A stretch of DNA of 64,000 bases from Halorussus marinus. Its GTDB lineage: Archaea > Halobacteriota > Halobacteria > Halobacteriales > Haladaptataceae. The stretch spans positions 248,001 through 312,000 of the forward strand of contig NZ_SBIV01000004.1 of the NCBI RefSeq assembly GCF_004765795.1. The letters run 5' to 3'. The notes under the pieces are model-generated. The model worked only from the letters and a program-made list of their open reading frames with translations, did not search any database and had not been told where the DNA came from. Made by a program: the position numbers and the translations under genes. Positions 1 through 64,000 of the stretch are shown one piece after another (within the stretch, counting starts at the first letter, position 1; each line of letters starts with the position of its first letter).

Positions 1-453
1 GTCTGGGTCGCCGACACCGCGAACGTCCACGAGGACGCGACCCTTCAGGGGCCGGTCGTCGTCGGGCCCGACTCGGAGGTCCGACCGGGCGCGGTCGTCG
101 GTCCGTTCGCGGCGGTCGGTCGGAACGCGACCGTCGGCGCGAACGCGGTCGTCTCGCGGTCGGTGCTCGACACCGACACGCGCGTCGGGCCGAACGCCAC
201 CCTGCTGGACTGCGTGACCGGACAGGCCGTCTCGCTGGGCGCCGGCACGACGGTGCCGGGCGGGCCGGGCGACGTGCGCGTCGAGGACTCCGTCTACGAA
301 GGCCAGCGCCTCGGCACGCTGGTGGCCGACCGCGTCCGGGCGGCCGGCGACGTGAGCTTCGCGCCCGGCACGCTGGTCGGGCCGAACGCCACCCTCCACA
401 CCGGCGTCTCGATTTCCGAAAACGTCACGGAGGGCGCGGAGGTGTTCCGGTAG
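1..453 (+). CDS. C-terminal part of a GlmU-like sugar-phosphate nucleotidyltransferase/acetyltransferase (left-handed beta-helix); 5' end lies outside the window
   Basis: Frame 1 is open from base 1 (VWVADTANVHEDATLQGPVVVGPDSEVRPGAVVGP...) with hexapeptide-type repeats; TAG lies 1 nt before the glmS ATG. Confidence 0.8.
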   Translation, partial: VWVADTANVHEDATLQGPVVVGPDSEVRPGAVVGPFAAVGRNATVGANAVVSRSVLDTDTRVGPNATLLDCVTGQAVSLGAGTTVPGGPGDVRVEDSVYEGQRLGTLVADRVRAAGDVSFAPGTLVGPNATLHTGVSISENVTEGAEVFR

Positions 454-454
454 C

Positions 455-2245
455 ATGTGCGGCATCATCGGGTGTACGGGCCGGGAGACCGAGACCCTCG
501 ACGTCCTCCTCCACGGGCTCGACACCCTCGAGTACCGCGGCTACGACTCGGCGGGCGTCGCGCTCGCCAACGGGACGGTCGAGGTCTGCAAGCGCGAGGG
601 CGAGATCGACCGCCTCCGGGCGGCGGTCGACCCCGCGATGGACGGCCCGGTCGGTATCGGCCACACGCGGTGGTCGACCCACGGGCCGCCGACCGACGAA
701 AACGCCCACCCACACACAGACTGCACCGGCGACGTGGCCGTGGTTCACAACGGGATCATCGAGAACTACGACGAGCTCAAGGCCGAGCTGACGGCGGCGG
801 GCCACGAGCTCGAGAGCGACACCGACACCGAGGTCGTCCCCCACTTCATCGAGGACGCGCTCGCCGACGGGATGAGCCGCGACGAGGCGTTCCGGTCGGC
901 GGTCGCCCGCATCGAGGGGAGCTACGCGCTCGCGGCCGTGTTCGCCGGCTCCGAGGCGATTTTGGCGACCCGCGAGGGATCGCCGCTGGTGGTCGGAGTC
1001 GGCGACGACGCGGCGTACCTCGCGAGCGACGTCCCCGCCTTCCTCGAGTACACCGACCGCGTGGTGTACCTCGACGACGGCGAGTTCGCGCGGCTCGAAT
1101 CCGGCTCGTGGACCGTGACCGACGCCGAGGGCCGACTGCTCGAGAAGTCGATCTCGCAGGTCGAGTGGGACGCCGAGGAGACCGCAAAGAGCGGCTACGA
1201 CCACTACATGCTCAAGGAGATCCACGAACAGCCCCGGGCGCTCCGGAAGTGTCTGCGGGGCCGGGTCGACGAGCTGACCGGGACGGTCGACGTCGAGGCG
1301 CTCGAGGGGCTGACCGCCGAGTCGGTCCAGTTCGTCGCCTGCGGGACGAGCTACCACGCCGCCCTCTACGGCGCCCAGCGCCTCCAGGCGGCCGGCGTGC
1401 CCGCACAGGCGTTTCTCGCAAGCGAGTACGCGACCGCGCCCGCGCCGGTCACCGAGGGGACGCTCGTGGTCGGCGTGACCCAGAGCGGCGAGACCGCCGA
1501 CACGCTGGCGGCGCTCCGGCGTGCGCAGGCCCGAGGCGTCGAGACGCTCGCGATGACGAACGTCGTCGGCTCGACCGCCGCCCGCGACTGCGACCGGACG
1601 CTGTTGATCCGGGCCGGCCCCGAGATCGGGGTGGCGGCGACCAAGACCTTCTCCTCGCAGGTGGTCGCGTGCAACCTGCTGTCGGCGACGCTTGCCGACC
1701 GCGGCGACTCCCGAGAGATCGTACAGGCGCTCCGGGACCTGCCCGGACAGATCCAGGAGGTGCTCGACGCCTCGCGCGCGGAGGCGGTCGCCGAGCGGTT
1801 CGTCGACAGCGACGGCTACTTCTTCATCGGACGGGGCCACCAGCACCCCGTCGCGCTCGAGGGCGCGCTCAAGATGAAAGAGATCACCTACAAACACGCC
1901 GAGGGGTTCCCGGCGGGCGAGCTGAAACACGGGCCGCTCGCGCTCGTGACCGGCCGGACGCCCGTGTTCGCGATCGTCACCGGCACCGACGAGGAGGCGA
2001 CCAAGACCGTCGGGAACGTCAAGGAGGTCGAGGCCCGCGACGCCCCCGTGGTCGCGGTGACCGACGGCGCCTCGACGGTCGACCGCTACGCAGACGCGGT
2101 GTTAGAGCTCCCAGAGACGGAACCGTGCGTCGCGCCCGTGCTGGCGAACGTCCAGTTACAGCTGGTGGCCTACCACGTCGCGAACAAGCTCGGCCGATCG
2201 ATCGACAAGCCCCGGAATCTGGCCAAGAGCGTGACGGTCGAGTGA
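455..2245 (+). CDS. glmS: Glutamine--fructose-6-phosphate transaminase (isomerizing)
   Basis: MCGIIG N-terminus with catalytic Cys, EYRGYDSAG, GHTRWSTHG, HNGIIEN, C-terminal DKPRNLAKSVTVE. Confidence 0.98.
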   Translation: MCGIIGCTGRETETLDVLLHGLDTLEYRGYDSAGVALANGTVEVCKREGEIDRLRAAVDPAMDGPVGIGHTRWSTHGPPTDENAHPHTDCTGDVAVVHNGIIENYDELKAELTAAGHELESDTDTEVVPHFIEDALADGMSRDEAFRSAVARIEGSYALAAVFAGSEAILATREGSPLVVGVGDDAAYLASDVPAFLEYTDRVVYLDDGEFARLESGSWTVTDAEGRLLEKSISQVEWDAEETAKSGYDHYMLKEIHEQPRALRKCLRGRVDELTGTVDVEALEGLTAESVQFVACGTSYHAALYGAQRLQAAGVPAQAFLASEYATAPAPVTEGTLVVGVTQSGETADTLAALRRAQARGVETLAMTNVVGSTAARDCDRTLLIRAGPEIGVAATKTFSSQVVACNLLSATLADRGDSREIVQALRDLPGQIQEVLDASRAEAVAERFVDSDGYFFIGRGHQHPVALEGALKMKEITYKHAEGFPAGELKHGPLALVTGRTPVFAIVTGTDEEATKTVGNVKEVEARDAPVVAVTDGASTVDRYADAVLELPETEPCVAPVLANVQLQLVAYHVANKLGRSIDKPRNLAKSVTVE

Positions 2246-2324
2246 GGCGACCGACCGCCCGTCGCGGTGTCGGTCCGGGCCCTCGACCCGCACGATTTAT
2301 TCTCGCGCGGCGGGAGGTCAGCCC

Positions 2325-2900
2325 ATGGCTCGCGTCCCGTACGTCGATCCGGAAGACCTGCCCCCGGACAGACAGTCGCTACTGGACACGCTCTCGGACG
2401 AGGCCGAATCGAGCGACGCCCACTCGCTGGGCGGCGAGACGCTGAACGTCTATCGGGCGATGGGGAACAACGCCGACCTCCTGGCGGCGTTTCAGACCTA
2501 CGGGTCGGCGGTGTGGGACGAGAGCGGACTGTCGGCCCGCGAGCGGGAGTTCGTGATCCTGTCGGTCGCGTTCCACGCCGACTCGGCATACGAGTGGCAC
2601 CAGCACGTCCGGGTCGCGCTCGACGAAGGGCTGACCGTCGAGGAGATCCGGGCGGTCTCGGGCGGGGACCGCGAACGGTTGGACGAAGACGCCCGCACGC
2701 TCGTCGCGTACGTCGGCGCGTTCGTCGACGGGACCGTCGACGACGACGACCACGACCGGCTCGCCGCCCGCTACGACGACGAGACGGTCGTCGGCATCGA
2801 CCTGCTCGCGGGCACCTATCTTGGCCTCGGGCGGGCGCTCGACGCGCTCGCGGTCGAGACCGAGGTCGAGTTCGTCGGGTGGGACCTACAGAACCGCTGA
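2325..2900 (+). CDS. Carboxymuconolactone decarboxylase/AhpD-like family protein
   Basis: LSAREREFVILSVA...YEWHQHV motif; acidic 191 aa. Confidence 0.8.
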   Translation: MARVPYVDPEDLPPDRQSLLDTLSDEAESSDAHSLGGETLNVYRAMGNNADLLAAFQTYGSAVWDESGLSAREREFVILSVAFHADSAYEWHQHVRVALDEGLTVEEIRAVSGGDRERLDEDARTLVAYVGAFVDGTVDDDDHDRLAARYDDETVVGIDLLAGTYLGLGRALDALAVETEVEFVGWDLQNR

Positions 2901-2936
2901 GCGCGGCTCGGACCGCGGGTCGGGCGACGGCGGTCC

Positions 2937-4247
2937 TCAGGCCGTCTCGCACCAGTCGACGGCGGTGAGCGCGACGGTCTGGGCGACTTCGACGAGCGAG
3001 TCGACGTCGACGTACTCGTCGGCGCCGTGGACGCGGCCGCCGGTCGGCCCGACGCTCGGACACGGGATGTCGTAGTAGTTGACGTAGAACCGCTCGTCGA
3101 GCCCGGCGAGCCCGCCGGTCCACTCGCCGTCGGCGCCACAGACCGCCTCGGCGTTGCGTTTGGTCAACTGGGCGAACTCGTGGTCCGTGTCGAGGTAGTG
3201 GGGGTTCGCGTTCCACCCGAACCACTCCAACTCCGGGGGGTTGTCGGCGAGCCACTCGTCGGCCTCGACGACCGACCCGACGGCCTCGCGGACCTGTTCG
3301 CGGACCTCCTCGCGGGTCTCGCCGGGCGGCCACCCGATGCGACACTCGACGGTCGCCTCGTCGGGAACCGTCGAGGGCCAGTCGCCGGACTCGAAGATGC
3401 CGACGTTGAGGTTGGTCACCTCGCCCTCGGCGTCCGGATACTGGTTTACCGCCGGCTCGAACGAGATCCGGGACTTGCGCTCTCGGTCGAGGTCCGCGAG
3501 CGCCTGAACGATGTCGACCGCTTTGTTGATGGCGTTGACGCCGGCGAACCCGTGTGCGGCGTGGGCCGCCGTTCCGGGCACCGTGATCTGGAAGTACATC
3601 GCGCCGGCGCTCGCGACGCCGACGTTCGGGACGCCGTACGGCTCGGTGATGATGGCGGCGTCGGGGCGATACCCGCGTTCGAGCGCCGAGAGCGCGCCGC
3701 CGGTCCCGCCCGCCTCCTCGTCGATGGTCGACTCGATCACCACGTCGCCGGCCAGTTCGACGCCGAGGTCCCGCAACGCTTCGATGGCAAAGACGTTGGC
3801 CGCGAGGCCGCCCTTCATGTCGCAGGCCCCGCGACCGTACACCCTGCCGTCCTCGCGGGTCGCGGTCCACGGGTCGTGGGTCCACTTGTCTTCGGTGACC
3901 GAGACCACGTCGATGTGACCCGCGAGCGCGATCGACCGGCCGGTTCCGGTCCCCTCGACGGTGGCCGCGACGTTCGGCCGGTCGTCGTAGCCGTGTTCCT
4001 CGTAGGTGTTGGTGTCGAAGTATCCGGGGTGGTCCCGGAGGGCCTCGACGTCGGGCTCCCAGACGTCGACGTCGAGTCCCATCGACTCCAGCTTCTCGAC
4101 GACGACCGACTGGGCCGCTTTCTCGTGGCCGGAGACCGACGGTTCCTCGATCAGGTCCGCGAGCAACGACAGCATCCGATCGCGGTTCTCGTCGACGTAC
4201 GAGCGAATCTCGCGGCGGAGCTCGGAGTTCATGCGTGAGTATGTCAC
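2937..4247 (-). CDS. M20 family ArgE/DapE-like deacylase
   Basis: GHIDVV, YGRGACDMKGG, DEEAGG, HGADE metal-binding motifs. Confidence 0.9.
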   Translation of the reverse strand: MTYSRMNSELRREIRSYVDENRDRMLSLLADLIEEPSVSGHEKAAQSVVVEKLESMGLDVDVWEPDVEALRDHPGYFDTNTYEEHGYDDRPNVAATVEGTGTGRSIALAGHIDVVSVTEDKWTHDPWTATREDGRVYGRGACDMKGGLAANVFAIEALRDLGVELAGDVVIESTIDEEAGGTGGALSALERGYRPDAAIITEPYGVPNVGVASAGAMYFQITVPGTAAHAAHGFAGVNAINKAVDIVQALADLDRERKSRISFEPAVNQYPDAEGEVTNLNVGIFESGDWPSTVPDEATVECRIGWPPGETREEVREQVREAVGSVVEADEWLADNPPELEWFGWNANPHYLDTDHEFAQLTKRNAEAVCGADGEWTGGLAGLDERFYVNYYDIPCPSVGPTGGRVHGADEYVDVDSLVEVAQTVALTAVDWCETA

Positions 4248-4345
4248 GCAAATGACTGCAAAAAGTCTACGGGTCTCGGAGGGAGAGTCCCGACGGAAAA
4301 CCGCACGGTCGGCCCCGCGGCGACTCGGACGGCGAGCGGTCGCCG

Positions 4346-6019
4346 TCAGTCCCGGATCAGCGCGTCGACCACCGACGGGCCGGCGGCGTCGACGGCCTCC
4401 CGGATCGTCGCTTCGATCTCGTCGGGCGACTCCGCGCGGTGGGCGGTCGCCCCGTGGCTCTCGGCGTTGGCCGCGAAGTCGACCCCGGGGTCGAAGTCCA
4501 TGCCGGTGAACTCGTAGTCGGACTCCTCGCCGCCGAGCATCCGGAGCGTGTTGTCTTTCAGGATGCGGTAGTTGCCGTTGTTCGCGACCACGACCGTCAG
4601 ATCGACGTCGTAGCGAGCCGCGCTGTACAGCGTCTGGGGGTAGTAGAGGTACGAGCCGTCGCCCACGAACCCGATCACGTCTCGGTCGCCGCCGGCTTCG
4701 GTCTCGGCCATGGCCGCCCCGACGGCCGCCGGCAGGCCGTACCCGAGCCCGCCGCTCTTGTTCGAGAGGTAGCCCTCGGCCTCGAAGTCCATCTCCCGGC
4801 GCAGGGCGATCCCGCTCGTGACGGCCTCGTTGACGACGAGCGCGTCGTCCGTGGCGTTTCGAATCGCCTCTGCCAGTTGGGTCTTGGTCGCCGGGCCGTC
4901 CGCCGGGGGCGATTCGTCGCTTCCGCCGACCGAGTCGGAGACCTCCCGCACGCGGGCCAGCCGCCGCTCTCGCTCGGCGTCGTCGACCCTGCCGGCGACG
5001 TCGTCAGCGATGGCGCCGAGGATGCGTCCCGGATCGCCGACGACCGCGACGTCCGCCGGCTCGTTCTTGCCGACCTCCCACGCGTCGTCGCTGACGTGGA
5101 CGAGCGTGGCGTCGCTGGGAAGCCGCTCGCCGGCGTACTTGAAGGAGGTCGTGTCGGTCGACCGCCCGACCAGCAAGAGCACGTCGGCGCCGTCGGTCAA
5201 CTCCGCGACCGCGTCGCCGTCGCCGGGGAAGCTCGACACCCACTGCTCGTGGCCGGTCGGCATGTTCACCTCGCTCGTGATGTACTCGCCGTGGACGCGG
5301 GCGCCGCTGACCTCGGCGAGTCGCGTCGCGCTCTCGACCGCGTCGCTCCCCGACCGGGCGATGGCGTCCCCGAGGACGAACACCGGCTCGTCGGCGTCGA
5401 CGATGGCGTCGGCGGCCGCGGCCACCTGCTCGGGGTCGCCGGCGCCGGCGTCGGGGATCGCTCCGAGTCGCTCGGGCGCGTCGTCGGTCTCGTCTCGCAT
5501 CACGTTGGCCGGGAGCCCGAGGAAGACCGGCCCGGTCGGCGGGGTCAGCGCGACCCGGACCGCGCGCCGAAGCATCGTCGGCAACGCCTCGACGTCGGTC
5601 ACCTCCGCGCTCCACTTGGTGAAGGGCTCGGCCATCTCCGCGACGTCGCCGTGGAGGATGGGCTCCTCGTGCTGGAAGTCGGTGCTGTAGTTGCCCGCGG
5701 TCACGAGCAGGGGCGCTCCCGCGAACTCCGCCCCGTAGAGGTTCCCGAGCCCGTGGGCCAGCCCCGGTGCGACGTGGAGGTTCACGACGCCCAGCGGGAG
5801 GACGTCCGGGTCGACGTCGGCGTGCTGGCGGCGCGTGGACGCATAGCCCGCGGCCATCCCGACCGCGACGTCCTCGTGGAGGCCGAGCACGTAGTCGATC
5901 CCGGTGTCGGGCAGGGCGTGGACCACCGGCAGTTCCGTCGTCCCGGGGTTCCCGAAGAGTTTGCTCACGCCGTACTGGTCTAACGCGTCGAGGAACAGGT
6001 CGGCTCCAGTCCGTGGCAT
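4346..6019 (-). CDS. Thiamine-pyrophosphate enzyme, benzoylformate decarboxylase-like
   Basis: FGNPGTTELP, LGLHEDVAVGMA, TPP motif GDGSYLY...NNGNY. Confidence 0.88.
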   Translation of the reverse strand: MPRTGADLFLDALDQYGVSKLFGNPGTTELPVVHALPDTGIDYVLGLHEDVAVGMAAGYASTRRQHADVDPDVLPLGVVNLHVAPGLAHGLGNLYGAEFAGAPLLVTAGNYSTDFQHEEPILHGDVAEMAEPFTKWSAEVTDVEALPTMLRRAVRVALTPPTGPVFLGLPANVMRDETDDAPERLGAIPDAGAGDPEQVAAAADAIVDADEPVFVLGDAIARSGSDAVESATRLAEVSGARVHGEYITSEVNMPTGHEQWVSSFPGDGDAVAELTDGADVLLLVGRSTDTTSFKYAGERLPSDATLVHVSDDAWEVGKNEPADVAVVGDPGRILGAIADDVAGRVDDAERERRLARVREVSDSVGGSDESPPADGPATKTQLAEAIRNATDDALVVNEAVTSGIALRREMDFEAEGYLSNKSGGLGYGLPAAVGAAMAETEAGGDRDVIGFVGDGSYLYYPQTLYSAARYDVDLTVVVANNGNYRILKDNTLRMLGGEESDYEFTGMDFDPGVDFAANAESHGATAHRAESPDEIEATIREAVDAAGPSVVDALIRD

Positions 6020-6082
6020 TCGGTACGATATCTCAGCAAAGCGCCTTAACTGTTCGTGCCGCTCGCCGGGACACGACGGGGG

Positions 6083-6712
6083 CTACTCGCGGTCGGGCCG
6101 GTCGGGCGGCTCCGGCGGTTCGAGCGCGGCCCGGAGGAGCCGAACCGAGCGCGCTCTCGCGAGGGCGTCCCACGGCGCCGTGATCCGGGTTCCCGCGAGC
6201 GCGAGTCCGAGCGCGACGACGCGGACGAGGATCGCCTCGGTCGAGAGCGAACCGGCGAGTCCGACGAGGGCGGTGTTCGCGAACACGCCGAGCGCCGCGA
6301 CGAAGCTCACAGCGCGAATCGGGGCGTCCCGGAGCGCAGTCGTCGTTTCGGCGCCGAGCTCCCGGAGACCCGAGGCCAGCCAGACGCGCTCGACGACCGG
6401 CCCGACGCGGTCGAGGAGCGCGACGAGCGGACCGACCGCGTAGGTGTCTCGGAGGTCGATGACGATGACGTCGGGGTCGGGGTCGGTCGTGAGCCATCGA
6501 TACAGCGCGGCGTTCCGGACGTATCGTCCGAGGCGTCGGCCCGCGCGCGCCAGCGTCGACTGGCTACTCGCGACACCGAGATCGCGCGCCGACCCCGCCC
6601 AGACGCCGGCGAGCCACGAGGCCGCGAGCCAGACTCGGACCGACTCCACGGCAGACCGGGCGACCCCGACCGCCGTCGACCCGTCCGTCGCACGGTCGGA
6701 TTCGGCGACCAT
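6083..6712 (-). CDS. Conserved haloarchaeal membrane protein, translationally coupled to the DUF4330 gene
   Basis: SxLYRWLTxEPDPDVIVIDLRETY-type motif (here ALYRWLTTDPDPDVIVIDLRDTY), C-terminal hydrophobic helices, LEPPEPP end; start overlaps the upstream stop. Confidence 0.7.
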   Translation of the reverse strand: MVAESDRATDGSTAVGVARSAVESVRVWLAASWLAGVWAGSARDLGVASSQSTLARAGRRLGRYVRNAALYRWLTTDPDPDVIVIDLRDTYAVGPLVALLDRVGPVVERVWLASGLRELGAETTTALRDAPIRAVSFVAALGVFANTALVGLAGSLSTEAILVRVVALGLALAGTRITAPWDALARARSVRLLRAALEPPEPPDRPDRE

Positions 6713-7194
6713 CAGTTCCCGGGTGAAAACGCCGTGACGTGTCCGTCGAGGGTCACCGGGCCGAAGTCGAGTTTCAGCTGTCGGCCGACTTCCAGGGGTT
6801 CGCCCTCGAAGCGGACGCCGTCGTCGGTCTCGGTGGTGTTGAGAGTCAGTTCGAGTGTCACGGTCTGCTTTCGCGGGTGGGTCCGCTCGTGGAGGTTCCC
6901 GTTCTGGTCCTTGACTACGACTTCGGTCGGCCGGACCGACTTGTTCTCGACGGCCGCGACCGATTCGGAGTCGATCGGCCCCTCGGGGACGGCGTCGGCG
7001 ACGTACGGCTGGACGCCGCTGATTTCGAAGGCGACGGTGGTGGTCGTCTGGCGATCAGTGTTCGTCTGTTGACCGTCGTCGCCGAGGACCAACGCCGCGC
7101 CGGCGGCGACGACCGCGAGAACGAGGAGGACGGCGAGCGCGTCGATGATGTTGACGGTGCCGAAGAGCCGGCCCTTGTCGTCGATGAGATCCAT
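6712..7194 (-). CDS. DUF4330-family membrane-anchored protein
   Basis: MDLIDDKGRLFGTVNIIDALAVLLVLAVVAAG N-terminal signature; start moved to the ATG at 7194 (ORF track extends to 7374). Confidence 0.8.
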   Translation of the reverse strand: MDLIDDKGRLFGTVNIIDALAVLLVLAVVAAGAALVLGDDGQQTNTDRQTTTTVAFEISGVQPYVADAVPEGPIDSESVAAVENKSVRPTEVVVKDQNGNLHERTHPRKQTVTLELTLNTTETDDGVRFEGEPLEVGRQLKLDFGPVTLDGHVTAFSPGN

Positions 7195-7412
7195 AGTTCG
7201 TGACTCCGTCTCTGTGTTCACAAGCGTGGTCAGGCCGGTCGTTAAACTGTTGTGTTTCTCGCGCGGATCGCCTCCAGTACGGGGGAGCGGTTGCCGCCAC
7301 CCTCGTCTCGACGTTCCACGTCGAACTGAGCCGCGAGATTCCGGCGCTATTTCGCCACACGCCACCGGAAACAAACAGGTAAGCTGACGTTTTGGGGTGA
7401 GTAGGGATCGGT

Positions 7413-8639
7413 ATGCTACAGATTGACGCGGACCGATTCCGGGAGAGCTTCGAGTCGTACTCCGAGATCGGCGCCACCGACGACGGCGGCCTGCATCGCC
7501 TCGCGCTGACCGACGCCGACGAGCGGGTCCGCGAGACCTTCGTCGCGGACCTCGAATCGCTGGGGCTCGACGTCCGGGTCGACGCGGTCGGCAACGTCTT
7601 CGGCCGGCGCGAGGGGACGAATCCGGACGCCGATCCCGTCCTCGTCGGCTCTCATCTGGACTCCCAGCCGTACGGCGGGCGCTACGACGGCCAACTGGGC
7701 GTGCTCGCGGCCCTGGAGACGCTCCGAACGCTCGACGACGAGGGGATCGAGACCGACCGCCCGATCGAGATCGTCGACTGGACGAACGAGGAGGGGTCTC
7801 GCTTCCAGCACGCGATGCTGGGAAGCGGGGTGTTCGCGGGCGTCACCGACCTCGACGAGGCGCTCGCGCTGACCGACGCCGACGGCGCCAGTCTGGGCGA
7901 GGAACTCGAACGCATCGGCTACGCCGGCGACGCCGACGTCTCGCCGTTCGACGTCCACAGCCACCTCGAACTCCACGTCGAACAGGGGCCGACTCTCGAC
8001 GCCAACGAGACGTCCGTGGGGGTCGTAGAGGGCGTCTTCGGCATGGCGTGGCAACGAGTCACCATCCGCGGGGAGTCCGACCACGCCGGGCCGTCGCCGA
8101 TGCACACCCGCACCGACGCGATGGCCGCCGCCGCGGACGCCGCCTCGGAGCTCAACGACCTGCCGAACCGACTCGGCCCGGACGCGGTGGCCACCATCGG
8201 GGAGTTCTCGGTCGAGCCCGACTCGGTGAACGTCATCCCGAGCCGCGCCGAGTTCACCGTCGACGTCCGATCGTACGACGACGCGCTGGTCGCCGATGCC
8301 AAGGCCGCGATCCGCGACGAGGTCGAGGCGGCGTGTCGGCGCCACGGTACGGACTACGAGATCGAAGACGTCTGGGAGATCCCCCACACCGAGTACGATC
8401 CGGAAGTGCGGAAGGTGGTCGCCGACGCCGCCGAAAGAGCCGACGTTTCGTACGAACGAATCGTCAGCGGGGCGGGCCACGACGCCAAGTACGTCAACAA
8501 TCTGGCGCCGACCGCGATGGTGTTCGTGCCCTCGGTCGACGGCATCACTCACAACGAGGCGGAGTTCACCGAGTGGGACGACTGTGTCGCCGGCGCGAAC
8601 GTCTTCGCGAATGCGACCGTAGAGCTGGCGACGGAGTGA
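7413..8639 (+). CDS. Zn-dependent M20 hydrolase, N-carbamoyl-amino acid/allantoate amidohydrolase family
   Basis: GSHLDSQPYGGRYDG, NEEGSRF, ELHVEQGP, SGAGHDA, GITHNEAE. Confidence 0.92.
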   Translation: MLQIDADRFRESFESYSEIGATDDGGLHRLALTDADERVRETFVADLESLGLDVRVDAVGNVFGRREGTNPDADPVLVGSHLDSQPYGGRYDGQLGVLAALETLRTLDDEGIETDRPIEIVDWTNEEGSRFQHAMLGSGVFAGVTDLDEALALTDADGASLGEELERIGYAGDADVSPFDVHSHLELHVEQGPTLDANETSVGVVEGVFGMAWQRVTIRGESDHAGPSPMHTRTDAMAAAADAASELNDLPNRLGPDAVATIGEFSVEPDSVNVIPSRAEFTVDVRSYDDALVADAKAAIRDEVEAACRRHGTDYEIEDVWEIPHTEYDPEVRKVVADAAERADVSYERIVSGAGHDAKYVNNLAPTAMVFVPSVDGITHNEAEFTEWDDCVAGANVFANATVELATE

Positions 8640-8642
8640 CGC

Positions 8643-9419
8643 TCACTCGATCACGTCGACGGGATCGCCGACGCGGAGCGTTCGTCCCCGGTCGGACTCG
8701 GGAACCCGGGCGATGAGCATCAGCGTGTAGTAGTGGTCGAACGCCTCCTCGTCGGCCCAGTCGGGGAACGTCTCCTCGCGTTTTTGGACGAATCGCTCGC
8801 GGAACTCGGAAAGCGGCTCGCCCGTGTCCGGGTCGCGCTCGGGGACGACACACCGACCGCAGGGCGTGACGCCCTCGAACCGAACGCCGCCGACCGCGAA
8901 CGCGGGCGCGTCCTCGCCGACGAATCGGTCCTCCCAGAACGCCGGGACGCCCGAAACCTCGACGTTGGCCCGGTGGCGTCGACGCGCGCTCTCGACGCTC
9001 ATTCCGTCGAACCACGAGGCGACGGTCTCCAGCGTGGCGGTGCTGACGACCGACGGACCCATCTCCCGGCGGTCGACGAACCCGAGCGTCCGATCCCGAC
9101 GGAGCGTCAGGTCGGCCTCGAAGGCGTCGCCGAACCAGTCTTCGGCGCGTTCGCGGTCGCGAGCGTCGTCGAGGTCGAACCGATTGGTCTCGTCGCCGGG
9201 GCTCGTGACCGTGAACTCGCCCGACTCGGGGTCGAAGTCCGTCCGTAGGTCGTGGACCCGGTCGGTTCGCTTGCCGTTGATCACGTCGCCGTCGGCGTCG
9301 AACAGCGCGAACTCCCGGTCGCGCGCGAGGGTACCGCTGTCGAGGATCGCTGTCGCGTCGACGTCGATTCCGTCGAGGCCCTTCACGGGGTAGACCGTGA
9401 GCCGTTCGAGCTCTGGCAT
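8643..9419 (-). CDS. MOSC domain protein
   Basis: YPVKGLDG, DREFAL, RRHRANVEV, PCGRCVVPERDPDTGE. Confidence 0.9.
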   Translation of the reverse strand: MPELERLTVYPVKGLDGIDVDATAILDSGTLARDREFALFDADGDVINGKRTDRVHDLRTDFDPESGEFTVTSPGDETNRFDLDDARDRERAEDWFGDAFEADLTLRRDRTLGFVDRREMGPSVVSTATLETVASWFDGMSVESARRRHRANVEVSGVPAFWEDRFVGEDAPAFAVGGVRFEGVTPCGRCVVPERDPDTGEPLSEFRERFVQKREETFPDWADEEAFDHYYTLMLIARVPESDRGRTLRVGDPVDVIE

Positions 9420-9552
9420 GGGTGCTGTTCTCCTAACGGCGCGCCACGTATTTCAGTCTACGTGTGGAGCCCGCCCGTCCCGGTGCGTGGGCCCGGGTCC
9501 GGCTCGACGCGCTGGCGGCGCACGTCGAGCGGTCGGGCTGGCTGTCGTCGGC

Positions 9553-10806
9553 TCACTCGTCGACTCGGAGCGGCGGCGACGCGCTGACGACGAACAGCGC
9601 GCCACTCCCGACAGCCGCCGCGAGCACGCTCATTCCCACGCCCACGACCTGCACGGACAGTTCGAATCCGAGTCGGGGCGTCGCGGCGCCGATGGCACCG
9701 CCCATCACGATGGGCGTGAGCGTCGAGGTCAGCCGCCCGGTCCCCTCGCCGAGGCTCACGAGGCCGCCCCGGAGGTCCGGGGGCGCCAGCGTGGTGATGA
9801 TACTCCGGTACAGCGAGAGCACGATCCCGAACCCGACGCCCATAACGACGACCCCGAGGAAGGCGATCGGAAGGCTCCCGGCGGCGAACACCACACAGAG
9901 CCCGCCGCCCATCGCGGCGTTCATCGCGACGAGCGGGTAGAGCCGGCTCTCGAAGCGCGCCGTGATGCGACCGGCCTGGGTCGCCGCCAAGGCGTAGCTC
10001 AGGCTCCCGACGGCCGCCAGGAGCCCCGCCTGGGCCGGAGAGCCGCCGAGGAGATCGACCACGAGGATCGAGTTGTAGGTGAGAAACCCGAGCCAGACGA
10101 CGTTTGGCGTGCCCCGCGCGAGGATCATCGCCCACGCGCGCCGCTGGGCGACGAGTTCCCGGAGGTCGGCGAGCTGACGCCGAACGGGCGCGTCGTCGGC
10201 GGTCGGGTCGACGTCGGGGTCGACCGGCTCCTCGAACCAGACGTAGACGACCGCGGCGATGGGGAACGCGATGGCATACAGCAAGAACGGGTACTGCCAC
10301 GCCACGCCGACCAACACGCCCGCGCCGAGCGGGAACACTGTCTGGGAGAGCCCCGAGCCCGTGAATCGGAGTCCCTGTGCGGTCGCCTCCTTCGTTCCCG
10401 CATAGAGGTCGCCGATGCTGGTGATGATGATCGGCGTGAGCGAGGCGAACCCGATGCCCTGGAGTAATCGGAGAAAGAGTGCGACCCGGAAGTCGGTGGT
10501 GAGCGCGATCGCGGTGCCGGCCGACCCGAACACGAGGAGTCCGAACAGGATCACCGGTCGTCGCCCGTACCGGTCGGCGATCACGCCGATGATCGGGATG
10601 ACGACGACGGCGGGCGCCGTGAACGCCGACATCAGCAGTCCGATGTTCGCCGGCGTCGCGCCGAACGGGCCGATGAGCGACCCGAGGACCGGCGAGAGCA
10701 GCGCCGTGCCGAGCGGCGGGAGCAGGTTCGCGACGAAGAGCAGTTGGAACGGTCGCTCGGTGAGGACTTCGGCGTCCGCTCCGAGGACCGACGAGAGGGA
10801 GGCCAC
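9553..10806 (-). CDS. MFS transporter
   Basis: About 12 hydrophobic segments; motif A GVIADRYGRRPV; GTG start. Confidence 0.9.
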   Translation of the reverse strand: MASLSSVLGADAEVLTERPFQLLFVANLLPPLGTALLSPVLGSLIGPFGATPANIGLLMSAFTAPAVVVIPIIGVIADRYGRRPVILFGLLVFGSAGTAIALTTDFRVALFLRLLQGIGFASLTPIIITSIGDLYAGTKEATAQGLRFTGSGLSQTVFPLGAGVLVGVAWQYPFLLYAIAFPIAAVVYVWFEEPVDPDVDPTADDAPVRRQLADLRELVAQRRAWAMILARGTPNVVWLGFLTYNSILVVDLLGGSPAQAGLLAAVGSLSYALAATQAGRITARFESRLYPLVAMNAAMGGGLCVVFAAGSLPIAFLGVVVMGVGFGIVLSLYRSIITTLAPPDLRGGLVSLGEGTGRLTSTLTPIVMGGAIGAATPRLGFELSVQVVGVGMSVLAAAVGSGALFVVSASPPLRVDE

Positions 10807-10969
10807 AGGTAGTGGTTGCTGCGGTGGGGATTAAATATGGCTGTCCGTCTCTGCTGGGCTTTCAGGTTGGTAGGTAGTAACATTGTGTCCGCGGCGAGGC
10901 GAATGGCTCGCAGGTTCTGGGCGAGTACGATCGCGAGTGACCTACCAATTATACTGAGGCGGGCTACGC

Positions 10970-11463
10970 GCTATTGCTTTGATCGTTCCGCTGAAGGTCT
11001 GTCTGTGCATGGTTATCAACCCCAGAATCGGGGATGGGAATCATTTCCTCTTGAATCCCTGTCCCGTAATTGGTCTATCAGGTTTGCAATTCGCCCGTTA
11101 GAGCGATGTCCTTCTTGATCGGGTGGTCGCAGTGGTGAACCGTCCCATTCTGGGTCGTGAGGACGACTCATGCAGGTTCGATTCGTGTGTTGGTGATACG
11201 TGCGCGACGGCTCCGCAGCCTCGTTTGACTGTTCCGGCTGTGATGCCGTTCACTGTCTCCGATTCGTTGCCAAAAGGTTTGATTGTGGCTGTCGTGGTTG
11301 TCTGTTTGCCCGGAAAAATGTTGCCGTTTCGATTGATGACCAGTAATGTGTGAGTATCCGTGAGGATTGAGAGTGTTTGACCGAGTCGGACCGGGCGGCC
11401 GAAGAACTCCCGCTGATCGTTCAGATACACCGTCTAATAATTTACACCGAGAGCGACGCGTTT
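10970..11463 (-). pseudogene. Degraded 3' fragment of a DUF4330-repeat surface protein
   Basis: Across stops and frameshifts it reads REFFGRPVRLGQTLSILTDTHTL ... RITNTRIEPA*VVLTTQNGTVHHCDHPIKKDIALTGELQT, resembling VRFEGEPLEVGRQLKLDFGPVTL and VENKSVRPTEVVVKDQNGNLHERTHPRKQTVTLELTLNT of the 6712-7194 protein; ends approximate. Confidence 0.6.
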
Positions 11464-12008
11464 CTTCTGGGCGCACTGTCTAGTTGAGCCAGTTTGAGGA
11501 ACGAGCAGGCCGTTGAGTTTCTTGATCAAGATGCTCGCAGACCTGCTCAAACGGAACGTAGAGACGGACTTAGAAGAAACTGGGGAGGATAAACGGACGG
11601 CGGCGCCCGTTAGGGCGTTCGCCGTCCGGCTTCACGAAACAGGCTGTTCGCTTCGGGAAACAACAGTAATTTGTCGGTCTTAGACGTTCAACGGTCTCAC
11701 GGAGCGGTCTGGAGGTGGGTGCATCTGCTGGCTGACAGCGGGTCGCGGTTGACGAGACCGCTGTCAAGATTAACGGTGAGTGGTCTTGGGTGTATGCTGC
11801 AATCGACATCGAGACAAAGGTACTGCTCGATGTCGCGTTGTTTGGGCGGCGTGGCACTGACCCAGCAGCTACGTCTGCATCAACTCACCGAGAAATACGA
11901 TCTCTCGGATGCAACGTTTCTCGTCGATGGTTACGTCTATCTGACTGCCGTCTTACGGTTAAGATTGATCAATCGGCTCGACTACACTGACCGAAACCAC
12001 GTCGAAAA

Positions 12009-13445
12009 CTGTGCCGTTTCGAGTAGTTAAATCCGGCGCGAGCGCGTCATATTCGGTTTGATGGGAACACAGATTGACTCACCGATCGACAGTTCATCTC
12101 CATCATCCGTCGGGGCTGAGTTCTACTCGCTGCTCGACGCAGTCGACAGCGAGTCTATAGCCGATGATTTCGAGATCGGCACCTACACCGCCAAACACGA
12201 CTTTGTCAACCATCTCAAAGTCGCCGTCTTCGAGGGTGTACACCCATCCGACTCGCTCGACGAGCTCGCTGAGAGAACGGACACGCACGATGAGTTAGAG
12301 TACATGGCTGGCTCGACCTTCTCTCGACTGACGAACGACCGCGACTACCGCGCGGTCGTTCGTCTCTTCTTCGAGCTACTCCACTCACCTCAGCTCTACC
12401 ACCAACGTGGTGTCCAACGCAAACAACTCGACTGGCTAGAGCGAGCTGTTGTGGCGACTGATTCCACGAATCTCACCCTTACCCGGTCGGTCGCAGTCCC
12501 TAGCGAGAGCCGTGCTACCGAGATTTTGCACGTGATAGAACCAGGTGAGAAGGGCCTTCATTTCAATCTTGCCGCACGCGTTGACGGCAACGCCAAGCAT
12601 CCGCTTGGCGTGACGCTCACGCCAGGCGTGATGCGGGAACCGACTCAGTTCGACCATCTCCAGAGCGATGTCGAGGTCTTTGCAGACCTCGACTCGCCGA
12701 TTCACGTGTTCGATCGTGGCTATCTCGATTACGAGCGATTCTGCTCACTCAAGAAGCAAAACAAGGACTTCATTTGTCCGCTCCAGACAGACGCGCGCGT
12801 CGACGTCCTGGAACACGTCCAGGACGTCGAGATTACCGACGAACAGGGGACACGACACCTCCGCGATGAACGAATCGAGCTCGCTGAGACCAACGAAGAA
12901 TTCCGCCGCATCGTCTTCGAAGACGTCGATAGCGAAGAACTCGCGTACCTGACGACGTTGTCGTCAGGATACGCTCCCGTAGAGGTGATCAGCATCTACA
13001 CGCTTCGAACCATGGTCGAAATCCTCTTTCGAGAACTGAAACAGTACACGAATATTGAGAATTTCCACTCACAGTCGCTGAATGGCGTCTTATTCAAGAT
13101 ATTCTGTACGTTGATTGGGTATGTGCTTGTCGAGTGGTTCCGGCAACGCCACCCCCTGCAGGGTGGCGTGCCGGGAACGATTCGCACAATCCGAACGCGG
13201 TGGAACACGTCGCTGCGAACCTATGGCTGAATACGTCTCGCGGCGATTGGAGCGCCGCCGCTCCAGCGGCGGCACTCCTCAGTCGGTTAGTTTCTCGTCA
13301 ACATCCGGGAGCTGATCCGAGATGGACGCCCTCTCTCCAGGTTGTTCTTCCTGAGAATGTTGTGCTGCTCGAGCACAGATACGGTCGTCGACTCGAATCT
13401 ATTGCGTCGCTTGCTCGGTGACTTTATCAACTCGAAATGGGACAG
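12009..13445 (+). mobile_element. IS4-family insertion sequence (1437 bp) nested in the IS6
   Basis: TIRs ctgtgccgtttcgagtagttaaa / tttatcaactcgaaatgggacag (19/23 match); 8-bp target duplication gtcgaaaa at 12001-12008 and 13446-13453. Confidence 0.92.
12058..13230 (+). CDS. IS4-family DDE transposase, apparently intact
   Basis: ATDST, VFDRGYLDY and YTLRTMVEILFRELKQ (Y-2-R-3-E-6-K) motifs; ATG alternative at 12061. Confidence 0.9.
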   Translation: MMGTQIDSPIDSSSPSSVGAEFYSLLDAVDSESIADDFEIGTYTAKHDFVNHLKVAVFEGVHPSDSLDELAERTDTHDELEYMAGSTFSRLTNDRDYRAVVRLFFELLHSPQLYHQRGVQRKQLDWLERAVVATDSTNLTLTRSVAVPSESRATEILHVIEPGEKGLHFNLAARVDGNAKHPLGVTLTPGVMREPTQFDHLQSDVEVFADLDSPIHVFDRGYLDYERFCSLKKQNKDFICPLQTDARVDVLEHVQDVEITDEQGTRHLRDERIELAETNEEFRRIVFEDVDSEELAYLTTLSSGYAPVEVISIYTLRTMVEILFRELKQYTNIENFHSQSLNGVLFKIFCTLIGYVLVEWFRQRHPLQGGVPGTIRTIRTRWNTSLRTYG

Positions 13446-13687
13446 GTCGAAAAGTGGTTTCACACCCCCAAGATGCGGATCGACCGCTTCCACAACTCAG
13501 GGGTGGGCAGTCAGGCGAGCGTCCGCGAGTAGCTTGAACAGTTTGTGCATTACTATAATCGGCAGCGACCGCACCAAGTACTCGACGGAAGGACACTAAC
13601 TGAGGAGGTGCTGAACTAGGCAGTGAGCTTCTGGGTAATTAGAATCCAAAAGTACTTATTCATACAGCAGTAGATGACAAGTAATCA

Positions 13688-14647
13688 ATGGCAATCGTTC
13701 CTTCCCCTCGCTCCATCTCACGCTTCGTACTTGACGTTACGGATAGGGTCCAAACGGACGGAAAATCAGGATTAACATGGGCGGGACTTCGAGCGTATCA
13801 GCGACTCTGCGTCGACAATTTTCCAGAGCTATTTGACTATCCATGGACAAATGCTTTTAAACGTGATTGGGATGTCCTTATTCTTCTTGACGCTTGTCGA
13901 CTTGACTTACTCCAAGACGTCGAAACCCAGTACGACTTCCTAAAAAATGCACAGCAAGATTCAGTGTATTCACCAAGTGGACTCTCGCATGGATGGATGG
14001 AAGCTACGATAACGGAAGATGTTATTAATACTATAATAAAATCCACGTATATTACTGGAAACCCTCACACAGAATTTGTTGAGATGACAAACCAGTTTGC
14101 TCAACTTGACGAAGCATGGCGTAATGACTGGGACGATAGTTTAGGAACAATTCCAGCGAGACCACTCACTAACCGTGCTATTTGGTATTGGCGGAACACG
14201 GATACTGACCGGATGATCGTCCACTATATGCAACCACACTTCCCCTCTATTCCGTGTATTGAGATAGGTTCTGAGTTGAGTATAGATAAAATTGGATCTG
14301 AATGGAAAAATAGCGTTTGGGATAGACTGCGAAAAAATGAACTCACTTATGAGCGGGTCTGGGACGCATATAAACAAAACTTAGAATATGTTCTCGATGA
14401 CGTCCAACTCCTCCTTGAAAATATTGACGCTCAACAAGTAGTAATCAGTGCAGACCACGGTAACGCTATCGGAGAATACGGTTTCTACGGCCATGGGAAG
14501 ATACCACTCACCTGCGTTAGAGAAGTTCCATGGTACGAAGTATCTGCCACAGATGATAGAACACACGAACCCCCGAAACCAAATCGGAACCCTGAGGATA
14601 GTGTCGGAACTAAATCTAAGCTACGCTCACTAGGTTACCTTGAATAA
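13688..14647 (+). CDS. Alkaline-phosphatase/sulfatase-superfamily protein (haloarchaeal AlkP-core type)
   Basis: LILLDACRLD, VHYMQPHFP, ISADHGNAIGEYGFYGH, C-terminal LRSLGYLE. Confidence 0.8.
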   Translation: MAIVPSPRSISRFVLDVTDRVQTDGKSGLTWAGLRAYQRLCVDNFPELFDYPWTNAFKRDWDVLILLDACRLDLLQDVETQYDFLKNAQQDSVYSPSGLSHGWMEATITEDVINTIIKSTYITGNPHTEFVEMTNQFAQLDEAWRNDWDDSLGTIPARPLTNRAIWYWRNTDTDRMIVHYMQPHFPSIPCIEIGSELSIDKIGSEWKNSVWDRLRKNELTYERVWDAYKQNLEYVLDDVQLLLENIDAQQVVISADHGNAIGEYGFYGHGKIPLTCVREVPWYEVSATDDRTHEPPKPNRNPEDSVGTKSKLRSLGYLE

Positions 14648-14652
14648 CCACC

Positions 14653-15777
14653 ATGAAATTGTCAGTTCTCCACTTAACTAATAATCTAAAAAGTGGAGCA
14701 ATTCCACACACTATTATTGAGCTCTCCCCACACCTCTCAAAAGAGTTCAACATATTTGCGGGCGGGCTTCTGGCAGGAAGTGATGCCCGAGTTAACGAAG
14801 AAGTAATTAATGAGTTAGAAGAGGTAGGAGTGACCCCACTACGATTCCAGTTTGACGTAAAACCGTTCTACAAGGCCATTCGTGAATTATATAATTCATT
14901 AGAATGTATAGATATATTACATACACATCTCGTCCGATCCGGCATCTTTGGGCGTGTTCTTGGCAATATCGCCGGTACACCCTGTATAGTTTCAACTGAA
15001 CAGTCTGTGCATACGGCTGACCAATACAATAAGAAACAGCGCTTTCTAAACAGTGTAACACTTCCACTCGCAGATTATGTAGTACCCATCTCATCAGCAG
15101 TAGAGAAATCGTTTAATTGGTGGGTGAAGTCAACGATACCTTCAAATCGTCGGAGAATTATTCACAATCCAGTTGATGGTAAAAAGATTCAATCATATCG
15201 TGAGGGGTCGATTGCTAGTCCAATTAGACCATTCATTTCGCAATCTTCACCGATTGTAGGTAGCGTAGGCAGACTTGCACCGGTAAAGAACCACGAACTT
15301 CTTCTGGACGCTGTTGCACCACTTACTGACCAGTATCCTGACCTTGGAGTCGTACTCGTCGGGGATGGTCCTCTTGAAGCAACTCTTCGTGAACAGGTGC
15401 AGCAGTTGGGTATAGAAGATTCGGTGCTATTTACGGGCCGAATCGAACGGAGTATGGTTTACACTCTCCTACACGAATTCGACGTGTTCGGAATGCCATC
15501 ACTCCACGAAGGACAGGGGATCGCGCTCTGTGAGGCGATGTGCGCTGGGACACCGATTGTAGCGTCAGATATCCCAGTATTTCGTGACATTCTCGGTGAC
15601 TCGGGACGACTCGTTGACTTCCATGCCGAAGACTGGTCGTCCGAACTTCGTCAAGCAATTTCGGAGAACGACGTAAGAGAGGATCTTCAAGTTCGCGCAC
15701 AAGAGAAATTTTCCCCGCAAAAGACAGCCGCCTTATATGAAGAAATATATAAAAACTCATTGAGGAACAGTGACTGA
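14653..15777 (+). CDS. Glycosyltransferase family 4
   Basis: VGRLAPVKNH, LVGDGPL, PSLHEGQGIALCEAM (Ex7E). Confidence 0.92.
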   Translation: MKLSVLHLTNNLKSGAIPHTIIELSPHLSKEFNIFAGGLLAGSDARVNEEVINELEEVGVTPLRFQFDVKPFYKAIRELYNSLECIDILHTHLVRSGIFGRVLGNIAGTPCIVSTEQSVHTADQYNKKQRFLNSVTLPLADYVVPISSAVEKSFNWWVKSTIPSNRRRIIHNPVDGKKIQSYREGSIASPIRPFISQSSPIVGSVGRLAPVKNHELLLDAVAPLTDQYPDLGVVLVGDGPLEATLREQVQQLGIEDSVLFTGRIERSMVYTLLHEFDVFGMPSLHEGQGIALCEAMCAGTPIVASDIPVFRDILGDSGRLVDFHAEDWSSELRQAISENDVREDLQVRAQEKFSPQKTAALYEEIYKNSLRNSD

Positions 15778-15787
15778 GGGGTTGTGA

Positions 15788-17239
15788 TTAACTTGAAATA
15801 ATATCTCGCAAGGATCTAATTATTAATGTGATCTCGTCTCTAGAAACACCACCGATACCATATAGTATTATAAAGTAAAGTACAGCCGATGAGAGAATGG
15901 TGAACCAAATATTCTCGATCCACAACTGTCTGGCCAGGATATACATGAGGATGGCCGCGGTTCCAATCTTATTGACACCGGGAAAATGACTGTGAATTCC
16001 TAATTTCGAGCGAGACCATAATAGGATCACTGACAATACTAGCAGATATGAAACAACCGTCGTGATTACTGCTCCGAATAAGCCGAGTATCGGGATGAGG
16101 ATAGCATTCAGGATGACGTTAATTACTGCGCCAGAGAACCGAATAGAGGCTATCCTCTTCGGGGATTCTGCCGCAAAAAACAAACTACTATAAAGACGAA
16201 TCAGACTCCAAAGTGCTATGCCTATCCCGAGAGCAGGCAAAAGGTTCGCTGCCTGGACTGCGATTGACTCAGGTGCGATTAATCTTAGCAGAGACTCTCC
16301 TACAAGGAGGAATCCCAAGATTGAGGGGACACAAAGCGTTAGAAAATACCGCACGCCAGAGTTGAGGTATTGAATCGCCCTCTGACTTTCTCCGTCTTCC
16401 CAGAGGTTACTAAATTCGGGGAAAAATGAATTATTCAGCGGGAGTGCGAACAGGAGTATGAGGTTAGAAACTTTGTATGCAGTAGTGTAAACACCAACTG
16501 CGGTCGGCCCAAGGAAATAGCCAATGAGAAGTCGATCTGCACGGCTTAGAAATCCGCTCGAAACCTGACTAATCATAAATAGTGCTGAGTAATCAAATAT
16601 ACCTGGAATAGTTTGGAATTTAGGTACAGTGATTCCGATTCTCCGAATGACATCCGCCTGTAAAATAAGGAAAAAACAAATTTCTATGCCAATGATAGCA
16701 GTAACGACATCAGATAAGGATCCTGACATTATTACAACAATATAACTCACCATGCCTATCGTCACATACGTTTTCAAACCGTCTATGATCGAATAGAGTT
16801 TCAAAAACCTAGACGACTTGTAATAGTTTTTGACTATTCTGTTTAGGATACTAAGTGGCACAAGAACTGAACCCATCTGATACATTGCAGTATACTCTGT
16901 GTCTCCTAACGTCAGAGTTGAGATCTGACTTGAGTAAAAATAAAGAATCGCAGATATAGCGAACCCTATTAATGCAACAAAAGCTAATACGTCAAAATAT
17001 ATAATACATTTTTCTTTTTTATCTGTGCATCGCTGGAAATATCTGATGAGACCAGCATGGAGCCCTAGCCCAAATATTCCTGCAAATAAATTTGTGACGA
17101 CAAGGAGCTGAGCGTAGGCTCCATAGGCGCTGGTACCGAGATAAAATGTGATAATGGGTATGAAGAAAATACCACGTCCTTTTTGTGCTATCTTAACAAC
17201 TGTAGAAACAATAACATCTGATATTATCTTATCTTTCAT
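15788..17239 (-). CDS. Oligosaccharide flippase (Wzx/MOP superfamily)
   Basis: About 14 TM segments; YLGTSAYGAY, DRLLIGYFLGPTAVGVYTTAYKV, LNAILIPILGLFGA. Confidence 0.88.
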   Translation of the reverse strand: MKDKIISDVIVSTVVKIAQKGRGIFFIPIITFYLGTSAYGAYAQLLVVTNLFAGIFGLGLHAGLIRYFQRCTDKKEKCIIYFDVLAFVALIGFAISAILYFYSSQISTLTLGDTEYTAMYQMGSVLVPLSILNRIVKNYYKSSRFLKLYSIIDGLKTYVTIGMVSYIVVIMSGSLSDVVTAIIGIEICFFLILQADVIRRIGITVPKFQTIPGIFDYSALFMISQVSSGFLSRADRLLIGYFLGPTAVGVYTTAYKVSNLILLFALPLNNSFFPEFSNLWEDGESQRAIQYLNSGVRYFLTLCVPSILGFLLVGESLLRLIAPESIAVQAANLLPALGIGIALWSLIRLYSSLFFAAESPKRIASIRFSGAVINVILNAILIPILGLFGAVITTVVSYLLVLSVILLWSRSKLGIHSHFPGVNKIGTAAILMYILARQLWIENIWFTILSSAVLYFIILYGIGGVSRDEITLIIRSLRDIISS

Positions 17240-18668
17240 TTTTATTTCTATAATATATAAAAATAATAGGAGAAAGTAATAATAAATGGTTCGAAATCAA
17301 CCAGAGAGCATTATTACCTAACTCTCCAGAGGCTACCGAGGCAAGACAGACACTGTACACAAGTAAAAAAACAGGAGAGTGGCGGTTCTTTACGAGAGTC
17401 TGGTAGAGAAGTCGAAGTGTGAACCCAAATAAGAGTGCTCCAACAATGATAGCAACGAGGCCACCATCAACGTATAACCGACCAATCATTCCGGGAGGTC
17501 TTCCACCATTTGCATCTGGACGGAATATTCTTCGAATTAATGAACCCACCGTAAGTACCGGTTTATCGGGCCAGACTGATCGAGGAATATAGTTGAGTGG
17601 AACTCGGAAAACAAATGTCCCCCAGAAGTACCCAATCTGTTCCGGAACAATTGATACTGTTACGAGGAGGTTATCTAAGTGACTATTATGGATGCCGAAG
17701 GTCAATATTTCGATGAGCCTGGCAGTATCGAACGACCCCGTTAGATCTCCCCCACTACGAAGACCACCCGAAACGACCGTACCGATTCCGATAAGTACGC
17801 CGAGCACTGGGAGTGACAACTGCTTCACTCGACGGTGTAAGCGATCAGCAGTGAAGTGGATATGACCCGACTTCGTTTCGAGAACGGGATATATATGCAC
17901 GTAGTACATCATAATAACTGAGATTAATATTATCAGAATAACCTGTCCGCGACCTCCTAATAGGAAGAAGAAACCAGAAATAGGAATGAGTGGAAGTAAG
18001 TGCGCGATCCCTGTTCGATTCCCGTCAATAAGCGTCCCAGTTATCCAAACAAGATAACCAATGTACATCGAACGGGCACCCAACTTGAAATGCGTCGCTC
18101 CATCGAACACGTTACTTCGCGGTTCCATCGTCGTATAGAGATATAAGAGGTTCCAATCAAGTGCAGACGCCACGAGTAGGATGTAGGACAACGTACCAAA
18201 GACCATGTACAGTAATCCAGCACGGCGGAACATCGTTCCGTCGTGGTCCCCGGAATCAGAAAAGAAAGTAGGTACCGTAATCCACCGCTCGATTTTAAAG
18301 TAATAGCCAATCAGCAACATCCCGTAGAATAGCACGTATAGTACTGAAACAATGAAAAACGCCGTAGAAAACTCCCAAGAAACCCACTTAGGATATCTAA
18401 AGTAGGGGTCTTGGAGATACACACGATCGAATATCGCTACGGTGGTCATGAACATAAATATTGAATAAAATACAATTGGTTCGAAGATATCGAACGTACC
18501 TCGAATGAGAGAAACAACGGTCGGAATCGCACAAACTAGAAAGAGTAATGCAATCAGCACAGATTGTAAGCCAAAGAAAAAGGAAAGGAGACCGCTAAGT
18601 GTACCGACTACTACGGCTACAAGTGCGACAGACACGTTCCGGTATTTGCCCTCCACAGCTGTATTCAT
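17229..18668 (-). CDS. Wzy-like oligosaccharide repeat-unit polymerase
   Basis: Polytopic with a large late loop containing IPRSVWPDKP and GRLYVDGG; LLGGRG; overlaps the flippase start. Confidence 0.7.
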   Translation of the reverse strand: MNTAVEGKYRNVSVALVAVVVGTLSGLLSFFFGLQSVLIALLFLVCAIPTVVSLIRGTFDIFEPIVFYSIFMFMTTVAIFDRVYLQDPYFRYPKWVSWEFSTAFFIVSVLYVLFYGMLLIGYYFKIERWITVPTFFSDSGDHDGTMFRRAGLLYMVFGTLSYILLVASALDWNLLYLYTTMEPRSNVFDGATHFKLGARSMYIGYLVWITGTLIDGNRTGIAHLLPLIPISGFFFLLGGRGQVILIILISVIMMYYVHIYPVLETKSGHIHFTADRLHRRVKQLSLPVLGVLIGIGTVVSGGLRSGGDLTGSFDTARLIEILTFGIHNSHLDNLLVTVSIVPEQIGYFWGTFVFRVPLNYIPRSVWPDKPVLTVGSLIRRIFRPDANGGRPPGMIGRLYVDGGLVAIIVGALLFGFTLRLLYQTLVKNRHSPVFLLVYSVCLASVASGELGNNALWLISNHLLLLSPIIFIYYRNKNER

Positions 18669-18718
18669 TGAGCGTCCTTGGTTAGTAACATGCTTGTTTC
18701 TAGGAATACTGTTTCTAA

Positions 18719-19885
18719 CTACGTGGCAAGGGATTCGAGCAATTTCTCATATCGTTCGACATAGCGTCCCATAGAGTACTCCTGAACAATATGTTCGCGC
18801 CCAGAAGTCCCAAGATCAGTCGCATACCCGGGGTTTTCGATGAGCGTTCCTAATGCTTGCGTTATCGATTGGGCATTTCCAGGTTCGACAAGTAATCCCG
18901 TTTCACCGTCTTGAACGACCTCGCTAGTGCCACCGACGTCAGTAGCAACGACAGGACGCTCCATGGCGAGAGCCTCCCGTACAGCACCGGGTATCCCTTC
19001 ACCAAACGACGGCAGCACAAACACGTCAAGGTCGTCGAGAAACGTGGGCATGTCTTCAACCCAACCGACAAAGGTCACGATATCATCTATTCCCTTTTCC
19101 TTTACTCTATTCTCAAGTCGTTGTTTATATGGGCTATCACTGACATTTGGTGGCTTACCAGCAATTCGCAGTTCGATACTCATGCCATTTTTGTACAGAT
19201 CTTCAATTGCTTCGATGAGATACTCAATTCCCTTCCTTTCGGAAAGCACAGCAGCAGTTCCAATCACTGTCGGGAATTCCCCAGGACTTGGTTGTTTTGA
19301 TGGAGAAAACTCATCCACATCTATTCCTTTATGGAAAAAAGTGAATTTATTACTATAAGTATTTTGTTGTCTATTTGTAAATACTTGGTCCGCTTGCTCT
19401 TCGTACTCCATGAATACAGTATCTGCGACTCGTAGTCCCAGTTCATTCAGATATGCCATTTTACCCTTTGATTGGAGTCCGAGCCCGATATTCCAGATGA
19501 TAGATGCATCTACAACGAATGTATTTGGGACGAGAGTAAGGACTTCACGAATGTTTTTACACCATATAACATCAGATTTCTTAAGTAAATATTTAGCCTC
19601 AACGTTAAATTGGAAAATCCGAGCCCCTGTTTTCATCACCTTAGCGGGTGAGAACGAAAGTAGCTCTCGATTATATGTGTCTAATATCCCACGAAAGGGA
19701 ACGATTTCGACTTCGATTCCTTGTTCTGCTGCACGTTGGCATAACTCATCAGAAGACTGCGAAAGAACAATTGGAAGAAACTTGTCTCGATCAATTGATG
19801 TTAGTAATCGGAGGAGCATCTGCGATGCACCACCAAATGATTCGTAAGCAGTGTGGAAAAAAAGGACGGTCGTACGGTCACTCAT
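18719..19885 (-). CDS. Glycosyltransferase family 4
   Basis: GGASQM, RKGIEYLIEA, PSFGEGIPGAVREALA, TDVGGTSEVV; start at MSDRTT (19885). Confidence 0.92.
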   Translation of the reverse strand: MSDRTTVLFFHTAYESFGGASQMLLRLLTSIDRDKFLPIVLSQSSDELCQRAAEQGIEVEIVPFRGILDTYNRELLSFSPAKVMKTGARIFQFNVEAKYLLKKSDVIWCKNIREVLTLVPNTFVVDASIIWNIGLGLQSKGKMAYLNELGLRVADTVFMEYEEQADQVFTNRQQNTYSNKFTFFHKGIDVDEFSPSKQPSPGEFPTVIGTAAVLSERKGIEYLIEAIEDLYKNGMSIELRIAGKPPNVSDSPYKQRLENRVKEKGIDDIVTFVGWVEDMPTFLDDLDVFVLPSFGEGIPGAVREALAMERPVVATDVGGTSEVVQDGETGLLVEPGNAQSITQALGTLIENPGYATDLGTSGREHIVQEYSMGRYVERYEKLLESLAT

Positions 19886-20031
19886 TGTAATGGCTCCTCT
19901 GCACCTGTAATACTTTACTTTAAGGATTTGAGTCGATGACTCACCCATCTGAATATCGTTACGTCTAAATCCCGTTAGTTGGTTTAATGCTAGCTGAACG
20001 CTTAGACAAACCCACCTAAAATCGCTGACTC

Positions 20032-21483
20032 ATGAATTCTCCTAACATCGTACTAGTGGTGATGGATACTGCCTGCGCTAATGAAATAATACCACAAAAT
20101 GCACCGAATATAACGGATATCGCAAAGTCAGGAACCCAATTCTCAAACACATTTGCTACTGCTCCATGGACACTTCCTTCCCATGCAGGGCTCTTCACTG
20201 GAACTTACTCATCGAAGCATGGCGCACATGCAGGCCACAAACAACTGAACGGAAGGTTGGCAACACTTGGAGAAACCTTCCATTCCGCATCATACGAAAC
20301 CATTGCAATTTCGAATAATACGTGGATCAACGACGAGTTTGGATTTGGGCAGGGATTCAAGACGTTCTACAAGACATGGCAATACCTCCAGTCGGACGTG
20401 GATCTCACAGAAACTATCCGTAAAACCGAAGGGTGGGGGAAAATCCAAGCCGTTGCTTCAGAAATTATCGGAGGAAATCCTTTCATCAATTTCGTGAACG
20501 CAGCATACCGAAAGTTCGTGCGAAAAAGCGACGATTACGGCGCGAAGCGAACCAACCGGTGGATTTCCAACTGGCTCGACGACCGCGACACCCACCGACC
20601 GTTCTTACTCTTCGTGAACTACCTCGAACCGCATCTCGAATACCAGCCGCCGAAGGCACACGCCGAGCGGTTCCTCCCGGACGGCTGTCCCTTCGAGGAA
20701 GCGATGGAGGTCCCACAGGACGCCTGGGGGTACATCGCAGGGAACGTTGAAATGTCCGAAAGTGACTTCGAGATACTTCGCGCACTGTACCGAGCCGAGA
20801 TCTCGTATCTGGACCAGCGAATTGGAGAACTGCGTGACGAACTGATAGAGAGGGGTGAGTGGGAAGACACCGTGTTCGTCGTCACGGGTGACCACGGTGA
20901 AAACATAGGAGACCACGGTCTCATGGATCACCAGTACTGCCTCTACGATACGCTGCTCCACGTTCCGCTGGTCATCAACGGCGGCCCCTTCGAAGGCGGC
21001 GGAACCGTCGACGACCTCGTTCAACTCGTGGACCTCGCACCGACGCTACTGGACGTCGCGGACATCGACGCACACGAGATGCGAGCCCAGTTCCAAGGGC
21101 AATCGTTCCACCCGGACGCGGACCCGACCCGCGACCACGTAATCGCGGAGTACATGGCTCCCCAACCATCGATGGACGCGCTCGAAAAACGCGTCGGGAC
21201 ACTCCCCGAATCGGTGCGAACCTACGACCGCTCGCTTCGCGCAATTCGGACGGAAGACCACAAACTCATACGCGGTTCGGACGGGTCGCGAGAGTGCTAC
21301 CGAATTGGTGAGGATCCGAAGGAGACGACCGACTGTAGCAACGAGGATCCCGACTGGGCGTCCACGCTCGAAGCCGACCTCGACGACTGGCTCGGTTCGT
21401 TCGAACACGCCACCGTCGATGGATCGGTCGCGATGAAAGACGACACGAAACGACAACTCGAGGATCTCGGGTACCTTCAGTGA
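20032..21483 (+). CDS. Sulfatase-family protein
   Basis: PNIVLVVMDT, APWTLPSHAGLFTG, NYLEPHLEY, GDHGENIGDHGLMDH, LVDLAPTLL, LEDLGYLQ. Confidence 0.88.
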   Translation: MNSPNIVLVVMDTACANEIIPQNAPNITDIAKSGTQFSNTFATAPWTLPSHAGLFTGTYSSKHGAHAGHKQLNGRLATLGETFHSASYETIAISNNTWINDEFGFGQGFKTFYKTWQYLQSDVDLTETIRKTEGWGKIQAVASEIIGGNPFINFVNAAYRKFVRKSDDYGAKRTNRWISNWLDDRDTHRPFLLFVNYLEPHLEYQPPKAHAERFLPDGCPFEEAMEVPQDAWGYIAGNVEMSESDFEILRALYRAEISYLDQRIGELRDELIERGEWEDTVFVVTGDHGENIGDHGLMDHQYCLYDTLLHVPLVINGGPFEGGGTVDDLVQLVDLAPTLLDVADIDAHEMRAQFQGQSFHPDADPTRDHVIAEYMAPQPSMDALEKRVGTLPESVRTYDRSLRAIRTEDHKLIRGSDGSRECYRIGEDPKETTDCSNEDPDWASTLEADLDDWLGSFEHATVDGSVAMKDDTKRQLEDLGYLQ

Positions 21484-22574
21484 ACGAGCGACCGTAGTTG
21501 GCTTGTCGTTTGCTCGACCGTCGTCTCCCATTCTTGAACGCCCGCAACCGACGTTGGGACCTCGTCGGTTTCGAGCCAGTTGTTGACGCTTCGAGCGAAC
21601 GCTTCCGTTGACTTGATGTCGACCAGTTCGCCGCGCCCATCGACGAGCTCACGGAGCTGGTCCAACTGCGAACACACTGCTGGAACTCCCGACGCCATCG
21701 CTTCCAGCACTGTCCGCGGTAGTCCCTCGGCCCTGCTCGGGAGTACCAGCACGTCTCCGCTCCGATACACTCTCGGCATCTCGTCGTAGGGGACGTGTCC
21801 GAGGAAGTAAACGGACTCCGAAATACCAAGTTTGGCAACGAGTTCCTCAAGGGTTCCGCGCAGCGGGCCATCGCCGCACAGGTACAGGTTGATCTCTGGG
21901 TGTTGCTCCTGAAGGCGAGCCACTGCCCTAATCGCGTCTTCGGGTCGCTTACCTTTCACTAATCGACCCACGAACAGCACCACTAAGCTCTCACTTTCGA
22001 TCAAATCGCTCTTTGGTCCGTCCGGCGTGAACCGCTGAGTGTCGATTCCGTTTGGAACAACTTCGATCCGCGAGCGCACTCCTAAATCCCGCACGCGTCG
22101 TTTGTCTGTCTCTGTGTAACAGAACACCACGTCCGCCTGCTCGAACGTCCACCGACCCAGCGTCCGGAGATACGCGTCGAACACCCGCTCTGTCGCAGAC
22201 TGCGAGTACAGACCGTGATTCGTGATCGCGAGCGGAACATCTCCCAGTCGTCGCTTTAGCGCGGCCAAGTTCGTCGAGAAGTACAGATGCGAGTGAGCGT
22301 GAATTACGTCGAACTCTTCCCCATCGATACCCCACAGATACCGCGCAACGGCCGGGGAGATGTCGTTACCAGCAATCGTCACGCCCGGCGAGAGGCGAAC
22401 TACCGTGTAACCGCACGTTTCCTCGACCGAGGGTAGGTCGGGGCCCTCTTTCGTCGTCAACACTGTCACGTCGTGGCCCATCTCGGCCTGGTCTCGGCTC
22501 ATGGCGTGGACATGGTACTGTCCGCCACCCTTGGTATCGGGGTACAACTTCTGTGCGACGCGAAGGATCCGCAT
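21477..22574 (-). CDS. Glycosyltransferase family 4
   Basis: MRILRV start, VPNGID, FVGRLVKGK, PSRAEGLPRTVLEAMASG. Confidence 0.92.
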   Translation of the reverse strand: MRILRVAQKLYPDTKGGGQYHVHAMSRDQAEMGHDVTVLTTKEGPDLPSVEETCGYTVVRLSPGVTIAGNDISPAVARYLWGIDGEEFDVIHAHSHLYFSTNLAALKRRLGDVPLAITNHGLYSQSATERVFDAYLRTLGRWTFEQADVVFCYTETDKRRVRDLGVRSRIEVVPNGIDTQRFTPDGPKSDLIESESLVVLFVGRLVKGKRPEDAIRAVARLQEQHPEINLYLCGDGPLRGTLEELVAKLGISESVYFLGHVPYDEMPRVYRSGDVLVLPSRAEGLPRTVLEAMASGVPAVCSQLDQLRELVDGRGELVDIKSTEAFARSVNNWLETDEVPTSVAGVQEWETTVEQTTSQLRSLVH

Positions 22575-22798
22575 TTGCTGTTCGGTTGCTAGTATGCAGG
22601 TATCAACGTGACGATGTACATCAGTACTACACATGCTCTCGACTGGATTAGACCGCGCCACAGGAGGTGGACCCGGAATAGGAACCTTGATATGGAGTCA
22701 TTCAACTACGTCTTATCGTTGATTAATCACGGAACCCTCTACAGCAGGTATGGCCTACTGACCGTAGCTGTAGGAAACAAATGGACGGAGGATATTAC

Positions 22799-23776
22799 AT
22801 GAGCATTCTCATTACTGGTGGGTCAGGTTTCATCGGCTCTCACCTCGCCGATCACCTACTCGACGAGTCGAACGACAAAATACTCGTCTTGGACGACTTT
22901 TCGACCGGGGATGCCGGTAACCTCGACCACCTCGACACTGACCGAGTTGAGGTCCGCGACGGAGATATCCGTGACGCCGAGACCGTCCGCGAGACAGTCG
23001 GCGACGCCGACGCCGTCTACCACCTCGCAGCCGCAGTCGGCGTGCAGAACATCGTCGAGAATCCGCTTAACTCCCTGAAGACGAATCTCGAGGGAACCGA
23101 GAACGTCCTCGAAGCCGCAGCCGAAGACCGAACCCCGGTCTTCCTTGCCTCCTCGTCGGAGGTGTACGGCAAGTCCGAGGACGTACCTTTCAGCGAGTCC
23201 GACGACGCCGTCTACGGCCCGACGACGACGACTCGCTGGGGCTACGCGACCGCGAAGGCGACCGACGAATTCCTTGCCCTCGCCTACGCCGACGAACGTG
23301 ACCTTCCGGTCGTCATCGGTCGGTACTTCAACATCGTCGGCCCGCGACAGACCGGGCAGTACGGGATGGTGATCCCGACGTTCGTCGAGCAGGCGCTCGC
23401 GGGCGAGGACCTCACCGTCTACGGCGACGGCACCCAGACACGGAGTTTCACCCACGTCGCGGACGCGGTCGAACTCACCCACGAACTCCTTGAAAACGAG
23501 GACGCCCACGGTGAGATCTTCAACGTCGGCGCACCCGACCCGACGTCCATCAACGACCTCGCCGACCGCGCGATCGAGCTCACCGACTCCGACTCCGAGA
23601 TCACCCACGTTCCCTTCGAGAAGGTGTACGGCGAGGACTTCGAAGAGCCGGACCAACGTGAACCCGACGTGACGAAACTCCGTGAGACGCTCGGCTGGAC
23701 TCCGGAGGCGGACCTCGACAGGATCCTGACCGACGTGATCGACGAGCGAACCTCTGAGGAGGTCGTCGCGGAATGA
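22799..23776 (+). CDS. NAD-dependent nucleotide-sugar epimerase/dehydratase
   Basis: GGSGFIG, SSSEVYG, YATAK (YxxxK), RYFNIVGPRQ. Confidence 0.92.
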   Translation: MSILITGGSGFIGSHLADHLLDESNDKILVLDDFSTGDAGNLDHLDTDRVEVRDGDIRDAETVRETVGDADAVYHLAAAVGVQNIVENPLNSLKTNLEGTENVLEAAAEDRTPVFLASSSEVYGKSEDVPFSESDDAVYGPTTTTRWGYATAKATDEFLALAYADERDLPVVIGRYFNIVGPRQTGQYGMVIPTFVEQALAGEDLTVYGDGTQTRSFTHVADAVELTHELLENEDAHGEIFNVGAPDPTSINDLADRAIELTDSDSEITHVPFEKVYGEDFEEPDQREPDVTKLRETLGWTPEADLDRILTDVIDERTSEEVVAE

Positions 23777-25140
23777 CGGACCGTCCAGCAAACGACCTCC
23801 AGACGCGACTCCAAGACCGAGACGCGCGAATCGGCGTCATCGGCCTCGGCTACGTCGGTCTTCCCCTGAGCCTCGAATTCACGAATGCAGGCTACTCAGT
23901 CGCTGGTTTCGACATTGACACCGATCGCGTCGCGTCCCTCAAAGAGGGTCGGAGCTACGTAGACGACGTGTCCGACGACCAACTCTTGACTGCCCTCGAC
24001 GCGGGGTTCACGCCCGACGACGACCCATCCGTCGTCACCGACTGTGACGCCTACGTACTCGCAGTCCCGACGGGCATCTCGAACGGAGAACCCCAAATGG
24101 ACGCCGTCGAGAGTGCGACGCGGACGGTCGGCGAGCAGGCTGGCGACCGTGACACCCTCGTCGTCGTTAGCAGCACCGTCTATCCAGGCGCGACGAACGA
24201 GGTTGTCGAGCCCACCCTCCACGAGCACTGCGACCCCGACCGAACCCACATTGCGATGGTCCCCGAACGACTCAACCCCGGCGGGGGTGTCCCGGTCGAG
24301 GAGATTCCCCTCGTGGTCGGTGCGGACGACGAGACCGCTCGCACCGCTGCCTCCACGCTCTTCCAGGCGTTCGTCACGGACACGCACCCCGTCGATAGCG
24401 TGACGACCGCCGAACTGACGAAGACCCTAGAGAACACCTACCGGATGGTGAACACTGCACTCGTCAACGAGCTCACCGCGTTCGCCGAACGGTTCGACGC
24501 CGACGTCTGGAACGCCATCGAGGCCGCCTCGACCAAGCCGTTCGGCTTCCAGGCGTTCTATCCCGGTCCCGGCGTCGGCGGCCACTGCATCCCCATCGAC
24601 CCGCAGTTCCTCACGTGGCGGGCGTCCGAACTCGGCACCGAACTCTCGCTCGTCGACGAGGCCCAGCGCATCAACGAGTGGATGCCCTCGGTCGTGGTCG
24701 AGCGAATCGAGCATGTGCTCGCCGAGCGCGGCGTTGAGCCCTGCGAAGCCTCGATCGTCGCCCTCGGACTGGCATACAAAGCCGATGTCGGCGACACCCG
24801 CCGCTCGCCAGCGCTCGAGATCTCGGAGCGCCTCGACCACGACGGGAACGTCATCGCGGTCGACCCCCACGTGGACGCGGTCGAGAGCGACCTCGCAGTC
24901 GTCAAATCGACGGCCGAGGTTCCCCTTGAGGACGCGGACCTCGTCGTGCTCCTCGTCGATCACGAGGCATTCGATATAGACGCAATCACGGCTCGTACCC
25001 CATTGATATTTGACACGCGCGATGCCGTTTCGGTCGACAGTGATGCGGAAGTCGTCACGCTCGGCGATGAGTCCGCTGCACTGAAACAGTCCGTGAAACG
25101 ACGTGAGGAGGAGCAACTCAACTCGACTCCCCGTCGGTAA
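23773..25140 (+). CDS. Nucleotide-sugar dehydrogenase (UDP-N-acetylhexosamine 6-dehydrogenase, WecC/WbpA-like)
   Basis: GLGYVGLP, STVYPG, PERLNPG, KTLENTYR, GPGVGGHCIPIDP. Confidence 0.92.
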   Translation: MTDRPANDLQTRLQDRDARIGVIGLGYVGLPLSLEFTNAGYSVAGFDIDTDRVASLKEGRSYVDDVSDDQLLTALDAGFTPDDDPSVVTDCDAYVLAVPTGISNGEPQMDAVESATRTVGEQAGDRDTLVVVSSTVYPGATNEVVEPTLHEHCDPDRTHIAMVPERLNPGGGVPVEEIPLVVGADDETARTAASTLFQAFVTDTHPVDSVTTAELTKTLENTYRMVNTALVNELTAFAERFDADVWNAIEAASTKPFGFQAFYPGPGVGGHCIPIDPQFLTWRASELGTELSLVDEAQRINEWMPSVVVERIEHVLAERGVEPCEASIVALGLAYKADVGDTRRSPALEISERLDHDGNVIAVDPHVDAVESDLAVVKSTAEVPLEDADLVVLLVDHEAFDIDAITARTPLIFDTRDAVSVDSDAEVVTLGDESAALKQSVKRREEEQLNSTPRR

Positions 25141-25191
25141 CTTTGATCCGGGTTTCGTTCGATAACCGTCTCCATTTCTCGATTAGCGCGC

Positions 25192-26628
25192 CTACTTCTC
25201 GCGCTCGTCCGCTCTAATTTCGAGGAGGTCCTCGAACACCTGCCAGAACTGCCGGACCACGATCTCTACGTCGAACCACGGCGACTGCTTGCGGATGTAC
25301 TCAATGTCGTACCTGATCTTCTCGGCCGGTTCTTTCCCCGTCGCGTCGTTGATCTGCGCGAGCCCGGTCAGTCCCGGTTTGACGAACCATCGCTGTCGCC
25401 AGATGTTCACCTCAGATTCGTATTCAGGCTCCAGTTCGGTTATCGCAGGGCGAGGTCCGACGACGCTCATATCGCCGACGAGGATCGACCACAGCTGGGG
25501 GATCTCGTCCAAATGGGTCTTCCGGAGGAACTCGCCAAGGGGCGTCTTCCGATCTCGTTCGATAGCTAAACTCACCTTCTCCTCTGGCTCCGGCTTGAGC
25601 GTCCGGAACTTGTATATCTGAAAGGTATCTCCGAATCGATACGTCCGCTCTTGCGTGTAGAACACGGGACCGTGTCCCTCGATTTTGATGGCAAGCGCAA
25701 TGAGCAGGATAATCGGAGAGAGGGCCAGCAGCGCCGTTCCGGCGAACGCCACGTCGAACAGTTGCTTCAGCAACCGGTCCTGCCAGTCCCACGGTTCAAG
25801 GTCGATCTCCACGACGGAGTCGTCCGCATCGCCCGGCGTCAGCACGGTGTCGGAGTGCTTGCGGTGGACCATCGCCCTGACGCCGTGTTCGTGGCAGGCG
25901 TGGAGCGCGCCGAAGAATTCGGCCCGGTCGGTCCGGTCGAACGCCAACACTGCCGTATCGACATCGTACTCAACGAAGACCTCGTCGAGTTGCGAAAGGC
26001 CGTCGAGCCGTTCGACGGCGTCCGGCGACCATCCGCTCCCGTCAGCGACGACGGGGTTCTCGGCGAGTCGGGGGTCCGTCTCGGTCTCATACGGACTCGG
26101 CGGCGCGACGTAGCCGACGACCGGCATGTCGATGGCTTCGAGTACCTCTAGTATCTCCTCGATGTCGTCGCCGACTACCACAGCACGTTTGCTACCTGTA
26201 GGCCGACGACCGATTGCTACGAACCACGGCGGAAGAACGACTAGCATTGTCATCACGGCCACCCCAAGCGTAGCGCGTGGCAGTCGATACGAGTAGTTTG
26301 CATAGCTGATTGCTGCGAGTGCGAATCCCGAGAGAACCACTCGCTTCTGGACGAGCAAGACCGTATCCAGCAACCGCCGTGGACGAGGCTTGAAAAGCGG
26401 AACGAAACTCGCCGTGACCATGGCAACTGTAGTTAGAAGGGCTATCACTAGATCGCCCCCTCCTAGTACAACGGGCGATAGTCGTCGCACGAGGGGGATG
26501 TGAGTCGTCACCTCCGATTGGACGACGGGGAGGTTACCGACGAGGACGCCGAGCACAGCCGCGGCGACGGTTCCCCCGACGCTCACGACGCGGTACCGGT
26601 GACCGGAGACCATCACGCTATCCCCCAC
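25192..26628 (-). CDS. Bacterial-type polyprenyl-phosphate phosphoglycosyltransferase (WcaJ/WbaP-like sugar transferase)
   Basis: N-terminal TMs, then KQLFDVAF, YKFRTL, FLRKTHLDEIPQLWSILVGDMSVVGPRP, VKPGLTGLAQ; start may be 26613. Confidence 0.92.
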   Translation of the reverse strand: MGDSVMVSGHRYRVVSVGGTVAAAVLGVLVGNLPVVQSEVTTHIPLVRRLSPVVLGGGDLVIALLTTVAMVTASFVPLFKPRPRRLLDTVLLVQKRVVLSGFALAAISYANYSYRLPRATLGVAVMTMLVVLPPWFVAIGRRPTGSKRAVVVGDDIEEILEVLEAIDMPVVGYVAPPSPYETETDPRLAENPVVADGSGWSPDAVERLDGLSQLDEVFVEYDVDTAVLAFDRTDRAEFFGALHACHEHGVRAMVHRKHSDTVLTPGDADDSVVEIDLEPWDWQDRLLKQLFDVAFAGTALLALSPIILLIALAIKIEGHGPVFYTQERTYRFGDTFQIYKFRTLKPEPEEKVSLAIERDRKTPLGEFLRKTHLDEIPQLWSILVGDMSVVGPRPAITELEPEYESEVNIWRQRWFVKPGLTGLAQINDATGKEPAEKIRYDIEYIRKQSPWFDVEIVVRQFWQVFEDLLEIRADEREK

Positions 26629-26682
26629 ACCCAGTCAGCTTAAAAGCTATGAAGTACCGCCTCTGTATAGTGATTTAATACC

Positions 26683-27669
26683 TCACGACTTCCGCACGAG
26701 CGGTTCGTACCAGTCTCTATTCTCTTGATACCACTCCGTAAACTGCTCGACGCCCTCTCGAATTGTCGTCGTCGGCTCGTAATCGAGCAGCTCTCTCGCC
26801 TTCGAGACGTCGGCGTGGGTGTGTTCGGCATCGGCGTCGTTGCGCTCGTCGTACACCAGATCTAGCTCCGGCGCGAGCTGGTCTCGGATTTCTTCGGCCA
26901 GCACTCGAATCTCGATGTTGTCCGTACTGCCGATATTCATCGCCTCGCCATCCGCCGCGTTCGTCTCCAGCAGCGTCCCGTTCGCACGCACCACGTCGTC
27001 GATGTACGTAAAGTCCCGGGTTTGGGTCCCTTCTCCGTAAATAACGGGCGGCTCGCCGTTCATACACCGCGAGACGAAGTTCGAGATGGCCATATTCGGG
27101 CGCATCCGCGGGCCGTACACCGTGAAGTACCGCAGCGACACCGTCGGCAGCCCGTACACCTCGTTGTACACGCGCGCGTACTGTTCCTCGGCGAGCTTCG
27201 ACGCGCCGTAGGGGCTCACGGGCGTCGTCGGATGCTCCTCGTCGTACGGTAGGTAGTTGGGCTTGCCGTACACCGACGAGGAACTCGCGACGACCACGCG
27301 CGTGGTGTCGGAATTGCGGGCTGCCTCCAGTACGTTCAGCGTCCCATCGACGTTGATCTCGTTGACCTTCTGGGGCTGCTCGACGCTCGTCCGAACGCCC
27401 GCCTGCGCGGCCTGGTGGAAGACGAAGTCAGCGTCGCCGACGTACTCGTCGATAAGCTCCTCATCACGAATATCCCCCTGAATCAGTTCGTAACTACCGT
27501 CACTCTCCTCGGCTGCACGCCGACCCTGTTCGACGTTGTGTTCCTTGATGCCGAGATCGTAGTACGGCTCAAAGTTGTCGAGCGCGACTACGTCGTGGCC
27601 GTTATAGGCAAACTGCTCAGCGAGGTGACCACCGATGAAGCCCGCGCCGCCCGTCACGAGGATCTCCAT
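26683..27669 (-). CDS. NAD-dependent epimerase (UDP-glucose/UDP-glucuronate 4-epimerase-like)
   Basis: GGAGFIG, HQAAQAGVR, SPYGASK, LRYFTVYGPRMRPNMA. Confidence 0.92.
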   Translation of the reverse strand: MEILVTGGAGFIGGHLAEQFAYNGHDVVALDNFEPYYDLGIKEHNVEQGRRAAEESDGSYELIQGDIRDEELIDEYVGDADFVFHQAAQAGVRTSVEQPQKVNEINVDGTLNVLEAARNSDTTRVVVASSSSVYGKPNYLPYDEEHPTTPVSPYGASKLAEEQYARVYNEVYGLPTVSLRYFTVYGPRMRPNMAISNFVSRCMNGEPPVIYGEGTQTRDFTYIDDVVRANGTLLETNAADGEAMNIGSTDNIEIRVLAEEIRDQLAPELDLVYDERNDADAEHTHADVSKARELLDYEPTTTIREGVEQFTEWYQENRDWYEPLVRKS

Positions 27670-27721
27670 TATGTTCGAGTCCCCGAATTCCCCTTACAAA
27701 AAGCCACCGAGTTTGTCACAG

Positions 27722-28480
27722 TCAGTTCACGGACGCCTCAACCGCGTCTGACTCATCTACTTCGATATCCTCACCACGCAACAACTTCTCGGCCTTCTCA
27801 CGGTCCTCGGGATAGCCAACATCGATGCGCCAGCCGTCCATCCGGATCGCGTCAATCGTCCGGCCGCTCTGGATTAGCAAATCGATTGCCTCGCTAATCT
27901 CGTACTCGCCCCGGTTCGACGGCTGCACTAGATGACAGGCGTGGAAGATAGCTGACGTAAACGTGTAGAAACCAGTCATCACGAGATTCGACGGCGGGTC
28001 GTCAGGCTTTTCGACAACATCAGTTATCTCGCCGTAATCGTTCGTGTCACAGACGCCGTACCGACCGGCGTCCTCGTAGGGCACCTCTTCGACCAGGAAG
28101 GCAGCATCCGCACGGTCCTCCTGCTGTCGGTTGACCACGTCGCCGAGGTTCGCGTCAAAGACGTTATCGCCGAGCATCAGCATGAAGTCGTCATCGATGT
28201 GCTCCTCGACAGTCAGCAGGGCATGGGCGAGCCCCTTCTGTTCGCGCTGGTGCGCGTAGGTCATCGGAATCCCATCGAATTCATCGCCATAGTGGTCGAT
28301 AATGTCCTGTTTCCGGTAGCCGACGACGACGACGAATTCGTCGGCGCCGAGCTCGGCCAACTGCTCAAAGCAGCGGGTTAGAATGGGCTTTCCGTCGACC
28401 TCAACCATCCCCTTGGGCTTGTCCTCGGTCAGCGGCCGCAGGCGAGTTCCCTCGCCGGCCGCGAGTACGACTGCTTTCAT
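27722..28480 (-). CDS. aglF: UTP--glucose-1-phosphate uridylyltransferase AglF
   Basis: MKAVVLAAGEGTRLRPLTEDKPK, VEKPDDPPSNLVMTGFY, RGEYEISEAI; haloarchaeal AglF pattern. Confidence 0.85.
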   Translation of the reverse strand: MKAVVLAAGEGTRLRPLTEDKPKGMVEVDGKPILTRCFEQLAELGADEFVVVVGYRKQDIIDHYGDEFDGIPMTYAHQREQKGLAHALLTVEEHIDDDFMLMLGDNVFDANLGDVVNRQQEDRADAAFLVEEVPYEDAGRYGVCDTNDYGEITDVVEKPDDPPSNLVMTGFYTFTSAIFHACHLVQPSNRGEYEISEAIDLLIQSGRTIDAIRMDGWRIDVGYPEDREKAEKLLRGEDIEVDESDAVEASVN

Positions 28481-28807
28481 GTACTGTTGGCCCTCACTGG
28501 AGTATTAAATAGCTTTAGACTCAATGACGGTACCCTCTTTAGATGCGGGTTTCTATTCTTTGTCTCGACTGCGTGATCAACCACCACCTTGGCATACTGA
28601 GAGGGTGAGACAGGGTCGGCGAACCCGACAACAATCTCATGAGCGACGCGTATCTCGTCAGCCAAGCACTGCCGTTCTAGCTGGTCGAAGTATGCAGCGA
28701 GTCGCAAGATTCAAGCGGCTTGAGAGTTTTCGAGCCTCAATCGCAATTCTGCTAATATACCGGAATACTGCTCCGTGATGTTCAGGCTTTGGTAGTACGG
28801 AGTTACA

Positions 28808-29039
28808 GGCACTGTCTAGTTAAGCGATTCGTAGAAATATTGGCGTGAGAGTACCTCTCTAACCGGTGGTGGAGCAACACTATTCATGCACTGGGGCCGA
28901 GATGTTTGCCGAGCTGGTCGAATTGGGGCCGCTCAGGGATTCCCGGCTGTACGTCTCACTGTTCAGACACTGGTTTTGCTCCAAATGAGCTACGGTCATC
29001 GTCCTACCCGCTGGCGATTTTGCCTAACTAGACAGTGCC
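28808..29039. mobile_element. 232-bp non-autonomous IS6-type MITE
   Basis: Perfect 15-bp TIRs ggcactgtctagtta / taactagacagtgcc; 8-bp target duplication gagttaca at 28800-28807 and 29040-29047; no transposase. Confidence 0.93.
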
Positions 29040-29080
29040 GAGTTACACTTCGTAACGAAAATGATTATTCCCCAAGACGT

Positions 29081-31453
29081 CTATTCTTCCACACTAATGT
29101 TCCCGCCGTTCTCGACCGCCCGCTCGGACACCGAAACGCTCTGATCTCCGACCGAGTAGGTGCCGGGATACGAGACAGTCACCGAGAAAGTCCCGTTCTG
29201 GGTGGTCTCAACGCTCCGACGGTACTCGAAAGTGGTGTTTTCGATCTCAACGTCAGTTGAGACAGTCACGATTTCACCAGCGGGAGCCGTCCCGGTAATG
29301 TTCGCCCCAGGAACGAGCGCGAACGCCTTCACCGACCCGTCGTCGCTAGCGTACACCGTCCGATAGTGGCCGACACCCGGTGCACCGTCATCGCCCGCAC
29401 TCCCGAACCGGAAGTGAAGCCGGGAGTACATAATGTCAGACGGCACTTGTCCGGGAAGGTCGAGATCCTTCGTGATGACGAAACCGACCTGATCGTTGAG
29501 CCGCTGGTACTGTGCTTCGGAATTGTTCGCCGCGAGGAACGGCTCGTAGTTGTTATCTGCGAACCCGTAACTCCGCGCCTCCCCGTTCACGAAGTAGTTG
29601 TACATTCGGTTGCGACCCCACTTGCTCAACACGTAGTTCTCGGGAGACTCCAGTCCACGATGGTCGGCATAGGCGTTAATCGACTGGGCCGCCGCGTAGT
29701 TGTCGCTGCCAATCTTCACCTGCTCGTGACGGACGGTCGTCTGGACCGCGCCTGCACTTGTGACGAACAGGAACAATATAGCGAGCGTCGTAATCGTACT
29801 CCGACTGGGAAGTCCAAGCGACAGACTTTCGTCGGAACCGCCGCGAGACGACTTCGATTCGCCGTTCACGAACGCAGGCCAGCGGACGATATCCATCTTT
29901 GCCGCGAAGGCGACGAATCCCCAGCCGGCGAGGATGGCGAAGAAGGGCCCGAGCTCGCCGACGAACCGTCGCTGGAGCGCCGCCAGCACCAGAAAGTACC
30001 CGCCGTAGGTCACAACGACGAGCCACGAAGAGTGATTAGTACGGTACGCTCGCCAGCCGGCATAGATTAGCACTGGGAAACCGAGTACCCAAACGAACCC
30101 GAGTTCTAATAGCGGGCCGAGGAGCAGTTGAATTGGTCCACCACCGAACATAGAGCGGTTTTCAGCTATTCCCGTCCGGAAAAGCAGGAAATCAAGCCGC
30201 TGCATCAACACGTCCATATACGACGGTAAAAATAGCTGTAACACTGCTAACCCACCTAGTGCGCCTGCGACCTCGGTCGTCCCGAAAGCAAATGCAGGCA
30301 ACTCCCTGCGATAGAACGCCTCCCCAATAAGCGACACCCCAACGACCCCGACAAGCACCAGCGCGGGCGAGTATGTGACTACCTCTGAGTGCCATCCGAA
30401 TGCGGTATGGGCAAGATGAGAGAGTACCGATGCGAACGCTAGCCCCGCAACGATCGGTGCGTTCGGGGCCAGCGACGACTCGCCCGCTCGGACGTAAGCC
30501 ACGGTCCGAACAGCAACGAAAACCCCCAGTGCGCCGACCAACAGCGGACCGGCCTCCCAGGCCATCACCTGTCCGGCGACCGCGACGCCGAGCACGCCCG
30601 ACGCGAGCCACGTCCGCGTATCCTCAAGTTCAGGGTGTCCCACATCCGCCAGTTCTACCAGCGCGAGGGCAGTCAGCGCAAGCCATGGGTAGTCGAACGC
30701 GTGGTGGTCGGAGAACCCAAGCCCCGTCCGGTAGGCAAAGGCGGGAATCACCCCGAGCAGCAGTACTGACGCGATACCAACACGGCGGTCGCCGGTTACC
30801 CGGACTGCAATAGCGTACACGAGGACACCGACGACGAGCGCCGACAACACGGGATACCACGCCAGCACCGCGCCGCTGGCGTCCGCACCACCCAGGGCGT
30901 TCGTCACCCACCACAGCGTCGCGACCATCAGCGGTTCGCCGTTCGCGACAGCACCGGGAAGATCCGAAAGTACGCTGAAGTCGAAAATACCGACCGCCTC
31001 GGCCGAGAGCTGGTCAACCCAGTAGCGGTAGTAGTAAGGATCGTTCGAGGAGAGCAGGACGCCGTCCGGGCGGAACACGTGACCCACAAAGTAGGCACGC
31101 ATTGCCGCAACGAACAGTAGTGCCCCGGCGAGCGCGCCAGCGGTCTCCCGCGACACGGAGGGAAGCCAGAGCGACGAGAACGCTGACCTGCTCAATTGAT
31201 CGCCATCGTCCGGTTCGTCGTCGCCGTCCAGACTCGCTCGGACAGCGTCCGGATCGACGACTTCGTACTCGCCGCCCGCTTTCGTTACGATGTCCCGCGA
31301 GACCAGCTCGCCGAAGGTTCCCGAGTCGAACGGTACGTCATCGAACGTCCACCCGTCGGCGCGCTCGTCTACCGCGAGGAGTTCGCGGAGGTCGGATTCG
31401 AGCTCCGGCTTCTCCGCGAGGAGATCGTCAGTCGCCTCGCGTACGTCAGTCAT
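29081..31453 (-). CDS. STT3/AglB-like GT-C oligosaccharyltransferase homolog with a non-canonical C-terminal motif
   Basis: SNDPYYY, GFSDHHAFD, TGIAE, QRRF, about 13 TM plus an external domain; WWDYG position reads VLSKWGRNRMYNYF; start at MTDVRE (31453). Confidence 0.82.
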   Translation of the reverse strand: MTDVREATDDLLAEKPELESDLRELLAVDERADGWTFDDVPFDSGTFGELVSRDIVTKAGGEYEVVDPDAVRASLDGDDEPDDGDQLSRSAFSSLWLPSVSRETAGALAGALLFVAAMRAYFVGHVFRPDGVLLSSNDPYYYRYWVDQLSAEAVGIFDFSVLSDLPGAVANGEPLMVATLWWVTNALGGADASGAVLAWYPVLSALVVGVLVYAIAVRVTGDRRVGIASVLLLGVIPAFAYRTGLGFSDHHAFDYPWLALTALALVELADVGHPELEDTRTWLASGVLGVAVAGQVMAWEAGPLLVGALGVFVAVRTVAYVRAGESSLAPNAPIVAGLAFASVLSHLAHTAFGWHSEVVTYSPALVLVGVVGVSLIGEAFYRRELPAFAFGTTEVAGALGGLAVLQLFLPSYMDVLMQRLDFLLFRTGIAENRSMFGGGPIQLLLGPLLELGFVWVLGFPVLIYAGWRAYRTNHSSWLVVVTYGGYFLVLAALQRRFVGELGPFFAILAGWGFVAFAAKMDIVRWPAFVNGESKSSRGGSDESLSLGLPSRSTITTLAILFLFVTSAGAVQTTVRHEQVKIGSDNYAAAQSINAYADHRGLESPENYVLSKWGRNRMYNYFVNGEARSYGFADNNYEPFLAANNSEAQYQRLNDQVGFVITKDLDLPGQVPSDIMYSRLHFRFGSAGDDGAPGVGHYRTVYASDDGSVKAFALVPGANITGTAPAGEIVTVSTDVEIENTTFEYRRSVETTQNGTFSVTVSYPGTYSVGDQSVSVSERAVENGGNISVEE

Positions 31454-31524
31454 GGTGGTCGAATATCGTGAAGGGCGCATAAACCCTGCGACACTCGATG
31501 CCGACACCACGTGACTGGATAATA

Positions 31525-31678
31525 CGCTCTTCTGTAGGAGATCGTTGGTACAGTCGTCACTAGTTGAGTAGGAACGCTAGTTGATTTCCTAAGCACCTCT
31601 ACCGTGGACTCACGATTCAATCCTCACAGCCGAAAATCGCAACACTGTAGTCCATCAGCAATGATCTACGCAAGAGCG
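31525..31678. mobile_element. Putative 154-bp IS1595-type (ISH4-like) MITE or end-pair remnant
   Basis: Ends cgctcttctgtaggagatcgttggt and (reverse complement) cgctcttgcgtagatcattgctgat resemble the IS1595 end at 31688; no target duplication found. Confidence 0.5.
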
Positions 31679-31687
31679 ATTTTCGTA

Positions 31688-32150
31688 CGCTCATCCGTAG
31701 CACATTGTTGATTTCACAGCGTCGCTCGAACAGCGTGCTTGAGACCGTCTCGGCCGGGTTTTCGAAACAGCTCAGGGCGTAGCTGAAACCTCTGAGATAT
31801 TGTGTCAACTTGTCTTTGGAGATACCTCGGTGAGGCGAGAGCCACCCGTCGAACCTGCGACGCCTGGCTCTCGCAAGTGTTGACGTGTACCTCGTCATCG
31901 GCGTATTCGCCGTCGCTGTGGACGACGTATTTGCGGTCGGATGCGTCGTCCGCTTCGAGTGGTTCGTACGCCCGAAAGCCATCGGTATACACGGTCAGCG
32001 ACTCCTGCTGGCGGTCGGCCAGCAGGAGTCGAATCGTCGATTCGTCTGCGGCTTTCGCTGGGATCACGTACCGCTGTCGAGTGCCACGGTCGGCGATGGT
32101 GAAAATCGGTGGCTTGTCCCCGCTATGCGAAAAGACACCGCCGTTGTAGC
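31688..32150 (-). pseudogene. IS1595-family transposase 3' remnant with its right end
   Basis: DKPPIFTIADRG, TVYTDGFRAYEPL, VHVNTCES, frameshift, WLSPHRGISKDKLTQYL, LFRKPGRDGLKHAVRATL*; terminal cgctcatccgtagcacattgttgat; 5' part missing. Confidence 0.88.
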
Positions 32151-32331
32151 ACCGATCAAAAGCACCGCAATGAACAGGATTAAACCCCGACCCCAACCTG
32201 CCCACGACGCCGAAAAGACGAGAGACAGCGGAGAATCGAACGGTACTTCCATCCCGAAAAGGACCATATTTTAATAGAAGGGTTAATTGAAACAGCCACA
32301 AATTCGGAATAGTCGTATCCCCCGATTCGCA

Positions 32332-34044
32332 TTATTGCCTTCGAATGGCTACGAGGAAGCACCCAACGAGAACAATGATCGTAGTAATCGCTCGAAAGCC
32401 AGGAACGGATTGGGAGTCTTCGATCGTTTGTTGATTGATCGGAGATTCCGGGTTTCCTGATGATGCTTGAGTGATACCCGCTTCAGTCGCTGCTTCGTTC
32501 GTAGTCGTCTTCGATGTGGTCGTACGAGTCGTTTTGGTTGTTTCTCGAGTCGTCGTTTGAGTCGTCGACGTGGTCGTAAAAGTCGATTCCTTCGTAGTGA
32601 GCGACGCAGGGACGGTTTTATTGTATTCTGGGATCTCAACGGAAAGATTCCCAGTCGAAGATGCGTCACTAAGATCAAAGTTCGCGGTAAAACCGCCAGT
32701 CTGATTGACCACGACACGCTGGTTTTTTGTGAAGCTTGAAGATCCCTCATTATAGTGTACCTGAACATCGAACTGGGATCCGGGTTCCACTTTTGCTTCT
32801 CCCGTGACCGAGGCATCTTCCGTCAGGGTGATTTGATCGCCGGTGTAATTAAGCCGAACTTCCCATATTCGCACGGCAGAGTACTTTTTGTTCTGATCAG
32901 AGAGCGTGATGGTAAATCGGTCACCGCGTCGCACATCACTAAAATCGAACGTGGTCTGGAACGTCTGATTTGCCCGGACCGTTGCCTGTTTCGTTTCGAC
33001 GAAGGGTGGGATCCCGTCATACGATGCCGTTATATTTATCCTCTCGCCCGGGGGTAGCGTTGTCGTCCCCCTGATAGTGTCTGTCCCGTTGACTTGAATC
33101 GGATCCGTCGCGTGCTCTAACTGTGCTCGGGCCGTAACGACGCTGAAATCCGCGGTGGTTGACGGTTGGCCATCGACGAAGGGATTGTCTCCAACAACCG
33201 AAACGTTCGCCCGATACCGATCGCCGGCCTCAATTCCGTGACGGCCCGTGTTGACGAACGCGTAAAGCGAGTCCGTCTGAGGTTCGTTGACGAACTTTTC
33301 GATGTCCGTTTCGTCGAACCGATTCGGTTGCACGTTCATCGTCGAACTTTGCTGTTCGAACTGTGCGGTAAACAGATCGGAGGCATTCTCAGACGAGCGA
33401 AGAAATCCGTTACTGAATTCAGACGTGTTGACTGCGAGGACGACCCACCGGCCTTTCGCGACGGAGGGAATAGTCCCCGAATCGACAGGGATCGAACCTT
33501 CCGTTTCGACCGGATCGGTGACTTCGCTAACGTCCGTCGTCGGTGGGATAATCCACTGGTCGATGTTACCGCTGAATTCCGGCGGTGATCGCGGCTTGAT
33601 GATGAACTTGCCGAGTGCGACCTCACGCCCGTCGACGGTGATATTCATGTCGTACGTCGCGGCCGCCAGCGGGCGATCGACCTCTTTGACCTTTTTCGTC
33701 AGGCTTCCGCCGCCGCTGACGATTTGCTCGACGCTCGTCTCGTAGGTGTTGAGACTGATTTCGGTCGAGCCGCTGATCTCCATCTGCACCCAGAATCCAT
33801 TTCCGGGCGAACCGAGGTTGAGCGTCGCCGGACCATCGACCGATGCGGAGATGTTGAGCGTGTTCCCTCGGGTTCCCCGTACGACTTTCGGGGAAAAACT
33901 GCCATCGACTGATTGCGTCGCGAGGATCGCACTACGCTCGGAACCCGTCGCTTGACTTACCGCGAGGGGGGATAGTATCGAACCGGAAACGACGAAGAAC
34001 ATCGTCGCAAGCGCGAGCGTTTGAGAGAGCGAGGGCATGTTCAT
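32332..34044 (-). CDS. PGF-CTERM-anchored cell-surface glycoprotein with S-layer-like domains
   Basis: Sec signal peptide, many N-X-S/T sequons, Thr-rich stalk, C-terminal VPGF-hydrophobic-RRQ. Confidence 0.85.
   Translation of the reverse strand: MNMPSLSQTLALATMFFVVSGSILSPLAVSQATGSERSAILATQSVDGSFSPKVVRGTRGNTLNISASVDGPATLNLGSPGNGFWVQMEISGSTEISLNTYETSVEQIVSGGGSLTKKVKEVDRPLAAATYDMNITVDGREVALGKFIIKPRSPPEFSGNIDQWIIPPTTDVSEVTDPVETEGSIPVDSGTIPSVAKGRWVVLAVNTSEFSNGFLRSSENASDLFTAQFEQQSSTMNVQPNRFDETDIEKFVNEPQTDSLYAFVNTGRHGIEAGDRYRANVSVVGDNPFVDGQPSTTADFSVVTARAQLEHATDPIQVNGTDTIRGTTTLPPGERINITASYDGIPPFVETKQATVRANQTFQTTFDFSDVRRGDRFTITLSDQNKKYSAVRIWEVRLNYTGDQITLTEDASVTGEAKVEPGSQFDVQVHYNEGSSSFTKNQRVVVNQTGGFTANFDLSDASSTGNLSVEIPEYNKTVPASLTTKESTFTTTSTTQTTTRETTKTTRTTTSKTTTNEAATEAGITQASSGNPESPINQQTIEDSQSVPGFRAITTIIVLVGCFLVAIRRQ
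32484..32600 (-). repeat. Thr-rich low-complexity linker in the PGF-CTERM protein
   Basis: TTKESTFTTTSTTQTTTRETTKTTRTTTSKTTT. Confidence 0.8.
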
Positions 34045-34144
34045 TGGGTATCTCGACGGTTTATATCGGGTGTACGTAAATCTAAGTGTTCGAATGCGGT
34101 GAACGGCGTATCTCTCTGTTCGTGTGTGAAACCAACGACTGGCG

Positions 34145-34160
34145 CGTTTAGTACTAAACG
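34145..34160. promoter_or_regulatory. Perfect 16-bp palindrome, candidate operator
   Basis: cgtttagtactaaacg, about 100 bp upstream of the PGF-CTERM gene. Confidence 0.4.
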
Positions 34161-34218
34161 AGTTATGTCTATCAGGTTCGACAGTCCCGCAAAAATAATC
34201 GCGCGAAGGGAGAACTGC

Positions 34219-35595
34219 CTATATCGAGACGGCTTCCTGGTTGGCGAGCGAGTCGGGGACGCGGAGCAGCACGGTCTTCGTCGCGCCCGACGGCGTCGTA
34301 ATCGACATCTCGGCGGTCGAGCCGGCTTCGAGAGTACCGGGATCGACTTTTATCGTGAATCGGTCGCCGGACGAGAGCACGGGCATGGTCCCGTCTTCAT
34401 CCTGAATCGCGGTCAGGGAGAATTCGCTGTCTTCGGCCGGGGTTTCGCTGTCGGTGTAGACCAGGTCGTGACTTCCGTCAGGAGCGATAAAGTTAATCGT
34501 GGTTTTACCCATGTCGATGTCGCTCGCACCGGGCGACTGCGTCACGATGATTTCGATACTATCGACTTTCGACTCGGTACCAGCATTGCTGGCATCAACG
34601 TAGGCGAGCGATGCTGAGTCGACACCACCCTTAATCGAGATATCCTCGCCGTCGTTACTGAGGATCACATTCGTGGGATCCCCAGCACCGTCGTTGAAGG
34701 TAAGGGTCTCCGAGCTGTGAACCTCGATAGAGTCTCCGGACGGGCCGGTGACTTCGTAGTGGTATTCAGAAGTCGTCTCGTTCTTGTAGAGGACCGATAT
34801 CGAGAGTTTGAATTCCTCAGAGTCGGCGTCGATATCGAGGGATTCACCATTACCGTCAGTGACCTGAACCGCGGGATCCTGTGCATCGACCACGAGTTGG
34901 CCACCGTCGAGAACGTCGAGCGTACCGACGGTGTCACCGAAGGTTAGCTCTGCGGCCTCGCGCTTGATAACCTCGTCCGAGGCACCACCAGTTCCGATAA
35001 CAACGTCGCTGTTTTGACCAGCAACGTTAGTGAATGTAAGGGTGATATCGGAACCGCTCCCCGCAGTCAGAGTTTCGTCTTTTTCGAGGTTGACAGTGAA
35101 CGAGTTCGAGGTGCTATCGGCGTCAGTAACGGTGTAAGCAGTCTCGTTGATCGCGATGATCTCTAATCCTTCCTGACCCGTTCCAGCGATAGAGATAGTA
35201 TTACCGTTTCCATCGCCTATCTTGGAACTGGCAGTTGCCGTCGCGTACACGACAGTTTCGTTAGCGTCGATGGTGTATCCGGTATTACCACCAGCAGAGA
35301 TACTGAGGTTCAGGACGGTCGACTGTGCAGACGACGCACCCGTCGTCACCTGCCCGGTCGTACTGATCACTTGCAGTTGATTGGTGACCTGTGCACCACT
35401 CTCTTCGCCGGTCTGTTCGGCACTCGATTGCAGGAATCCGGCCGTGTTGATCAGGACGCCCGCGGCGATGGCTGCCACGAGGACCATGGCGATGAACACG
35501 ATCAGGGTACCGATACCAACTTGCGCCCGCTCCCATGTGTCGGGGAGGCGGTCGCCGATCCGCTCGAACGGTTTTTTGAGGTTGTCTCGTATCAT
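34219..35595 (-). CDS. Archaellin (archaeal flagellin), long form, about 458 aa
   Basis: Class III signal [37 protein letters not shown]-terminal [15 protein letters not shown]...ITTPSGATK; start at MIRDNL. Confidence 0.95.
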
Positions 35596-35672
35596 TGGTC
35601 TCACAAGCATCCGCGTCGGATGCTTGACTATCTCCGTATTTAGATAGGACTGATAAATAACTATAGGCCTAA

Positions 35673-35686
35673 TATCAACGCTGATA
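35673..35686. promoter_or_regulatory. TATCA-N4-TGATA palindrome upstream of the archaellin
   Basis: tatcaacgctgata, just upstream of an AT-rich TATA-like tract (ttatttat on the minus strand, about 35653-35660). Confidence 0.55.
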
Positions 35687-35870
35687 ATCCGGTGTCTGAC
35701 AGGACTATTCGAACCGGCCAATAAATAAGCATCTGGAAAAAGATCAGATCGAGCACTCGAATCGCCGGATTTGTCGGTGCTCTTCTCGCATCCTTGAGCA
35801 GTGTGCGCGAACGTCGTAGTTATGGCCGCCCAAAGAGAGTACGCAGAGCCTACCAGACAGGTTCGAGGAT

Positions 35871-37520
35871 CTACATTTTTCGATTCAGCAGGTGACGAAC
35901 GATCGCCACCAACGGCTGATACGAATCCCACGTCGAAGGCCACCGACGAGCTATCGCGACGATGTGGCTCTGGGCTTCGAATTCGAACCGTTCCAGGGAC
36001 TGCCATCGTTGGCATTCGTTTTGGCCCGCGTGCGCCGTTACGACGTACTGGCCCTCGGGGAGTGGGTTTCCGGAGTGCTGTGGCTGGTGTTCTGGGTTGT
36101 GCTCGGCGTTAGCGCCGAGCCACGAGTAGGTTCGAGCCCTCAGTTGCTCCGGTGTTCCGGGTGGGCGTGTGGCGAGTGTCCCGTTCGGCCGGGCCGAGAA
36201 CTCCACGACACCGAGATCCGAGACGATTCGTTCGACGCGAGGATCGAGGAGATGACGAGCAGGGAAAAACGTCGTCGTCAAATACGTCGTCGCGATGTCC
36301 ACGGTCGTCGACTGCGTTCGTCCATCGCGACCCGACAGCGTTACCGTCCCGGTCCACGACTGCGATCCGCCCGACGAATCGATTCGGTGAACTCCGAGGC
36401 GGATCGGGAGCGGTCCGGCGGAGTTGGTCGACTCGATTTCGAGTCGGTGTTTCACGACCGGTCGAACGAAGGACCGAGCCGTCTCGACCGGCACATGTTC
36501 GGGCGGGAACCGCTCGGGGACGATTGACCGTGTGAGTGTGAATTGCGTCTCCAAATGGGGGCGGCAACCCACGGATGTGGGTTGCGGAGTGACCGATGGA
36601 GACCCGGCCGTCTCCGACGTTTCGGCATCTGACGACACATGTCCACTTGGTTGTGAACGTCCGAACTGGACGGAGACCGCGAGGAGATAGCCGCCGCCGA
36701 GCCCGAGCGTATGAGCGACGACGTTCGGAACGTAACCGGCCGAAGCCGACGGGTGAGGAAACAACAGGGGGACGAGAACCCCGAGCGCGACCCAACAGCA
36801 GAGAATCAACCCGAACGCCAAGCGATGTCGAGACACCGCGGTAACGATCGCTGAACCACCGGTCTGGTCGCTACGGTGACGGCGGGAAACTGTGAGAAAA
36901 CCGATGCCGATGAAAATGGCGGTAAACAGAATCGCTTTGAGCCAGCGTAGTCCAGTCGTGGGATAGGTTTCGAGTAGTAGACCGAACAGCGAGAGGAGGA
37001 TCACGAGCGTCCCGAGCATCGCGGCCCGGAGGTCGAACCGAACCGCGAGGTAGCTCGTGAGAAAGCCAAAGAGAACTCCGACGTATCCTCCGACCACTCC
37101 GGAGAACCCCATCGAGACGCTCGCAGAGAGTTCCCTGAATAGTCGCTCGAAAGCGAGGTCGGTCGCGAAGCCGAGTGGAAGTGGAAAGACAATGAGTACC
37201 ACGAGAACACACGTCCAGAAGTTGAGACGACTCTGTTGGCGGACGGCGAGCACCCACGCGGGGACAATGGCGAGACCGTACGCGATTATGTTCCCGACCA
37301 GGTGGGCCCAACTATAGTGAACGAAGGCAGAGGACCACATCGTCACCAGCGTTGGGTCGGCGTGATCGAGAGCGAGTTGCCCCCGAGTAGTCCGGGGAAC
37401 CAAGACGTGAATGCCACACACTAACCCGGCGATAGTGAGGAGACCGAAGATATCACCACATAGAACCGCGATCCGCTTCGGTGTCCATCGATTGAACGCC
37501 ATCTCTGCTACATCACACAT
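35871..37520 (-). CDS. Rhomboid-like intramembrane serine protease with a C-terminal soluble domain
   Basis: [13 protein letters not shown], catalytic-type [16 protein letters not shown]; about 260-aa hydrophilic tail. Confidence 0.65.
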
Positions 37521-37592
37521 CCAAGCCGAGTCTCAAATAGATAGTGGACCTCGTAGATACTGACATATAAATTATAGGATTGGCGATCTCTC

Positions 37593-38687
37593 TCAAGCGT
37601 CGGCTATCTTGAGATCATCGAGTCGGGGAGTGTCCTGTATGCCTCCGAGAAGAACGAGTACAGTGAGTTGACTGCTGTTCTGGTTCGGCGCGTCTCCAGT
37701 TCGTAACTGAGCCGAATCGATCTCCTCGGACAACCAACGCTGGCCGTCTGCGATGGCCTGTTGATGAAGCCAGTCCGGCGGACCCGAAACCACCAGTAAT
37801 CCGCTGGTCGCGGAGGCGAGTGGGCAGTCAAACGTTAATCGGCCCCGAGCCGCCCGACGTAGCGTCGTCTCGACTGCCTTGATAGCCGAGACGTCGTCCA
37901 CGTCATCGTCGTCAGTAGACAGGCGTCCACGAAGACGACCGAGAAGCGACGAGTCACTCGACTGCCGATCCGGTTGCACGTCTTGGCGGGCGTACCCGAT
38001 CGTCGCGAGACCGCCCTCGTCGAGTGTCGAGATGATCTCGCTCGCGTCGACCACACGCTGGCCGACCGAGTCTCGAGTCACGGCCTCGCCGGCACTCAAT
38101 AGTGTCCCGATCCGTTCAGCGAGTTCGCGATTGAGCATTTCTGCGTCGTCTTCGAGAGAACTCTCCGAGTCGAACCAAGCGTCGTTGTCGAAGACCAGTT
38201 GCGCGTCGACTACGCTATGTGTGGTCTGGAGTCCGTGTGCCGGATTTTCTGGGGGAACCTCCTCGTGAGAGGCTGGGAGGACGGAGACCGTGTAGATAGG
38301 CCGATCGTACACCTCCCGAAGCGCTCGGGCGAGCGCAGGAGTCACACCAGATCCTGTGCCGCCGCCGAGTCCCGCGACGAGTATAATCGCGGCCGCATCA
38401 GAGGTGACGGCCGTATCGATGCGACGACGCATTTCGAGAATATCGTCTTCGATCGCAGTGATGGCTTTGGACCGGTCTCCGCCAGTACCCGTACCGCCGG
38501 TTTCGACGTGCCCGAACAGATGTCGCGCCTCTGGTGGGACAGATTCAAGCGCGGAAAGGGCCGTCTCGTCGGTGTCCAGAACGCGAGCCCCGACCAGATA
38601 CGAGGCCGAGCGAGTATCGCTATCACGCCAGAGCGCATCGACGATCCGCCCGCCTGCACCGCCGACGCCAATAGTCACAACGCGCAT
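37593..38687 (-). CDS. cetZ: CetZ-type tubulin/FtsZ-family GTPase
   Basis: IGVGGAGGRIVD, AGLGGGTGSG, VFDNDAW, VVDASEIISTL, GLATIGYA; start at MRVVTI. Confidence 0.88.
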   Translation of the reverse strand: MRVVTIGVGGAGGRIVDALWRDSDTRSASYLVGARVLDTDETALSALESVPPEARHLFGHVETGGTGTGGDRSKAITAIEDDILEMRRRIDTAVTSDAAAIILVAGLGGGTGSGVTPALARALREVYDRPIYTVSVLPASHEEVPPENPAHGLQTTHSVVDAQLVFDNDAWFDSESSLEDDAEMLNRELAERIGTLLSAGEAVTRDSVGQRVVDASEIISTLDEGGLATIGYARQDVQPDRQSSDSSLLGRLRGRLSTDDDDVDDVSAIKAVETTLRRAARGRLTFDCPLASATSGLLVVSGPPDWLHQQAIADGQRWLSEEIDSAQLRTGDAPNQNSSQLTVLVLLGGIQDTPRLDDLKIADA

Positions 38688-39249
38688 AGCAGGAACTTCA
38701 GAAAGTAAGTATAAAATAACTATCGTCAGTTTCACTTCTTCTTGTGAGCGACTTTCCAGCCAGCCCAAATGGGTTACGTGTCGCGGCGGCGCCGTCGCCT
38801 GCCGCGACGATGGTCATACACGGTATCGGACAGCGTCCGTGGAGTCCCTATTCTTCGACCGGTGTCGATGGCGCCGAACGGCGATTAACTGACATGGCGT
38901 GCCAGACCGAATGCCGACCGCCACGGAGTAGTTGTTAAACAAGTATCATAATATCGAGTCTACCAGACATCCTTGCCGGAGCATTCCCCAGCCATTGACA
39001 GTCGACCTCGCAAACAGATTGCTTCGGTCACCGACCATTACATACCGCCGAAGGGTGGTACGGTCACTTATAGTCGGAAACCGCCGTATCTGCCGTTTTC
39101 GTGCCACAATCGCGGAATTTTCTAAATGACTCAGAGCGCGCCAACACACCGCTTCTCGATATTTCCGCACACGAGTTGAATATAATACATGTGTGTGGTC
39201 GGCGGTGTTATGGATAATTTTTAATACGAAATCGGAGAGCTACCAGAGT

Positions 39250-40824
39250 ATGGCTCACCAGAGCGAACTCCTACTGCGTAACGGTGACGTTCATCTGTTC
39301 GACGACGACCGAACCGTCGCCGAGAGCGTCCTGTTTCGCGGCGACCGGATCGCCGCCGTCGGATCGACCGACGACGTCGAAAGCGCGGCGGACGACCCCG
39401 ACGTTGTCGACCTCGACGGTCGGACGGTACTGCCGGGGTTCAACGACGCACACACCCACATCCTCTCGGTCGGGATCCAACTGATCGAGACCGATCTCTC
39501 GGAGGCCGACGACAGGGAGCAAGCGCTGGCGATGCTTTCGGAAAATGCCCGAGACACCGCCGACGGAAACTGGGTCCTCGGGTTCGGCTACGACGAGAGT
39601 ACGTGGCCCGAAGGCGACCGGAGCTACCTGTCGCGGGCCGAACTCGACGGCGTCACCGAGACGAACCCCGTCGCGGTCACTCGTGTCGACGGCCACACGG
39701 TGTCGTTGAACTCGGAGGCTCTGGAGAAAGTCGACTTCGAAGGAGTTGAACACGACGTAATCACCGACGAGCAGGGCGACCCGACCGGCCGGGTCGTCGA
39801 AGACGCCGCGGGGCGGGTCAAGATAGCGTCGCGACCCGACGTCGAGAAAGCCCGCCGGGCGCTCGACGCCGCGATCACCAGATCCCACGAGCTGGGGATC
39901 ACGTCGGTCCAGACCATGGCCGGACTCACCGCCGTCAGGGACCACGGCAACCTCGTTCAGGAGACGCTCCAGAAGGCGTGGGAAGACGACGATCTCACCC
40001 TCCGGGTCACCTACTACGTCCACGCGTCCCAGGCGGAGTCGCTTTCGGACCTCGAACTCGCGCCCGGCTTCGGCGACGAGTACCTGCGCGTGGGCGGGCT
40101 GAAGACGTTCTCCGACGGGTCGCTGGGGTCCCGCACCGCCAAAATACACGGCGAGTACGCCGACGACCCGAGCACCGACGGCCAGATGGTCCACGACGGG
40201 GACGAACTCGAAGCCTGGTTCCGGGAGGCGGCGCGGGCCGACCAGCAGATCGCGACCCACGCTATCGGGGGACGGGCGATCGATATCGTCCTCGACCGGT
40301 ACGAGGCGGTCCTCGACGAGTACGAGATCGAGGAGCCGAGGCTCCGGGTCGAGCACGTCGAACTCGCGACCGACGAGGCGCTCGATCGGTTCGCCGATCA
40401 CGACATCGTCGCGAGCATGCAACCCAACTTCCTCCAGTGGTCCAAGCCCGACGGCCTGTACGAAGCCCGACTGGGGACGGACGCGCTCCCGACGAACAAC
40501 CGCTTCCGGGACATCGACGGGGCGGACGTTCCGCTAGCGTTCGGTAGCGACAAGATGCCGCCGGGTCCGCTGTACGGGATCCACCACGCGACGAATTCGG
40601 AGTACGATCCCCAACGCCTCGACGTCGATCGGGCGATCGCCGCCTACACCCGCGGGGCGGCGTACGCCGAACACGCCGAGGAGTTCAAGGGGACCTTAGA
40701 GCCCGGGAAGCTCGCCGACGCCGTGGTCCTCGGTCGGGACCCGTTCGAACACCGGGCGGAGATCGAGGAGATCGACGTGGAGCTGACGATCGTCGGCGGG
40801 GAGGTCGTCTACGAGAGCTCGTAG
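39250..40824 (+). CDS. Metal-dependent amidohydrolase (YtcJ-like)
   Basis: PGFNDAHTH, KTFSDGSLGSRTA, THAIG, RVEHVE, GTLEPGKLAD. Confidence 0.9.
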   Translation: MAHQSELLLRNGDVHLFDDDRTVAESVLFRGDRIAAVGSTDDVESAADDPDVVDLDGRTVLPGFNDAHTHILSVGIQLIETDLSEADDREQALAMLSENARDTADGNWVLGFGYDESTWPEGDRSYLSRAELDGVTETNPVAVTRVDGHTVSLNSEALEKVDFEGVEHDVITDEQGDPTGRVVEDAAGRVKIASRPDVEKARRALDAAITRSHELGITSVQTMAGLTAVRDHGNLVQETLQKAWEDDDLTLRVTYYVHASQAESLSDLELAPGFGDEYLRVGGLKTFSDGSLGSRTAKIHGEYADDPSTDGQMVHDGDELEAWFREAARADQQIATHAIGGRAIDIVLDRYEAVLDEYEIEEPRLRVEHVELATDEALDRFADHDIVASMQPNFLQWSKPDGLYEARLGTDALPTNNRFRDIDGADVPLAFGSDKMPPGPLYGIHHATNSEYDPQRLDVDRAIAAYTRGAAYAEHAEEFKGTLEPGKLADAVVLGRDPFEHRAEIEEIDVELTIVGGEVVYESS

Positions 40825-40898
40825 GTCGAGTCGAGACGGCGCTCGAGACGCTTTTTGACACAACCTTGATAACGATGTGCACAAGTTAACGAATTACA

Positions 40899-41903
40899 AT
40901 GAGCTCGTCGACAGAACAAGGCCGCGACGGTCGAGAGAACGCCGACACGCTTCTGGAAGTCTCGGACCTGGTCACGCAGTTCGAAACGTATCGCGGGACG
41001 GTCGAAGCGCTCGACGAGGTGTCGCTGACGGTCGGAGAAAACGAGATCGTCGGGATCGTCGGCGAGAGCGGGTGCGGAAAGTCCGTCACGGTCCGTTCGA
41101 TCCTCCAACTGATTCGGGAGCCGGGCCGGATCGTCGGCGGCGAGGTGGCGTATCACGGCCGGGACCTCCTCGAGTTGTCCGACAAGCAGATGCGCGACGA
41201 GATCCGGGGGACCGAGCTGGCGATGATCTTTCAGAACCCCACGAACGCGCTCAACCCCGCGTACACCGTCGGCCACCAGATCGCCGAAGTCGCACGGGAG
41301 GTCAGAGGGGTAGGCGACGAGGAGGCGAGATCGCGCGCGATCGAGCTGATGGACGACGTCGGGATTCCGAAAGCCGAGGAGCGCTACGGCGACTACCCCC
41401 ACGAGTTCTCGGGCGGGATGAAACAGCGGGTCCTGATCGCGAAGTCGCTCGCCTGCCAGCCAAACCTCCTGATCGCCGACGAACCGACGACCGCCCTCGA
41501 CAAGACGACCGAGGCCCAACTGCTCGATCTGGTCGACGAGATGCGCGAGGAGTACGGGCTCTCCGTGCTGATAATCACCCACGACCTGCGGGTGATCTCG
41601 CGGCTCTGCGATCGGGTCGTCGTCATGTACGCGGGCCAGATCGTCGAGACCGGCTCGACCCGCGACGTGATCAAGAACCCGGTCCACCCCTACACGAAGG
41701 GGCTGGTCGAGGCGATCCCGCGCCTCGGCGACGAGCAGACCGACCTCGAGTCGATCGACGGCACCGTCCTCGACCTCGTCGATCCGAACTCCGGGTGTCG
41801 GTTCTACGAGCGGTGCCCGATCGCACAGGAGCACTGCCGGGACGAAAAGCCCGCCCTCGAAGAGAAAGAGCCCGAACAGTACGCCGCGTGTTTCGAGGTG
41901 TGA
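40899..41903 (+). CDS. dppD: Dipeptide/oligopeptide ABC transporter ATP-binding protein
   Basis: [28 protein letters not shown]-terminal GCRF..RC. Confidence 0.92.
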
Positions 41904-41906
41904 TTC

Positions 41907-42932
<1,026 letters not shown>

Positions 42933-42983
42933 GACCCGGTTGTTCGGCCCCGAACTGGGTTGGCCGGTTCGTTCGACGAATCG

Positions 42984-43808
42984 TCAGCCGTTTCGATAGT
43001 CGTTCGCGACGGTGCTCGCGTCGGCGAACGTGATCTCGGGGTCGGCCTTCAGCGTCTCCAAGAGCGCTTCGAGGTGCGAGACGAACGGGGCCCGACCCGC
43101 ACACTGGGGGTGGAGCAACAGGACGAAGACGCCGTCGTCGACGTTGCGTTTCATCCACTCGATCTCGGCGCGCCAGCGGTCGAACACCGCTTGCTCTTGG
43201 GAGTACCCGACCCACTCGGGTCCGGTGACGACCGGGAACAGTTGCATCCAGTCGTCGCGGTGCCACACCAGCGGCACCTCCACGAGGTCGGATTTCGGCC
43301 CGCGCTCGTAGGGCTCTTCGAGGGTGGGTCGGGGATCTTTCGTGAGCGTGTACGGCCGGAAGTCGTGGGCGCTGTCGCTCGAATCCCACTCGAAGTCGAG
43401 CTCTTCGAGGATGTCGATCGTGTGTTCGGAGAAACTCCCGTCGGGGGTGCGATAGCCCGTCGGACGTTCGCCGGTCAGATCGACGATGCTCTCGATGCCG
43501 CGTTCTATGTCTGCCTTCTCGGCCTCTCGATCCGCGAAGTCGTTCGGCGAGCGGTGGGTCCAGCCGTGGTGTTGGATCTCGTGGCCCCGATCGTGCACGT
43601 CGCCACAGATTTCGGGGAAGCTCTCGATGGTGTGGCCCGGGACGAACCACGTCGAGGGGACGTCGTACCGGTCGTGGAGATCGAGGAGTCGCGGCGTCGC
43701 CACCTCGGCGCCGTACACGCCCCACGACGCGAACCCGGGCATGTCGTACGAGAGCCACGCCGCGACCGCGTCGAGGTCGTACGTGAGACAGACCGTCGAA
43801 TCGCCCAT
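42984..43808 (-). CDS. Polysaccharide deacetylase family protein (PuuE/PgdA-like CE4)
   Basis: TYDLD, TWFVPG, HEIQHHGWTH, GYRTP, LLLHPQ. Confidence 0.88.
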   Translation of the reverse strand: MGDSTVCLTYDLDAVAAWLSYDMPGFASWGVYGAEVATPRLLDLHDRYDVPSTWFVPGHTIESFPEICGDVHDRGHEIQHHGWTHRSPNDFADREAEKADIERGIESIVDLTGERPTGYRTPDGSFSEHTIDILEELDFEWDSSDSAHDFRPYTLTKDPRPTLEEPYERGPKSDLVEVPLVWHRDDWMQLFPVVTGPEWVGYSQEQAVFDRWRAEIEWMKRNVDDGVFVLLLHPQCAGRAPFVSHLEALLETLKADPEITFADASTVANDYRNG

Positions 43809-43959
43809 ACCGGCCAGTACGTGTAATAATAGTAAAATTTTTCGGCGGCGTAGGAGAAGTCGGTCGTTGAGGATTATTACTTATATCTTTATTCATACTC
43901 GTCGGTACCATGTGTAATATTGCCAAGGCTTTATAGGGGTCGCGCGTGCGTCGTGTGAT

Positions 43960-45672
43960 ATGGTGTCGCATAACGAGAAACGCTCGCAGGAGTCGTCCGA
44001 TGGATCGCGACGGTGGTTTCTGAAGACGGTCGGAGCGGGGACGACCGTCGCGCTCGCGGGCTGTACCGGGAGTGACGAACCGAGCGGCGAGAGCACCGAT
44101 TCGGAGCCGGCCGGAACCGACGACCAGCAGAACGTCGACGACGCCGACTCGGAGATGCAGTCGGACGCGGTCACGTACGTCAACGCGAAAACCCAACCGC
44201 TCGCGCACCTCGATCCCCACGCGATCAACGACGGGACGATGGTACAGCTCGGACTCGTGTACGACCAGCTCCTTGATTACGCGCAGGGGGACCCGACGAC
44301 GATACGGCCGGGGCTCGCGACCGACTGGGAGTCCCAGAACGGCGGCGAAGAGTGGGTGTTGACCCTCCGGGAAAACGTGACGTTCGACGACGGCACGCAG
44401 TTCGACGCGTACGCCGCCCGGCGGTCGCTCGAACGGGCCAAGAACCTCACGGCCGGCCAGTCGAAGCCCTACGACTGGATCGACAGCGTCGAGGAGACCG
44501 GCGACTACGAGATCACGGTCCACTGCGACGGCGCGTTCGGGCCCGCTCCGGCCGCGCTCACGTTCATCACGACGAGCGTGATCAACCCGACGGTGATGGA
44601 CGAACACCAGGACGACGACAAGCTCGGTCACGAGTACTTCCAGCAGAACGTCCACGGCACGGGACCGTTCAAGTTAGAGTCGTGGGACAAGGGCAACGAC
44701 TTCGTCGCGACGCGAAAGGAGGGCCACTGGCGCGACGAGGCGAGCGATCTGCCGGACAACCTCGCGATTCCCGACGACGCGAACATCGAGGAGTACCGCA
44801 ACAACATCGTCCGGGAACAGCTGACCCAGAAACAGCAACTGGCGCAGGGCGACATCGACCTCCCGCGGGACCTGACGTGGACGAACATCCAGGAGGTCGT
44901 CCAGGAAGACGGGGTCGAACTCTACGAGGGGCCGCCGGACCTCTACAACAAGTACGTGTTCATGATGTGCCAGCGCGAGCCGACGAGCGACGTCCAGTTC
45001 CGGAAGGCGCTGGCCTACGCCGCCGACTACGAGGGGATCGCGAAGGAACTGATCGGCACGGCGATCCCGTGGGGCACCCCGTGGCCCGAGGGGATCTGGC
45101 CTCGCGTCACGGACGGTCAGTACCAGCGGAACCTCGAAAAGGCCAAACAGCACCTCGAACAGTCGGCCTACAGCGGCGAGGAGCTGACGTTCCGGTCGAT
45201 CAAGGGGCCCGAAAACGACAAGGTCGGCGAGGCGCTCGTCGCGAACTTCAAGGAGATCGGCGTGACCGTCGACCACGAGGACATCCCGTGGGCCGATCTG
45301 TACGAACAGCTCACGTCCGCGGAGACGATGCCCGATCTCCTCATGTACAACGGCTGGCCGGACTACGCCGACCCCAACGGACCGGCCATCCGATACTGGG
45401 GCGAGTACTGGCCCGCCGACGGGTGGAACACCGCCTACTACCAGAACGACGAGTACGACGAGATGTTCATAGAGGCGCGCAGTTCCGGCGACCGCAAACA
45501 GCGCGAAAAACTCTACAAGCAAATGCAGGAGATCCTTCTGGACGAGGTGCCGATCATCTGGCTCTTCCAGAACAAGTGGGTGCGCGCCCACCGCGCGGAG
45601 ATCTCGAACCTCACCTACACGCCCGGGGACAACAACTACGTCCCGGTCCACCAGTTCCACAAGGACACCTGA
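43960..45672 (+). CDS. dppA: Peptide ABC transporter substrate-binding Tat lipoprotein
   Basis: SRRWFLK Tat motif, LAGC lipobox, LRENVTFDDGT, GTGPFKL. Confidence 0.9.
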   Translation: MVSHNEKRSQESSDGSRRWFLKTVGAGTTVALAGCTGSDEPSGESTDSEPAGTDDQQNVDDADSEMQSDAVTYVNAKTQPLAHLDPHAINDGTMVQLGLVYDQLLDYAQGDPTTIRPGLATDWESQNGGEEWVLTLRENVTFDDGTQFDAYAARRSLERAKNLTAGQSKPYDWIDSVEETGDYEITVHCDGAFGPAPAALTFITTSVINPTVMDEHQDDDKLGHEYFQQNVHGTGPFKLESWDKGNDFVATRKEGHWRDEASDLPDNLAIPDDANIEEYRNNIVREQLTQKQQLAQGDIDLPRDLTWTNIQEVVQEDGVELYEGPPDLYNKYVFMMCQREPTSDVQFRKALAYAADYEGIAKELIGTAIPWGTPWPEGIWPRVTDGQYQRNLEKAKQHLEQSAYSGEELTFRSIKGPENDKVGEALVANFKEIGVTVDHEDIPWADLYEQLTSAETMPDLLMYNGWPDYADPNGPAIRYWGEYWPADGWNTAYYQNDEYDEMFIEARSSGDRKQREKLYKQMQEILLDEVPIIWLFQNKWVRAHRAEISNLTYTPGDNNYVPVHQFHKDT

Positions 45673-45691
45673 TCTCGTGGCACTTATTTAA

Positions 45692-46711
45692 ATGAAATTC
45701 CGCACGTATCTCGTACGTCGATTAGTGGCGATGGCGGTGACGTTCTGGGGCATCCTGACGCTCGTGTTCGTCATCGCCCGCGTGGTGCCCGGCAATCCGG
45801 CCGCGGTCATCGCGGGCTCGAAAGCCACCGAGGAACAGATCGCACAGATCCGGGAGACGTACGGGCTGGACGATCCGCTCCACGAGCAGTACGTCGACTT
45901 CATCGTGGATCTGGTGCTCCACCAGGATCTGGGGATGTCGATCGCGACCCAGCGGCCGGTCGCCCAAGAGATCGCCCAGCGGTTTCCGGCGACGTTCGAA
46001 CTCACGACGTTGGCGGTCGTCTTCGCGCTGACGATCGGGATCCCGCTCGGCATCGCGTCGGCGATTCACAAAGACGAGCCCGTCGACCACGGCTCGCGAC
46101 TGGTGGCGATCAGCGGCGTCTCGATCCCGCAGTTCTGGATCGCGATACTCGCACAGCTGTTCTTCTACTACCAGCTCGGGTGGCTCCCGTCGGGCGGACG
46201 ATTCACCAGCCAGATGACGCCGCCGCCGAACGTGACCGGGCTCTACCTCGTCGACAGCCTGCTCGCGCTCGACTTCGGAGCGTTCGTCACCTCGTTCACG
46301 CATCTGTTGCTACCCGCGGCGGTGCTCTCGCTGGGAACGCTCGCCCAGACGACCAGGATCATGCGCTCGTCGATGATCGAGACGCTGAACACCGACTACA
46401 TCGAGTGGTCGCGGGCCCACGGGTTCCGGTCGAGGATCATCCTCCTGCGCCACGCGCTCAGGAACGCGGTCATGCCGACGATCACCGCGGTCGGGCTCTC
46501 GTACGGCCTGTTGCTCGGCGGATCGGTCGTCATCGAGATCGTGTTCAACATCCGCGGGCTGGGCCTGTTCCTCTACAACGCCGTCATCAGCACCGACTTC
46601 AACGGGATACTCGGCGTGACGATCGTGTTCGCGCTCGGGTATCTCATCGTCAACTTCGTCGTCGACGTGCTACACAGCTACATCAATCCGGAAGTCGAGT
46701 TGGGTGAGTGA
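45692..46711 (+). CDS. dppB: Peptide ABC transporter permease
   Basis: PGNPA, RFPATFEL, HALRNA, VVIEIVF. Confidence 0.92.
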   Translation: MKFRTYLVRRLVAMAVTFWGILTLVFVIARVVPGNPAAVIAGSKATEEQIAQIRETYGLDDPLHEQYVDFIVDLVLHQDLGMSIATQRPVAQEIAQRFPATFELTTLAVVFALTIGIPLGIASAIHKDEPVDHGSRLVAISGVSIPQFWIAILAQLFFYYQLGWLPSGGRFTSQMTPPPNVTGLYLVDSLLALDFGAFVTSFTHLLLPAAVLSLGTLAQTTRIMRSSMIETLNTDYIEWSRAHGFRSRIILLRHALRNAVMPTITAVGLSYGLLLGGSVVIEIVFNIRGLGLFLYNAVISTDFNGILGVTIVFALGYLIVNFVVDVLHSYINPEVELGE

Positions 46712-46716
46712 TACGT

Positions 46717-47631
46717 ATGGCTTCACAAGACGCGACGTCACCGACGCAGCGCTCGTTCACCGACAGATACCGAGGCGTCATCGAGGCGTTCCGACGGTCG
46801 TTCTACATCCTCGGCCGGAATCGGCTCACGATCGTCGGCATCGGGATGGTGCTGTTCATCGCCCTGATCGGACTGCTCGCGCCCGTGATCGCCCCGTACC
46901 CCAGCCACGTCGGGTCGGTGACCGAGTTCGGCCAGTCGCTCCAACCGCCCTCGAGCGAACATCTGTTCGGGACCGACCGGCTCGGTCGGGACATCTTCTC
47001 GCGGGTCCTGTTCGGGGCGCGGATCTCGATGAAGATCGCGGTGTTCGTCGTCGGCGCCGCGCTCAGCATCGGCATCCCGCTCGGCCTCGCGGCGGGCTAC
47101 ATCGGCGGGCGCGTCGAGATGCTCATCATGCGCGTCACCGACATCTTCGTCTCGATCCCCCGGTTGATCCTCCCCGTCGCGGTCGCGGGGGCGCTGGGGC
47201 CGAGTCTCGAGAACGTCATGCTGGCGCTCATCGTCACCTGGTGGCCGTGGTACGTCCGATTGCTCCGGAGCGAAGTGAAGGAGGTAAAAGAGTCCGAGTA
47301 CATCCAGGCCATCGAAGGCCTCGGCGCCAGTCGGCTCCGGGTCATGTTCGTCCACCTGTTGCCAAACAGCCTCACGAGCCTCCTCGTGCAGGCCACGATG
47401 GACATGGGCTGGGTCATCCTCGTCGCGGCGTCGCTGTCGTTCATCGGCATCGGCGCCTCCCCGCCGACCCCCGAGTGGGGACTCATGGTGGCCCGCGGGC
47501 GGGAGTTCATGCCGACCCACTGGTGGTTCTCCGTGTTCCCCGGGCTGTTCATCTTCATCAACGTGATGGGGTTCAACCTGATCGGGGACGGCCTCCGGGA
47601 CATCCTCGATCCGAAGTCCCGGATGGAGTGA
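46717..47631 (+). CDS. dppC: Peptide ABC transporter permease
   Basis: HLFGTDRLGRDIFSR, HLLPN, PEWGLM, GDGLRDILDP. Confidence 0.92.
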   Translation: MASQDATSPTQRSFTDRYRGVIEAFRRSFYILGRNRLTIVGIGMVLFIALIGLLAPVIAPYPSHVGSVTEFGQSLQPPSSEHLFGTDRLGRDIFSRVLFGARISMKIAVFVVGAALSIGIPLGLAAGYIGGRVEMLIMRVTDIFVSIPRLILPVAVAGALGPSLENVMLALIVTWWPWYVRLLRSEVKEVKESEYIQAIEGLGASRLRVMFVHLLPNSLTSLLVQATMDMGWVILVAASLSFIGIGASPPTPEWGLMVARGREFMPTHWWFSVFPGLFIFINVMGFNLIGDGLRDILDPKSRME

Positions 47632-47831
47632 TCCGGTCGCCGTTCGGGCCCGTTTTTCGCGGCGGCATCTCGCGGTGGACCGCGCCATCGGGTCCAGTTC
47701 CACGAGAAACGAGCTAGCAGTACAGTACTCTCTCGGCGGTGTCGAGTCGACGCCGGGCACTTCGGCGGGATTTTTCCCGTTCGGTCGTCGTGATCGAGAG
47801 CAGGGCGCGCCGACCGGGAAATCGTTCGGGA

Positions 47832-48035
47832 TCAGTCGCGAGTGGGACTCGACCGCGTCAGCGCGCCGTCACAACGCGGACACGTCGACGGAACCTCCGC
47901 GTCGATCTCGACGGTGTAGCCACAGTCCGTGCAGGCACAGGTCTCGGACTGTCCGCGGTCCGCGGGGACGGTGTTTCCGTGCGGGTTCGCCGTGGGGTGG
48001 TCGAGCCCGATCGGCGGGGCGTCGCTCGTGGCCAT
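47832..48035 (-). CDS. Small CxxC...CPxC zinc-finger protein
   Basis: CTDCG...CPRCDG in 67 aa; AT-rich element about 25-30 bp upstream. Confidence 0.65.
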   Translation of the reverse strand: MATSDAPPIGLDHPTANPHGNTVPADRGQSETCACTDCGYTVEIDAEVPSTCPRCDGALTRSSPTRD

Positions 48036-48210
48036 ACAGGACGGGACGGTCCGAGCCCGTAAATATGTTCCATAGCCGACGACACATACTTTCGGCGCGC
48101 GTATTATTCCGATTAATCGGCGCGGCGGATCGCCGAGATACTCTTCAAATATATACGATATTTTATATAAGGATAGTTTTTAGCATGCGCGTGATGTGTA
48201 CACCCACGGA

Positions 48211-49329
48211 ATGGCTCACAGCATGGGGGAACGCGACAGTTCGGGGGGATCAAGCGCCGAACGGTCGTCGACGGTCAGTCGGCGGACAGTGCTCGCATCG
48301 GGGGCGGCCGTGCTCGGCGGAACGATCGCCGGCTGTGTCGGCGCCGGCGGTAGCCAAGACGCCACGACGAACGTCGCGATCGTCTCGAGCCCGGCGGGGT
48401 TCGACGACAACGCGTTCAACGACCTCGCGCTCGAAGGGCTCCGGAGCGCCGCCGAGGAGTACGACGTCGAGATCAATCGGGTCGAGGAGACCGAGCAGGC
48501 CCAGTACCAGTCGACCCAGTCCCAGCTCGCCCAGAGTGGCGACTACGACCTCATCGTGCTGGTCTCGTACAACCACACCGAGGCGCTGACCCAGAACGCC
48601 GTCGACTACCCGGACCAGAACTGGATGCTCATCAACGACTACGTCGACGAGCCCAACGTCGCCGGCTACACCTGGGCGAACCACCAGATGTCGTATCTGG
48701 CGGGCGTCCTCGCCGGGACGATGACGACCGAAGAACTGGACCACGAGGGGGGTTCGACGGCCCCGGAGACCGCGCAGGTCGGGTTCGTCGGCGGCGAGGA
48801 CGGCTCGCTGATCAACGCCTTCGAGCGGTCGTACGTCGCCGGCGCAGAGTGGGTGAACGGCGACGTCGAGGTGAACGTCGGCTACATCGGCAACTACACC
48901 GACACGAGCACCGCGGCCGACATCGCGAGCTCGCAGTACGACGACGGCGCGGACATCGTCTACCACGCCGCGGCGGCCGCCGGCCGAGGCGTCTTCGAGG
49001 CCGCACAGGAGAACGGCCGGTTCGCGATCGGGGTCGACGCCGACCAGTCGCGGACGCTCCCCGATTTCCAGGACGTCATCCTCGGCTCGGCGGTCAAGTA
49101 CATAAACGAGGGGACCCGCGAGGTCGCCGCGGCGGTCGCCGAGGGCGACTTCGAGAGCGTCGCGGGCGCCAACACGCTGGGGCTCGAAGACGAGGCCGTC
49201 GACTGCGTCATCGGGCAGGCGTTCGATGGCCAACTGCCCGACGCGGTCGGAAAGAACCTCGAGGAGGCAAAACAGGCCATCGTCGACGGCGACGTCGAGG
49301 TGCCGTGTACCGCCGCCGGATGCGAGTGA
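48211..49329 (+). CDS. BMP-family (nucleoside-type) ABC substrate-binding Tat lipoprotein
   Basis: SRRTVL, IAGC lipobox, FDDNAFN, GADIVYHAA, AIGVDADQ. Confidence 0.9.
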   Translation: MAHSMGERDSSGGSSAERSSTVSRRTVLASGAAVLGGTIAGCVGAGGSQDATTNVAIVSSPAGFDDNAFNDLALEGLRSAAEEYDVEINRVEETEQAQYQSTQSQLAQSGDYDLIVLVSYNHTEALTQNAVDYPDQNWMLINDYVDEPNVAGYTWANHQMSYLAGVLAGTMTTEELDHEGGSTAPETAQVGFVGGEDGSLINAFERSYVAGAEWVNGDVEVNVGYIGNYTDTSTAADIASSQYDDGADIVYHAAAAAGRGVFEAAQENGRFAIGVDADQSRTLPDFQDVILGSAVKYINEGTREVAAAVAEGDFESVAGANTLGLEDEAVDCVIGQAFDGQLPDAVGKNLEEAKQAIVDGDVEVPCTAAGCE

Positions 49330-49370
49330 CGCCCCGATCGTCAGACTACCGCCGATGACAGCCCCCGATC

Positions 49371-50987
49371 ATGGCGCCACCTGAGACGGCGGCGCCCGCG
49401 GTCCGACTCGACGGCATCACCAAGCGGTTCGGCGACGTGGTCGCCAACGACGGCGTCGACTTCACGCTCGAACGCGGGACGGTCCACGCCCTGCTGGGCG
49501 AGAACGGCTCGGGCAAGACGACCCTGATGAGCGTCCTCTACGGGCTGTACGATCAGGACGCCGGGACGATCGCGATCGACGGCCAGCCCCGGGCGTTCGA
49601 CTCGCCCAGAGACGCCATGGACGCCGGGGTCGGCATGATCCACCAGCACTTCCAGCTCGTCGAGCCGATGACCGTCCTCCAGAACGTCATCCTGGGCCAC
49701 GAGCCGACCGAGAACGGACTGGTCGACGAGGCCGCCGCGAGAGACGACGTCGAGGCGATCTGCTCGCGGTACGACTTCGACGTCGACCGGTATCTGGACA
49801 CGCCGGTTCGGGAGCTCGACCTCGGCGCGCGCCAGCGCGTCGAGATCGTCAAGAGCCTCTACCGGGGCGCCGAGATCCTCGTCCTCGACGAGCCGACGGC
49901 GGTGCTCACCCCACAGGAGGCCGATCGGCTGTTCGACGTGATGGACGAGCTCACCGCGTCGGGGCGCTCGCTCGTCTTCATCACCCACAAGCTCGACGAG
50001 GCGCTGACCGCCGCCGACGAGATCACCGTGCTCCGGGACGGGGCGGCCGTCGGGACGGTGGCGGCCGCCGACGCCACCGAGCGGGAACTCGCGCGGCTGA
50101 TGGTCGGCCGGGAGGTGCTGTTCGACCGCGAGCGTCGCGAGACGGCGCCCGGCGAGCCCCTCCTCGCGGTCGAGGACCTCCGGGTCCGGGGCGACCGCGG
50201 GCTCGAACGGGTCCGGGAGGTCGGGTTCACGGTCCGCGAACGCGAGATCCTGGGCGTCGCGGGCGTGCAGGGCAACGGCCAGACCGAACTGGTCGAGGCG
50301 CTCGCCGGGCTTCGCCCCGTCGCGTCGGGCGCCATCCGGTTCCGCGGCGAGGACGTGACCGGTCTGAGCCGGCGCGAGCGGATCGAGGCCGGCATCGCCT
50401 ACGTCCCCGAGGACCGACAGACCGAGGGGTTGGTGCAGGACTACGACCTCGTGCACAACGCGTTGCTCGGGAATCATACCATCGAACCGTACGCGCGCCG
50501 GGGGTTCGTCGACTGGGCGGCCGTCCGGGAACACGCCGAGGAGATCGTCCGGGAGTACGACGTCCAGCCGCCGACCCCCGACGCGGAGGCGGCGTCGCTG
50601 TCTGGCGGGAACCAGCAGAAGTTCATCGCGGGCCGGGAGATCGAACACGACCCCGACGTCATGGTCGCGGCCCACCCCACGCGCGGGGTCGACGTCGGCT
50701 CGATCGAGTTCATCCACGACCGCCTGCTCGCACTCCGCGACGCCGGGCTGGCGATCGTGCTGGTCTCCTCGAAGCTAGAGGAGATCCGGACCCTCTCCGA
50801 CCGGATCGCGGTCATGTACGAGGGCGAGTTCGTCGACACGGTCGACCCCGACGCGGTGACCGACGAGGAACTGGGACTGCTGATGGCCGGCCGCGATCGC
50901 GGCGAGGACCCGACCGACGCCCGACGCGGGGAGGCGGAAGTCGAACCGGACCGCGCCGACGGACCAGACGGAGGCGGGCGAGCGTGA
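49371..50987 (+). CDS. Nucleoside/sugar ABC transporter ATP-binding protein (two ABC domains)
   Basis: LLGENGSGKTT, HQHFQLV, LSGGNQQK, PTRGVDVG. Confidence 0.92.
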   Translation: MAPPETAAPAVRLDGITKRFGDVVANDGVDFTLERGTVHALLGENGSGKTTLMSVLYGLYDQDAGTIAIDGQPRAFDSPRDAMDAGVGMIHQHFQLVEPMTVLQNVILGHEPTENGLVDEAAARDDVEAICSRYDFDVDRYLDTPVRELDLGARQRVEIVKSLYRGAEILVLDEPTAVLTPQEADRLFDVMDELTASGRSLVFITHKLDEALTAADEITVLRDGAAVGTVAAADATERELARLMVGREVLFDRERRETAPGEPLLAVEDLRVRGDRGLERVREVGFTVREREILGVAGVQGNGQTELVEALAGLRPVASGAIRFRGEDVTGLSRRERIEAGIAYVPEDRQTEGLVQDYDLVHNALLGNHTIEPYARRGFVDWAAVREHAEEIVREYDVQPPTPDAEAASLSGGNQQKFIAGREIEHDPDVMVAAHPTRGVDVGSIEFIHDRLLALRDAGLAIVLVSSKLEEIRTLSDRIAVMYEGEFVDTVDPDAVTDEELGLLMAGRDRGEDPTDARRGEAEVEPDRADGPDGGGRA

Positions 50988-52114
50988 CCGACCCAGACGC
51001 GGGCGGGGGCCGACGGCTCGATCGGGCCGCCGACCGCATGCTCGGCGCGTCGGCGGTCCAGCGGCTCCTGATCGCGACCGCGTCGACGGTGCTGGCGCTG
51101 GTCGTCGGGCTGGTGGTCGTGGCCGCGGCCGGCTACGATCCGGCGACCTTCCTGGTGAACGTCTTCGAGGGGTCGTTCGGCGACGCGACCGCGGTCGCAC
51201 AGACGCTTCGGTCCACGACGCTGTTCGTGCTGACCGGGGTCGCGGTGGCGGTCGCGTTCCGGGCCGGCGTGTTCAACATCGGCGTGCAGGGCCAGTTCGT
51301 CGTCGGCGGGTTCGCCACCGTCGTCTCGATCCTGTGGCTCGCCCCGCTGGCCCCCGAGAACGCGGTCGGGGGCGCCGCACTCTTGGTCTGCGGGGCGCTC
51401 GCGGCCGTCGTCGCGGGCGGCCTCTACGGCGCGCTCCCGGGCGTCCTGAAGGCGTACGCCGACGCCAACGAGATCATCACCACGATCATGCTGAACTTCA
51501 TCGCGATCGGGGTGGTCGGGTGGCTCGTCGACGGGCCGTTCCGGGGCGAGGGCCAGCGCGCGCCCAACACCGCCCGGATCCCCGAGCACGTCGGCCTCCC
51601 GCGGCTCGTCTTCGACGTGCCGGACTTCTCGGTCGTCGGGCTCGCGGTCGCGCTCGTCGCGGTCGGCGCGATCGCTGTGGTCATGGAACGGACCCGGCTG
51701 GGGTACGACATGATCACCAGCGGCCATCAGGAGGCGGCGGCCGCGTTCTCGGGCGTCGACGCCAAGCGCACGATCGTCGCCACCATGACCCTCTCAGGGA
51801 TGGTCGCGGGCGTCGCGGGCGCGGTGTTCGCCGTGATGATTCAGGGCTACTACAGCGACCCGAGCGGGATCGGCACGTACGGCTTCGACGCCATCGCCGT
51901 CAGCCTGCTCGCGGCGAACAACCCGCTCGGGGTCGTCCCGGCCGGACTGCTGTTCGGCGGGCTCGACGCCGCCGGCAGGCACATCGGCATCTACAGCGAC
52001 GTGCCCGTCCAGTTGATCGACGGGGTCGTCGGGCTCGTCGTCCTGTTCGTCGCCGCGCCAGAGCTGTTCCGGATGGCGGCCCGGCGGACCGGGCTCGGGG
52101 GCGAGGACCGATGA
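50984..52114 (+). CDS. Nucleoside ABC transporter permease
   Basis: FRAGVFNIGVQGQ, NEIITTIMLNFIA, GFDAIAVSLL. Confidence 0.9.
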   Translation: MTDPDAGGGRRLDRAADRMLGASAVQRLLIATASTVLALVVGLVVVAAAGYDPATFLVNVFEGSFGDATAVAQTLRSTTLFVLTGVAVAVAFRAGVFNIGVQGQFVVGGFATVVSILWLAPLAPENAVGGAALLVCGALAAVVAGGLYGALPGVLKAYADANEIITTIMLNFIAIGVVGWLVDGPFRGEGQRAPNTARIPEHVGLPRLVFDVPDFSVVGLAVALVAVGAIAVVMERTRLGYDMITSGHQEAAAAFSGVDAKRTIVATMTLSGMVAGVAGAVFAVMIQGYYSDPSGIGTYGFDAIAVSLLAANNPLGVVPAGLLFGGLDAAGRHIGIYSDVPVQLIDGVVGLVVLFVAAPELFRMAARRTGLGGEDR

Positions 52115-53160
52115 GCGTCGCCGACTACGCCGCCCGCAACCGCGTCCGGATCGGCGCCGCGGTCGGCCTGCTCGCCGGCGCGGCGCTCCTCGCGGCCCTG
52201 CTCGACCTGCCGGTCGCGGCCATCGTGACCGTCGGGTTCGTCGAGCGGACGCTCCAGGCGGCGACCCCGATCGCGCTCGCGGCGGTCGGCGGGCTCTACG
52301 CCGAGAAGAGCGGCGTGTTCAACATCGGCCTCGAAGGGTTCATGATCTTCGGGGCGGCCAACGCCGGCGCCGTCGCGTGGCTCTCGGGCGGCGGATCGCC
52401 GACCCAGCTCGACCTCTGGGTCGGCATCCTCGCGGCGGTGCTCCTCAGCCTCGCGTACGGCGCGATCTTCGCCGCGCTGACGATCCGGTACGAGGCCGAC
52501 CAGATCGTCGCCGGCCTCGCGGTCTGGTTCGTCGGGCTCGGGTTCGGCCCGTTCACCGCGGTCGTCCTCTGGGGCAACCGCAACAGCCCGCGGCTCGCGA
52601 GCGTCGCCGATCTCACCGTCCCGGTGCTGTCGGAGCTCCCGGTGGTCGGTCCCGTGCTGTTCGACACGTCGCCGCTGGTGGCGCTCGCCGCGCTGGCGGT
52701 CGGGATCTCGTGGGTGGTGCTGTACCGGACCAGATACGGCTACTGGCTCCGGGCGGCCGGCGAGAACCCCGAGGCGCTCGACACGGCGGGGGTCAGCGTG
52801 GCCCGCGTCCGGTACGGGGCGGTGATCTTCTCGGCCGCGATGGCGGGGCTTGCCGGCGCCGTCCTGCTGGCCCACGCCGGGTCGTTCACCGGCACCGGCG
52901 ACACGATGGTCAACGGCCGGGGGTGGATCGGGATCGTCGCGTATCTGTTCGGCAACTACAACCCGATCGGGGCGGGCGCGGCGGCGGTGCTGTTCGGCGG
53001 GCTGGACATGCTCCAGATCCAGTTCCAGACCGCCGGCATCGAGGTGCCAAACCGGCTCGTCAATCTGTTCCCGTACGCGGCGGTCGTCGTCGTGCTCACC
53101 GTCTGGGGCTCGACCCGGATGCCCGCGGCCGTCGGCGAACCCTACGAGAGCGAGGAGTGA
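52111..53160 (+). CDS. Nucleoside ABC transporter permease
   Basis: EKSGVFNIGLEG, LRAAGENPEA, GRGWIG; start at ATG 52111 overlapping the upstream stop. Confidence 0.9.
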   Translation: MSVADYAARNRVRIGAAVGLLAGAALLAALLDLPVAAIVTVGFVERTLQAATPIALAAVGGLYAEKSGVFNIGLEGFMIFGAANAGAVAWLSGGGSPTQLDLWVGILAAVLLSLAYGAIFAALTIRYEADQIVAGLAVWFVGLGFGPFTAVVLWGNRNSPRLASVADLTVPVLSELPVVGPVLFDTSPLVALAALAVGISWVVLYRTRYGYWLRAAGENPEALDTAGVSVARVRYGAVIFSAAMAGLAGAVLLAHAGSFTGTGDTMVNGRGWIGIVAYLFGNYNPIGAGAAAVLFGGLDMLQIQFQTAGIEVPNRLVNLFPYAAVVVVLTVWGSTRMPAAVGEPYESEE

Positions 53161-53188
53161 GCCCCGACCCCGTCGAGTCGCCGCGGGC

Positions 53189-53965
53189 TCACAGCAGTTC
53201 GTCGAGGTGGCTCCGGGAGTACTCGAGGTACTCGAGCGACCGCGTGCCGATTTCGAGCGACAGCGTCCCGGTCCACCCCGACGGGAACGCCTCGAAGATG
53301 GGCTCGAAGTCGAGGTTTCCCGCGCCGAACGGGAGGTGTTCGTCGGCCGGCCGGCGGGTGTCGTTGAGGTGGACGTGCGAGATCCGATCGGCGTGATCGG
53401 CGACGAACGCGGCGGTGTCGGCGGCGTCGTAGCCGGTGACTCGGGCGTGGCCGGTGTCGAGGGTCATCGACGCGTCCGTGTTCGCGAGCAGTCGGTCGAT
53501 GTGTTCGATCGTGTACGCGCTGTCGAAGATGTTCTCCGCACAGATCTCCAGCCCGCGGTCGGCGCCGTAGGCGGTCAGGTCGGCCACCGACGCGTCGATG
53601 TGATCGCGGAGCGCCGCGTCCTCCCAGGCGACCTCCCACGCCGACGACTCGGGGTGGAGGACGCCCTTCTCGGCGCCGAGATCGGCCGCGACGTCGATGC
53701 ACGTCCGCTGGGTCTCGATCGCGCCGTCGCGGACGCCCGGATACGGCGAGCCGATGTCGGTCGGGAACGGGAGGTGGACGACCAGATCGAGCCCGTGGTC
53801 GGCCAGCGTGGCCCGGACGTCAGACGCCCGCGATGCGAGGGTTTCGTGGGCGTGTGGCCCGTCCATCAGCACTTCGACGTAGTCGAAGTCGCCGGCGGCG
53901 GCGAAGTTCAGTTGGCGGTCCAGCTCCGATGCGACTGACGTGACGAAACCGATGCGTGGGTTCAT
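53189..53965 (-). CDS. Sugar-phosphate isomerase/epimerase (xylose isomerase-like TIM barrel)
   Basis: VLHP, ICAEN, TLDTGHA, HVHLND, DEHLPFGAG, LSLE. Confidence 0.85.
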   Translation of the reverse strand: MNPRIGFVTSVASELDRQLNFAAAGDFDYVEVLMDGPHAHETLASRASDVRATLADHGLDLVVHLPFPTDIGSPYPGVRDGAIETQRTCIDVAADLGAEKGVLHPESSAWEVAWEDAALRDHIDASVADLTAYGADRGLEICAENIFDSAYTIEHIDRLLANTDASMTLDTGHARVTGYDAADTAAFVADHADRISHVHLNDTRRPADEHLPFGAGNLDFEPIFEAFPSGWTGTLSLEIGTRSLEYLEYSRSHLDELL

Positions 53966-54663
53966 TGTGGTCTCCGGGGAGAATCCGTGTCGGTCGATCG
54001 CGCGGGCAGGTCGGTCAGGTCGGCGAGGCTCTCGATGCGGTAGGTCGGCTCGGCGTCGAGGCGGTACTCCCGGCGGTGCGGGCGCGCGACGAACGCGGAG
54101 TCGACGCCGGCGGCGTTCGCGGCCGCCACGTCGACGCGGCTATCGCCCACGTAGAGGGCCGACCGGACGTCGAGCGCGTCGAGCGCCGTTTCGAGGTACG
54201 ACGGGTCGGGCTTGCGCCGCGCCAGTCCCTCTAGGGTCGGATCCCGGCCGTAGTGGGCCTCGAACGTCGCGAGGTCGAACTCGTCGACGACGCGCTCGAT
54301 CGTCGCGTGCTGATTGTTGCTCACGATCGCGGTCGGCACCGAGAGATCGGCGACGACGTCGACGTCGGCGTACAGCGGCTTGCGGCCCTCGCGGATCGCG
54401 CTCGCCTGGACGGCGGTCCGGTGGCGCTCGTTGCGTCGCCAGAACCGCTCGGCGTCGAGGCCGTACCGGTCGGCCAGTTCCCGGACCGTCTCGACCGAGA
54501 GGTCCTCGACGAGCGCCCGGACGTCCCCGGCGTCGGGGTCGACGTCGAACGCGCCGAACGCCTCCCGGGAGGCCGCGAGCAGGAGCGACTCGTCGGTCGG
54601 ATGCGTGAGCACGCCGTCGTTGTCGAAGACGACCGCGTCGTATCTGGCGGCGACGTGGGTCAT
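53962..54663 (-). CDS. HAD-superfamily hydrolase
   Basis: VFDNDGVL, IVSNN, RKPDP, YVGDSRVD; start at ATG 54663. Confidence 0.88.
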   Translation of the reverse strand: MTHVAARYDAVVFDNDGVLTHPTDESLLLAASREAFGAFDVDPDAGDVRALVEDLSVETVRELADRYGLDAERFWRRNERHRTAVQASAIREGRKPLYADVDVVADLSVPTAIVSNNQHATIERVVDEFDLATFEAHYGRDPTLEGLARRKPDPSYLETALDALDVRSALYVGDSRVDVAAANAAGVDSAFVARPHRREYRLDAEPTYRIESLADLTDLPARSTDTDSPRRPQ

Positions 54664-55805
54664 CGTCGCTCCGGGCTCCCGTCGGCGAGGAGGGGCTCGG
54701 CCTCTGTGGCGTCTAACTCCGTCGAGGAGTGGTACAGCGCTTCGCCGGATTCGGGGTCGAACAGGTGGAGTCGCTCCGGGTCGGCGGCCAGCGACACCGC
54801 GTCGCCGACGCCGACGGGCGAGCGCGCCGGCAGGCTCACCTCCATCTCGGCGCCGCCGACGGTGCCGCGGGTGAGCAGCGAGTCGCCCAGCGGCTCGGTC
54901 ACCGTGATCTCCATCCGGAGCGGTCCGTCGCGCTCCTGGCGGAGATCCTCCGGGCGGACGCCGAGGACCGCTCGACCGTCGACGCGGTCGGCGACCCTCC
55001 CGGCAGACGGGAGCGTGAGCTGGTTCGAGCCCCACGTCGCGACCGCGTCGTCCCCGCGGCGTTCGAGAGTCGCCTCGACGGTGTTCATCCCCGGACTGCC
55101 GATGAACTCGGCCACGAACCGGGTGTCGGGCGCGTCGTACAGGCGTTGGGGCGGCGCGACCTGCTGGAGTTCGCCGTCGTACATCACCGCGACCCGGTCG
55201 CCGAGGGTCATCGCCTCGACCTGATCGTGGGTGACGTACAGCGTCGTCGTCTGGAGCTCGGCGTGCAACTCCGCGAGCTCGGCGCGCATCTGAACCCGGA
55301 GCTTCGCGTCGAGGTTCGAGAGGGGCTCGTCCATCAGGAACACCTCCGGGTCCCGGACGAGCGCGCGGCCGATCGCGACCCGCTGTTGCTCGCCGCCCGA
55401 GAGCGCCGCCGGCGTCCGGTCGAGCAGGTCCTCGATGTCGAGAATCGCGGCCGCCTCCGCGACGCGGTCGTCGACCTCCCCGGACCCGAAGTCGGTGGCG
55501 GTCCGGACGCCGAAGGTCATGTTCTCCCGGGCGGTCATGTGTGGGTACAGCGCGTAGCTCTGGAACACCATCGCGACGTCCCGGTCGCCCGGCGGGGTGT
55601 CGGTCACGTCGCTGTCGGCGATCTCGACCGCGCCCTCGGTCGGGGATTCGAGCCCCGCGAGGAGCCGAAGCGTGGTCGATTTCCCGCACCCGGAGGGCCC
55701 GACGAGGACCAGAAACTCTCCGTCGCGGACGTTGAGGTCGACGCCGTCGACCGCGGTGACGTCGTCGAAGCGTTTCACCAAGTCAGTGGTCGTGATTCCT
55801 GTCAT
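54660..55805 (-). CDS. ugpC: Sugar/glycerol-3-phosphate ABC ATP-binding protein (UgpC/MalK-like)
   Basis: GPSGCGKST, VFQSYALYPHM, MDEPLSNLDAKLR, YVTHDQVEAM; start 55805. Confidence 0.85.
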   Translation of the reverse strand: MTGITTTDLVKRFDDVTAVDGVDLNVRDGEFLVLVGPSGCGKSTTLRLLAGLESPTEGAVEIADSDVTDTPPGDRDVAMVFQSYALYPHMTARENMTFGVRTATDFGSGEVDDRVAEAAAILDIEDLLDRTPAALSGGEQQRVAIGRALVRDPEVFLMDEPLSNLDAKLRVQMRAELAELHAELQTTTLYVTHDQVEAMTLGDRVAVMYDGELQQVAPPQRLYDAPDTRFVAEFIGSPGMNTVEATLERRGDDAVATWGSNQLTLPSAGRVADRVDGRAVLGVRPEDLRQERDGPLRMEITVTEPLGDSLLTRGTVGGAEMEVSLPARSPVGVGDAVSLAADPERLHLFDPESGEALYHSSTELDATEAEPLLADGSPERR

Positions 55806-56668
55806 TCTGCGAGTCCGAACGTTTCGAGCAGCGGGCCCCGGAACGCGATGAGCGCGACCAGCGGCGGCAGCAGCGTCAACACGGCGCCCGCCATGATGAG
55901 TCCCCAGTCGGTCTGGCCGGCGTTGCCGACCGACTGGAGGTACTTCATTCCGACCTGTACGACCTGCTTGTTCTGATCGGAGATGACGATAAGCGGCCAC
56001 AGATACTGGTTCCACGCGTAGATGAACGTGATCACGCCGAGACCGCTGATCATCCCCCGCGACATCGGGATCAGCACGTCCCAGAGAAATCGCAGTGGGC
56101 CGACCCCGTCGAGCTTCGCCGACTCGACCAGCGAGTCGGGGATAGACAGGAAGTGCTGGCGCAGGAGGAACACGGCGGTCGCGCTCGCCAGATACGGCCC
56201 CGTGAGCGCCAACAGCGTGTTCGACCAGCCCCAGGCGGCCATCAGTTCGTACAGCGGGACGATGCGGACCGGCACCGGGACCATCAGCGTGAACAGGATG
56301 AGAAAGAAGATCGCGTTCTTGAACCGGAACCGATAGAACACGAGCGCGACCGCCGCAAGCAGGCTCACCGCGATCTTGCCGACGGTGACGACGACCGACA
56401 TCACCAGCGAGTTGAGCATGTACGACGCCATCTCGTAGGTCGTCAACACCTCGAGGTAGTTGGCGAGCCCGTCGCTCCCGGCGCCGATATTCGTGATGTC
56501 GTACACCTCCGGAACGGTCTGGGTGCTCATCACGAACGCCAGCAACAGCGGCGAGGCCATCAGCAGGATCGAGCCGATCAGTCCCGCGTGGACGGGCCAC
56601 TGCTCGGGAACGAGCGTCGCGTCCGTGATCGCCGACGGCGCCGCGTCGTCTTGTGTTTCGTGAGACAT
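55802..56668 (-). CDS. ugpE: ABC permease, UgpE-like
   Basis: FLLRQHFLSIPDSLVESAKLDG, WNQYLWPL; start 56668. Confidence 0.8.
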   Translation of the reverse strand: MSHETQDDAAPSAITDATLVPEQWPVHAGLIGSILLMASPLLLAFVMSTQTVPEVYDITNIGAGSDGLANYLEVLTTYEMASYMLNSLVMSVVVTVGKIAVSLLAAVALVFYRFRFKNAIFFLILFTLMVPVPVRIVPLYELMAAWGWSNTLLALTGPYLASATAVFLLRQHFLSIPDSLVESAKLDGVGPLRFLWDVLIPMSRGMISGLGVITFIYAWNQYLWPLIVISDQNKQVVQVGMKYLQSVGNAGQTDWGLIMAGAVLTLLPPLVALIAFRGPLLETFGLAE

Positions 56669-57555
56669 TAGTAGTGTGCGTAGCGGTCGGACACGCGCAA
56701 CTGGACGTAGGTGAGTCCCGCGACGAGGACGAACAGGATCACCGACTCGGCCGACGCGAGTCCGAGGTTGTTGAACTGGAACGCGTCGCGGTACAACTGG
56801 TAGATCATCAGGTTCGTGGCGTTCGTCGGGCCGCCCTGCGTCATCAGGTCGATCAGCGCGAAGCTCCCGAAGAACGCGTAGATCGTGTTGATCACGACCA
56901 GAAAGACCAGCGTCGGCGACATCAGCGGGACGTACACCCGGACGAGCCGGCGCCACGTCTCGACGCCGTCGAGCTCGCAGGCCTCGTTCAACGCTTCGGG
57001 AACGTTGTTCAGCGCCGCGAGCATGAAGATCACGTTGTACCCGACCTGCTTCCAGATGGCCGCCACCGCGAGCACGGCGAACGCCTGCCAGCCGACGGTG
57101 AACCAGTCGAGTTCGACCCCGAACCACGCCTCGAGGTAGTGGGTGTAGATCCCGACGCTCGGGTGGGCCAAGAACAGCAACACCGTCCCGGCGACGGCCG
57201 TCGGGAGCGCGTACGGCCAGATCGCGGCCACCAGATACGCGGCCTTGCCGTCGCTCACCTCGTACAGCAGGAACGCCACGAACAGCCCGATGGCCAGCGA
57301 TCCCGCGACCACGATCGCCGCGAACGCGAACGTCAGGCCGACGCTCCCGAGGTACGTCTGTGAGCTCAGCAGTTCGGCGAAGTTCGCCAGCCCGACGAAC
57401 CGCGTGTTCTGGCCGAACAGGAACGTCTTGTAGAGGCTGAGCCGGAGCGTCTGGAGCGACGGGTAGTACAGGAACGCCCCGATCGCGACCAGCGTCGGCA
57501 ACAACAGGAGGTACGCCCCCAGCGTGCTGTCGAAGGTGTTCTCGTGGACGCCCAT
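56668..57555 (-). CDS. ugpA: ABC permease, UgpA-like
   Basis: WKQVGYNVIFMLAAL, TQGGPTNAT. Confidence 0.8.
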   Translation of the reverse strand: MGVHENTFDSTLGAYLLLLPTLVAIGAFLYYPSLQTLRLSLYKTFLFGQNTRFVGLANFAELLSSQTYLGSVGLTFAFAAIVVAGSLAIGLFVAFLLYEVSDGKAAYLVAAIWPYALPTAVAGTVLLFLAHPSVGIYTHYLEAWFGVELDWFTVGWQAFAVLAVAAIWKQVGYNVIFMLAALNNVPEALNEACELDGVETWRRLVRVYVPLMSPTLVFLVVINTIYAFFGSFALIDLMTQGGPTNATNLMIYQLYRDAFQFNNLGLASAESVILFVLVAGLTYVQLRVSDRYAHY

Positions 57556-57556
57556 C

Positions 57557-58972
57557 TTAGCTCCCTTTGCTCTCGATGTAGTCCTGGAGGGCGGCGTCGG
57601 CCTCCGTCTTCATCTGACCGAGCTTCTCGTCGACGCCGACATCGGAGTTGATCATGCTGATGTAGCCGTCCTGGATGATGTCCCGGACCTTCGAGGCCGG
57701 GCCGGCCTGCCAGCCCTGCGTGGCGGTGGTCGTCTCGGTCTCTTTGAGCTGGTCGAACGCGGTCCGGAAGTTGGGGTTGTCGTCGAACCAGCCGTCGTCG
57801 TCTAACTGCTCGACCGCGCTGTCGCTGATCGGGAAGTAGCCGGTGTTGCGGTGCCAGAACGCCTGCTGTTCGGCCTCCGCCAGCCAGAGGAGGAAGTCGG
57901 TGACCGCCTCCTTCTTGGCGTCGGAGAGCCCGCGGGTCATCCACAGCGACGCCCCGCCGATGACGACGCCGGTCCGGGTGTCGCCCGGCGTCGGGAAGTA
58001 CGCCGTCCCGAGTTCGAACCCGTTGTCCGCCGCGCCCTCGGTCGCCGCGGCGACGCCCGCGGTCGAGGAGATCCACATCGCGGTTTTGCCGTTGAGGAAC
58101 GCCTGCTGGGCGGCGTCCCACGCGCCCTTCCCGGCGTGGTTGTACAGCCCGTCGTCGTACATGTCGGCCCACCACCCGAAGATCCGGTCGGCGGTGTCGG
58201 TGTCGAGGTTGATCTCGGTCGGGTCGTCCGCCCGGCCGTTCTCCTCGTTCACGAGCGGGACGCCGGCCTCCGCGAACCACTGCTCGGGGAACCACGAGAC
58301 GTTGGCGAAGGTGATCCCCTGCTCGGCGACCCCCTGATCGACGACGGTCTCGCTCGCCGCCCGGATGCCCTCGAACGTGGTCGGCGGCGACTCGGGATCG
58401 AGCCCGGCCTCCGCGAACTTGTCCTTGTTGTAGTAGAAGATCGGCGTCGAGGAGTTGAACGGCAGCGAGTACACCGTGTCGTCGAACGAGTAGTAGTTGA
58501 TCACCGGGTCCTGGAAGTCCGACCAGTCGATCCGGTCGCTCGGGAGCGCCTCCTCCATCGGCTCGAACGCCCCGCTGTCGATCGCGAGTCGACACCCGAG
58601 GTCGACGATCTGTGCGAGGTCCGGCGCCTCGCCCGCCCCGATCGCGGAGGTGACCGCGTTGAGCGTCTCGGTGTAACTGCCCTTGTAGCTCGTCTCGACG
58701 GTCACTCCGTCGGACTGCTCGTTGAAGTCCTCGGCGAGCGCATCGACCGTCTCGCCGAGGTTGCCCCCCATCGCGTGCCACCACTCGATCGTCGTCTCGC
58801 CACTGCTCGTGTCACTCGCACTCGACTCCGAACTGCCCCCGGAGTCGTTCGAGCCGCCGGAGCCGATCGAGAGGGTCCCCAGACAGCCCGCGGTCGCGAT
58901 GGCGCCCGCGGTGATACCGGTCGTTTTCAGGAAGCGACGCCTGTTCTCGGACGAGTCGTTTGGACTGACCAC
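57557..58972 (-). CDS. ugpB: UgpB-like ABC substrate-binding Tat lipoprotein
   Basis: NRRRFLK, TAGC lipobox, WWHAMGG, PFNSSTPIFYYNKD, IGGASLW, TGYFP. Confidence 0.82.
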   Translation of the reverse strand: MVSPNDSSENRRRFLKTTGITAGAIATAGCLGTLSIGSGGSNDSGGSSESSASDTSSGETTIEWWHAMGGNLGETVDALAEDFNEQSDGVTVETSYKGSYTETLNAVTSAIGAGEAPDLAQIVDLGCRLAIDSGAFEPMEEALPSDRIDWSDFQDPVINYYSFDDTVYSLPFNSSTPIFYYNKDKFAEAGLDPESPPTTFEGIRAASETVVDQGVAEQGITFANVSWFPEQWFAEAGVPLVNEENGRADDPTEINLDTDTADRIFGWWADMYDDGLYNHAGKGAWDAAQQAFLNGKTAMWISSTAGVAAATEGAADNGFELGTAYFPTPGDTRTGVVIGGASLWMTRGLSDAKKEAVTDFLLWLAEAEQQAFWHRNTGYFPISDSAVEQLDDDGWFDDNPNFRTAFDQLKETETTTATQGWQAGPASKVRDIIQDGYISMINSDVGVDEKLGQMKTEADAALQDYIESKGS

Positions 58973-59256
58973 ACGCTCATGTTCGCGAATCGGTATTTAA
59001 AGGATTATAATAGGTCTATGTGGCCGTACGGCGGCCACGAGACGGTCAACAGTCGTCGAGAGCGGACCGGAACGCTATATTGAGATAAGAGCGGTCCGTA
59101 ACGCTCCCGACCGGTGGGCGTCCCTCGCCCCGGGCGTCCCGGCGACGCCCCGACCGAACTCGCACCGCGTCCGGCCGTCGAATCCGTCCGATCGGGGCGA
59201 GACGAAGTCGGTAGGATAAGGTGGCCCGAATCGCATCTCGGAGACGGACCCTCCAG

Positions 59257-60462
59257 ATGAGTACCGACGCGACCGCGACCGCCGAGTCGTCGATCCCGTG
59301 GCGTTCGAGCACGCTGTACGTCATCCTGTCGAGTTCGCTCATCGGCGTGATGGGCGTCTCGTTGCTCAGTCCGGTGCTCCCGTCGCTCCGATCCGTGTTC
59401 GCGATCTCGGACTCGCAGGTCGGGCTCGTCATCACCGCCTACACCCTGCCGGGTATCTTCCTGACGCCGTTCATGGGACTTGTCGCCGACCGGCTCGGCC
59501 GGCGGCAGGTCATCATCCCGCTCCTGTTTCTGTTCGGGGCGGCGGGCGCGGGCATCTCGCTGTCGAGCAGTTTCGCCGAGGTGCTCGCCCTGCGCTTTCT
59601 CCAGGGGATCGGCGCCAGCGCGCTCGTCACGCTCGCGGTCACGCTCATCGGGGACTTCTACGAGGGCGGACGACGGAACGCGATCATGGGGCTCAACGGG
59701 AGCATGGTCGGGGCGGGCGCCGCGGTCTACCCCCTGATCGGCGGGGCGCTCGCGGGCATCCGGTGGAACGTCCCGTTCCTCTTTTTCGGGACCGCGATCC
59801 TCGTCGGACTCGCGGCGGTGTTTGTCCTCGACGAGCCCGAACAGGGCGAGCCGACCGGCGTGCCCGAGTATCTCCGCCGGATGCGGGACGTGATCGTCCT
59901 CCCCGAGGCGCTGGCGATCTTCGCGGTCATCCTGGTCGTCTTTTTCGTCTTCTACGGCGCGGTCCTCACCGCCCTGCCGCTCCTGTTGAGCGACGAGTTC
60001 GGGCTCGGCTCCGGACAGATCGGCCCGATCCTCGCGATGGTGTCGCTCGCGAGCGCGACCGTCTCCTCCCAGTACGGGCGGGTCTCCCAGTGGCGGACCG
60101 CCCCGGAACTGCTCGCGCTCGGGTTCGTGGCCTACGGGACGAGCCTGCTCGGAGTCTGGCTCGCGCCCTCGCCGATCTTCGTCGGCGCGGCGCTGCTCGC
60201 GTTCGGCGTCGGCTTCGGCGTCGTGATGCCGTCGATCGACACCACGGTGGTCACGCTCGTGTCGGGGGACCTCCGGGCGGGGATGATGGGGATGCGGACC
60301 AGCATGCTCCGGCTCGGCCAGACGCTGGGACCGATCGCGTTCACGTTCGTCGCCGACACCGCGTTCGCCTCGTCGCTGACGGGTTACCGGACGCTGTTGC
60401 TCGTCGCGGGCTGTGTCGTCGCCGCCGCCGGGAGCGTCGGGTACGCGCTGTTGCGGCGCTGA
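59257..60462 (+). CDS. MFS transporter
   Basis: GLVADRLGRRQV motif A, about 12 TM; similar to the 9553-10806 protein. Confidence 0.9.
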   Translation: MSTDATATAESSIPWRSSTLYVILSSSLIGVMGVSLLSPVLPSLRSVFAISDSQVGLVITAYTLPGIFLTPFMGLVADRLGRRQVIIPLLFLFGAAGAGISLSSSFAEVLALRFLQGIGASALVTLAVTLIGDFYEGGRRNAIMGLNGSMVGAGAAVYPLIGGALAGIRWNVPFLFFGTAILVGLAAVFVLDEPEQGEPTGVPEYLRRMRDVIVLPEALAIFAVILVVFFVFYGAVLTALPLLLSDEFGLGSGQIGPILAMVSLASATVSSQYGRVSQWRTAPELLALGFVAYGTSLLGVWLAPSPIFVGAALLAFGVGFGVVMPSIDTTVVTLVSGDLRAGMMGMRTSMLRLGQTLGPIAFTFVADTAFASSLTGYRTLLLVAGCVVAAAGSVGYALLRR

Positions 60463-60522
60463 GACGTCGGCGCCGTCTCGACTCGCCCGACTCCGCCCCG
60501 GCCACCGCGAGTATCGAACCCT

Positions 60523-61665
60523 TCAGAGCGCGTACTCGTGGTACTCGCCCTCGCAGGGCGGGCCGCGCTGGCCCAGCAGTCGCCGGCCGGCGAGGTCGAT
60601 CACGAAGCTCGCGTTCGTCTGGCCGTACTCGACCGCCGGCACCGACTCGTCGACGTGACTGCAGATGCTCGACGGCCGCCCGAAGTGGTCCCGGAGCGCC
60701 GCCTGCACGTCGGCCGGCTCGATCCCCTCCTCGGCCTCGGCGGCGAGCAGTCGACGAAGCCGTGGCCCGCGATACAGCGTGCTCGGGCTCCGGCGCTCGT
60801 TGATGCTCTCGACGGCGTCGGTCTCGAAGTGGTTGGCGTGGGTGAGGACGCCGTCCTCGGGGTAGATCGTGTTGACGAGGTCCGGGGCGGCCTCGAGGTC
60901 GATCACCTCGCCGTCGGCGTGGCCCACTAAGACGTTCGCCGAGCAGACCCGGTCGGTCTCGACGATCGGCCGGAGGGCGTCGTCGAACCGCTCGGCGTCG
61001 AGCACCTCGCGGAACCGGACGTGGTAGGGCTTGCGGAGCGCGTTCGTCCCGTCGCCGTCCGAGATGAGGCCGTTGACCGCGAGGCCGATGCCGTGTTCGT
61101 TGACGCCGATCTTCCCGCCGACGATGCCGGCCTCGGTCATCGCGAGCAGATCGGGGGCGTCGTCGCGGCGCAGTTCCATCAGAAAGAGGTTGTCCGCGAC
61201 CGACGCGAGCCAGTCCCAGTTCTGGCCGACGTAGGTCCCCCCGTCGGCGGTCGCCGGCGGGGCCACCCCGAAGCTCGTACAGCCGTCGACGGGCGATTCG
61301 CCCGATCGGCCGGCCCGCTCGTCGCCGTCGGTCGCCGCCTCGGTCTGGTCTTTCCACGCGGGGTAGATCACCTCCCAGCGGACGTTCAGCATCGCCACGT
61401 CGGCCAGCGGGACGCCGCTTCCCTCGGCGACGCCGCGCATCTCCTCGGCGTAGCCGGGGTTCTCGCGCTCGATGACGTCGACGTACTCGGCGGCGTGGTC
61501 CCGGATCGCGTCGAGGTCGACGCCCTCGTGGGCGAACCGTTCGCGGTACAGTTCGACGTTCGACGCGACGGCGTCGGCGAACCGCTCGCCGTGTTCGCGC
61601 CCGCGCTCGGCCGGCGACCCGGACAGCACCACCCGCTCGAACCCGTCTGTGGGACTCGTTGACAT
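60523..61665 (-). CDS. C45-family autoproteolytic Ntn hydrolase/acyltransferase
   Basis: ERGREHG, EEMRGVAEG, DG/CTSF cleavage site, GQNWDW, GVNEHG, HANHF; start at ATG 61665. Confidence 0.88.
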   Translation of the reverse strand: MSTSPTDGFERVVLSGSPAERGREHGERFADAVASNVELYRERFAHEGVDLDAIRDHAAEYVDVIERENPGYAEEMRGVAEGSGVPLADVAMLNVRWEVIYPAWKDQTEAATDGDERAGRSGESPVDGCTSFGVAPPATADGGTYVGQNWDWLASVADNLFLMELRRDDAPDLLAMTEAGIVGGKIGVNEHGIGLAVNGLISDGDGTNALRKPYHVRFREVLDAERFDDALRPIVETDRVCSANVLVGHADGEVIDLEAAPDLVNTIYPEDGVLTHANHFETDAVESINERRSPSTLYRGPRLRRLLAAEAEEGIEPADVQAALRDHFGRPSSICSHVDESVPAVEYGQTNASFVIDLAGRRLLGQRGPPCEGEYHEYAL

Positions 61666-61922
61666 CGTACGTTCGGTGTTCGACGCGCCGGGCCATAAGA
61701 ATACGTCTCGAAGCAGTCCGCGGGGGTTTTTCGGCGCGGTCGCCTCGAAGTCCGGATTCGCGGGTCGGCGCCGCCGGTCGGCGAATCGCCAGACGCTCTG
61801 GCCGATTTCTACTGGCGTCGGGCGAACTGCCACCTCCATCGGACGAACGACCGGCAACGAATCAGCATCTTTATGCGACGGTCCTGTGCACCCTCGGATG
61901 CACACTATTCGCGTGCGATACA

Positions 61923-62822
61923 ATGCCAAGTGAAGACTCGGAGAGCCGCTGGGCACCCATCCGCACCGCAGGTCGGGTCACTGCCCACGCCAAGACGCAT
62001 CTCACGGTCCTGCTCATCGTCGTCGGGGCCGAACTGATCGGCACCCAGACGTTCGCCGTCGGGCCCGGACAGGTCGTCCTGTTGCCGATGCTGTTCGCCG
62101 TCGTCGTCGGCGTCCTCGTCAGCTACAGCGTCCTCGGTCAGTACGTCGCGCCGCTCCGGAAGATCGTCACCGAGGAGGTGAGCCGGATCAGTAGCCCGAT
62201 GCTCGTGATCGCGCTCATGCCGCTGGGCGTGAAGTACGGCATGATGGTCGGCCCCTCGTTCAGCGAACTGGTTCAGGCCGGTCCGGCGTTCGTCCTCCAG
62301 GAGTTCGGGAATCTCGGGACGATACTCATCGCGCTCCCGTTCGCGCTCGTGCTCGGCCTGAAGCGGGAGGCCATCGGCGGGGCGGTCAGCATCGCCCGCG
62401 AGCCGACCCTCGGCGTCATCACCGACAAGTACGGCATCGAGTCCCCGGAGGGCCGGGGCGTCCTCGGGACGTACCTGACCGGGACGGTACTCGGCACCGT
62501 CTTTTTCGGCCTGCTCGGGGGCTTTGCGCCCGCGACCGGACTCCACCCGCTCGCGCTCTCGATGGCCTGCGGGATGGGTAGTGCGAGCATGATGACCGCG
62601 TGTTCGTCGTCGCTGGCCGAGGCCGTCTCGGCCGTCCCCGAGGACCAACTGCTGTCGTTCGCCGCCACGAGCAACCTCCTCACCGGCGTCACCGGTCTGT
62701 ACATGGTGCTTTTCATCGGCCTGCCGGTCATCACGCGGCTGTACGGCGTCCTCGAACCAGTCATCGGTCGAGGCGACCCGGAGCCGGACGCCGACGCCGT
62801 CCGAGACGCGGGGGGTGACTGA
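61923..62822 (+). CDS. DUF3100-family membrane protein
   Basis: QEFGNLGT, LGLKREAIG, SIAREP, AMACGMGSASM-like LSMACGMGSASM; start at ATG 61923. Confidence 0.78.
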   Translation: MPSEDSESRWAPIRTAGRVTAHAKTHLTVLLIVVGAELIGTQTFAVGPGQVVLLPMLFAVVVGVLVSYSVLGQYVAPLRKIVTEEVSRISSPMLVIALMPLGVKYGMMVGPSFSELVQAGPAFVLQEFGNLGTILIALPFALVLGLKREAIGGAVSIAREPTLGVITDKYGIESPEGRGVLGTYLTGTVLGTVFFGLLGGFAPATGLHPLALSMACGMGSASMMTACSSSLAEAVSAVPEDQLLSFAATSNLLTGVTGLYMVLFIGLPVITRLYGVLEPVIGRGDPEPDADAVRDAGGD

Positions 62823-62824
62823 GC

Positions 62825-63307
62825 GTGTCGAACGCCTCCCGATCCGCGATGGAACTGCCCGAATTCAGCGTCGAGTCGCTCAAGATGCTTCTCGTCGTCG
62901 GCGCGCTCACGCTGACCGCGAACTGGGTCGGCTACGGCATCAGCCCGCTCGACGCCGCCCCGGGCATCGGGCTCGTCGTCGCGATCGGATTCGTCTCGCT
63001 CGTGCTCGGACGCGTGCTCCCGCTCGACCTCCCGTCGTTCGCCTACGCGATGGTGATCGCGTTCCTGCTCGCGATCCCGTTCTCGCCGGTCCAAGGACAG
63101 GTGCTCGCGATGACCGAGCAGATCGACTTCCTGGCGACCACGACGCCGATCCTCGCGTACGCCGGTCTCTCGATCGGGCTCCAGACCACTCGGATGAAGG
63201 AAGTCAGCTGGAAGCTCGTGTTGGTCGCCGTGCTGGTCTTCTTCGGCACCTACTTCGGCTCGGCGCTCATCTCCCACCTCGTTCTGGCGGCCCAGGGGAT
63301 CATCTGA
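62825..63307 (+). CDS. Small membrane protein, likely partner of the DUF3100 protein
   Basis: Highly hydrophobic; FLATTTPILAYAGLSIG, FFGTYFGSALI. Confidence 0.75.
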   Translation: MSNASRSAMELPEFSVESLKMLLVVGALTLTANWVGYGISPLDAAPGIGLVVAIGFVSLVLGRVLPLDLPSFAYAMVIAFLLAIPFSPVQGQVLAMTEQIDFLATTTPILAYAGLSIGLQTTRMKEVSWKLVLVAVLVFFGTYFGSALISHLVLAAQGII

Positions 63308-63344
63308 CCGACTCGTCCCCCGTCGGGCAGTCGTCCGGAACCGG

Positions 63345-64000
63345 CTACTCGGGCGGCGTCACGCCGTGACCCGGCCCCGAGATGCGGTGGGTCGGGCCGC
63401 CGCCGTCGTCGTCGATGACGTCCTCGGCGAGCAGTCGGTTCCCGTCGAGGTCGACGTACGAGAAGGCGCCGGTGCCGGCGACGAGGTGGGCGCTCGCGTG
63501 GATGCCGACCGCGCTCTCGAGCATACAGCCGACCATCAGTTCGAGGTCGGCCCCCCGCGCGATCGCGGCGATGTCGGCGACCGCCAGCGGCCCGGACTTC
63601 CCGAGTTTGGCGTTGATCACGTCGGCGGCCTCCTCGCGCACGATCCGGACGGCATCGGCGGGCGTGAACACCGCCTCGTCGGCCGCGACCGGCACGTCGA
63701 CGAGGTCGCGCGCGGTCGCGAGCCCGGCGACGTCGGCGGCCGGTACGGGCTGTTCGATCAGGTCGAGGCCGACGCCGCGCTCGCCGACCGCGTCGGCGAA
63801 CCGGGCGGTCTCCTTGGGCGTCCAGCCCTGATTGGCGTCGACCTTGAGGGCGGCGTCGGGCGCCGCCTCGGCCACCGCCGCGACGCGCTCGACGTCGGCC
63901 GACACCTCTGTGCCGGTCTTGATCTTGAGGTGGCGATAGCCCGTCTCGACCGCCCGGCTCGCCCGCTCGGCCGCGGTCCCGGGGTCGACGATCGGGATCG
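63345..64000 (-). CDS. Enolase-superfamily dipeptide epimerase (L-Ala-D/L-Glu epimerase-like), 5'-truncated by the window
   Basis: GYRHLKIK (KxK), VDANQGW, IEQP, ADE, NAKLGKSG, MVGCMLES, DLDG. Confidence 0.85.
   Translation of the reverse strand, partial: IPIVDPGTAAERASRAVETGYRHLKIKTGTEVSADVERVAAVAEAAPDAALKVDANQGWTPKETARFADAVGERGVGLDLIEQPVPAADVAGLATARDLVDVPVAADEAVFTPADAVRIVREEAADVINAKLGKSGPLAVADIAAIARGADLELMVGCMLESAVGIHASAHLVAGTGAFSYVDLDGNRLLAEDVIDDDGGGPTHRISGPGHGVTPPE

Follow-up and report, generated by a model that had tools for sequence, protein, structure and literature searches.

Judged from sequence and predicted structure, a phosphoglycosyltransferase (PGT), a Wzx-type flippase and a Wzy-type polymerase of Halorussus marinus probably build a Dol-PP-linked polymer, which STT3L, an STT3/AglB paralog without the WWD motif, would transfer to an N-terminal Asn without the need for a sequon. 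The genes lie in a 64,000-nucleotide stretch of DNA, referred to here as the window (Table 1). An earlier note on this DNA had described a locus with a PGT, three GT4 glycosyltransferases, Wzx, a Wzy-like protein, epimerases, a dehydrogenase, aglF and an STT3-like protein but no GT2 initiator. This gene list was borne out, and neither scanning nor clustering of window proteins turned up a GT2. Both of the sulfatase-fold proteins that it named are present, although the match to the family is clear only for 20032-21483 (PF00884) and 13688-14647 gave only a weak PglZ-type match.

Table 1. Features of the window and the matches on which their assignments are based.
Feature	Coordinates	Strand	Evidence
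STT3L, WWD-less STT3/AglB paralog, 790 aa	29081..31453	-	ATG start at 31453; PF02516 and PF18079 above cut-off
aglF-type UTP-glucose-1-phosphate uridylyltransferase	27722..28480	-	NF041313 444 bits (cut-off 400)
NDP-sugar 4-epimerase, TviC/GalE-like, substrate not fixed	26683..27669	-	PF01370 E 1e-65; TviC model below cut-off
WcaJ/WbaP-type PGT, predicted initiator on polyprenyl-phosphate	25192..26613	-	PF02397 190 bits (cut-off 27)
Nucleotide-sugar 6-dehydrogenase (uronic acid donor)	23773..25140	+	TIGR03026 335 bits (cut-off 190)
NDP-sugar epimerase/dehydratase	22781..23776	+	PF01370 E 2.5e-58
GT4 glycosyltransferase, conserved partner	21477..22574/22661	-	Several related loci have orthologs (400-500 bits)
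Sulfatase-fold protein, probable glycan sulfotransferase	20032..21483	+	PF00884 E 1e-36; role by Agl30/Agl31 analogy
GT4 glycosyltransferase, low-GC cassette	18719..19948	-	
Wzy-type repeat-unit polymerase (predicted), ~11 TM, conserved PRxxWPxKP motif	17229..18668	-	Profile, Atlas neighbours, structure comparison
Wzx-type flippase	15788..17239	-	PF01943 (E 1e-18) and PF13440, above cut-off
GT4 glycosyltransferase, low-GC cassette	14653..15777	+	
Alkaline-phosphatase-superfamily (PglZ-like) protein, candidate glycan-modifying transferase	13688..14647	+	Weak Pfam match, E 0.003
IS4-family transposase bounding the low-GC cassette	12058..13230	+	NF033592 189 bits (cut-off 115)
DUF4330 gene (6712-7194) and usual downstream partner (6083-6712)	6083..7194	-	PF14221 99.8 bits
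glmU-like 3' end and glmS, amino-sugar supply	1..2245	+	

STT3L, the PGT and aglF are the conserved core of the locus, and its exchangeable 'serotype' portion is the low-GC cassette (13688-19948). Of 80 related loci, 7 have homologs of the PglZ-like protein. The analogy behind the sulfotransferase reading is with Agl30/Agl31, as described in part of PMC11980604. Related loci carry glmS in 15/80 cases and uppP in 8/80; here a uppP/bacA gene (G000:C4:245541-246392) lies outside the window, ~1.6 kb upstream of its start. The DUF4330 gene and its partner are recurrent neighbors of STT3L, in 16/80 and 15/80 related loci, respectively. Models for aminouronic-acid enzymes (TviB, TviC, UDP-ManNAc dehydrogenase) were the best specific matches, all below cut-off, and the repeat unit may contain such sugars. 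The scan of window proteins gave no Wzz-type chain-length regulator or co-polymerase (Wzz/Wzc). A Haloferax-type Agl (Dol-P) cluster was rejected as an identity for the locus, given the lack of a GT2 among the scanned or clustered window proteins and the location of aglB elsewhere.

The PGT, which is the sole PF02397 match found in the genome, has a WcaJ/WbaP-type N-terminal membrane part. The WcaJ, WbaP and TIGR03025 models score it below their cut-offs, and its sugar is therefore not assignable. The Wzx gene overlaps the Wzy-like gene by 11 bases, and PGT, Wzx and Wzy are all in one locus, as in a Wzx/Wzy-dependent pathway. The earlier suggestion that 17229-18668 is Wzy-like was upheld by profile and structure comparisons. 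TIGR04370 matched it with 69.8 bits against a cut-off of 40, and its ESM-Atlas neighbors carry PF14296 (features 0.98-0.99; family on 19-29% of the members of those clusters), a link also seen by structure (TM 0.72). VIA-align returned RodA/FtsW as best matches (Z 9.2, 9.1 and 8.3) and WaaL with Z 6.1, values that fall within the chance range for helical proteins, and Foldseek gave no match at E<=0.001. The multi-TM GT-C fold is related to that of SEDS proteins and common to WaaL, and the sequence neighbors carry polymerase names; we predict polymerase rather than ligase activity.

The STT3L model (pLDDT 86.5) contains a GT-C membrane domain and a C-terminal globular domain of the AglB fold. 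Its top Foldseek matches were AglB, STT3 and PglB, the best being AfAglB 7e9s (E 2e-21, TM 0.62). Residues D47, D161, H163, E360 and R426 of AfAglB correspond to D138, D249, H251, E431 and R496 of STT3L, which are kept in 149, 150, 142, 149 and 150 of 150 diverse representatives, respectively. The first three are the EL1 Asp and the EL2 DXD/DHH metal ligands, and the last two the TIXE/SVSE glutamate and the phosphate-proximal Arg; conservation does not extend to the Thr of TIXE. The Ser/Thr-binding WWDYG motif of AglB aligns to KWGRNR in STT3L (replacement motif SxW[GS]x[NS]R); WWD was found in 0/217 homologs, and anywhere in 1/150 representatives, and the pattern xWxxxR was matched by 216/217. 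Downstream, in the DK/MI motif region, the helix showed no more than a loose alignment to the AglB of this genome. STT3L shares with AglB (GT66; Archaeoglobus fulgidus AglB-L, PDB 7E9S/3WAJ; TIGR04154) the fold, the GND/DHH/TIXE-Glu/Arg set and the C-terminal L1 domain, but differs from it in its 16% identity, an extra N-terminal domain of ~75 aa and the replaced WWDYG. STT3L was rejected as a canonical, sequon-reading AglB on the basis of this motif loss and a TIGR04154 score of 146 against a cut-off of 450; the true AglB of this genome, which scores 950, is encoded on contig C1 with GT2, flippase and sulfatase-fold genes nearby. Canonical AglB was present in 200/201 Halobacteria genomes, and STT3L is therefore additional to AglB. 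We propose STT3L as a candidate sequon-independent oligosaccharyltransferase (OST).

The earlier note had called for a check of whether PGT, wzy and WWD-less STT3 co-occur, and they do. Among the 201 genomes, 108 carry STT3L and 117 the PGT (both, 101; STT3L only, 7; PGT only, 16; neither, 77), a concordance reached in 0 of 20000 within-genus permutations. Same-contig STT3L/PGT pairs lay within 50 kb in 85/94 cases. This linkage is not due to chance, as 48/80 related loci, and 41 of the 60 with full flanks, have a PGT no more than 10 kb away from the STT3-like gene. A Wzy-type gene was detected in 69/101 genomes with both genes versus 2/77 with neither, and UppP in 83/101 versus 4/77; where Wzy was detected on the same contig, it was within 60 kb of STT3L in 49/58 genomes. 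STT3L is thus linked to PGT, Wzy and UppP, which suggests a pyrophosphate carrier, whereas AglB is linked to the Dol-P Agl cluster. A PF04932/TIGR04370 match was absent from 32/101 genomes with both genes, and TIGR04370 matched in 0/5 named STT3L genomes; these models miss divergent Wzy proteins, such as one in a genome 98% identical to Halobacterium salinarum (G023), which Pfam missed.

To what the polymer may be attached is suggested by the N-termini of S-layer-type proteins, with cleavage sites set by a fixed sequence rule. Asn was predicted at mature position +2 in 24/49 genomes with STT3L and PGT versus 1/49 lacking both, and in +1..+3 in 35/49 versus 5/49. The difference held by genus (N-terminal Asn, 22/37 versus 1/33) and within 14 mixed genera (Asn at +2, 11/19 versus 1/24; permutation 40/20000), and there was no enrichment at +5 to +8. 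Outside of N-X-S/T were 33 of the 41 Asn residues in +1..+3. As read by eye, N-terminal Asn tracks STT3L over PGT (STT3L only, 4/6; PGT only, 2/12 genomes). The 4 TIGR04207 proteins in this genome all begin AAA|N, and its S-layer-type genes lie on other contigs than the locus. Among the proteins fetched, 14/49 STT3L and PGT genomes had no Asn in +1..+3, and 8/49 had none in +1..+4. An S-layer-type gene was within 62 kb of STT3L in 10/49 genomes, within 10 kb in 4 of these; in the other 39 it was unlinked or on another contig. The likely acceptor is thus an Asn at the N-terminus of mature S-layer-type glycoproteins. The earlier note had proposed ligation to a surface protein or lipid in the manner of O-antigen. 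The surface protein part stands, narrowed to this Asn, and the co-variation of Asn with STT3L makes N-glycosylation by a GT66 enzyme most likely, ahead of WaaL-type ligation.

In Hbt. salinarum NRC-1, the STT3L ortholog is the hypothetical protein VNG_0005H. Its neighborhood is represented here by G023, in which the order is csg, an ORF, an ABC pair, STT3L, glmS, two NTP-transferases and PGT, and the mature csg product starts with A-N-A-D. G023 also encodes a Wzy_C-like protein (ESM Atlas 0.99), with two GT4s next to it; BacA had no match in this genome. Its glycan genes are split over small contigs, one of which bears an ABC exporter, and this could flip chains once they are complete. The AT-rich region of NRC-1 starts at VNG_0011C (PMC10264941), which by its position would be the PGT. 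According to the sections of PMC2952790 on this glycoprotein, Asn-2 is still glycosylated when Ser-4 is replaced, the block by bacitracin is confined to the Asn-2 repeating-unit glycan, and no more than one OST gene had been identified. The glycan consists of 10-20 (or 10-15) repeats on a pyrophosphate carrier, and no gene is assigned to it in the relevant parts of either review (PMC2952790, PMC11407970), the latter stating that 'virtually nothing is known' about its assembly. Its chemistry (pyrophosphate carrier, repeat polymer, N-terminal Asn, Ser-4 independence) is what the STT3L system predicts, and the same system, VNG_0005H and the neighboring PGT, would make this glycan; the H. marinus repeat would differ, the glycosyltransferase cassette being locus-specific. 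Haloarcula hispanica carries STT3L as well, yet no S-layer glycans beyond an N-trisaccharide and an O-disaccharide were reported for it (PMC9943897). The method used there was HPLC of released glycans, by which a long polymer may go unnoticed.

It is possible, but unlikely, that STT3L glycosylates the N-terminal Asn with single units or short oligosaccharides, with the Wzy polymer being a separate product, such as released EPS, or varying between species. The short glycans reported for H. hispanica are consistent with this explanation, as are the genomes without a detected Wzy-type gene, which was found in 0/7 genomes with STT3L only and tracks PGT more tightly than STT3L (13/16 PGT-only genomes). 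Against it stand the 10-20 repeats of the Hbt. salinarum glycan, the G023 Wzy_C-like gene and the proximity of Wzy to STT3L. We consider it rather improbable that STT3L, like WaaL or an LCP ligase, joins the polymer to a lipid or other non-Asn acceptor, with the Asn pattern having another cause, such as S-layer lineages co-inherited with the locus. Loss of the Ser/Thr pocket means a remodelled acceptor site, and the 10 linked S-layer-type genes show that co-transfer can create some association. However, the other 39 are unlinked, the Asn signal holds across genera and within mixed ones, and STT3L keeps, almost without exception, the two acidic residues by which AglB activates the Asn amide.

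Very improbable, in our estimate, is a locus for free exopolysaccharide or wall polysaccharide with STT3L as a passenger or chain-releasing hydrolase. Haloarchaea do make EPS, AglB has an LLO-hydrolase side activity (PMC8342417), and several of the 16/201 genomes with PGT alone have multiple Wzy-type genes, so the machinery can act without STT3L. In contrast, 101/108 STT3L genomes have the PGT, mostly adjacent, the catalytic residues of STT3L are conserved, and PGT-only genomes mostly lack the N-terminal Asn.

In our preferred model, transfer of polymer to the N-terminal Asn, the locus would be a second N-glycosylation pathway, independent of AglB. PGTs combine polyprenyl-phosphate with a sugar-1-phosphate; here, the carrier would be dolichol-phosphate, giving a Dol-PP-sugar. 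The three GT4s, together with GlmS/GlmU, AglF, two epimerases and the dehydrogenase, would then build an acidic repeat unit, which the sulfatase-fold proteins probably sulfate. Wzx would flip the unit and Wzy polymerize it outside, roles that follow from the tested family assignments, and UppP would recycle Dol-PP. STT3L, with the metal and Asn-activating center of AglB, would transfer the chain to an Asn 1-4 residues from the N-terminus that signal-peptidase cleavage creates, with no need for Ser/Thr at +2, as we infer from the motif loss and the acceptor co-variation. The scheme of PGT initiation, Wzx/Wzy polymerization and STT3-homolog transfer put forward earlier thus gains support from the co-occurrence with PGT, Wzy and UppP and the retained catalytic residues.

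Bacterial Wzx/Wzy O-antigen and EPS systems (WbaP/WcaJ, Wzx, Wzy, UppP, WaaL) have in common with this locus the initiator, flippase, polymerase and phosphatase families and a variable low-GC cassette, but here the host is archaeal, the window proteins scanned included no Wzz, a GT66 OST homolog takes the terminal place of WaaL, and the chain is predicted to go to an Asn of a protein. In the Campylobacter Pgl system (PglC, PglK, PglB), a PGT-initiated polyprenyl-PP glycan is transferred to Asn by a GT66 enzyme and is not polymerized; PglB has retained WWDYG and requires a sequon. Haloferax volcanii has an AglB-independent N-glycan, Agl5-Agl15, which is unexplained in the portion of PMC8241124 that describes it. 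The H. volcanii control genome had no PF02397, PF04932 or BacA match, and the STT3L system therefore does not explain that glycan.

The first N-glycoprotein to be described outside the eukaryotes is the one that carries the Asn-2 repeating-unit glycan, and the parts of the 2010 and 2024 reviews that address it give its enzymes as unknown and its Ser-4 independence as unexplained (PMC2952790, PMC11407970). We think it likely that VNG_0005H is the long-sought second OST of Hbt. salinarum, that about half of Halobacteria have a second N-glycosylation pathway building a PGT/Wzx/Wzy 'serotype' polysaccharide, and that this GT66 subfamily reads position, not N-X-S/T. VNG_0005H and its pathway are thereby named in a genetically tractable organism. 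If true, this would define an OST subfamily with a new acceptor rule and join O-antigen-style polymerization to N-glycosylation. It would also imply serotype-like variation of haloarchaeal surfaces, relevant to virus receptors and mating, and provide a sequon-free, N-terminus-directed polysaccharide-conjugating enzyme for glycoengineering.

The glycan locus proposed in the earlier note was borne out by sequence and profile scans, which identified a PglZ-like protein, three GT4s, a sulfatase-fold protein, two epimerases, a nucleotide-sugar dehydrogenase, aglF, a WcaJ/WbaP-type phosphoglycosyltransferase (PGT), an STT3-like gene, and a wzx gene that overlaps the Wzy-like gene by 11 bases. An IS4 transposase and an IS1595 remnant lie on either flank of the block. 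The start of the window carries glmS and a glmU-like gene, with uppP just upstream of it. Repeat-unit sugars could not be assigned, because all specific models scored below cut-off. By analogy with Agl30/Agl31, as treated in a section of PMC11980604, the sulfatase-fold proteins are read as putative sulfotransferases. Beyond the STT3-like gene lies a lower-GC block with a PGF-CTERM surface protein containing BGTF domains, an archaellin of unusual length (458 aa), a rhomboid-like membrane protein and a CetZ tubulin homolog.

Coordinates of the features discussed (window positions unless a genome, contig or locus is named)
Feature	Position	Strand	Remark
DUF4330 pair	6083-7194		recurrent DUF4330/partner/VanZ neighbour
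Glycan locus	13688-31453		
Low-GC part of locus	13688-19948		GC 43.7% (genome-wide, 66.9%)
Remainder of locus	20032-31453		GC 59.6%
Wzy-like protein	17229-18668		
PGT	25192-26613	-	
STT3L, WWD-less STT3/AglB paralog	29081-31453	-	ATG at 31453; 790 aa
STT3L residues 1-75	31229-31453	-	N-terminal domain
Lower-GC surface-protein block	32332-38768		
Neighbour in related locus L029	17365-18489		recurrent DUF4330/partner/VanZ neighbour
Neighbour in related locus L068	9348-9824		recurrent DUF4330/partner/VanZ neighbour
Neighbour in related locus L063	2965-3354		recurrent DUF4330/partner/VanZ neighbour
Fused ABC exporter, locus L092 (G023)	2037-3953		
Fused ABC exporter, locus L109 (G112)	728-2626		
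STT3L remnant, genome G079	C1:590431-590613		61 residues
Surface protein, H. marinus (G000)	C6:283914		common C-terminal tail
Surface protein, H. marinus (G000)	C10:4890		common C-terminal tail

The claim that the locus encodes a Wzy-like polymerase also held: the protein scored 69.8 with TIGR04370 (cut-off 40), several of its 15 close relatives, which have a PRxxWPxKP motif in common with it, carry the name of a repeat-unit or O-antigen polymerase, and ESM Atlas placed it with PF14296 clusters, at 0.98-0.99 in the feature search and TM 0.72 in the structure search. Its AlphaFold model (pLDDT 80) gave no Foldseek match in the PDB at E<=0.001. VIA-align ranked RodA/FtsW at the top (Z 9.2, 9.1 and 8.3) and aligned WaaL over 260 residues (Z 6.1), values that are modest for a helical protein; by the fold of this predicted model alone, polymerase and ligase cannot be separated. 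A profile built from the window's own Wzy relatives matched in only 1 of 80 related loci, because these polymerases diverge strongly. Pfam Wzy_C recovered 8 further Wzy proteins among 30 scanned.

The closest named relatives of STT3L come from Halorussus, and databases automatically label these proteins as STT3-domain proteins. The canonical aglB of H. marinus is on contig C1 (950 bits), and canonical AglB was found in 200 of the 201 Halobacteria sampled. Thus, STT3L is a second enzyme beside the genome's own AglB; that it is the sole AglB, or a degenerate one, was ruled out by the canonical gene elsewhere and by conserved catalytic residues. Its model (pLDDT 86.5) best matched A. fulgidus AglB (E 2e-21). 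The AglB metal ligands and catalytic residues described in a portion of PMC8342417 correspond to D138, D249, H251, E431 and R496 of STT3L, which were conserved in 149, 150, 142, 149 and 150, respectively, of 150 representatives drawn from a 50%-identity library of its homologs. The same portion of that paper assigns the Ser/Thr pocket of AglB to WWDYG together with DK/MI. Since hhalign of STT3L against the genome's AglB spanned the membrane part only, the WWDYG position was mapped by MAFFT alignment of C-terminal segments, and it reads KWGRNR in STT3L. Of the two Trp residues, the second is kept and the first lost; the Asp is usually missing as well, and R616 (145/150) and N619 (150/150) are newly conserved; WWD occurred in none of 217 homologs. 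STT3L appears OST-like, yet departs from canonical AglB at WWDYG, a signature that we infer would be expected of an active transferase that does not read the +2 hydroxyl.

Ahead of the first membrane helix, nearly all members carry a small conserved helix/strand domain with an invariant SGxFG. It is absent from AglB, had no Pfam match in STT3L, and possibly links the enzyme to a partner in the cytoplasm. An additional C-terminal LamG/concanavalin-like domain (PF13385) in 27 of the 120 homologs listed (e.g. P0017, P0021 and P0022) is possibly a glycan-binding module.

STT3L travels with genes of a pyrophosphate-carrier pathway. Among 80 named STT3L loci with flanks of up to 10 kb, PGT was present in 48 (41 of the 60 whose flanks are full-length), Wzx in 11 and uppP in 8. 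STT3L was scored as present from a profile match above approximately 200 bits among 5 candidates per genome; truncated or split copies (G164, G109, G018 and G013) were included, and G160 and G079 were left out. On this basis, 101 of 201 genomes had both STT3L and PGT, 7 STT3L only, 16 PGT only and 77 neither, in a sample of the class whose related members are not independent, which within-genus tests correct only in part. None of 20000 within-genus shuffles matched the observed concordance, and 85 of 94 same-contig pairs were <=50 kb apart. Wzy-type genes (PF04932 or TIGR04370) were found in 69/101, 0/7, 13/16 and 2/77 of these four groups, respectively, leaving about one third of the genomes with both genes without a Wzy detectable by this search; UppP was found in 83/101, 2/7, 11/16 and 4/77.

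Several genomes with PGT and without STT3L (G154, G156, G196, G055 and G052) had 3-7 Wzy_C-type genes, and a TIGR04207 protein was absent from 4 of the 16 PGT-only genomes; such genomes are possibly polysaccharide-walled lineages. DUF4330, a partner of ~160 aa that has no annotation, and a gene of the VanZ family stood beside STT3L in 16, 15 and 17 of the 80 loci, respectively; control of chain length or handling of the carrier are candidate roles for them. Fused ABC membrane/ATPase exporters lie amid glycan genes in G023 and G112. G112 has STT3L and PGT and no match to PF13440, which suggests a version of the system that uses an ABC-type flippase.

An STT3L that recognizes an N-terminal Asn predicts that S-layer proteins bear this residue only in genomes with STT3L. 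We compared 49 genomes carrying both STT3L and PGT with 50 lacking both, 1-4 per genus and picked before sequences were viewed, using their proteins that match the surface-glycoprotein signal peptide model TIGR04207. From 223 matches, 143 were taken, namely the best per genome and the next best with long frames (for G018, the long-frame second match). Cleavage was set by a fixed sequence anchor calibrated on Halobacterium numbering. The anchor was absent in 8 of the 143; a second anchor rescued 7, and G065 was dropped, leaving 49 neither-genomes. The +2 position was fixed by Halobacterium precedent, and the wider windows were set after the first 60 proteins. In a genome recount that excludes three further H. 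marinus proteins, Asn at predicted mature +2 was found in 24/49 STT3L+PGT genomes vs 1/49 neither-genomes (22/37 vs 1/33 by genus), in +1 to +3 in 35/49 vs 5/49, and in +1 to +4 in 41/49 vs 8/49. Within 14 mixed genera, +2 Asn was found in 11/19 vs 1/24, which 40 of 20000 shuffles reached. The sets did not differ at +5 to +8. No Ser/Thr stood two residues further in 33 of 41 cases of Asn in +1 to +3. Among the 18 of 23 discordant genomes with a TIGR04207 match, Asn in +1 to +3 occurred in 4/6 STT3L-only and 2/12 PGT-only genomes.

In H. marinus, 4/4 TIGR04207 proteins start AAA|N, 2 of them with PGF-CTERM-like tails; two large surface proteins of ~1400-1600 aa in this genome have in common a C-terminal tail other than PGF-CTERM. 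An S-layer-type gene lay <=10 kb from STT3L in 4/49 genomes and <=62 kb in 10/49. In G079, which retains only an STT3L remnant, the best S-layer-type protein lacks an N-terminal Asn, as expected on loss of the pathway.

We consider it probable that the locus makes a polymer on Dol-PP that is delivered to protein. PGT would prime Dol-PP, the GT4s would assemble an acidic repeat unit, Wzx would flip it and Wzy would polymerise it; the N-terminal Asn would receive the chain from STT3L, with UppP recycling the carrier. This reading builds on observed family assignments and residue conservation; its carrier, sugars, polymerisation and transfer are predicted. Against it, 8 of 49 positive genomes had no Asn in +1 to +4 among the proteins taken, about one third of the genomes with STT3L and PGT gave no Wzy match, and BacA was unmatched in G023. 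That the N-terminal Asn is the acceptor of short glycans only is unlikely; in its favor, and against the main reading, Haloarcula hispanica carries STT3L, yet its S-layer glycans were reported as short in part of PMC9943897. The same part of that paper ties the EPS of this species to other gene clusters. A free EPS, beside which STT3L would be a passenger or act as a hydrolase, seems very improbable beside the near-invariant catalytic residues. A lipid or other acceptor is quite unlikely: +2 Asn was nearly confined to the STT3L+PGT set. A role of STT3L as the missing OST of the H. volcanii Agl15 pathway was rejected on an H. volcanii control without PGT, Wzy_C or BacA, the three genes searched.

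The proposed transfer to the N-terminal Asn bears on the Asn-2 repeating-unit glycan of Halobacterium salinarum. Its STT3L ortholog was found from a named Halobacterium locus, in a cluster that contains the NRC-1 'hypothetical protein VNG_0005H'. In G023, a near-identical stand-in whose STT3L is 98% identical to the ortholog, the gene order is the S-layer gene csg (TIGR04216, 1181 bits), an ORF, an ABC pair, STT3L, glmS, two NTP-transferases and PGT. Small contigs carry wzx, GT4s, sulfatase-fold genes and a Wzy_C-like protein (Atlas 0.99) beside an ABC exporter; BacA had no match in G023. The csg N-terminus is A-N-A-D, with the Asn kept and the sequon gone, and tblastn of this csg against H. 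marinus matched the signal peptide only. According to passages of a 2010 review (PMC2952790), the Asn-2 glycan is made on a pyrophosphate carrier, and bacitracin blocks it selectively; replacing Ser-4 by Val, Leu or Asn did not prevent its attachment, which was unexplained, and a single OST gene was then known. Passages in other papers describe its assembly as a matter on which 'virtually nothing is known' (PMC11407970), leave open whether it is the work of AglB (PMC6591318) and open the corresponding sentence with 'Whereas nothing is known' (PMC12624080). Each enzyme family of the locus is already known; no paper that mentions VNG_0005H or puts forward the STT3L pathway came up in the open-access literature, and subscription papers could mention the paralog. 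Halobacterium salinarum, in which the repeating-unit glycan on Asn-2 was described, has the STT3L system.

Follow-up and report, generated by a model that had tools for sequence, protein, structure and literature searches.

Bacterial Wzx/Wzy pathways end in a ligase or an oligosaccharyltransferase (OST), such as WaaL, PglL or PglB, and priming transferases of the WcaJ/WbaP type make lipid-pyrophosphate sugars. The Halobacterium salinarum S-layer protein, which was the first prokaryotic glycoprotein described, bears at Asn-2 a glycan of repeating, sulfated uronic-acid units that is assembled on dolichol pyrophosphate (excerpts of PMC2952790). According to the same excerpts, this glycan survives replacement of Ser-4 by Val, Leu or Asn, which is left unexplained there, and only one transferase gene was recognised in the organism, with no second one found. 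Excerpts of PMC6591318 leave open whether AglB makes the Asn-2 glycan, and those of PMC12624080 state that nothing is known of how the repeat glycan is assembled. The Asn-2 puzzle thus comprises a different lipid carrier, a sequon hydroxyl that is not needed and a single known transferase gene (excerpts of PMC2952790, PMC6591318, PMC12624080). For AglB, roles have been described for the catalytic Asp, the DHH motif, the Glu and the Arg (excerpts of PMC8342417 and PMC7226087), in which the Asp/Glu pair holds the acceptor asparagine's amide and the WWD motif reads only the +2 hydroxyl (excerpts of PMC7226087).

The gene analysed here lies within a window of 64,000 nucleotides from Halorussus marinus (contig NZ_SBIV01000004.1, positions 248,001 to 312,000), in which positions 29081-31453 of the minus strand form an uninterrupted frame of 790 aa with the Pfam domains STT3 and AglB_L1 (Table 1). 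The protein contains DPYY (residues 138-141), DHH (249-251) and IAE (429-431), residues 610-621 read SKWGRNRMYNYF, and a motif scan of the full sequence found no WWD. The original prediction that DPYY, DHH and xIAE are kept while SKWGRNRMYNYF replaces the WWDYG position is therefore confirmed by the frame, the motif scan, the alignments and the structure model.

Table 1. Features of the window and its left flank, with coordinates as positions of the window unless a contig is named.
Feature	Coordinates	Strand	Basis
glmS (amino-sugar supply), recurring family neighbour (17/80 loci)	455..2245	+	
DUF4330 protein, recurring family neighbour (15/80 loci)	6712..7272	-	
GT4 glycosyltransferase	14653..15777	+	
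Wzx-type flippase	15788..17239	-	Polysacc_synt E 1e-18
Candidate Wzy-type polymerase	17229..18668	-	about 11 hydrophobic segments; weak O_anti_polymase match
GT4 glycosyltransferase	18719..19948	-	
Sulfatase-family protein	20032..21483	+	Pfam
GT4 glycosyltransferase	21477..22661	-	Pfam
Second NDP-sugar epimerase/dehydratase	22781..23776	+	Pfam
UDP-sugar dehydrogenase (uronic acids)	23773..25140	+	Pfam
WcaJ/WbaP-like polyprenyl phosphoglycosyl (priming) transferase, the genome's only one	25192..26628	-	profile matches
GalE-like NDP-sugar epimerase	26683..27669	-	Pfam
Sugar-phosphate nucleotidyltransferase	27722..28480	-	Pfam
AglB/STT3-like transferase (P0001; 790 aa) that lacks the WWD and DK motifs	29081..31453	-	Pfam STT3, AglB_L1; model
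SKWGRNRMYNYF (610-621) at the WWDYG position; family pattern S-x-W-x-x-N-R-x-Y-N	29591..29626	-	alignments
R496 = Arg426 near lipid phosphate	29966..29968	-	profile alignment
I-A-E 429-431 = TIXE Glu360; Thr not conserved	30161..30169	-	profile alignment
D-H-H 249-251, metal-binding motif	30701..30709	-	profile alignment
S-N-D 136-138 with the catalytic Asp; = G-N-D47 in A. fulgidus AglB	31040..31048	-	profile alignment
N-terminal winged-helix-like domain (~80 aa) before the first membrane helix	31214..31453	-	fold search
BacA/UppP gene, outside the window on its left, 1.7 kb away	G000:C4:245562-246344		

Conservation was counted in 100 diverse family members and wider motif counts were taken from 349 fetched proteins of >500 aa. 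In the 100-member profile, N137-D138, D249-H250-H251, E431 and R496 align to G-N-D47, D161-H-H163, TIAE360 and the Arg of Q-N-R-F in A. fulgidus AglB (AfAglB). N137, D138, D249, H250, W299 and R496 are invariant (100/100), and the EL5 motif has E431 in 99/100 and Ile/Val in 93/100, while the residue at the position of AfAglB His81, near the phosphate, is variable. At the WWD position the family reads x-W-[G/S/D], so the predicted loss of WWD holds for the first Trp (present in 2/349 proteins) and for the Asp (17/100 have one at the third place) but not for the second Trp, which is retained as W612 in 98/100; the full motif occurs in 1/349, and that single protein reads YVLSWWDRTRMYNYF at the same place. 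The replacement motif is itself conserved, with R616 in 97/100 and N619 in 100/100. The intact frame, the conserved family and the conserved replacement motif rule out chance or a decayed pseudogene.

The placement of SKWG at the WWDY position is shown by MAFFT and hhalign, which both set YVLSKW over GVMSWW, although the hhalign core match alone is weak (E 0.068), by the structure model described below (residues 608-623 and 579-714), and by the one member with YVLSWWDRTRMYNYF there. Both aligners insert a four-residue gap directly after W612, where the equivalence of R616 is ambiguous, and the region of the DGGK donor motif, which reads GE[SA]xSYG[YF]A in the family, falls in the same ambiguous register after the Trp. 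In PglB, Y468 contacts the donor sugar (excerpts of PMC6215017); R616 would match it in the ungapped register only. The canonical DK segment (DWKM...K) aligns to a gap in the family on the basis of alignment rather than residue-level superposition, no helix follows strand 658-662 in the structure model, and the Trp is separated from the next shared helix by 64 residues as opposed to 116 in canonical AglB. The replaced WWD, the DK gap and the kept catalytic residues suggest that the Ser/Thr pocket has lost its two halves while the Asn-activating part is intact. These features bear on whether the protein is an ordinary sequon-reading OST that differs only in its donor, with the remaining Trp and new residues reading the +2 Ser/Thr. 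The near-universal W612, the occasional third-place Asp and the one WWD-bearing member speak for that reading; the rarity of the first Trp, the gap at the DK helix and the shortened span speak against it, as do the position of the WWD-bearing member in the tree and the acceptor data below, and we consider it quite unlikely.

An AlphaFold model built with 80 relatives as input has a mean pLDDT of 90.4 and includes both the GT-C membrane domain and the C-terminal globular domain. Its top Foldseek matches are structures of A. fulgidus AglB-L (E 4e-23), and the comparison with Archaeoglobus AglB that had been proposed gave Z 35.3 and rmsd 4.1 over 644 residues at 18% identity (7E9S). Residues 579-714 superpose on the C-terminal domain of AglB-S2 (Z 12.2, rmsd 2.7, 121 residues), with a strand and then a helix at 608-623. 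Other GT-C folds also match the model, namely ArnT (Z 24.8) and Pmt (Z about 20), compared with 35 for AglB, and the PMT Pfam profile had no match in the 790-aa protein at E 0.01. A fold search with the N-terminal domain returned generic winged helices only (best Z 7.5); a domain of this type is also found on an EMC3/TMCO1-like (DUF106) membrane protein of the same genome, and we speculate that it may dock the protein at export sites.

The H. marinus genome encodes its own canonical AglB of 1055 aa with WWDYG (P0121; G000:C1:567042-570209) on a different contig, which rules out that the 790-aa protein is the sole OST of the cell and upholds the earlier advice that it should not be annotated as plain aglB. 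Canonical AglB was above the cut-off in 66/66 member genomes tested, and canonical haloarchaeal AglBs carry WWDYGH in 30/30. The profile for archaeosortase-associated AglB, TIGR04154, scores 146 bits on the 790-aa protein against a curated cut-off of 450, and the membrane domain matches canonical haloarchaeal AglB with an hhalign probability of 99.7% at about 20% identity. The suggested phylogeny was computed with FastTree from 100 members together with 11 canonical AglBs, and its support values were not relied on; the family forms a separate clade, and the WWD-bearing member is nested rather than basal, so it does not represent an ancestral form. The family was present in 154/301 sampled genomes of the class Halobacteria (best E below 1e-50) and in 0/128 genomes of the phylum outside the class (E 1e-60), and when grouped at 50% identity it comprises 414 or more clusters (E below 1e-30). 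Named members include VNG_0005H of H. salinarum NRC-1 and proteins of Haloarcula hispanica and H. marismortui. We found no study of the family in the literature searched, a scope outside which lay subscription papers, the original mutagenesis study, AglB surveys and supplements. Taken together, the family is a distinct, unstudied subfamily and not a member of canonical AglB.

One function that had been offered for the protein is O-glycosylation of Thr-rich stalks, for instance on the adjoining PGF-CTERM protein. A Thr-rich PGF-CTERM gene does lie at 32332-34044, and Pmt enzymes share the GT-C fold. However, this neighbour recurs in 0/80 loci, which leaves O-glycosylation unsupported, an IS1595-type remnant separates the two genes, and the Asp/Glu pair that activates an amide is kept. 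S-layer O-glycosylation has furthermore been reported in Haloferax volcanii (excerpts of PMC8241124), a control compared for the family's partners only, which it lacks, and about half of the sampled haloarchaea lack the family. We therefore regard O-glycosylation as highly improbable. The idea that the family supplies the unknown OST of the H. volcanii Agl5-15 pathway (excerpts of PMC8241124) is likewise not supported, as PF02397 and PF02673 were absent from this control, in which only the partners were searched; no Haloferax name appeared in the lists of family matches obtained.

The family gene terminates a low-GC cluster with glmS and the UppP gene at its far end, and this cluster holds both the priming phosphoglycosyl transferase and the Wzx flippase of a Wzx/Wzy-type pathway. 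The Wzy candidate matches O_anti_polymase with E 5e-4 and 19.9 bits, below the cut-off of 24.2. Among the 301 genomes, 146 combine the family with the priming transferase, 8 have the family without it, 27 have it without the family and 120 have neither, such that the priming transferase is present in 146/154 member genomes versus 27/147 non-members. The same split was seen within one mixed genus (20 both, 0 family only, 2 priming transferase only, 21 neither). Of the 58 genomes with coordinates listed for all three genes, 43 have the priming transferase within 25 kb of the family gene and 1 has it that close to canonical aglB; in 49/80 loci it lies within 10 kb of the family gene. UppP, a lipid-pyrophosphate phosphatase, was found in 26/30 member versus 2/30 non-member genomes and is missing from one member genome, G023. 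Homologues of the window's Wzx and of one GT4 enzyme occur near the family gene in 8/80 and 21/80 loci, respectively, and of the Wzy candidate in 0/80; archaellin and CetZ were rejected as linked functions (1/80 loci each). The co-occurrence with the priming transferase and UppP points to a donor that would be a repeat-unit glycan borne on dolichol pyrophosphate. Nothing points to the donor more strongly than the gene's link to this priming-transferase/flippase cluster, a link that the original prediction had missed. Membrane proteins without an explained role also travel with the family cluster.

A donor of this kind would serve just as well if the enzyme were a ligase that, like WaaL for O-antigen, passes the same polysaccharide to a lipid, or to some other acceptor that is not a protein, in anchoring capsule or exopolysaccharide. 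Linkage to the priming transferase, flippase and UppP fits such a ligase equally, GT-C folds include lipid-acting enzymes such as ArnT, and production of acidic exopolysaccharide is documented for haloarchaea that carry the family (excerpts of PMC5467301 and PMC9943897). The retained EL5 Glu and the entire AglB peptide-binding domain count against it, as does an Asn peak in S-layer proteins that it does not explain and that tracks the family rather than the priming transferase alone, and transfer to lipid is thus in our view unlikely.

To examine the acceptor, the best match to the surface-glycoprotein signal peptide profile TIGR04207 was taken from each genome, one protein each, in genomes hand-picked from tables that are related and hence not independent. 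In the discovery set (31 genomes searched and 30 loci obtained for each group), Asn occupied mature position +2 in 17/30 members versus 0/30 non-members. With a simple cleavage rule fixed before replication, a fresh set of 30 members and 30 non-members gave 12/30 versus 1/30, for a pooled 29/60 versus 1/60. Asn within +1 to +3 was found in 22/30 versus 4/30 (discovery) and 21/30 versus 2/30 (replication), or 43/60 versus 6/60 pooled. The peak is positional at +2, as background Asn is 5.2% in members and 7.4% in non-members, and by genus the members were higher in 12, lower in 0 and tied in 5. Where the priming transferase occurs without the family (27 genomes searched, of which 20 gave a match and 2 of these went unscored), Asn stood at +2 in 1/18 and within +1 to +3 in 4/18, which indicates that the peak follows the AglB-like family rather than the priming transferase on its own. 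Only 8/43 early Asn residues of members lie in a sequon, and the 35/43 that do not are at odds with a sequon-reading enzyme. All 4 S-layer-type proteins of the H. marinus genome have Asn straight after an Ala run, at +1 by the cleavage rule. The pattern is incomplete, with 31/60 members lacking Asn at exactly +2, 17/60 lacking it throughout +1 to +3, and three genomes of one genus (g45) lacking early Asn. This covariation of the AglB-like family with S-layer Asn-2 is new here. The sole non-member genome with Asn-2 also carries UppP. Other cluster genes, such as those for DUF4330, VanZ and uncharacterised membrane proteins, could also give rise to the covariation.

In genome G023, whose family copy is 98% identical to VNG_0005H, the S-layer gene lies 3.3 kb upstream of the family gene, and 4.3 kb downstream of it is the priming transferase. 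The S-layer gene (+) comes first, followed by small genes, the family gene (+), glmS with a pair of nucleotidyltransferase-like genes (-), and the priming transferase (+). The S-layer protein of this genome begins with Ala-Asn-Ala-Asp, in which Asn-2 naturally stands outside a sequon. A glycosyltransferase-rich island just past such genes is described in excerpts of PMC7002104. In G023-like strains, RNA-library contigs cover the stretch from the family gene through the priming transferase; one raw-read RNA run covers the family gene on both strands at a depth of <6, which is too shallow and two-stranded to indicate expression. For H. hispanica, which has a family member, the excerpted literature reports only short S-layer glycans.

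From these comparative genomic patterns, we conclude that the family is probably a second OST that moves a repeat-unit polysaccharide from dolichol pyrophosphate to an S-layer Asn at or near mature position 2, independently of a sequon. The predicted change of acceptor rule is accordingly a probable one, and sequon-independent N-glycosylation fits best among the three options originally offered. The 8 member genomes without a priming transferase count against this reading. Judging from family functions, the priming transferase would load a sugar-1-phosphate on dolichol phosphate, after which GT4 enzymes would build the unit, Wzx would flip it and the Wzy-type enzyme would polymerise it. Following the signal-peptidase cut, the new N-terminus, (Ala/Val/Thr)-Asn, would enter the active site, where D138, E431 and the metal held by DHH would activate the Asn amide as in AglB and R496 would hold the lipid phosphate. 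Instead of the +2 hydroxyl, the remodelled xWxxNRxYN helix may read the donor or the end of the chain, and the freed dolichol pyrophosphate would be recycled by UppP.

The enzyme might instead perform no protein transfer, and either release free polysaccharide by hydrolysis or have an accessory role alongside AglB or some other cluster-encoded protein that carries out the modification of Asn-2. AglB has a hydrolytic side activity (excerpts of PMC8342417), and the variable His81 equivalent near the phosphate and the unexplained membrane proteins of the cluster would be compatible with such a role. The invariant catalytic set and the conserved new acceptor-side motif argue instead for a specific acceptor, and we judge this reading very unlikely. 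Returning to transfer onto Asn-2, a broader proposal strikes us as evenly balanced between true and false: that about half of haloarchaea have a second N-glycosylation system in which an AglB-derived enzyme reads a fresh N-terminus of a small residue and Asn and adds a long, glycosaminoglycan-like polymer via a bacterial-type priming, flippase and polymerase pathway, that VNG_0005H is the Asn-2 transferase of H. salinarum, and that the winged-helix domain, common with an Oxa1-type insertase, docks at the export site. If true, an OST scaffold can change its acceptor rule, about half of haloarchaea have a pathway for proteoglycan-like coats, and the family offers a transferase for labelling protein N-termini with polymers. 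The family also offers a named candidate gene in a genetically tractable strain in which an aglB deletion already exists.

In comparison with known systems, the family shares with A. fulgidus AglB-L (PDB 7E9S, 3WAJ, 5GMY) the entire fold, including the C-terminal beta domain, and the G-N-D, D-H-H, xIxE Glu and Arg positions align; unlike AglB-L, it has no WWD, no DK helix or insertion and a variable His81 position, and it has an extra winged-helix-like domain on the cytoplasmic side and a linkage to a priming transferase. With canonical haloarchaeal AglB (TIGR04154; P0121) it has in common an alignable membrane domain and the AglB_L1 domain, whereas the canonical proteins keep WWDYGH, lie far from the priming transferase, and are set apart by profile score and clade. 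The H. salinarum Asn-2 system has the dolichol pyrophosphate, repeating unit, N-terminal Asn and lack of need for a +2 Ser that family genomics predicts, and this species has a member; the system has no assigned enzyme, and its tie to the family is one that we infer. Like bacterial Wzx/Wzy pathways, the cluster combines a priming transferase, a flippase, a polymerase candidate, a GT-C transfer step and UppP recycling, but it differs from them in that its transfer enzyme is derived from AglB and its predicted acceptor is a protein N-terminus.

The low-GC glycan genes to the left of the transferase have a GC content of 0.44 (window 13.5-20 kb) vs ~0.7 outside, which, together with a DDE transposase on this side of the transferase and a transposase remnant on the other, suggests that the glycan cassette has been swapped. 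Two sulfatase-fold proteins encoded within this cluster are possible sulfo- or phospho-group transfer enzymes that would act on the repeat unit.

Features near the transferase and elsewhere on its contig (window coordinates unless stated)
Feature	Position	Strand	Remarks
DDE transposase	12058-13230		left edge of low-GC glycan genes
Sulfatase/alkaline-phosphatase-fold proteins (two)	13688-14647; 20032-21483		within glycan cluster
IS1595-type transposase remnant	31617-32301		between transferase and PGF-CTERM gene
PGF-CTERM protein	32332-34044	-	BGTF surface domains, Thr-rich stalk
Archaellin-type protein	34219-35607	-	~460 aa
Rhomboid-like membrane protein (weak)	35871-38768	-	fused to long tail
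EMC3/TMCO1-like membrane protein	G000:C4:355162-356070 (L273:1663-2574)		outside window; DUF106, Oxa1 superfamily

On the other side of the transferase, the archaellin-type protein features a long insertion that separates its conserved N- and C-terminal parts, and the rhomboid-like gene is followed by a CetZ tubulin-like gene. The PGF-CTERM gene is not conserved beside the family at loci elsewhere. Among the 80 family loci (L002-L081), repeated neighbours include genes for DUF4330 (15-17), YdjM-like (17), VanZ-like (13) and BacA/UppP (9) proteins, which may represent additional pathway parts.

Some genomes encode two or three family members. In many members (P0017, P0021-P0023 and others), a LamG-like jelly-roll domain of ~200 aa is present at the C-terminus and is possibly an add-on that binds glycan or substrate. 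A single member, P0346, has WWD at the motif, and it is placed nested within the family. At the other terminus, the winged-helix-like N-terminal domain of the transferase is also found on the EMC3/TMCO1-like protein (E 1e-11).
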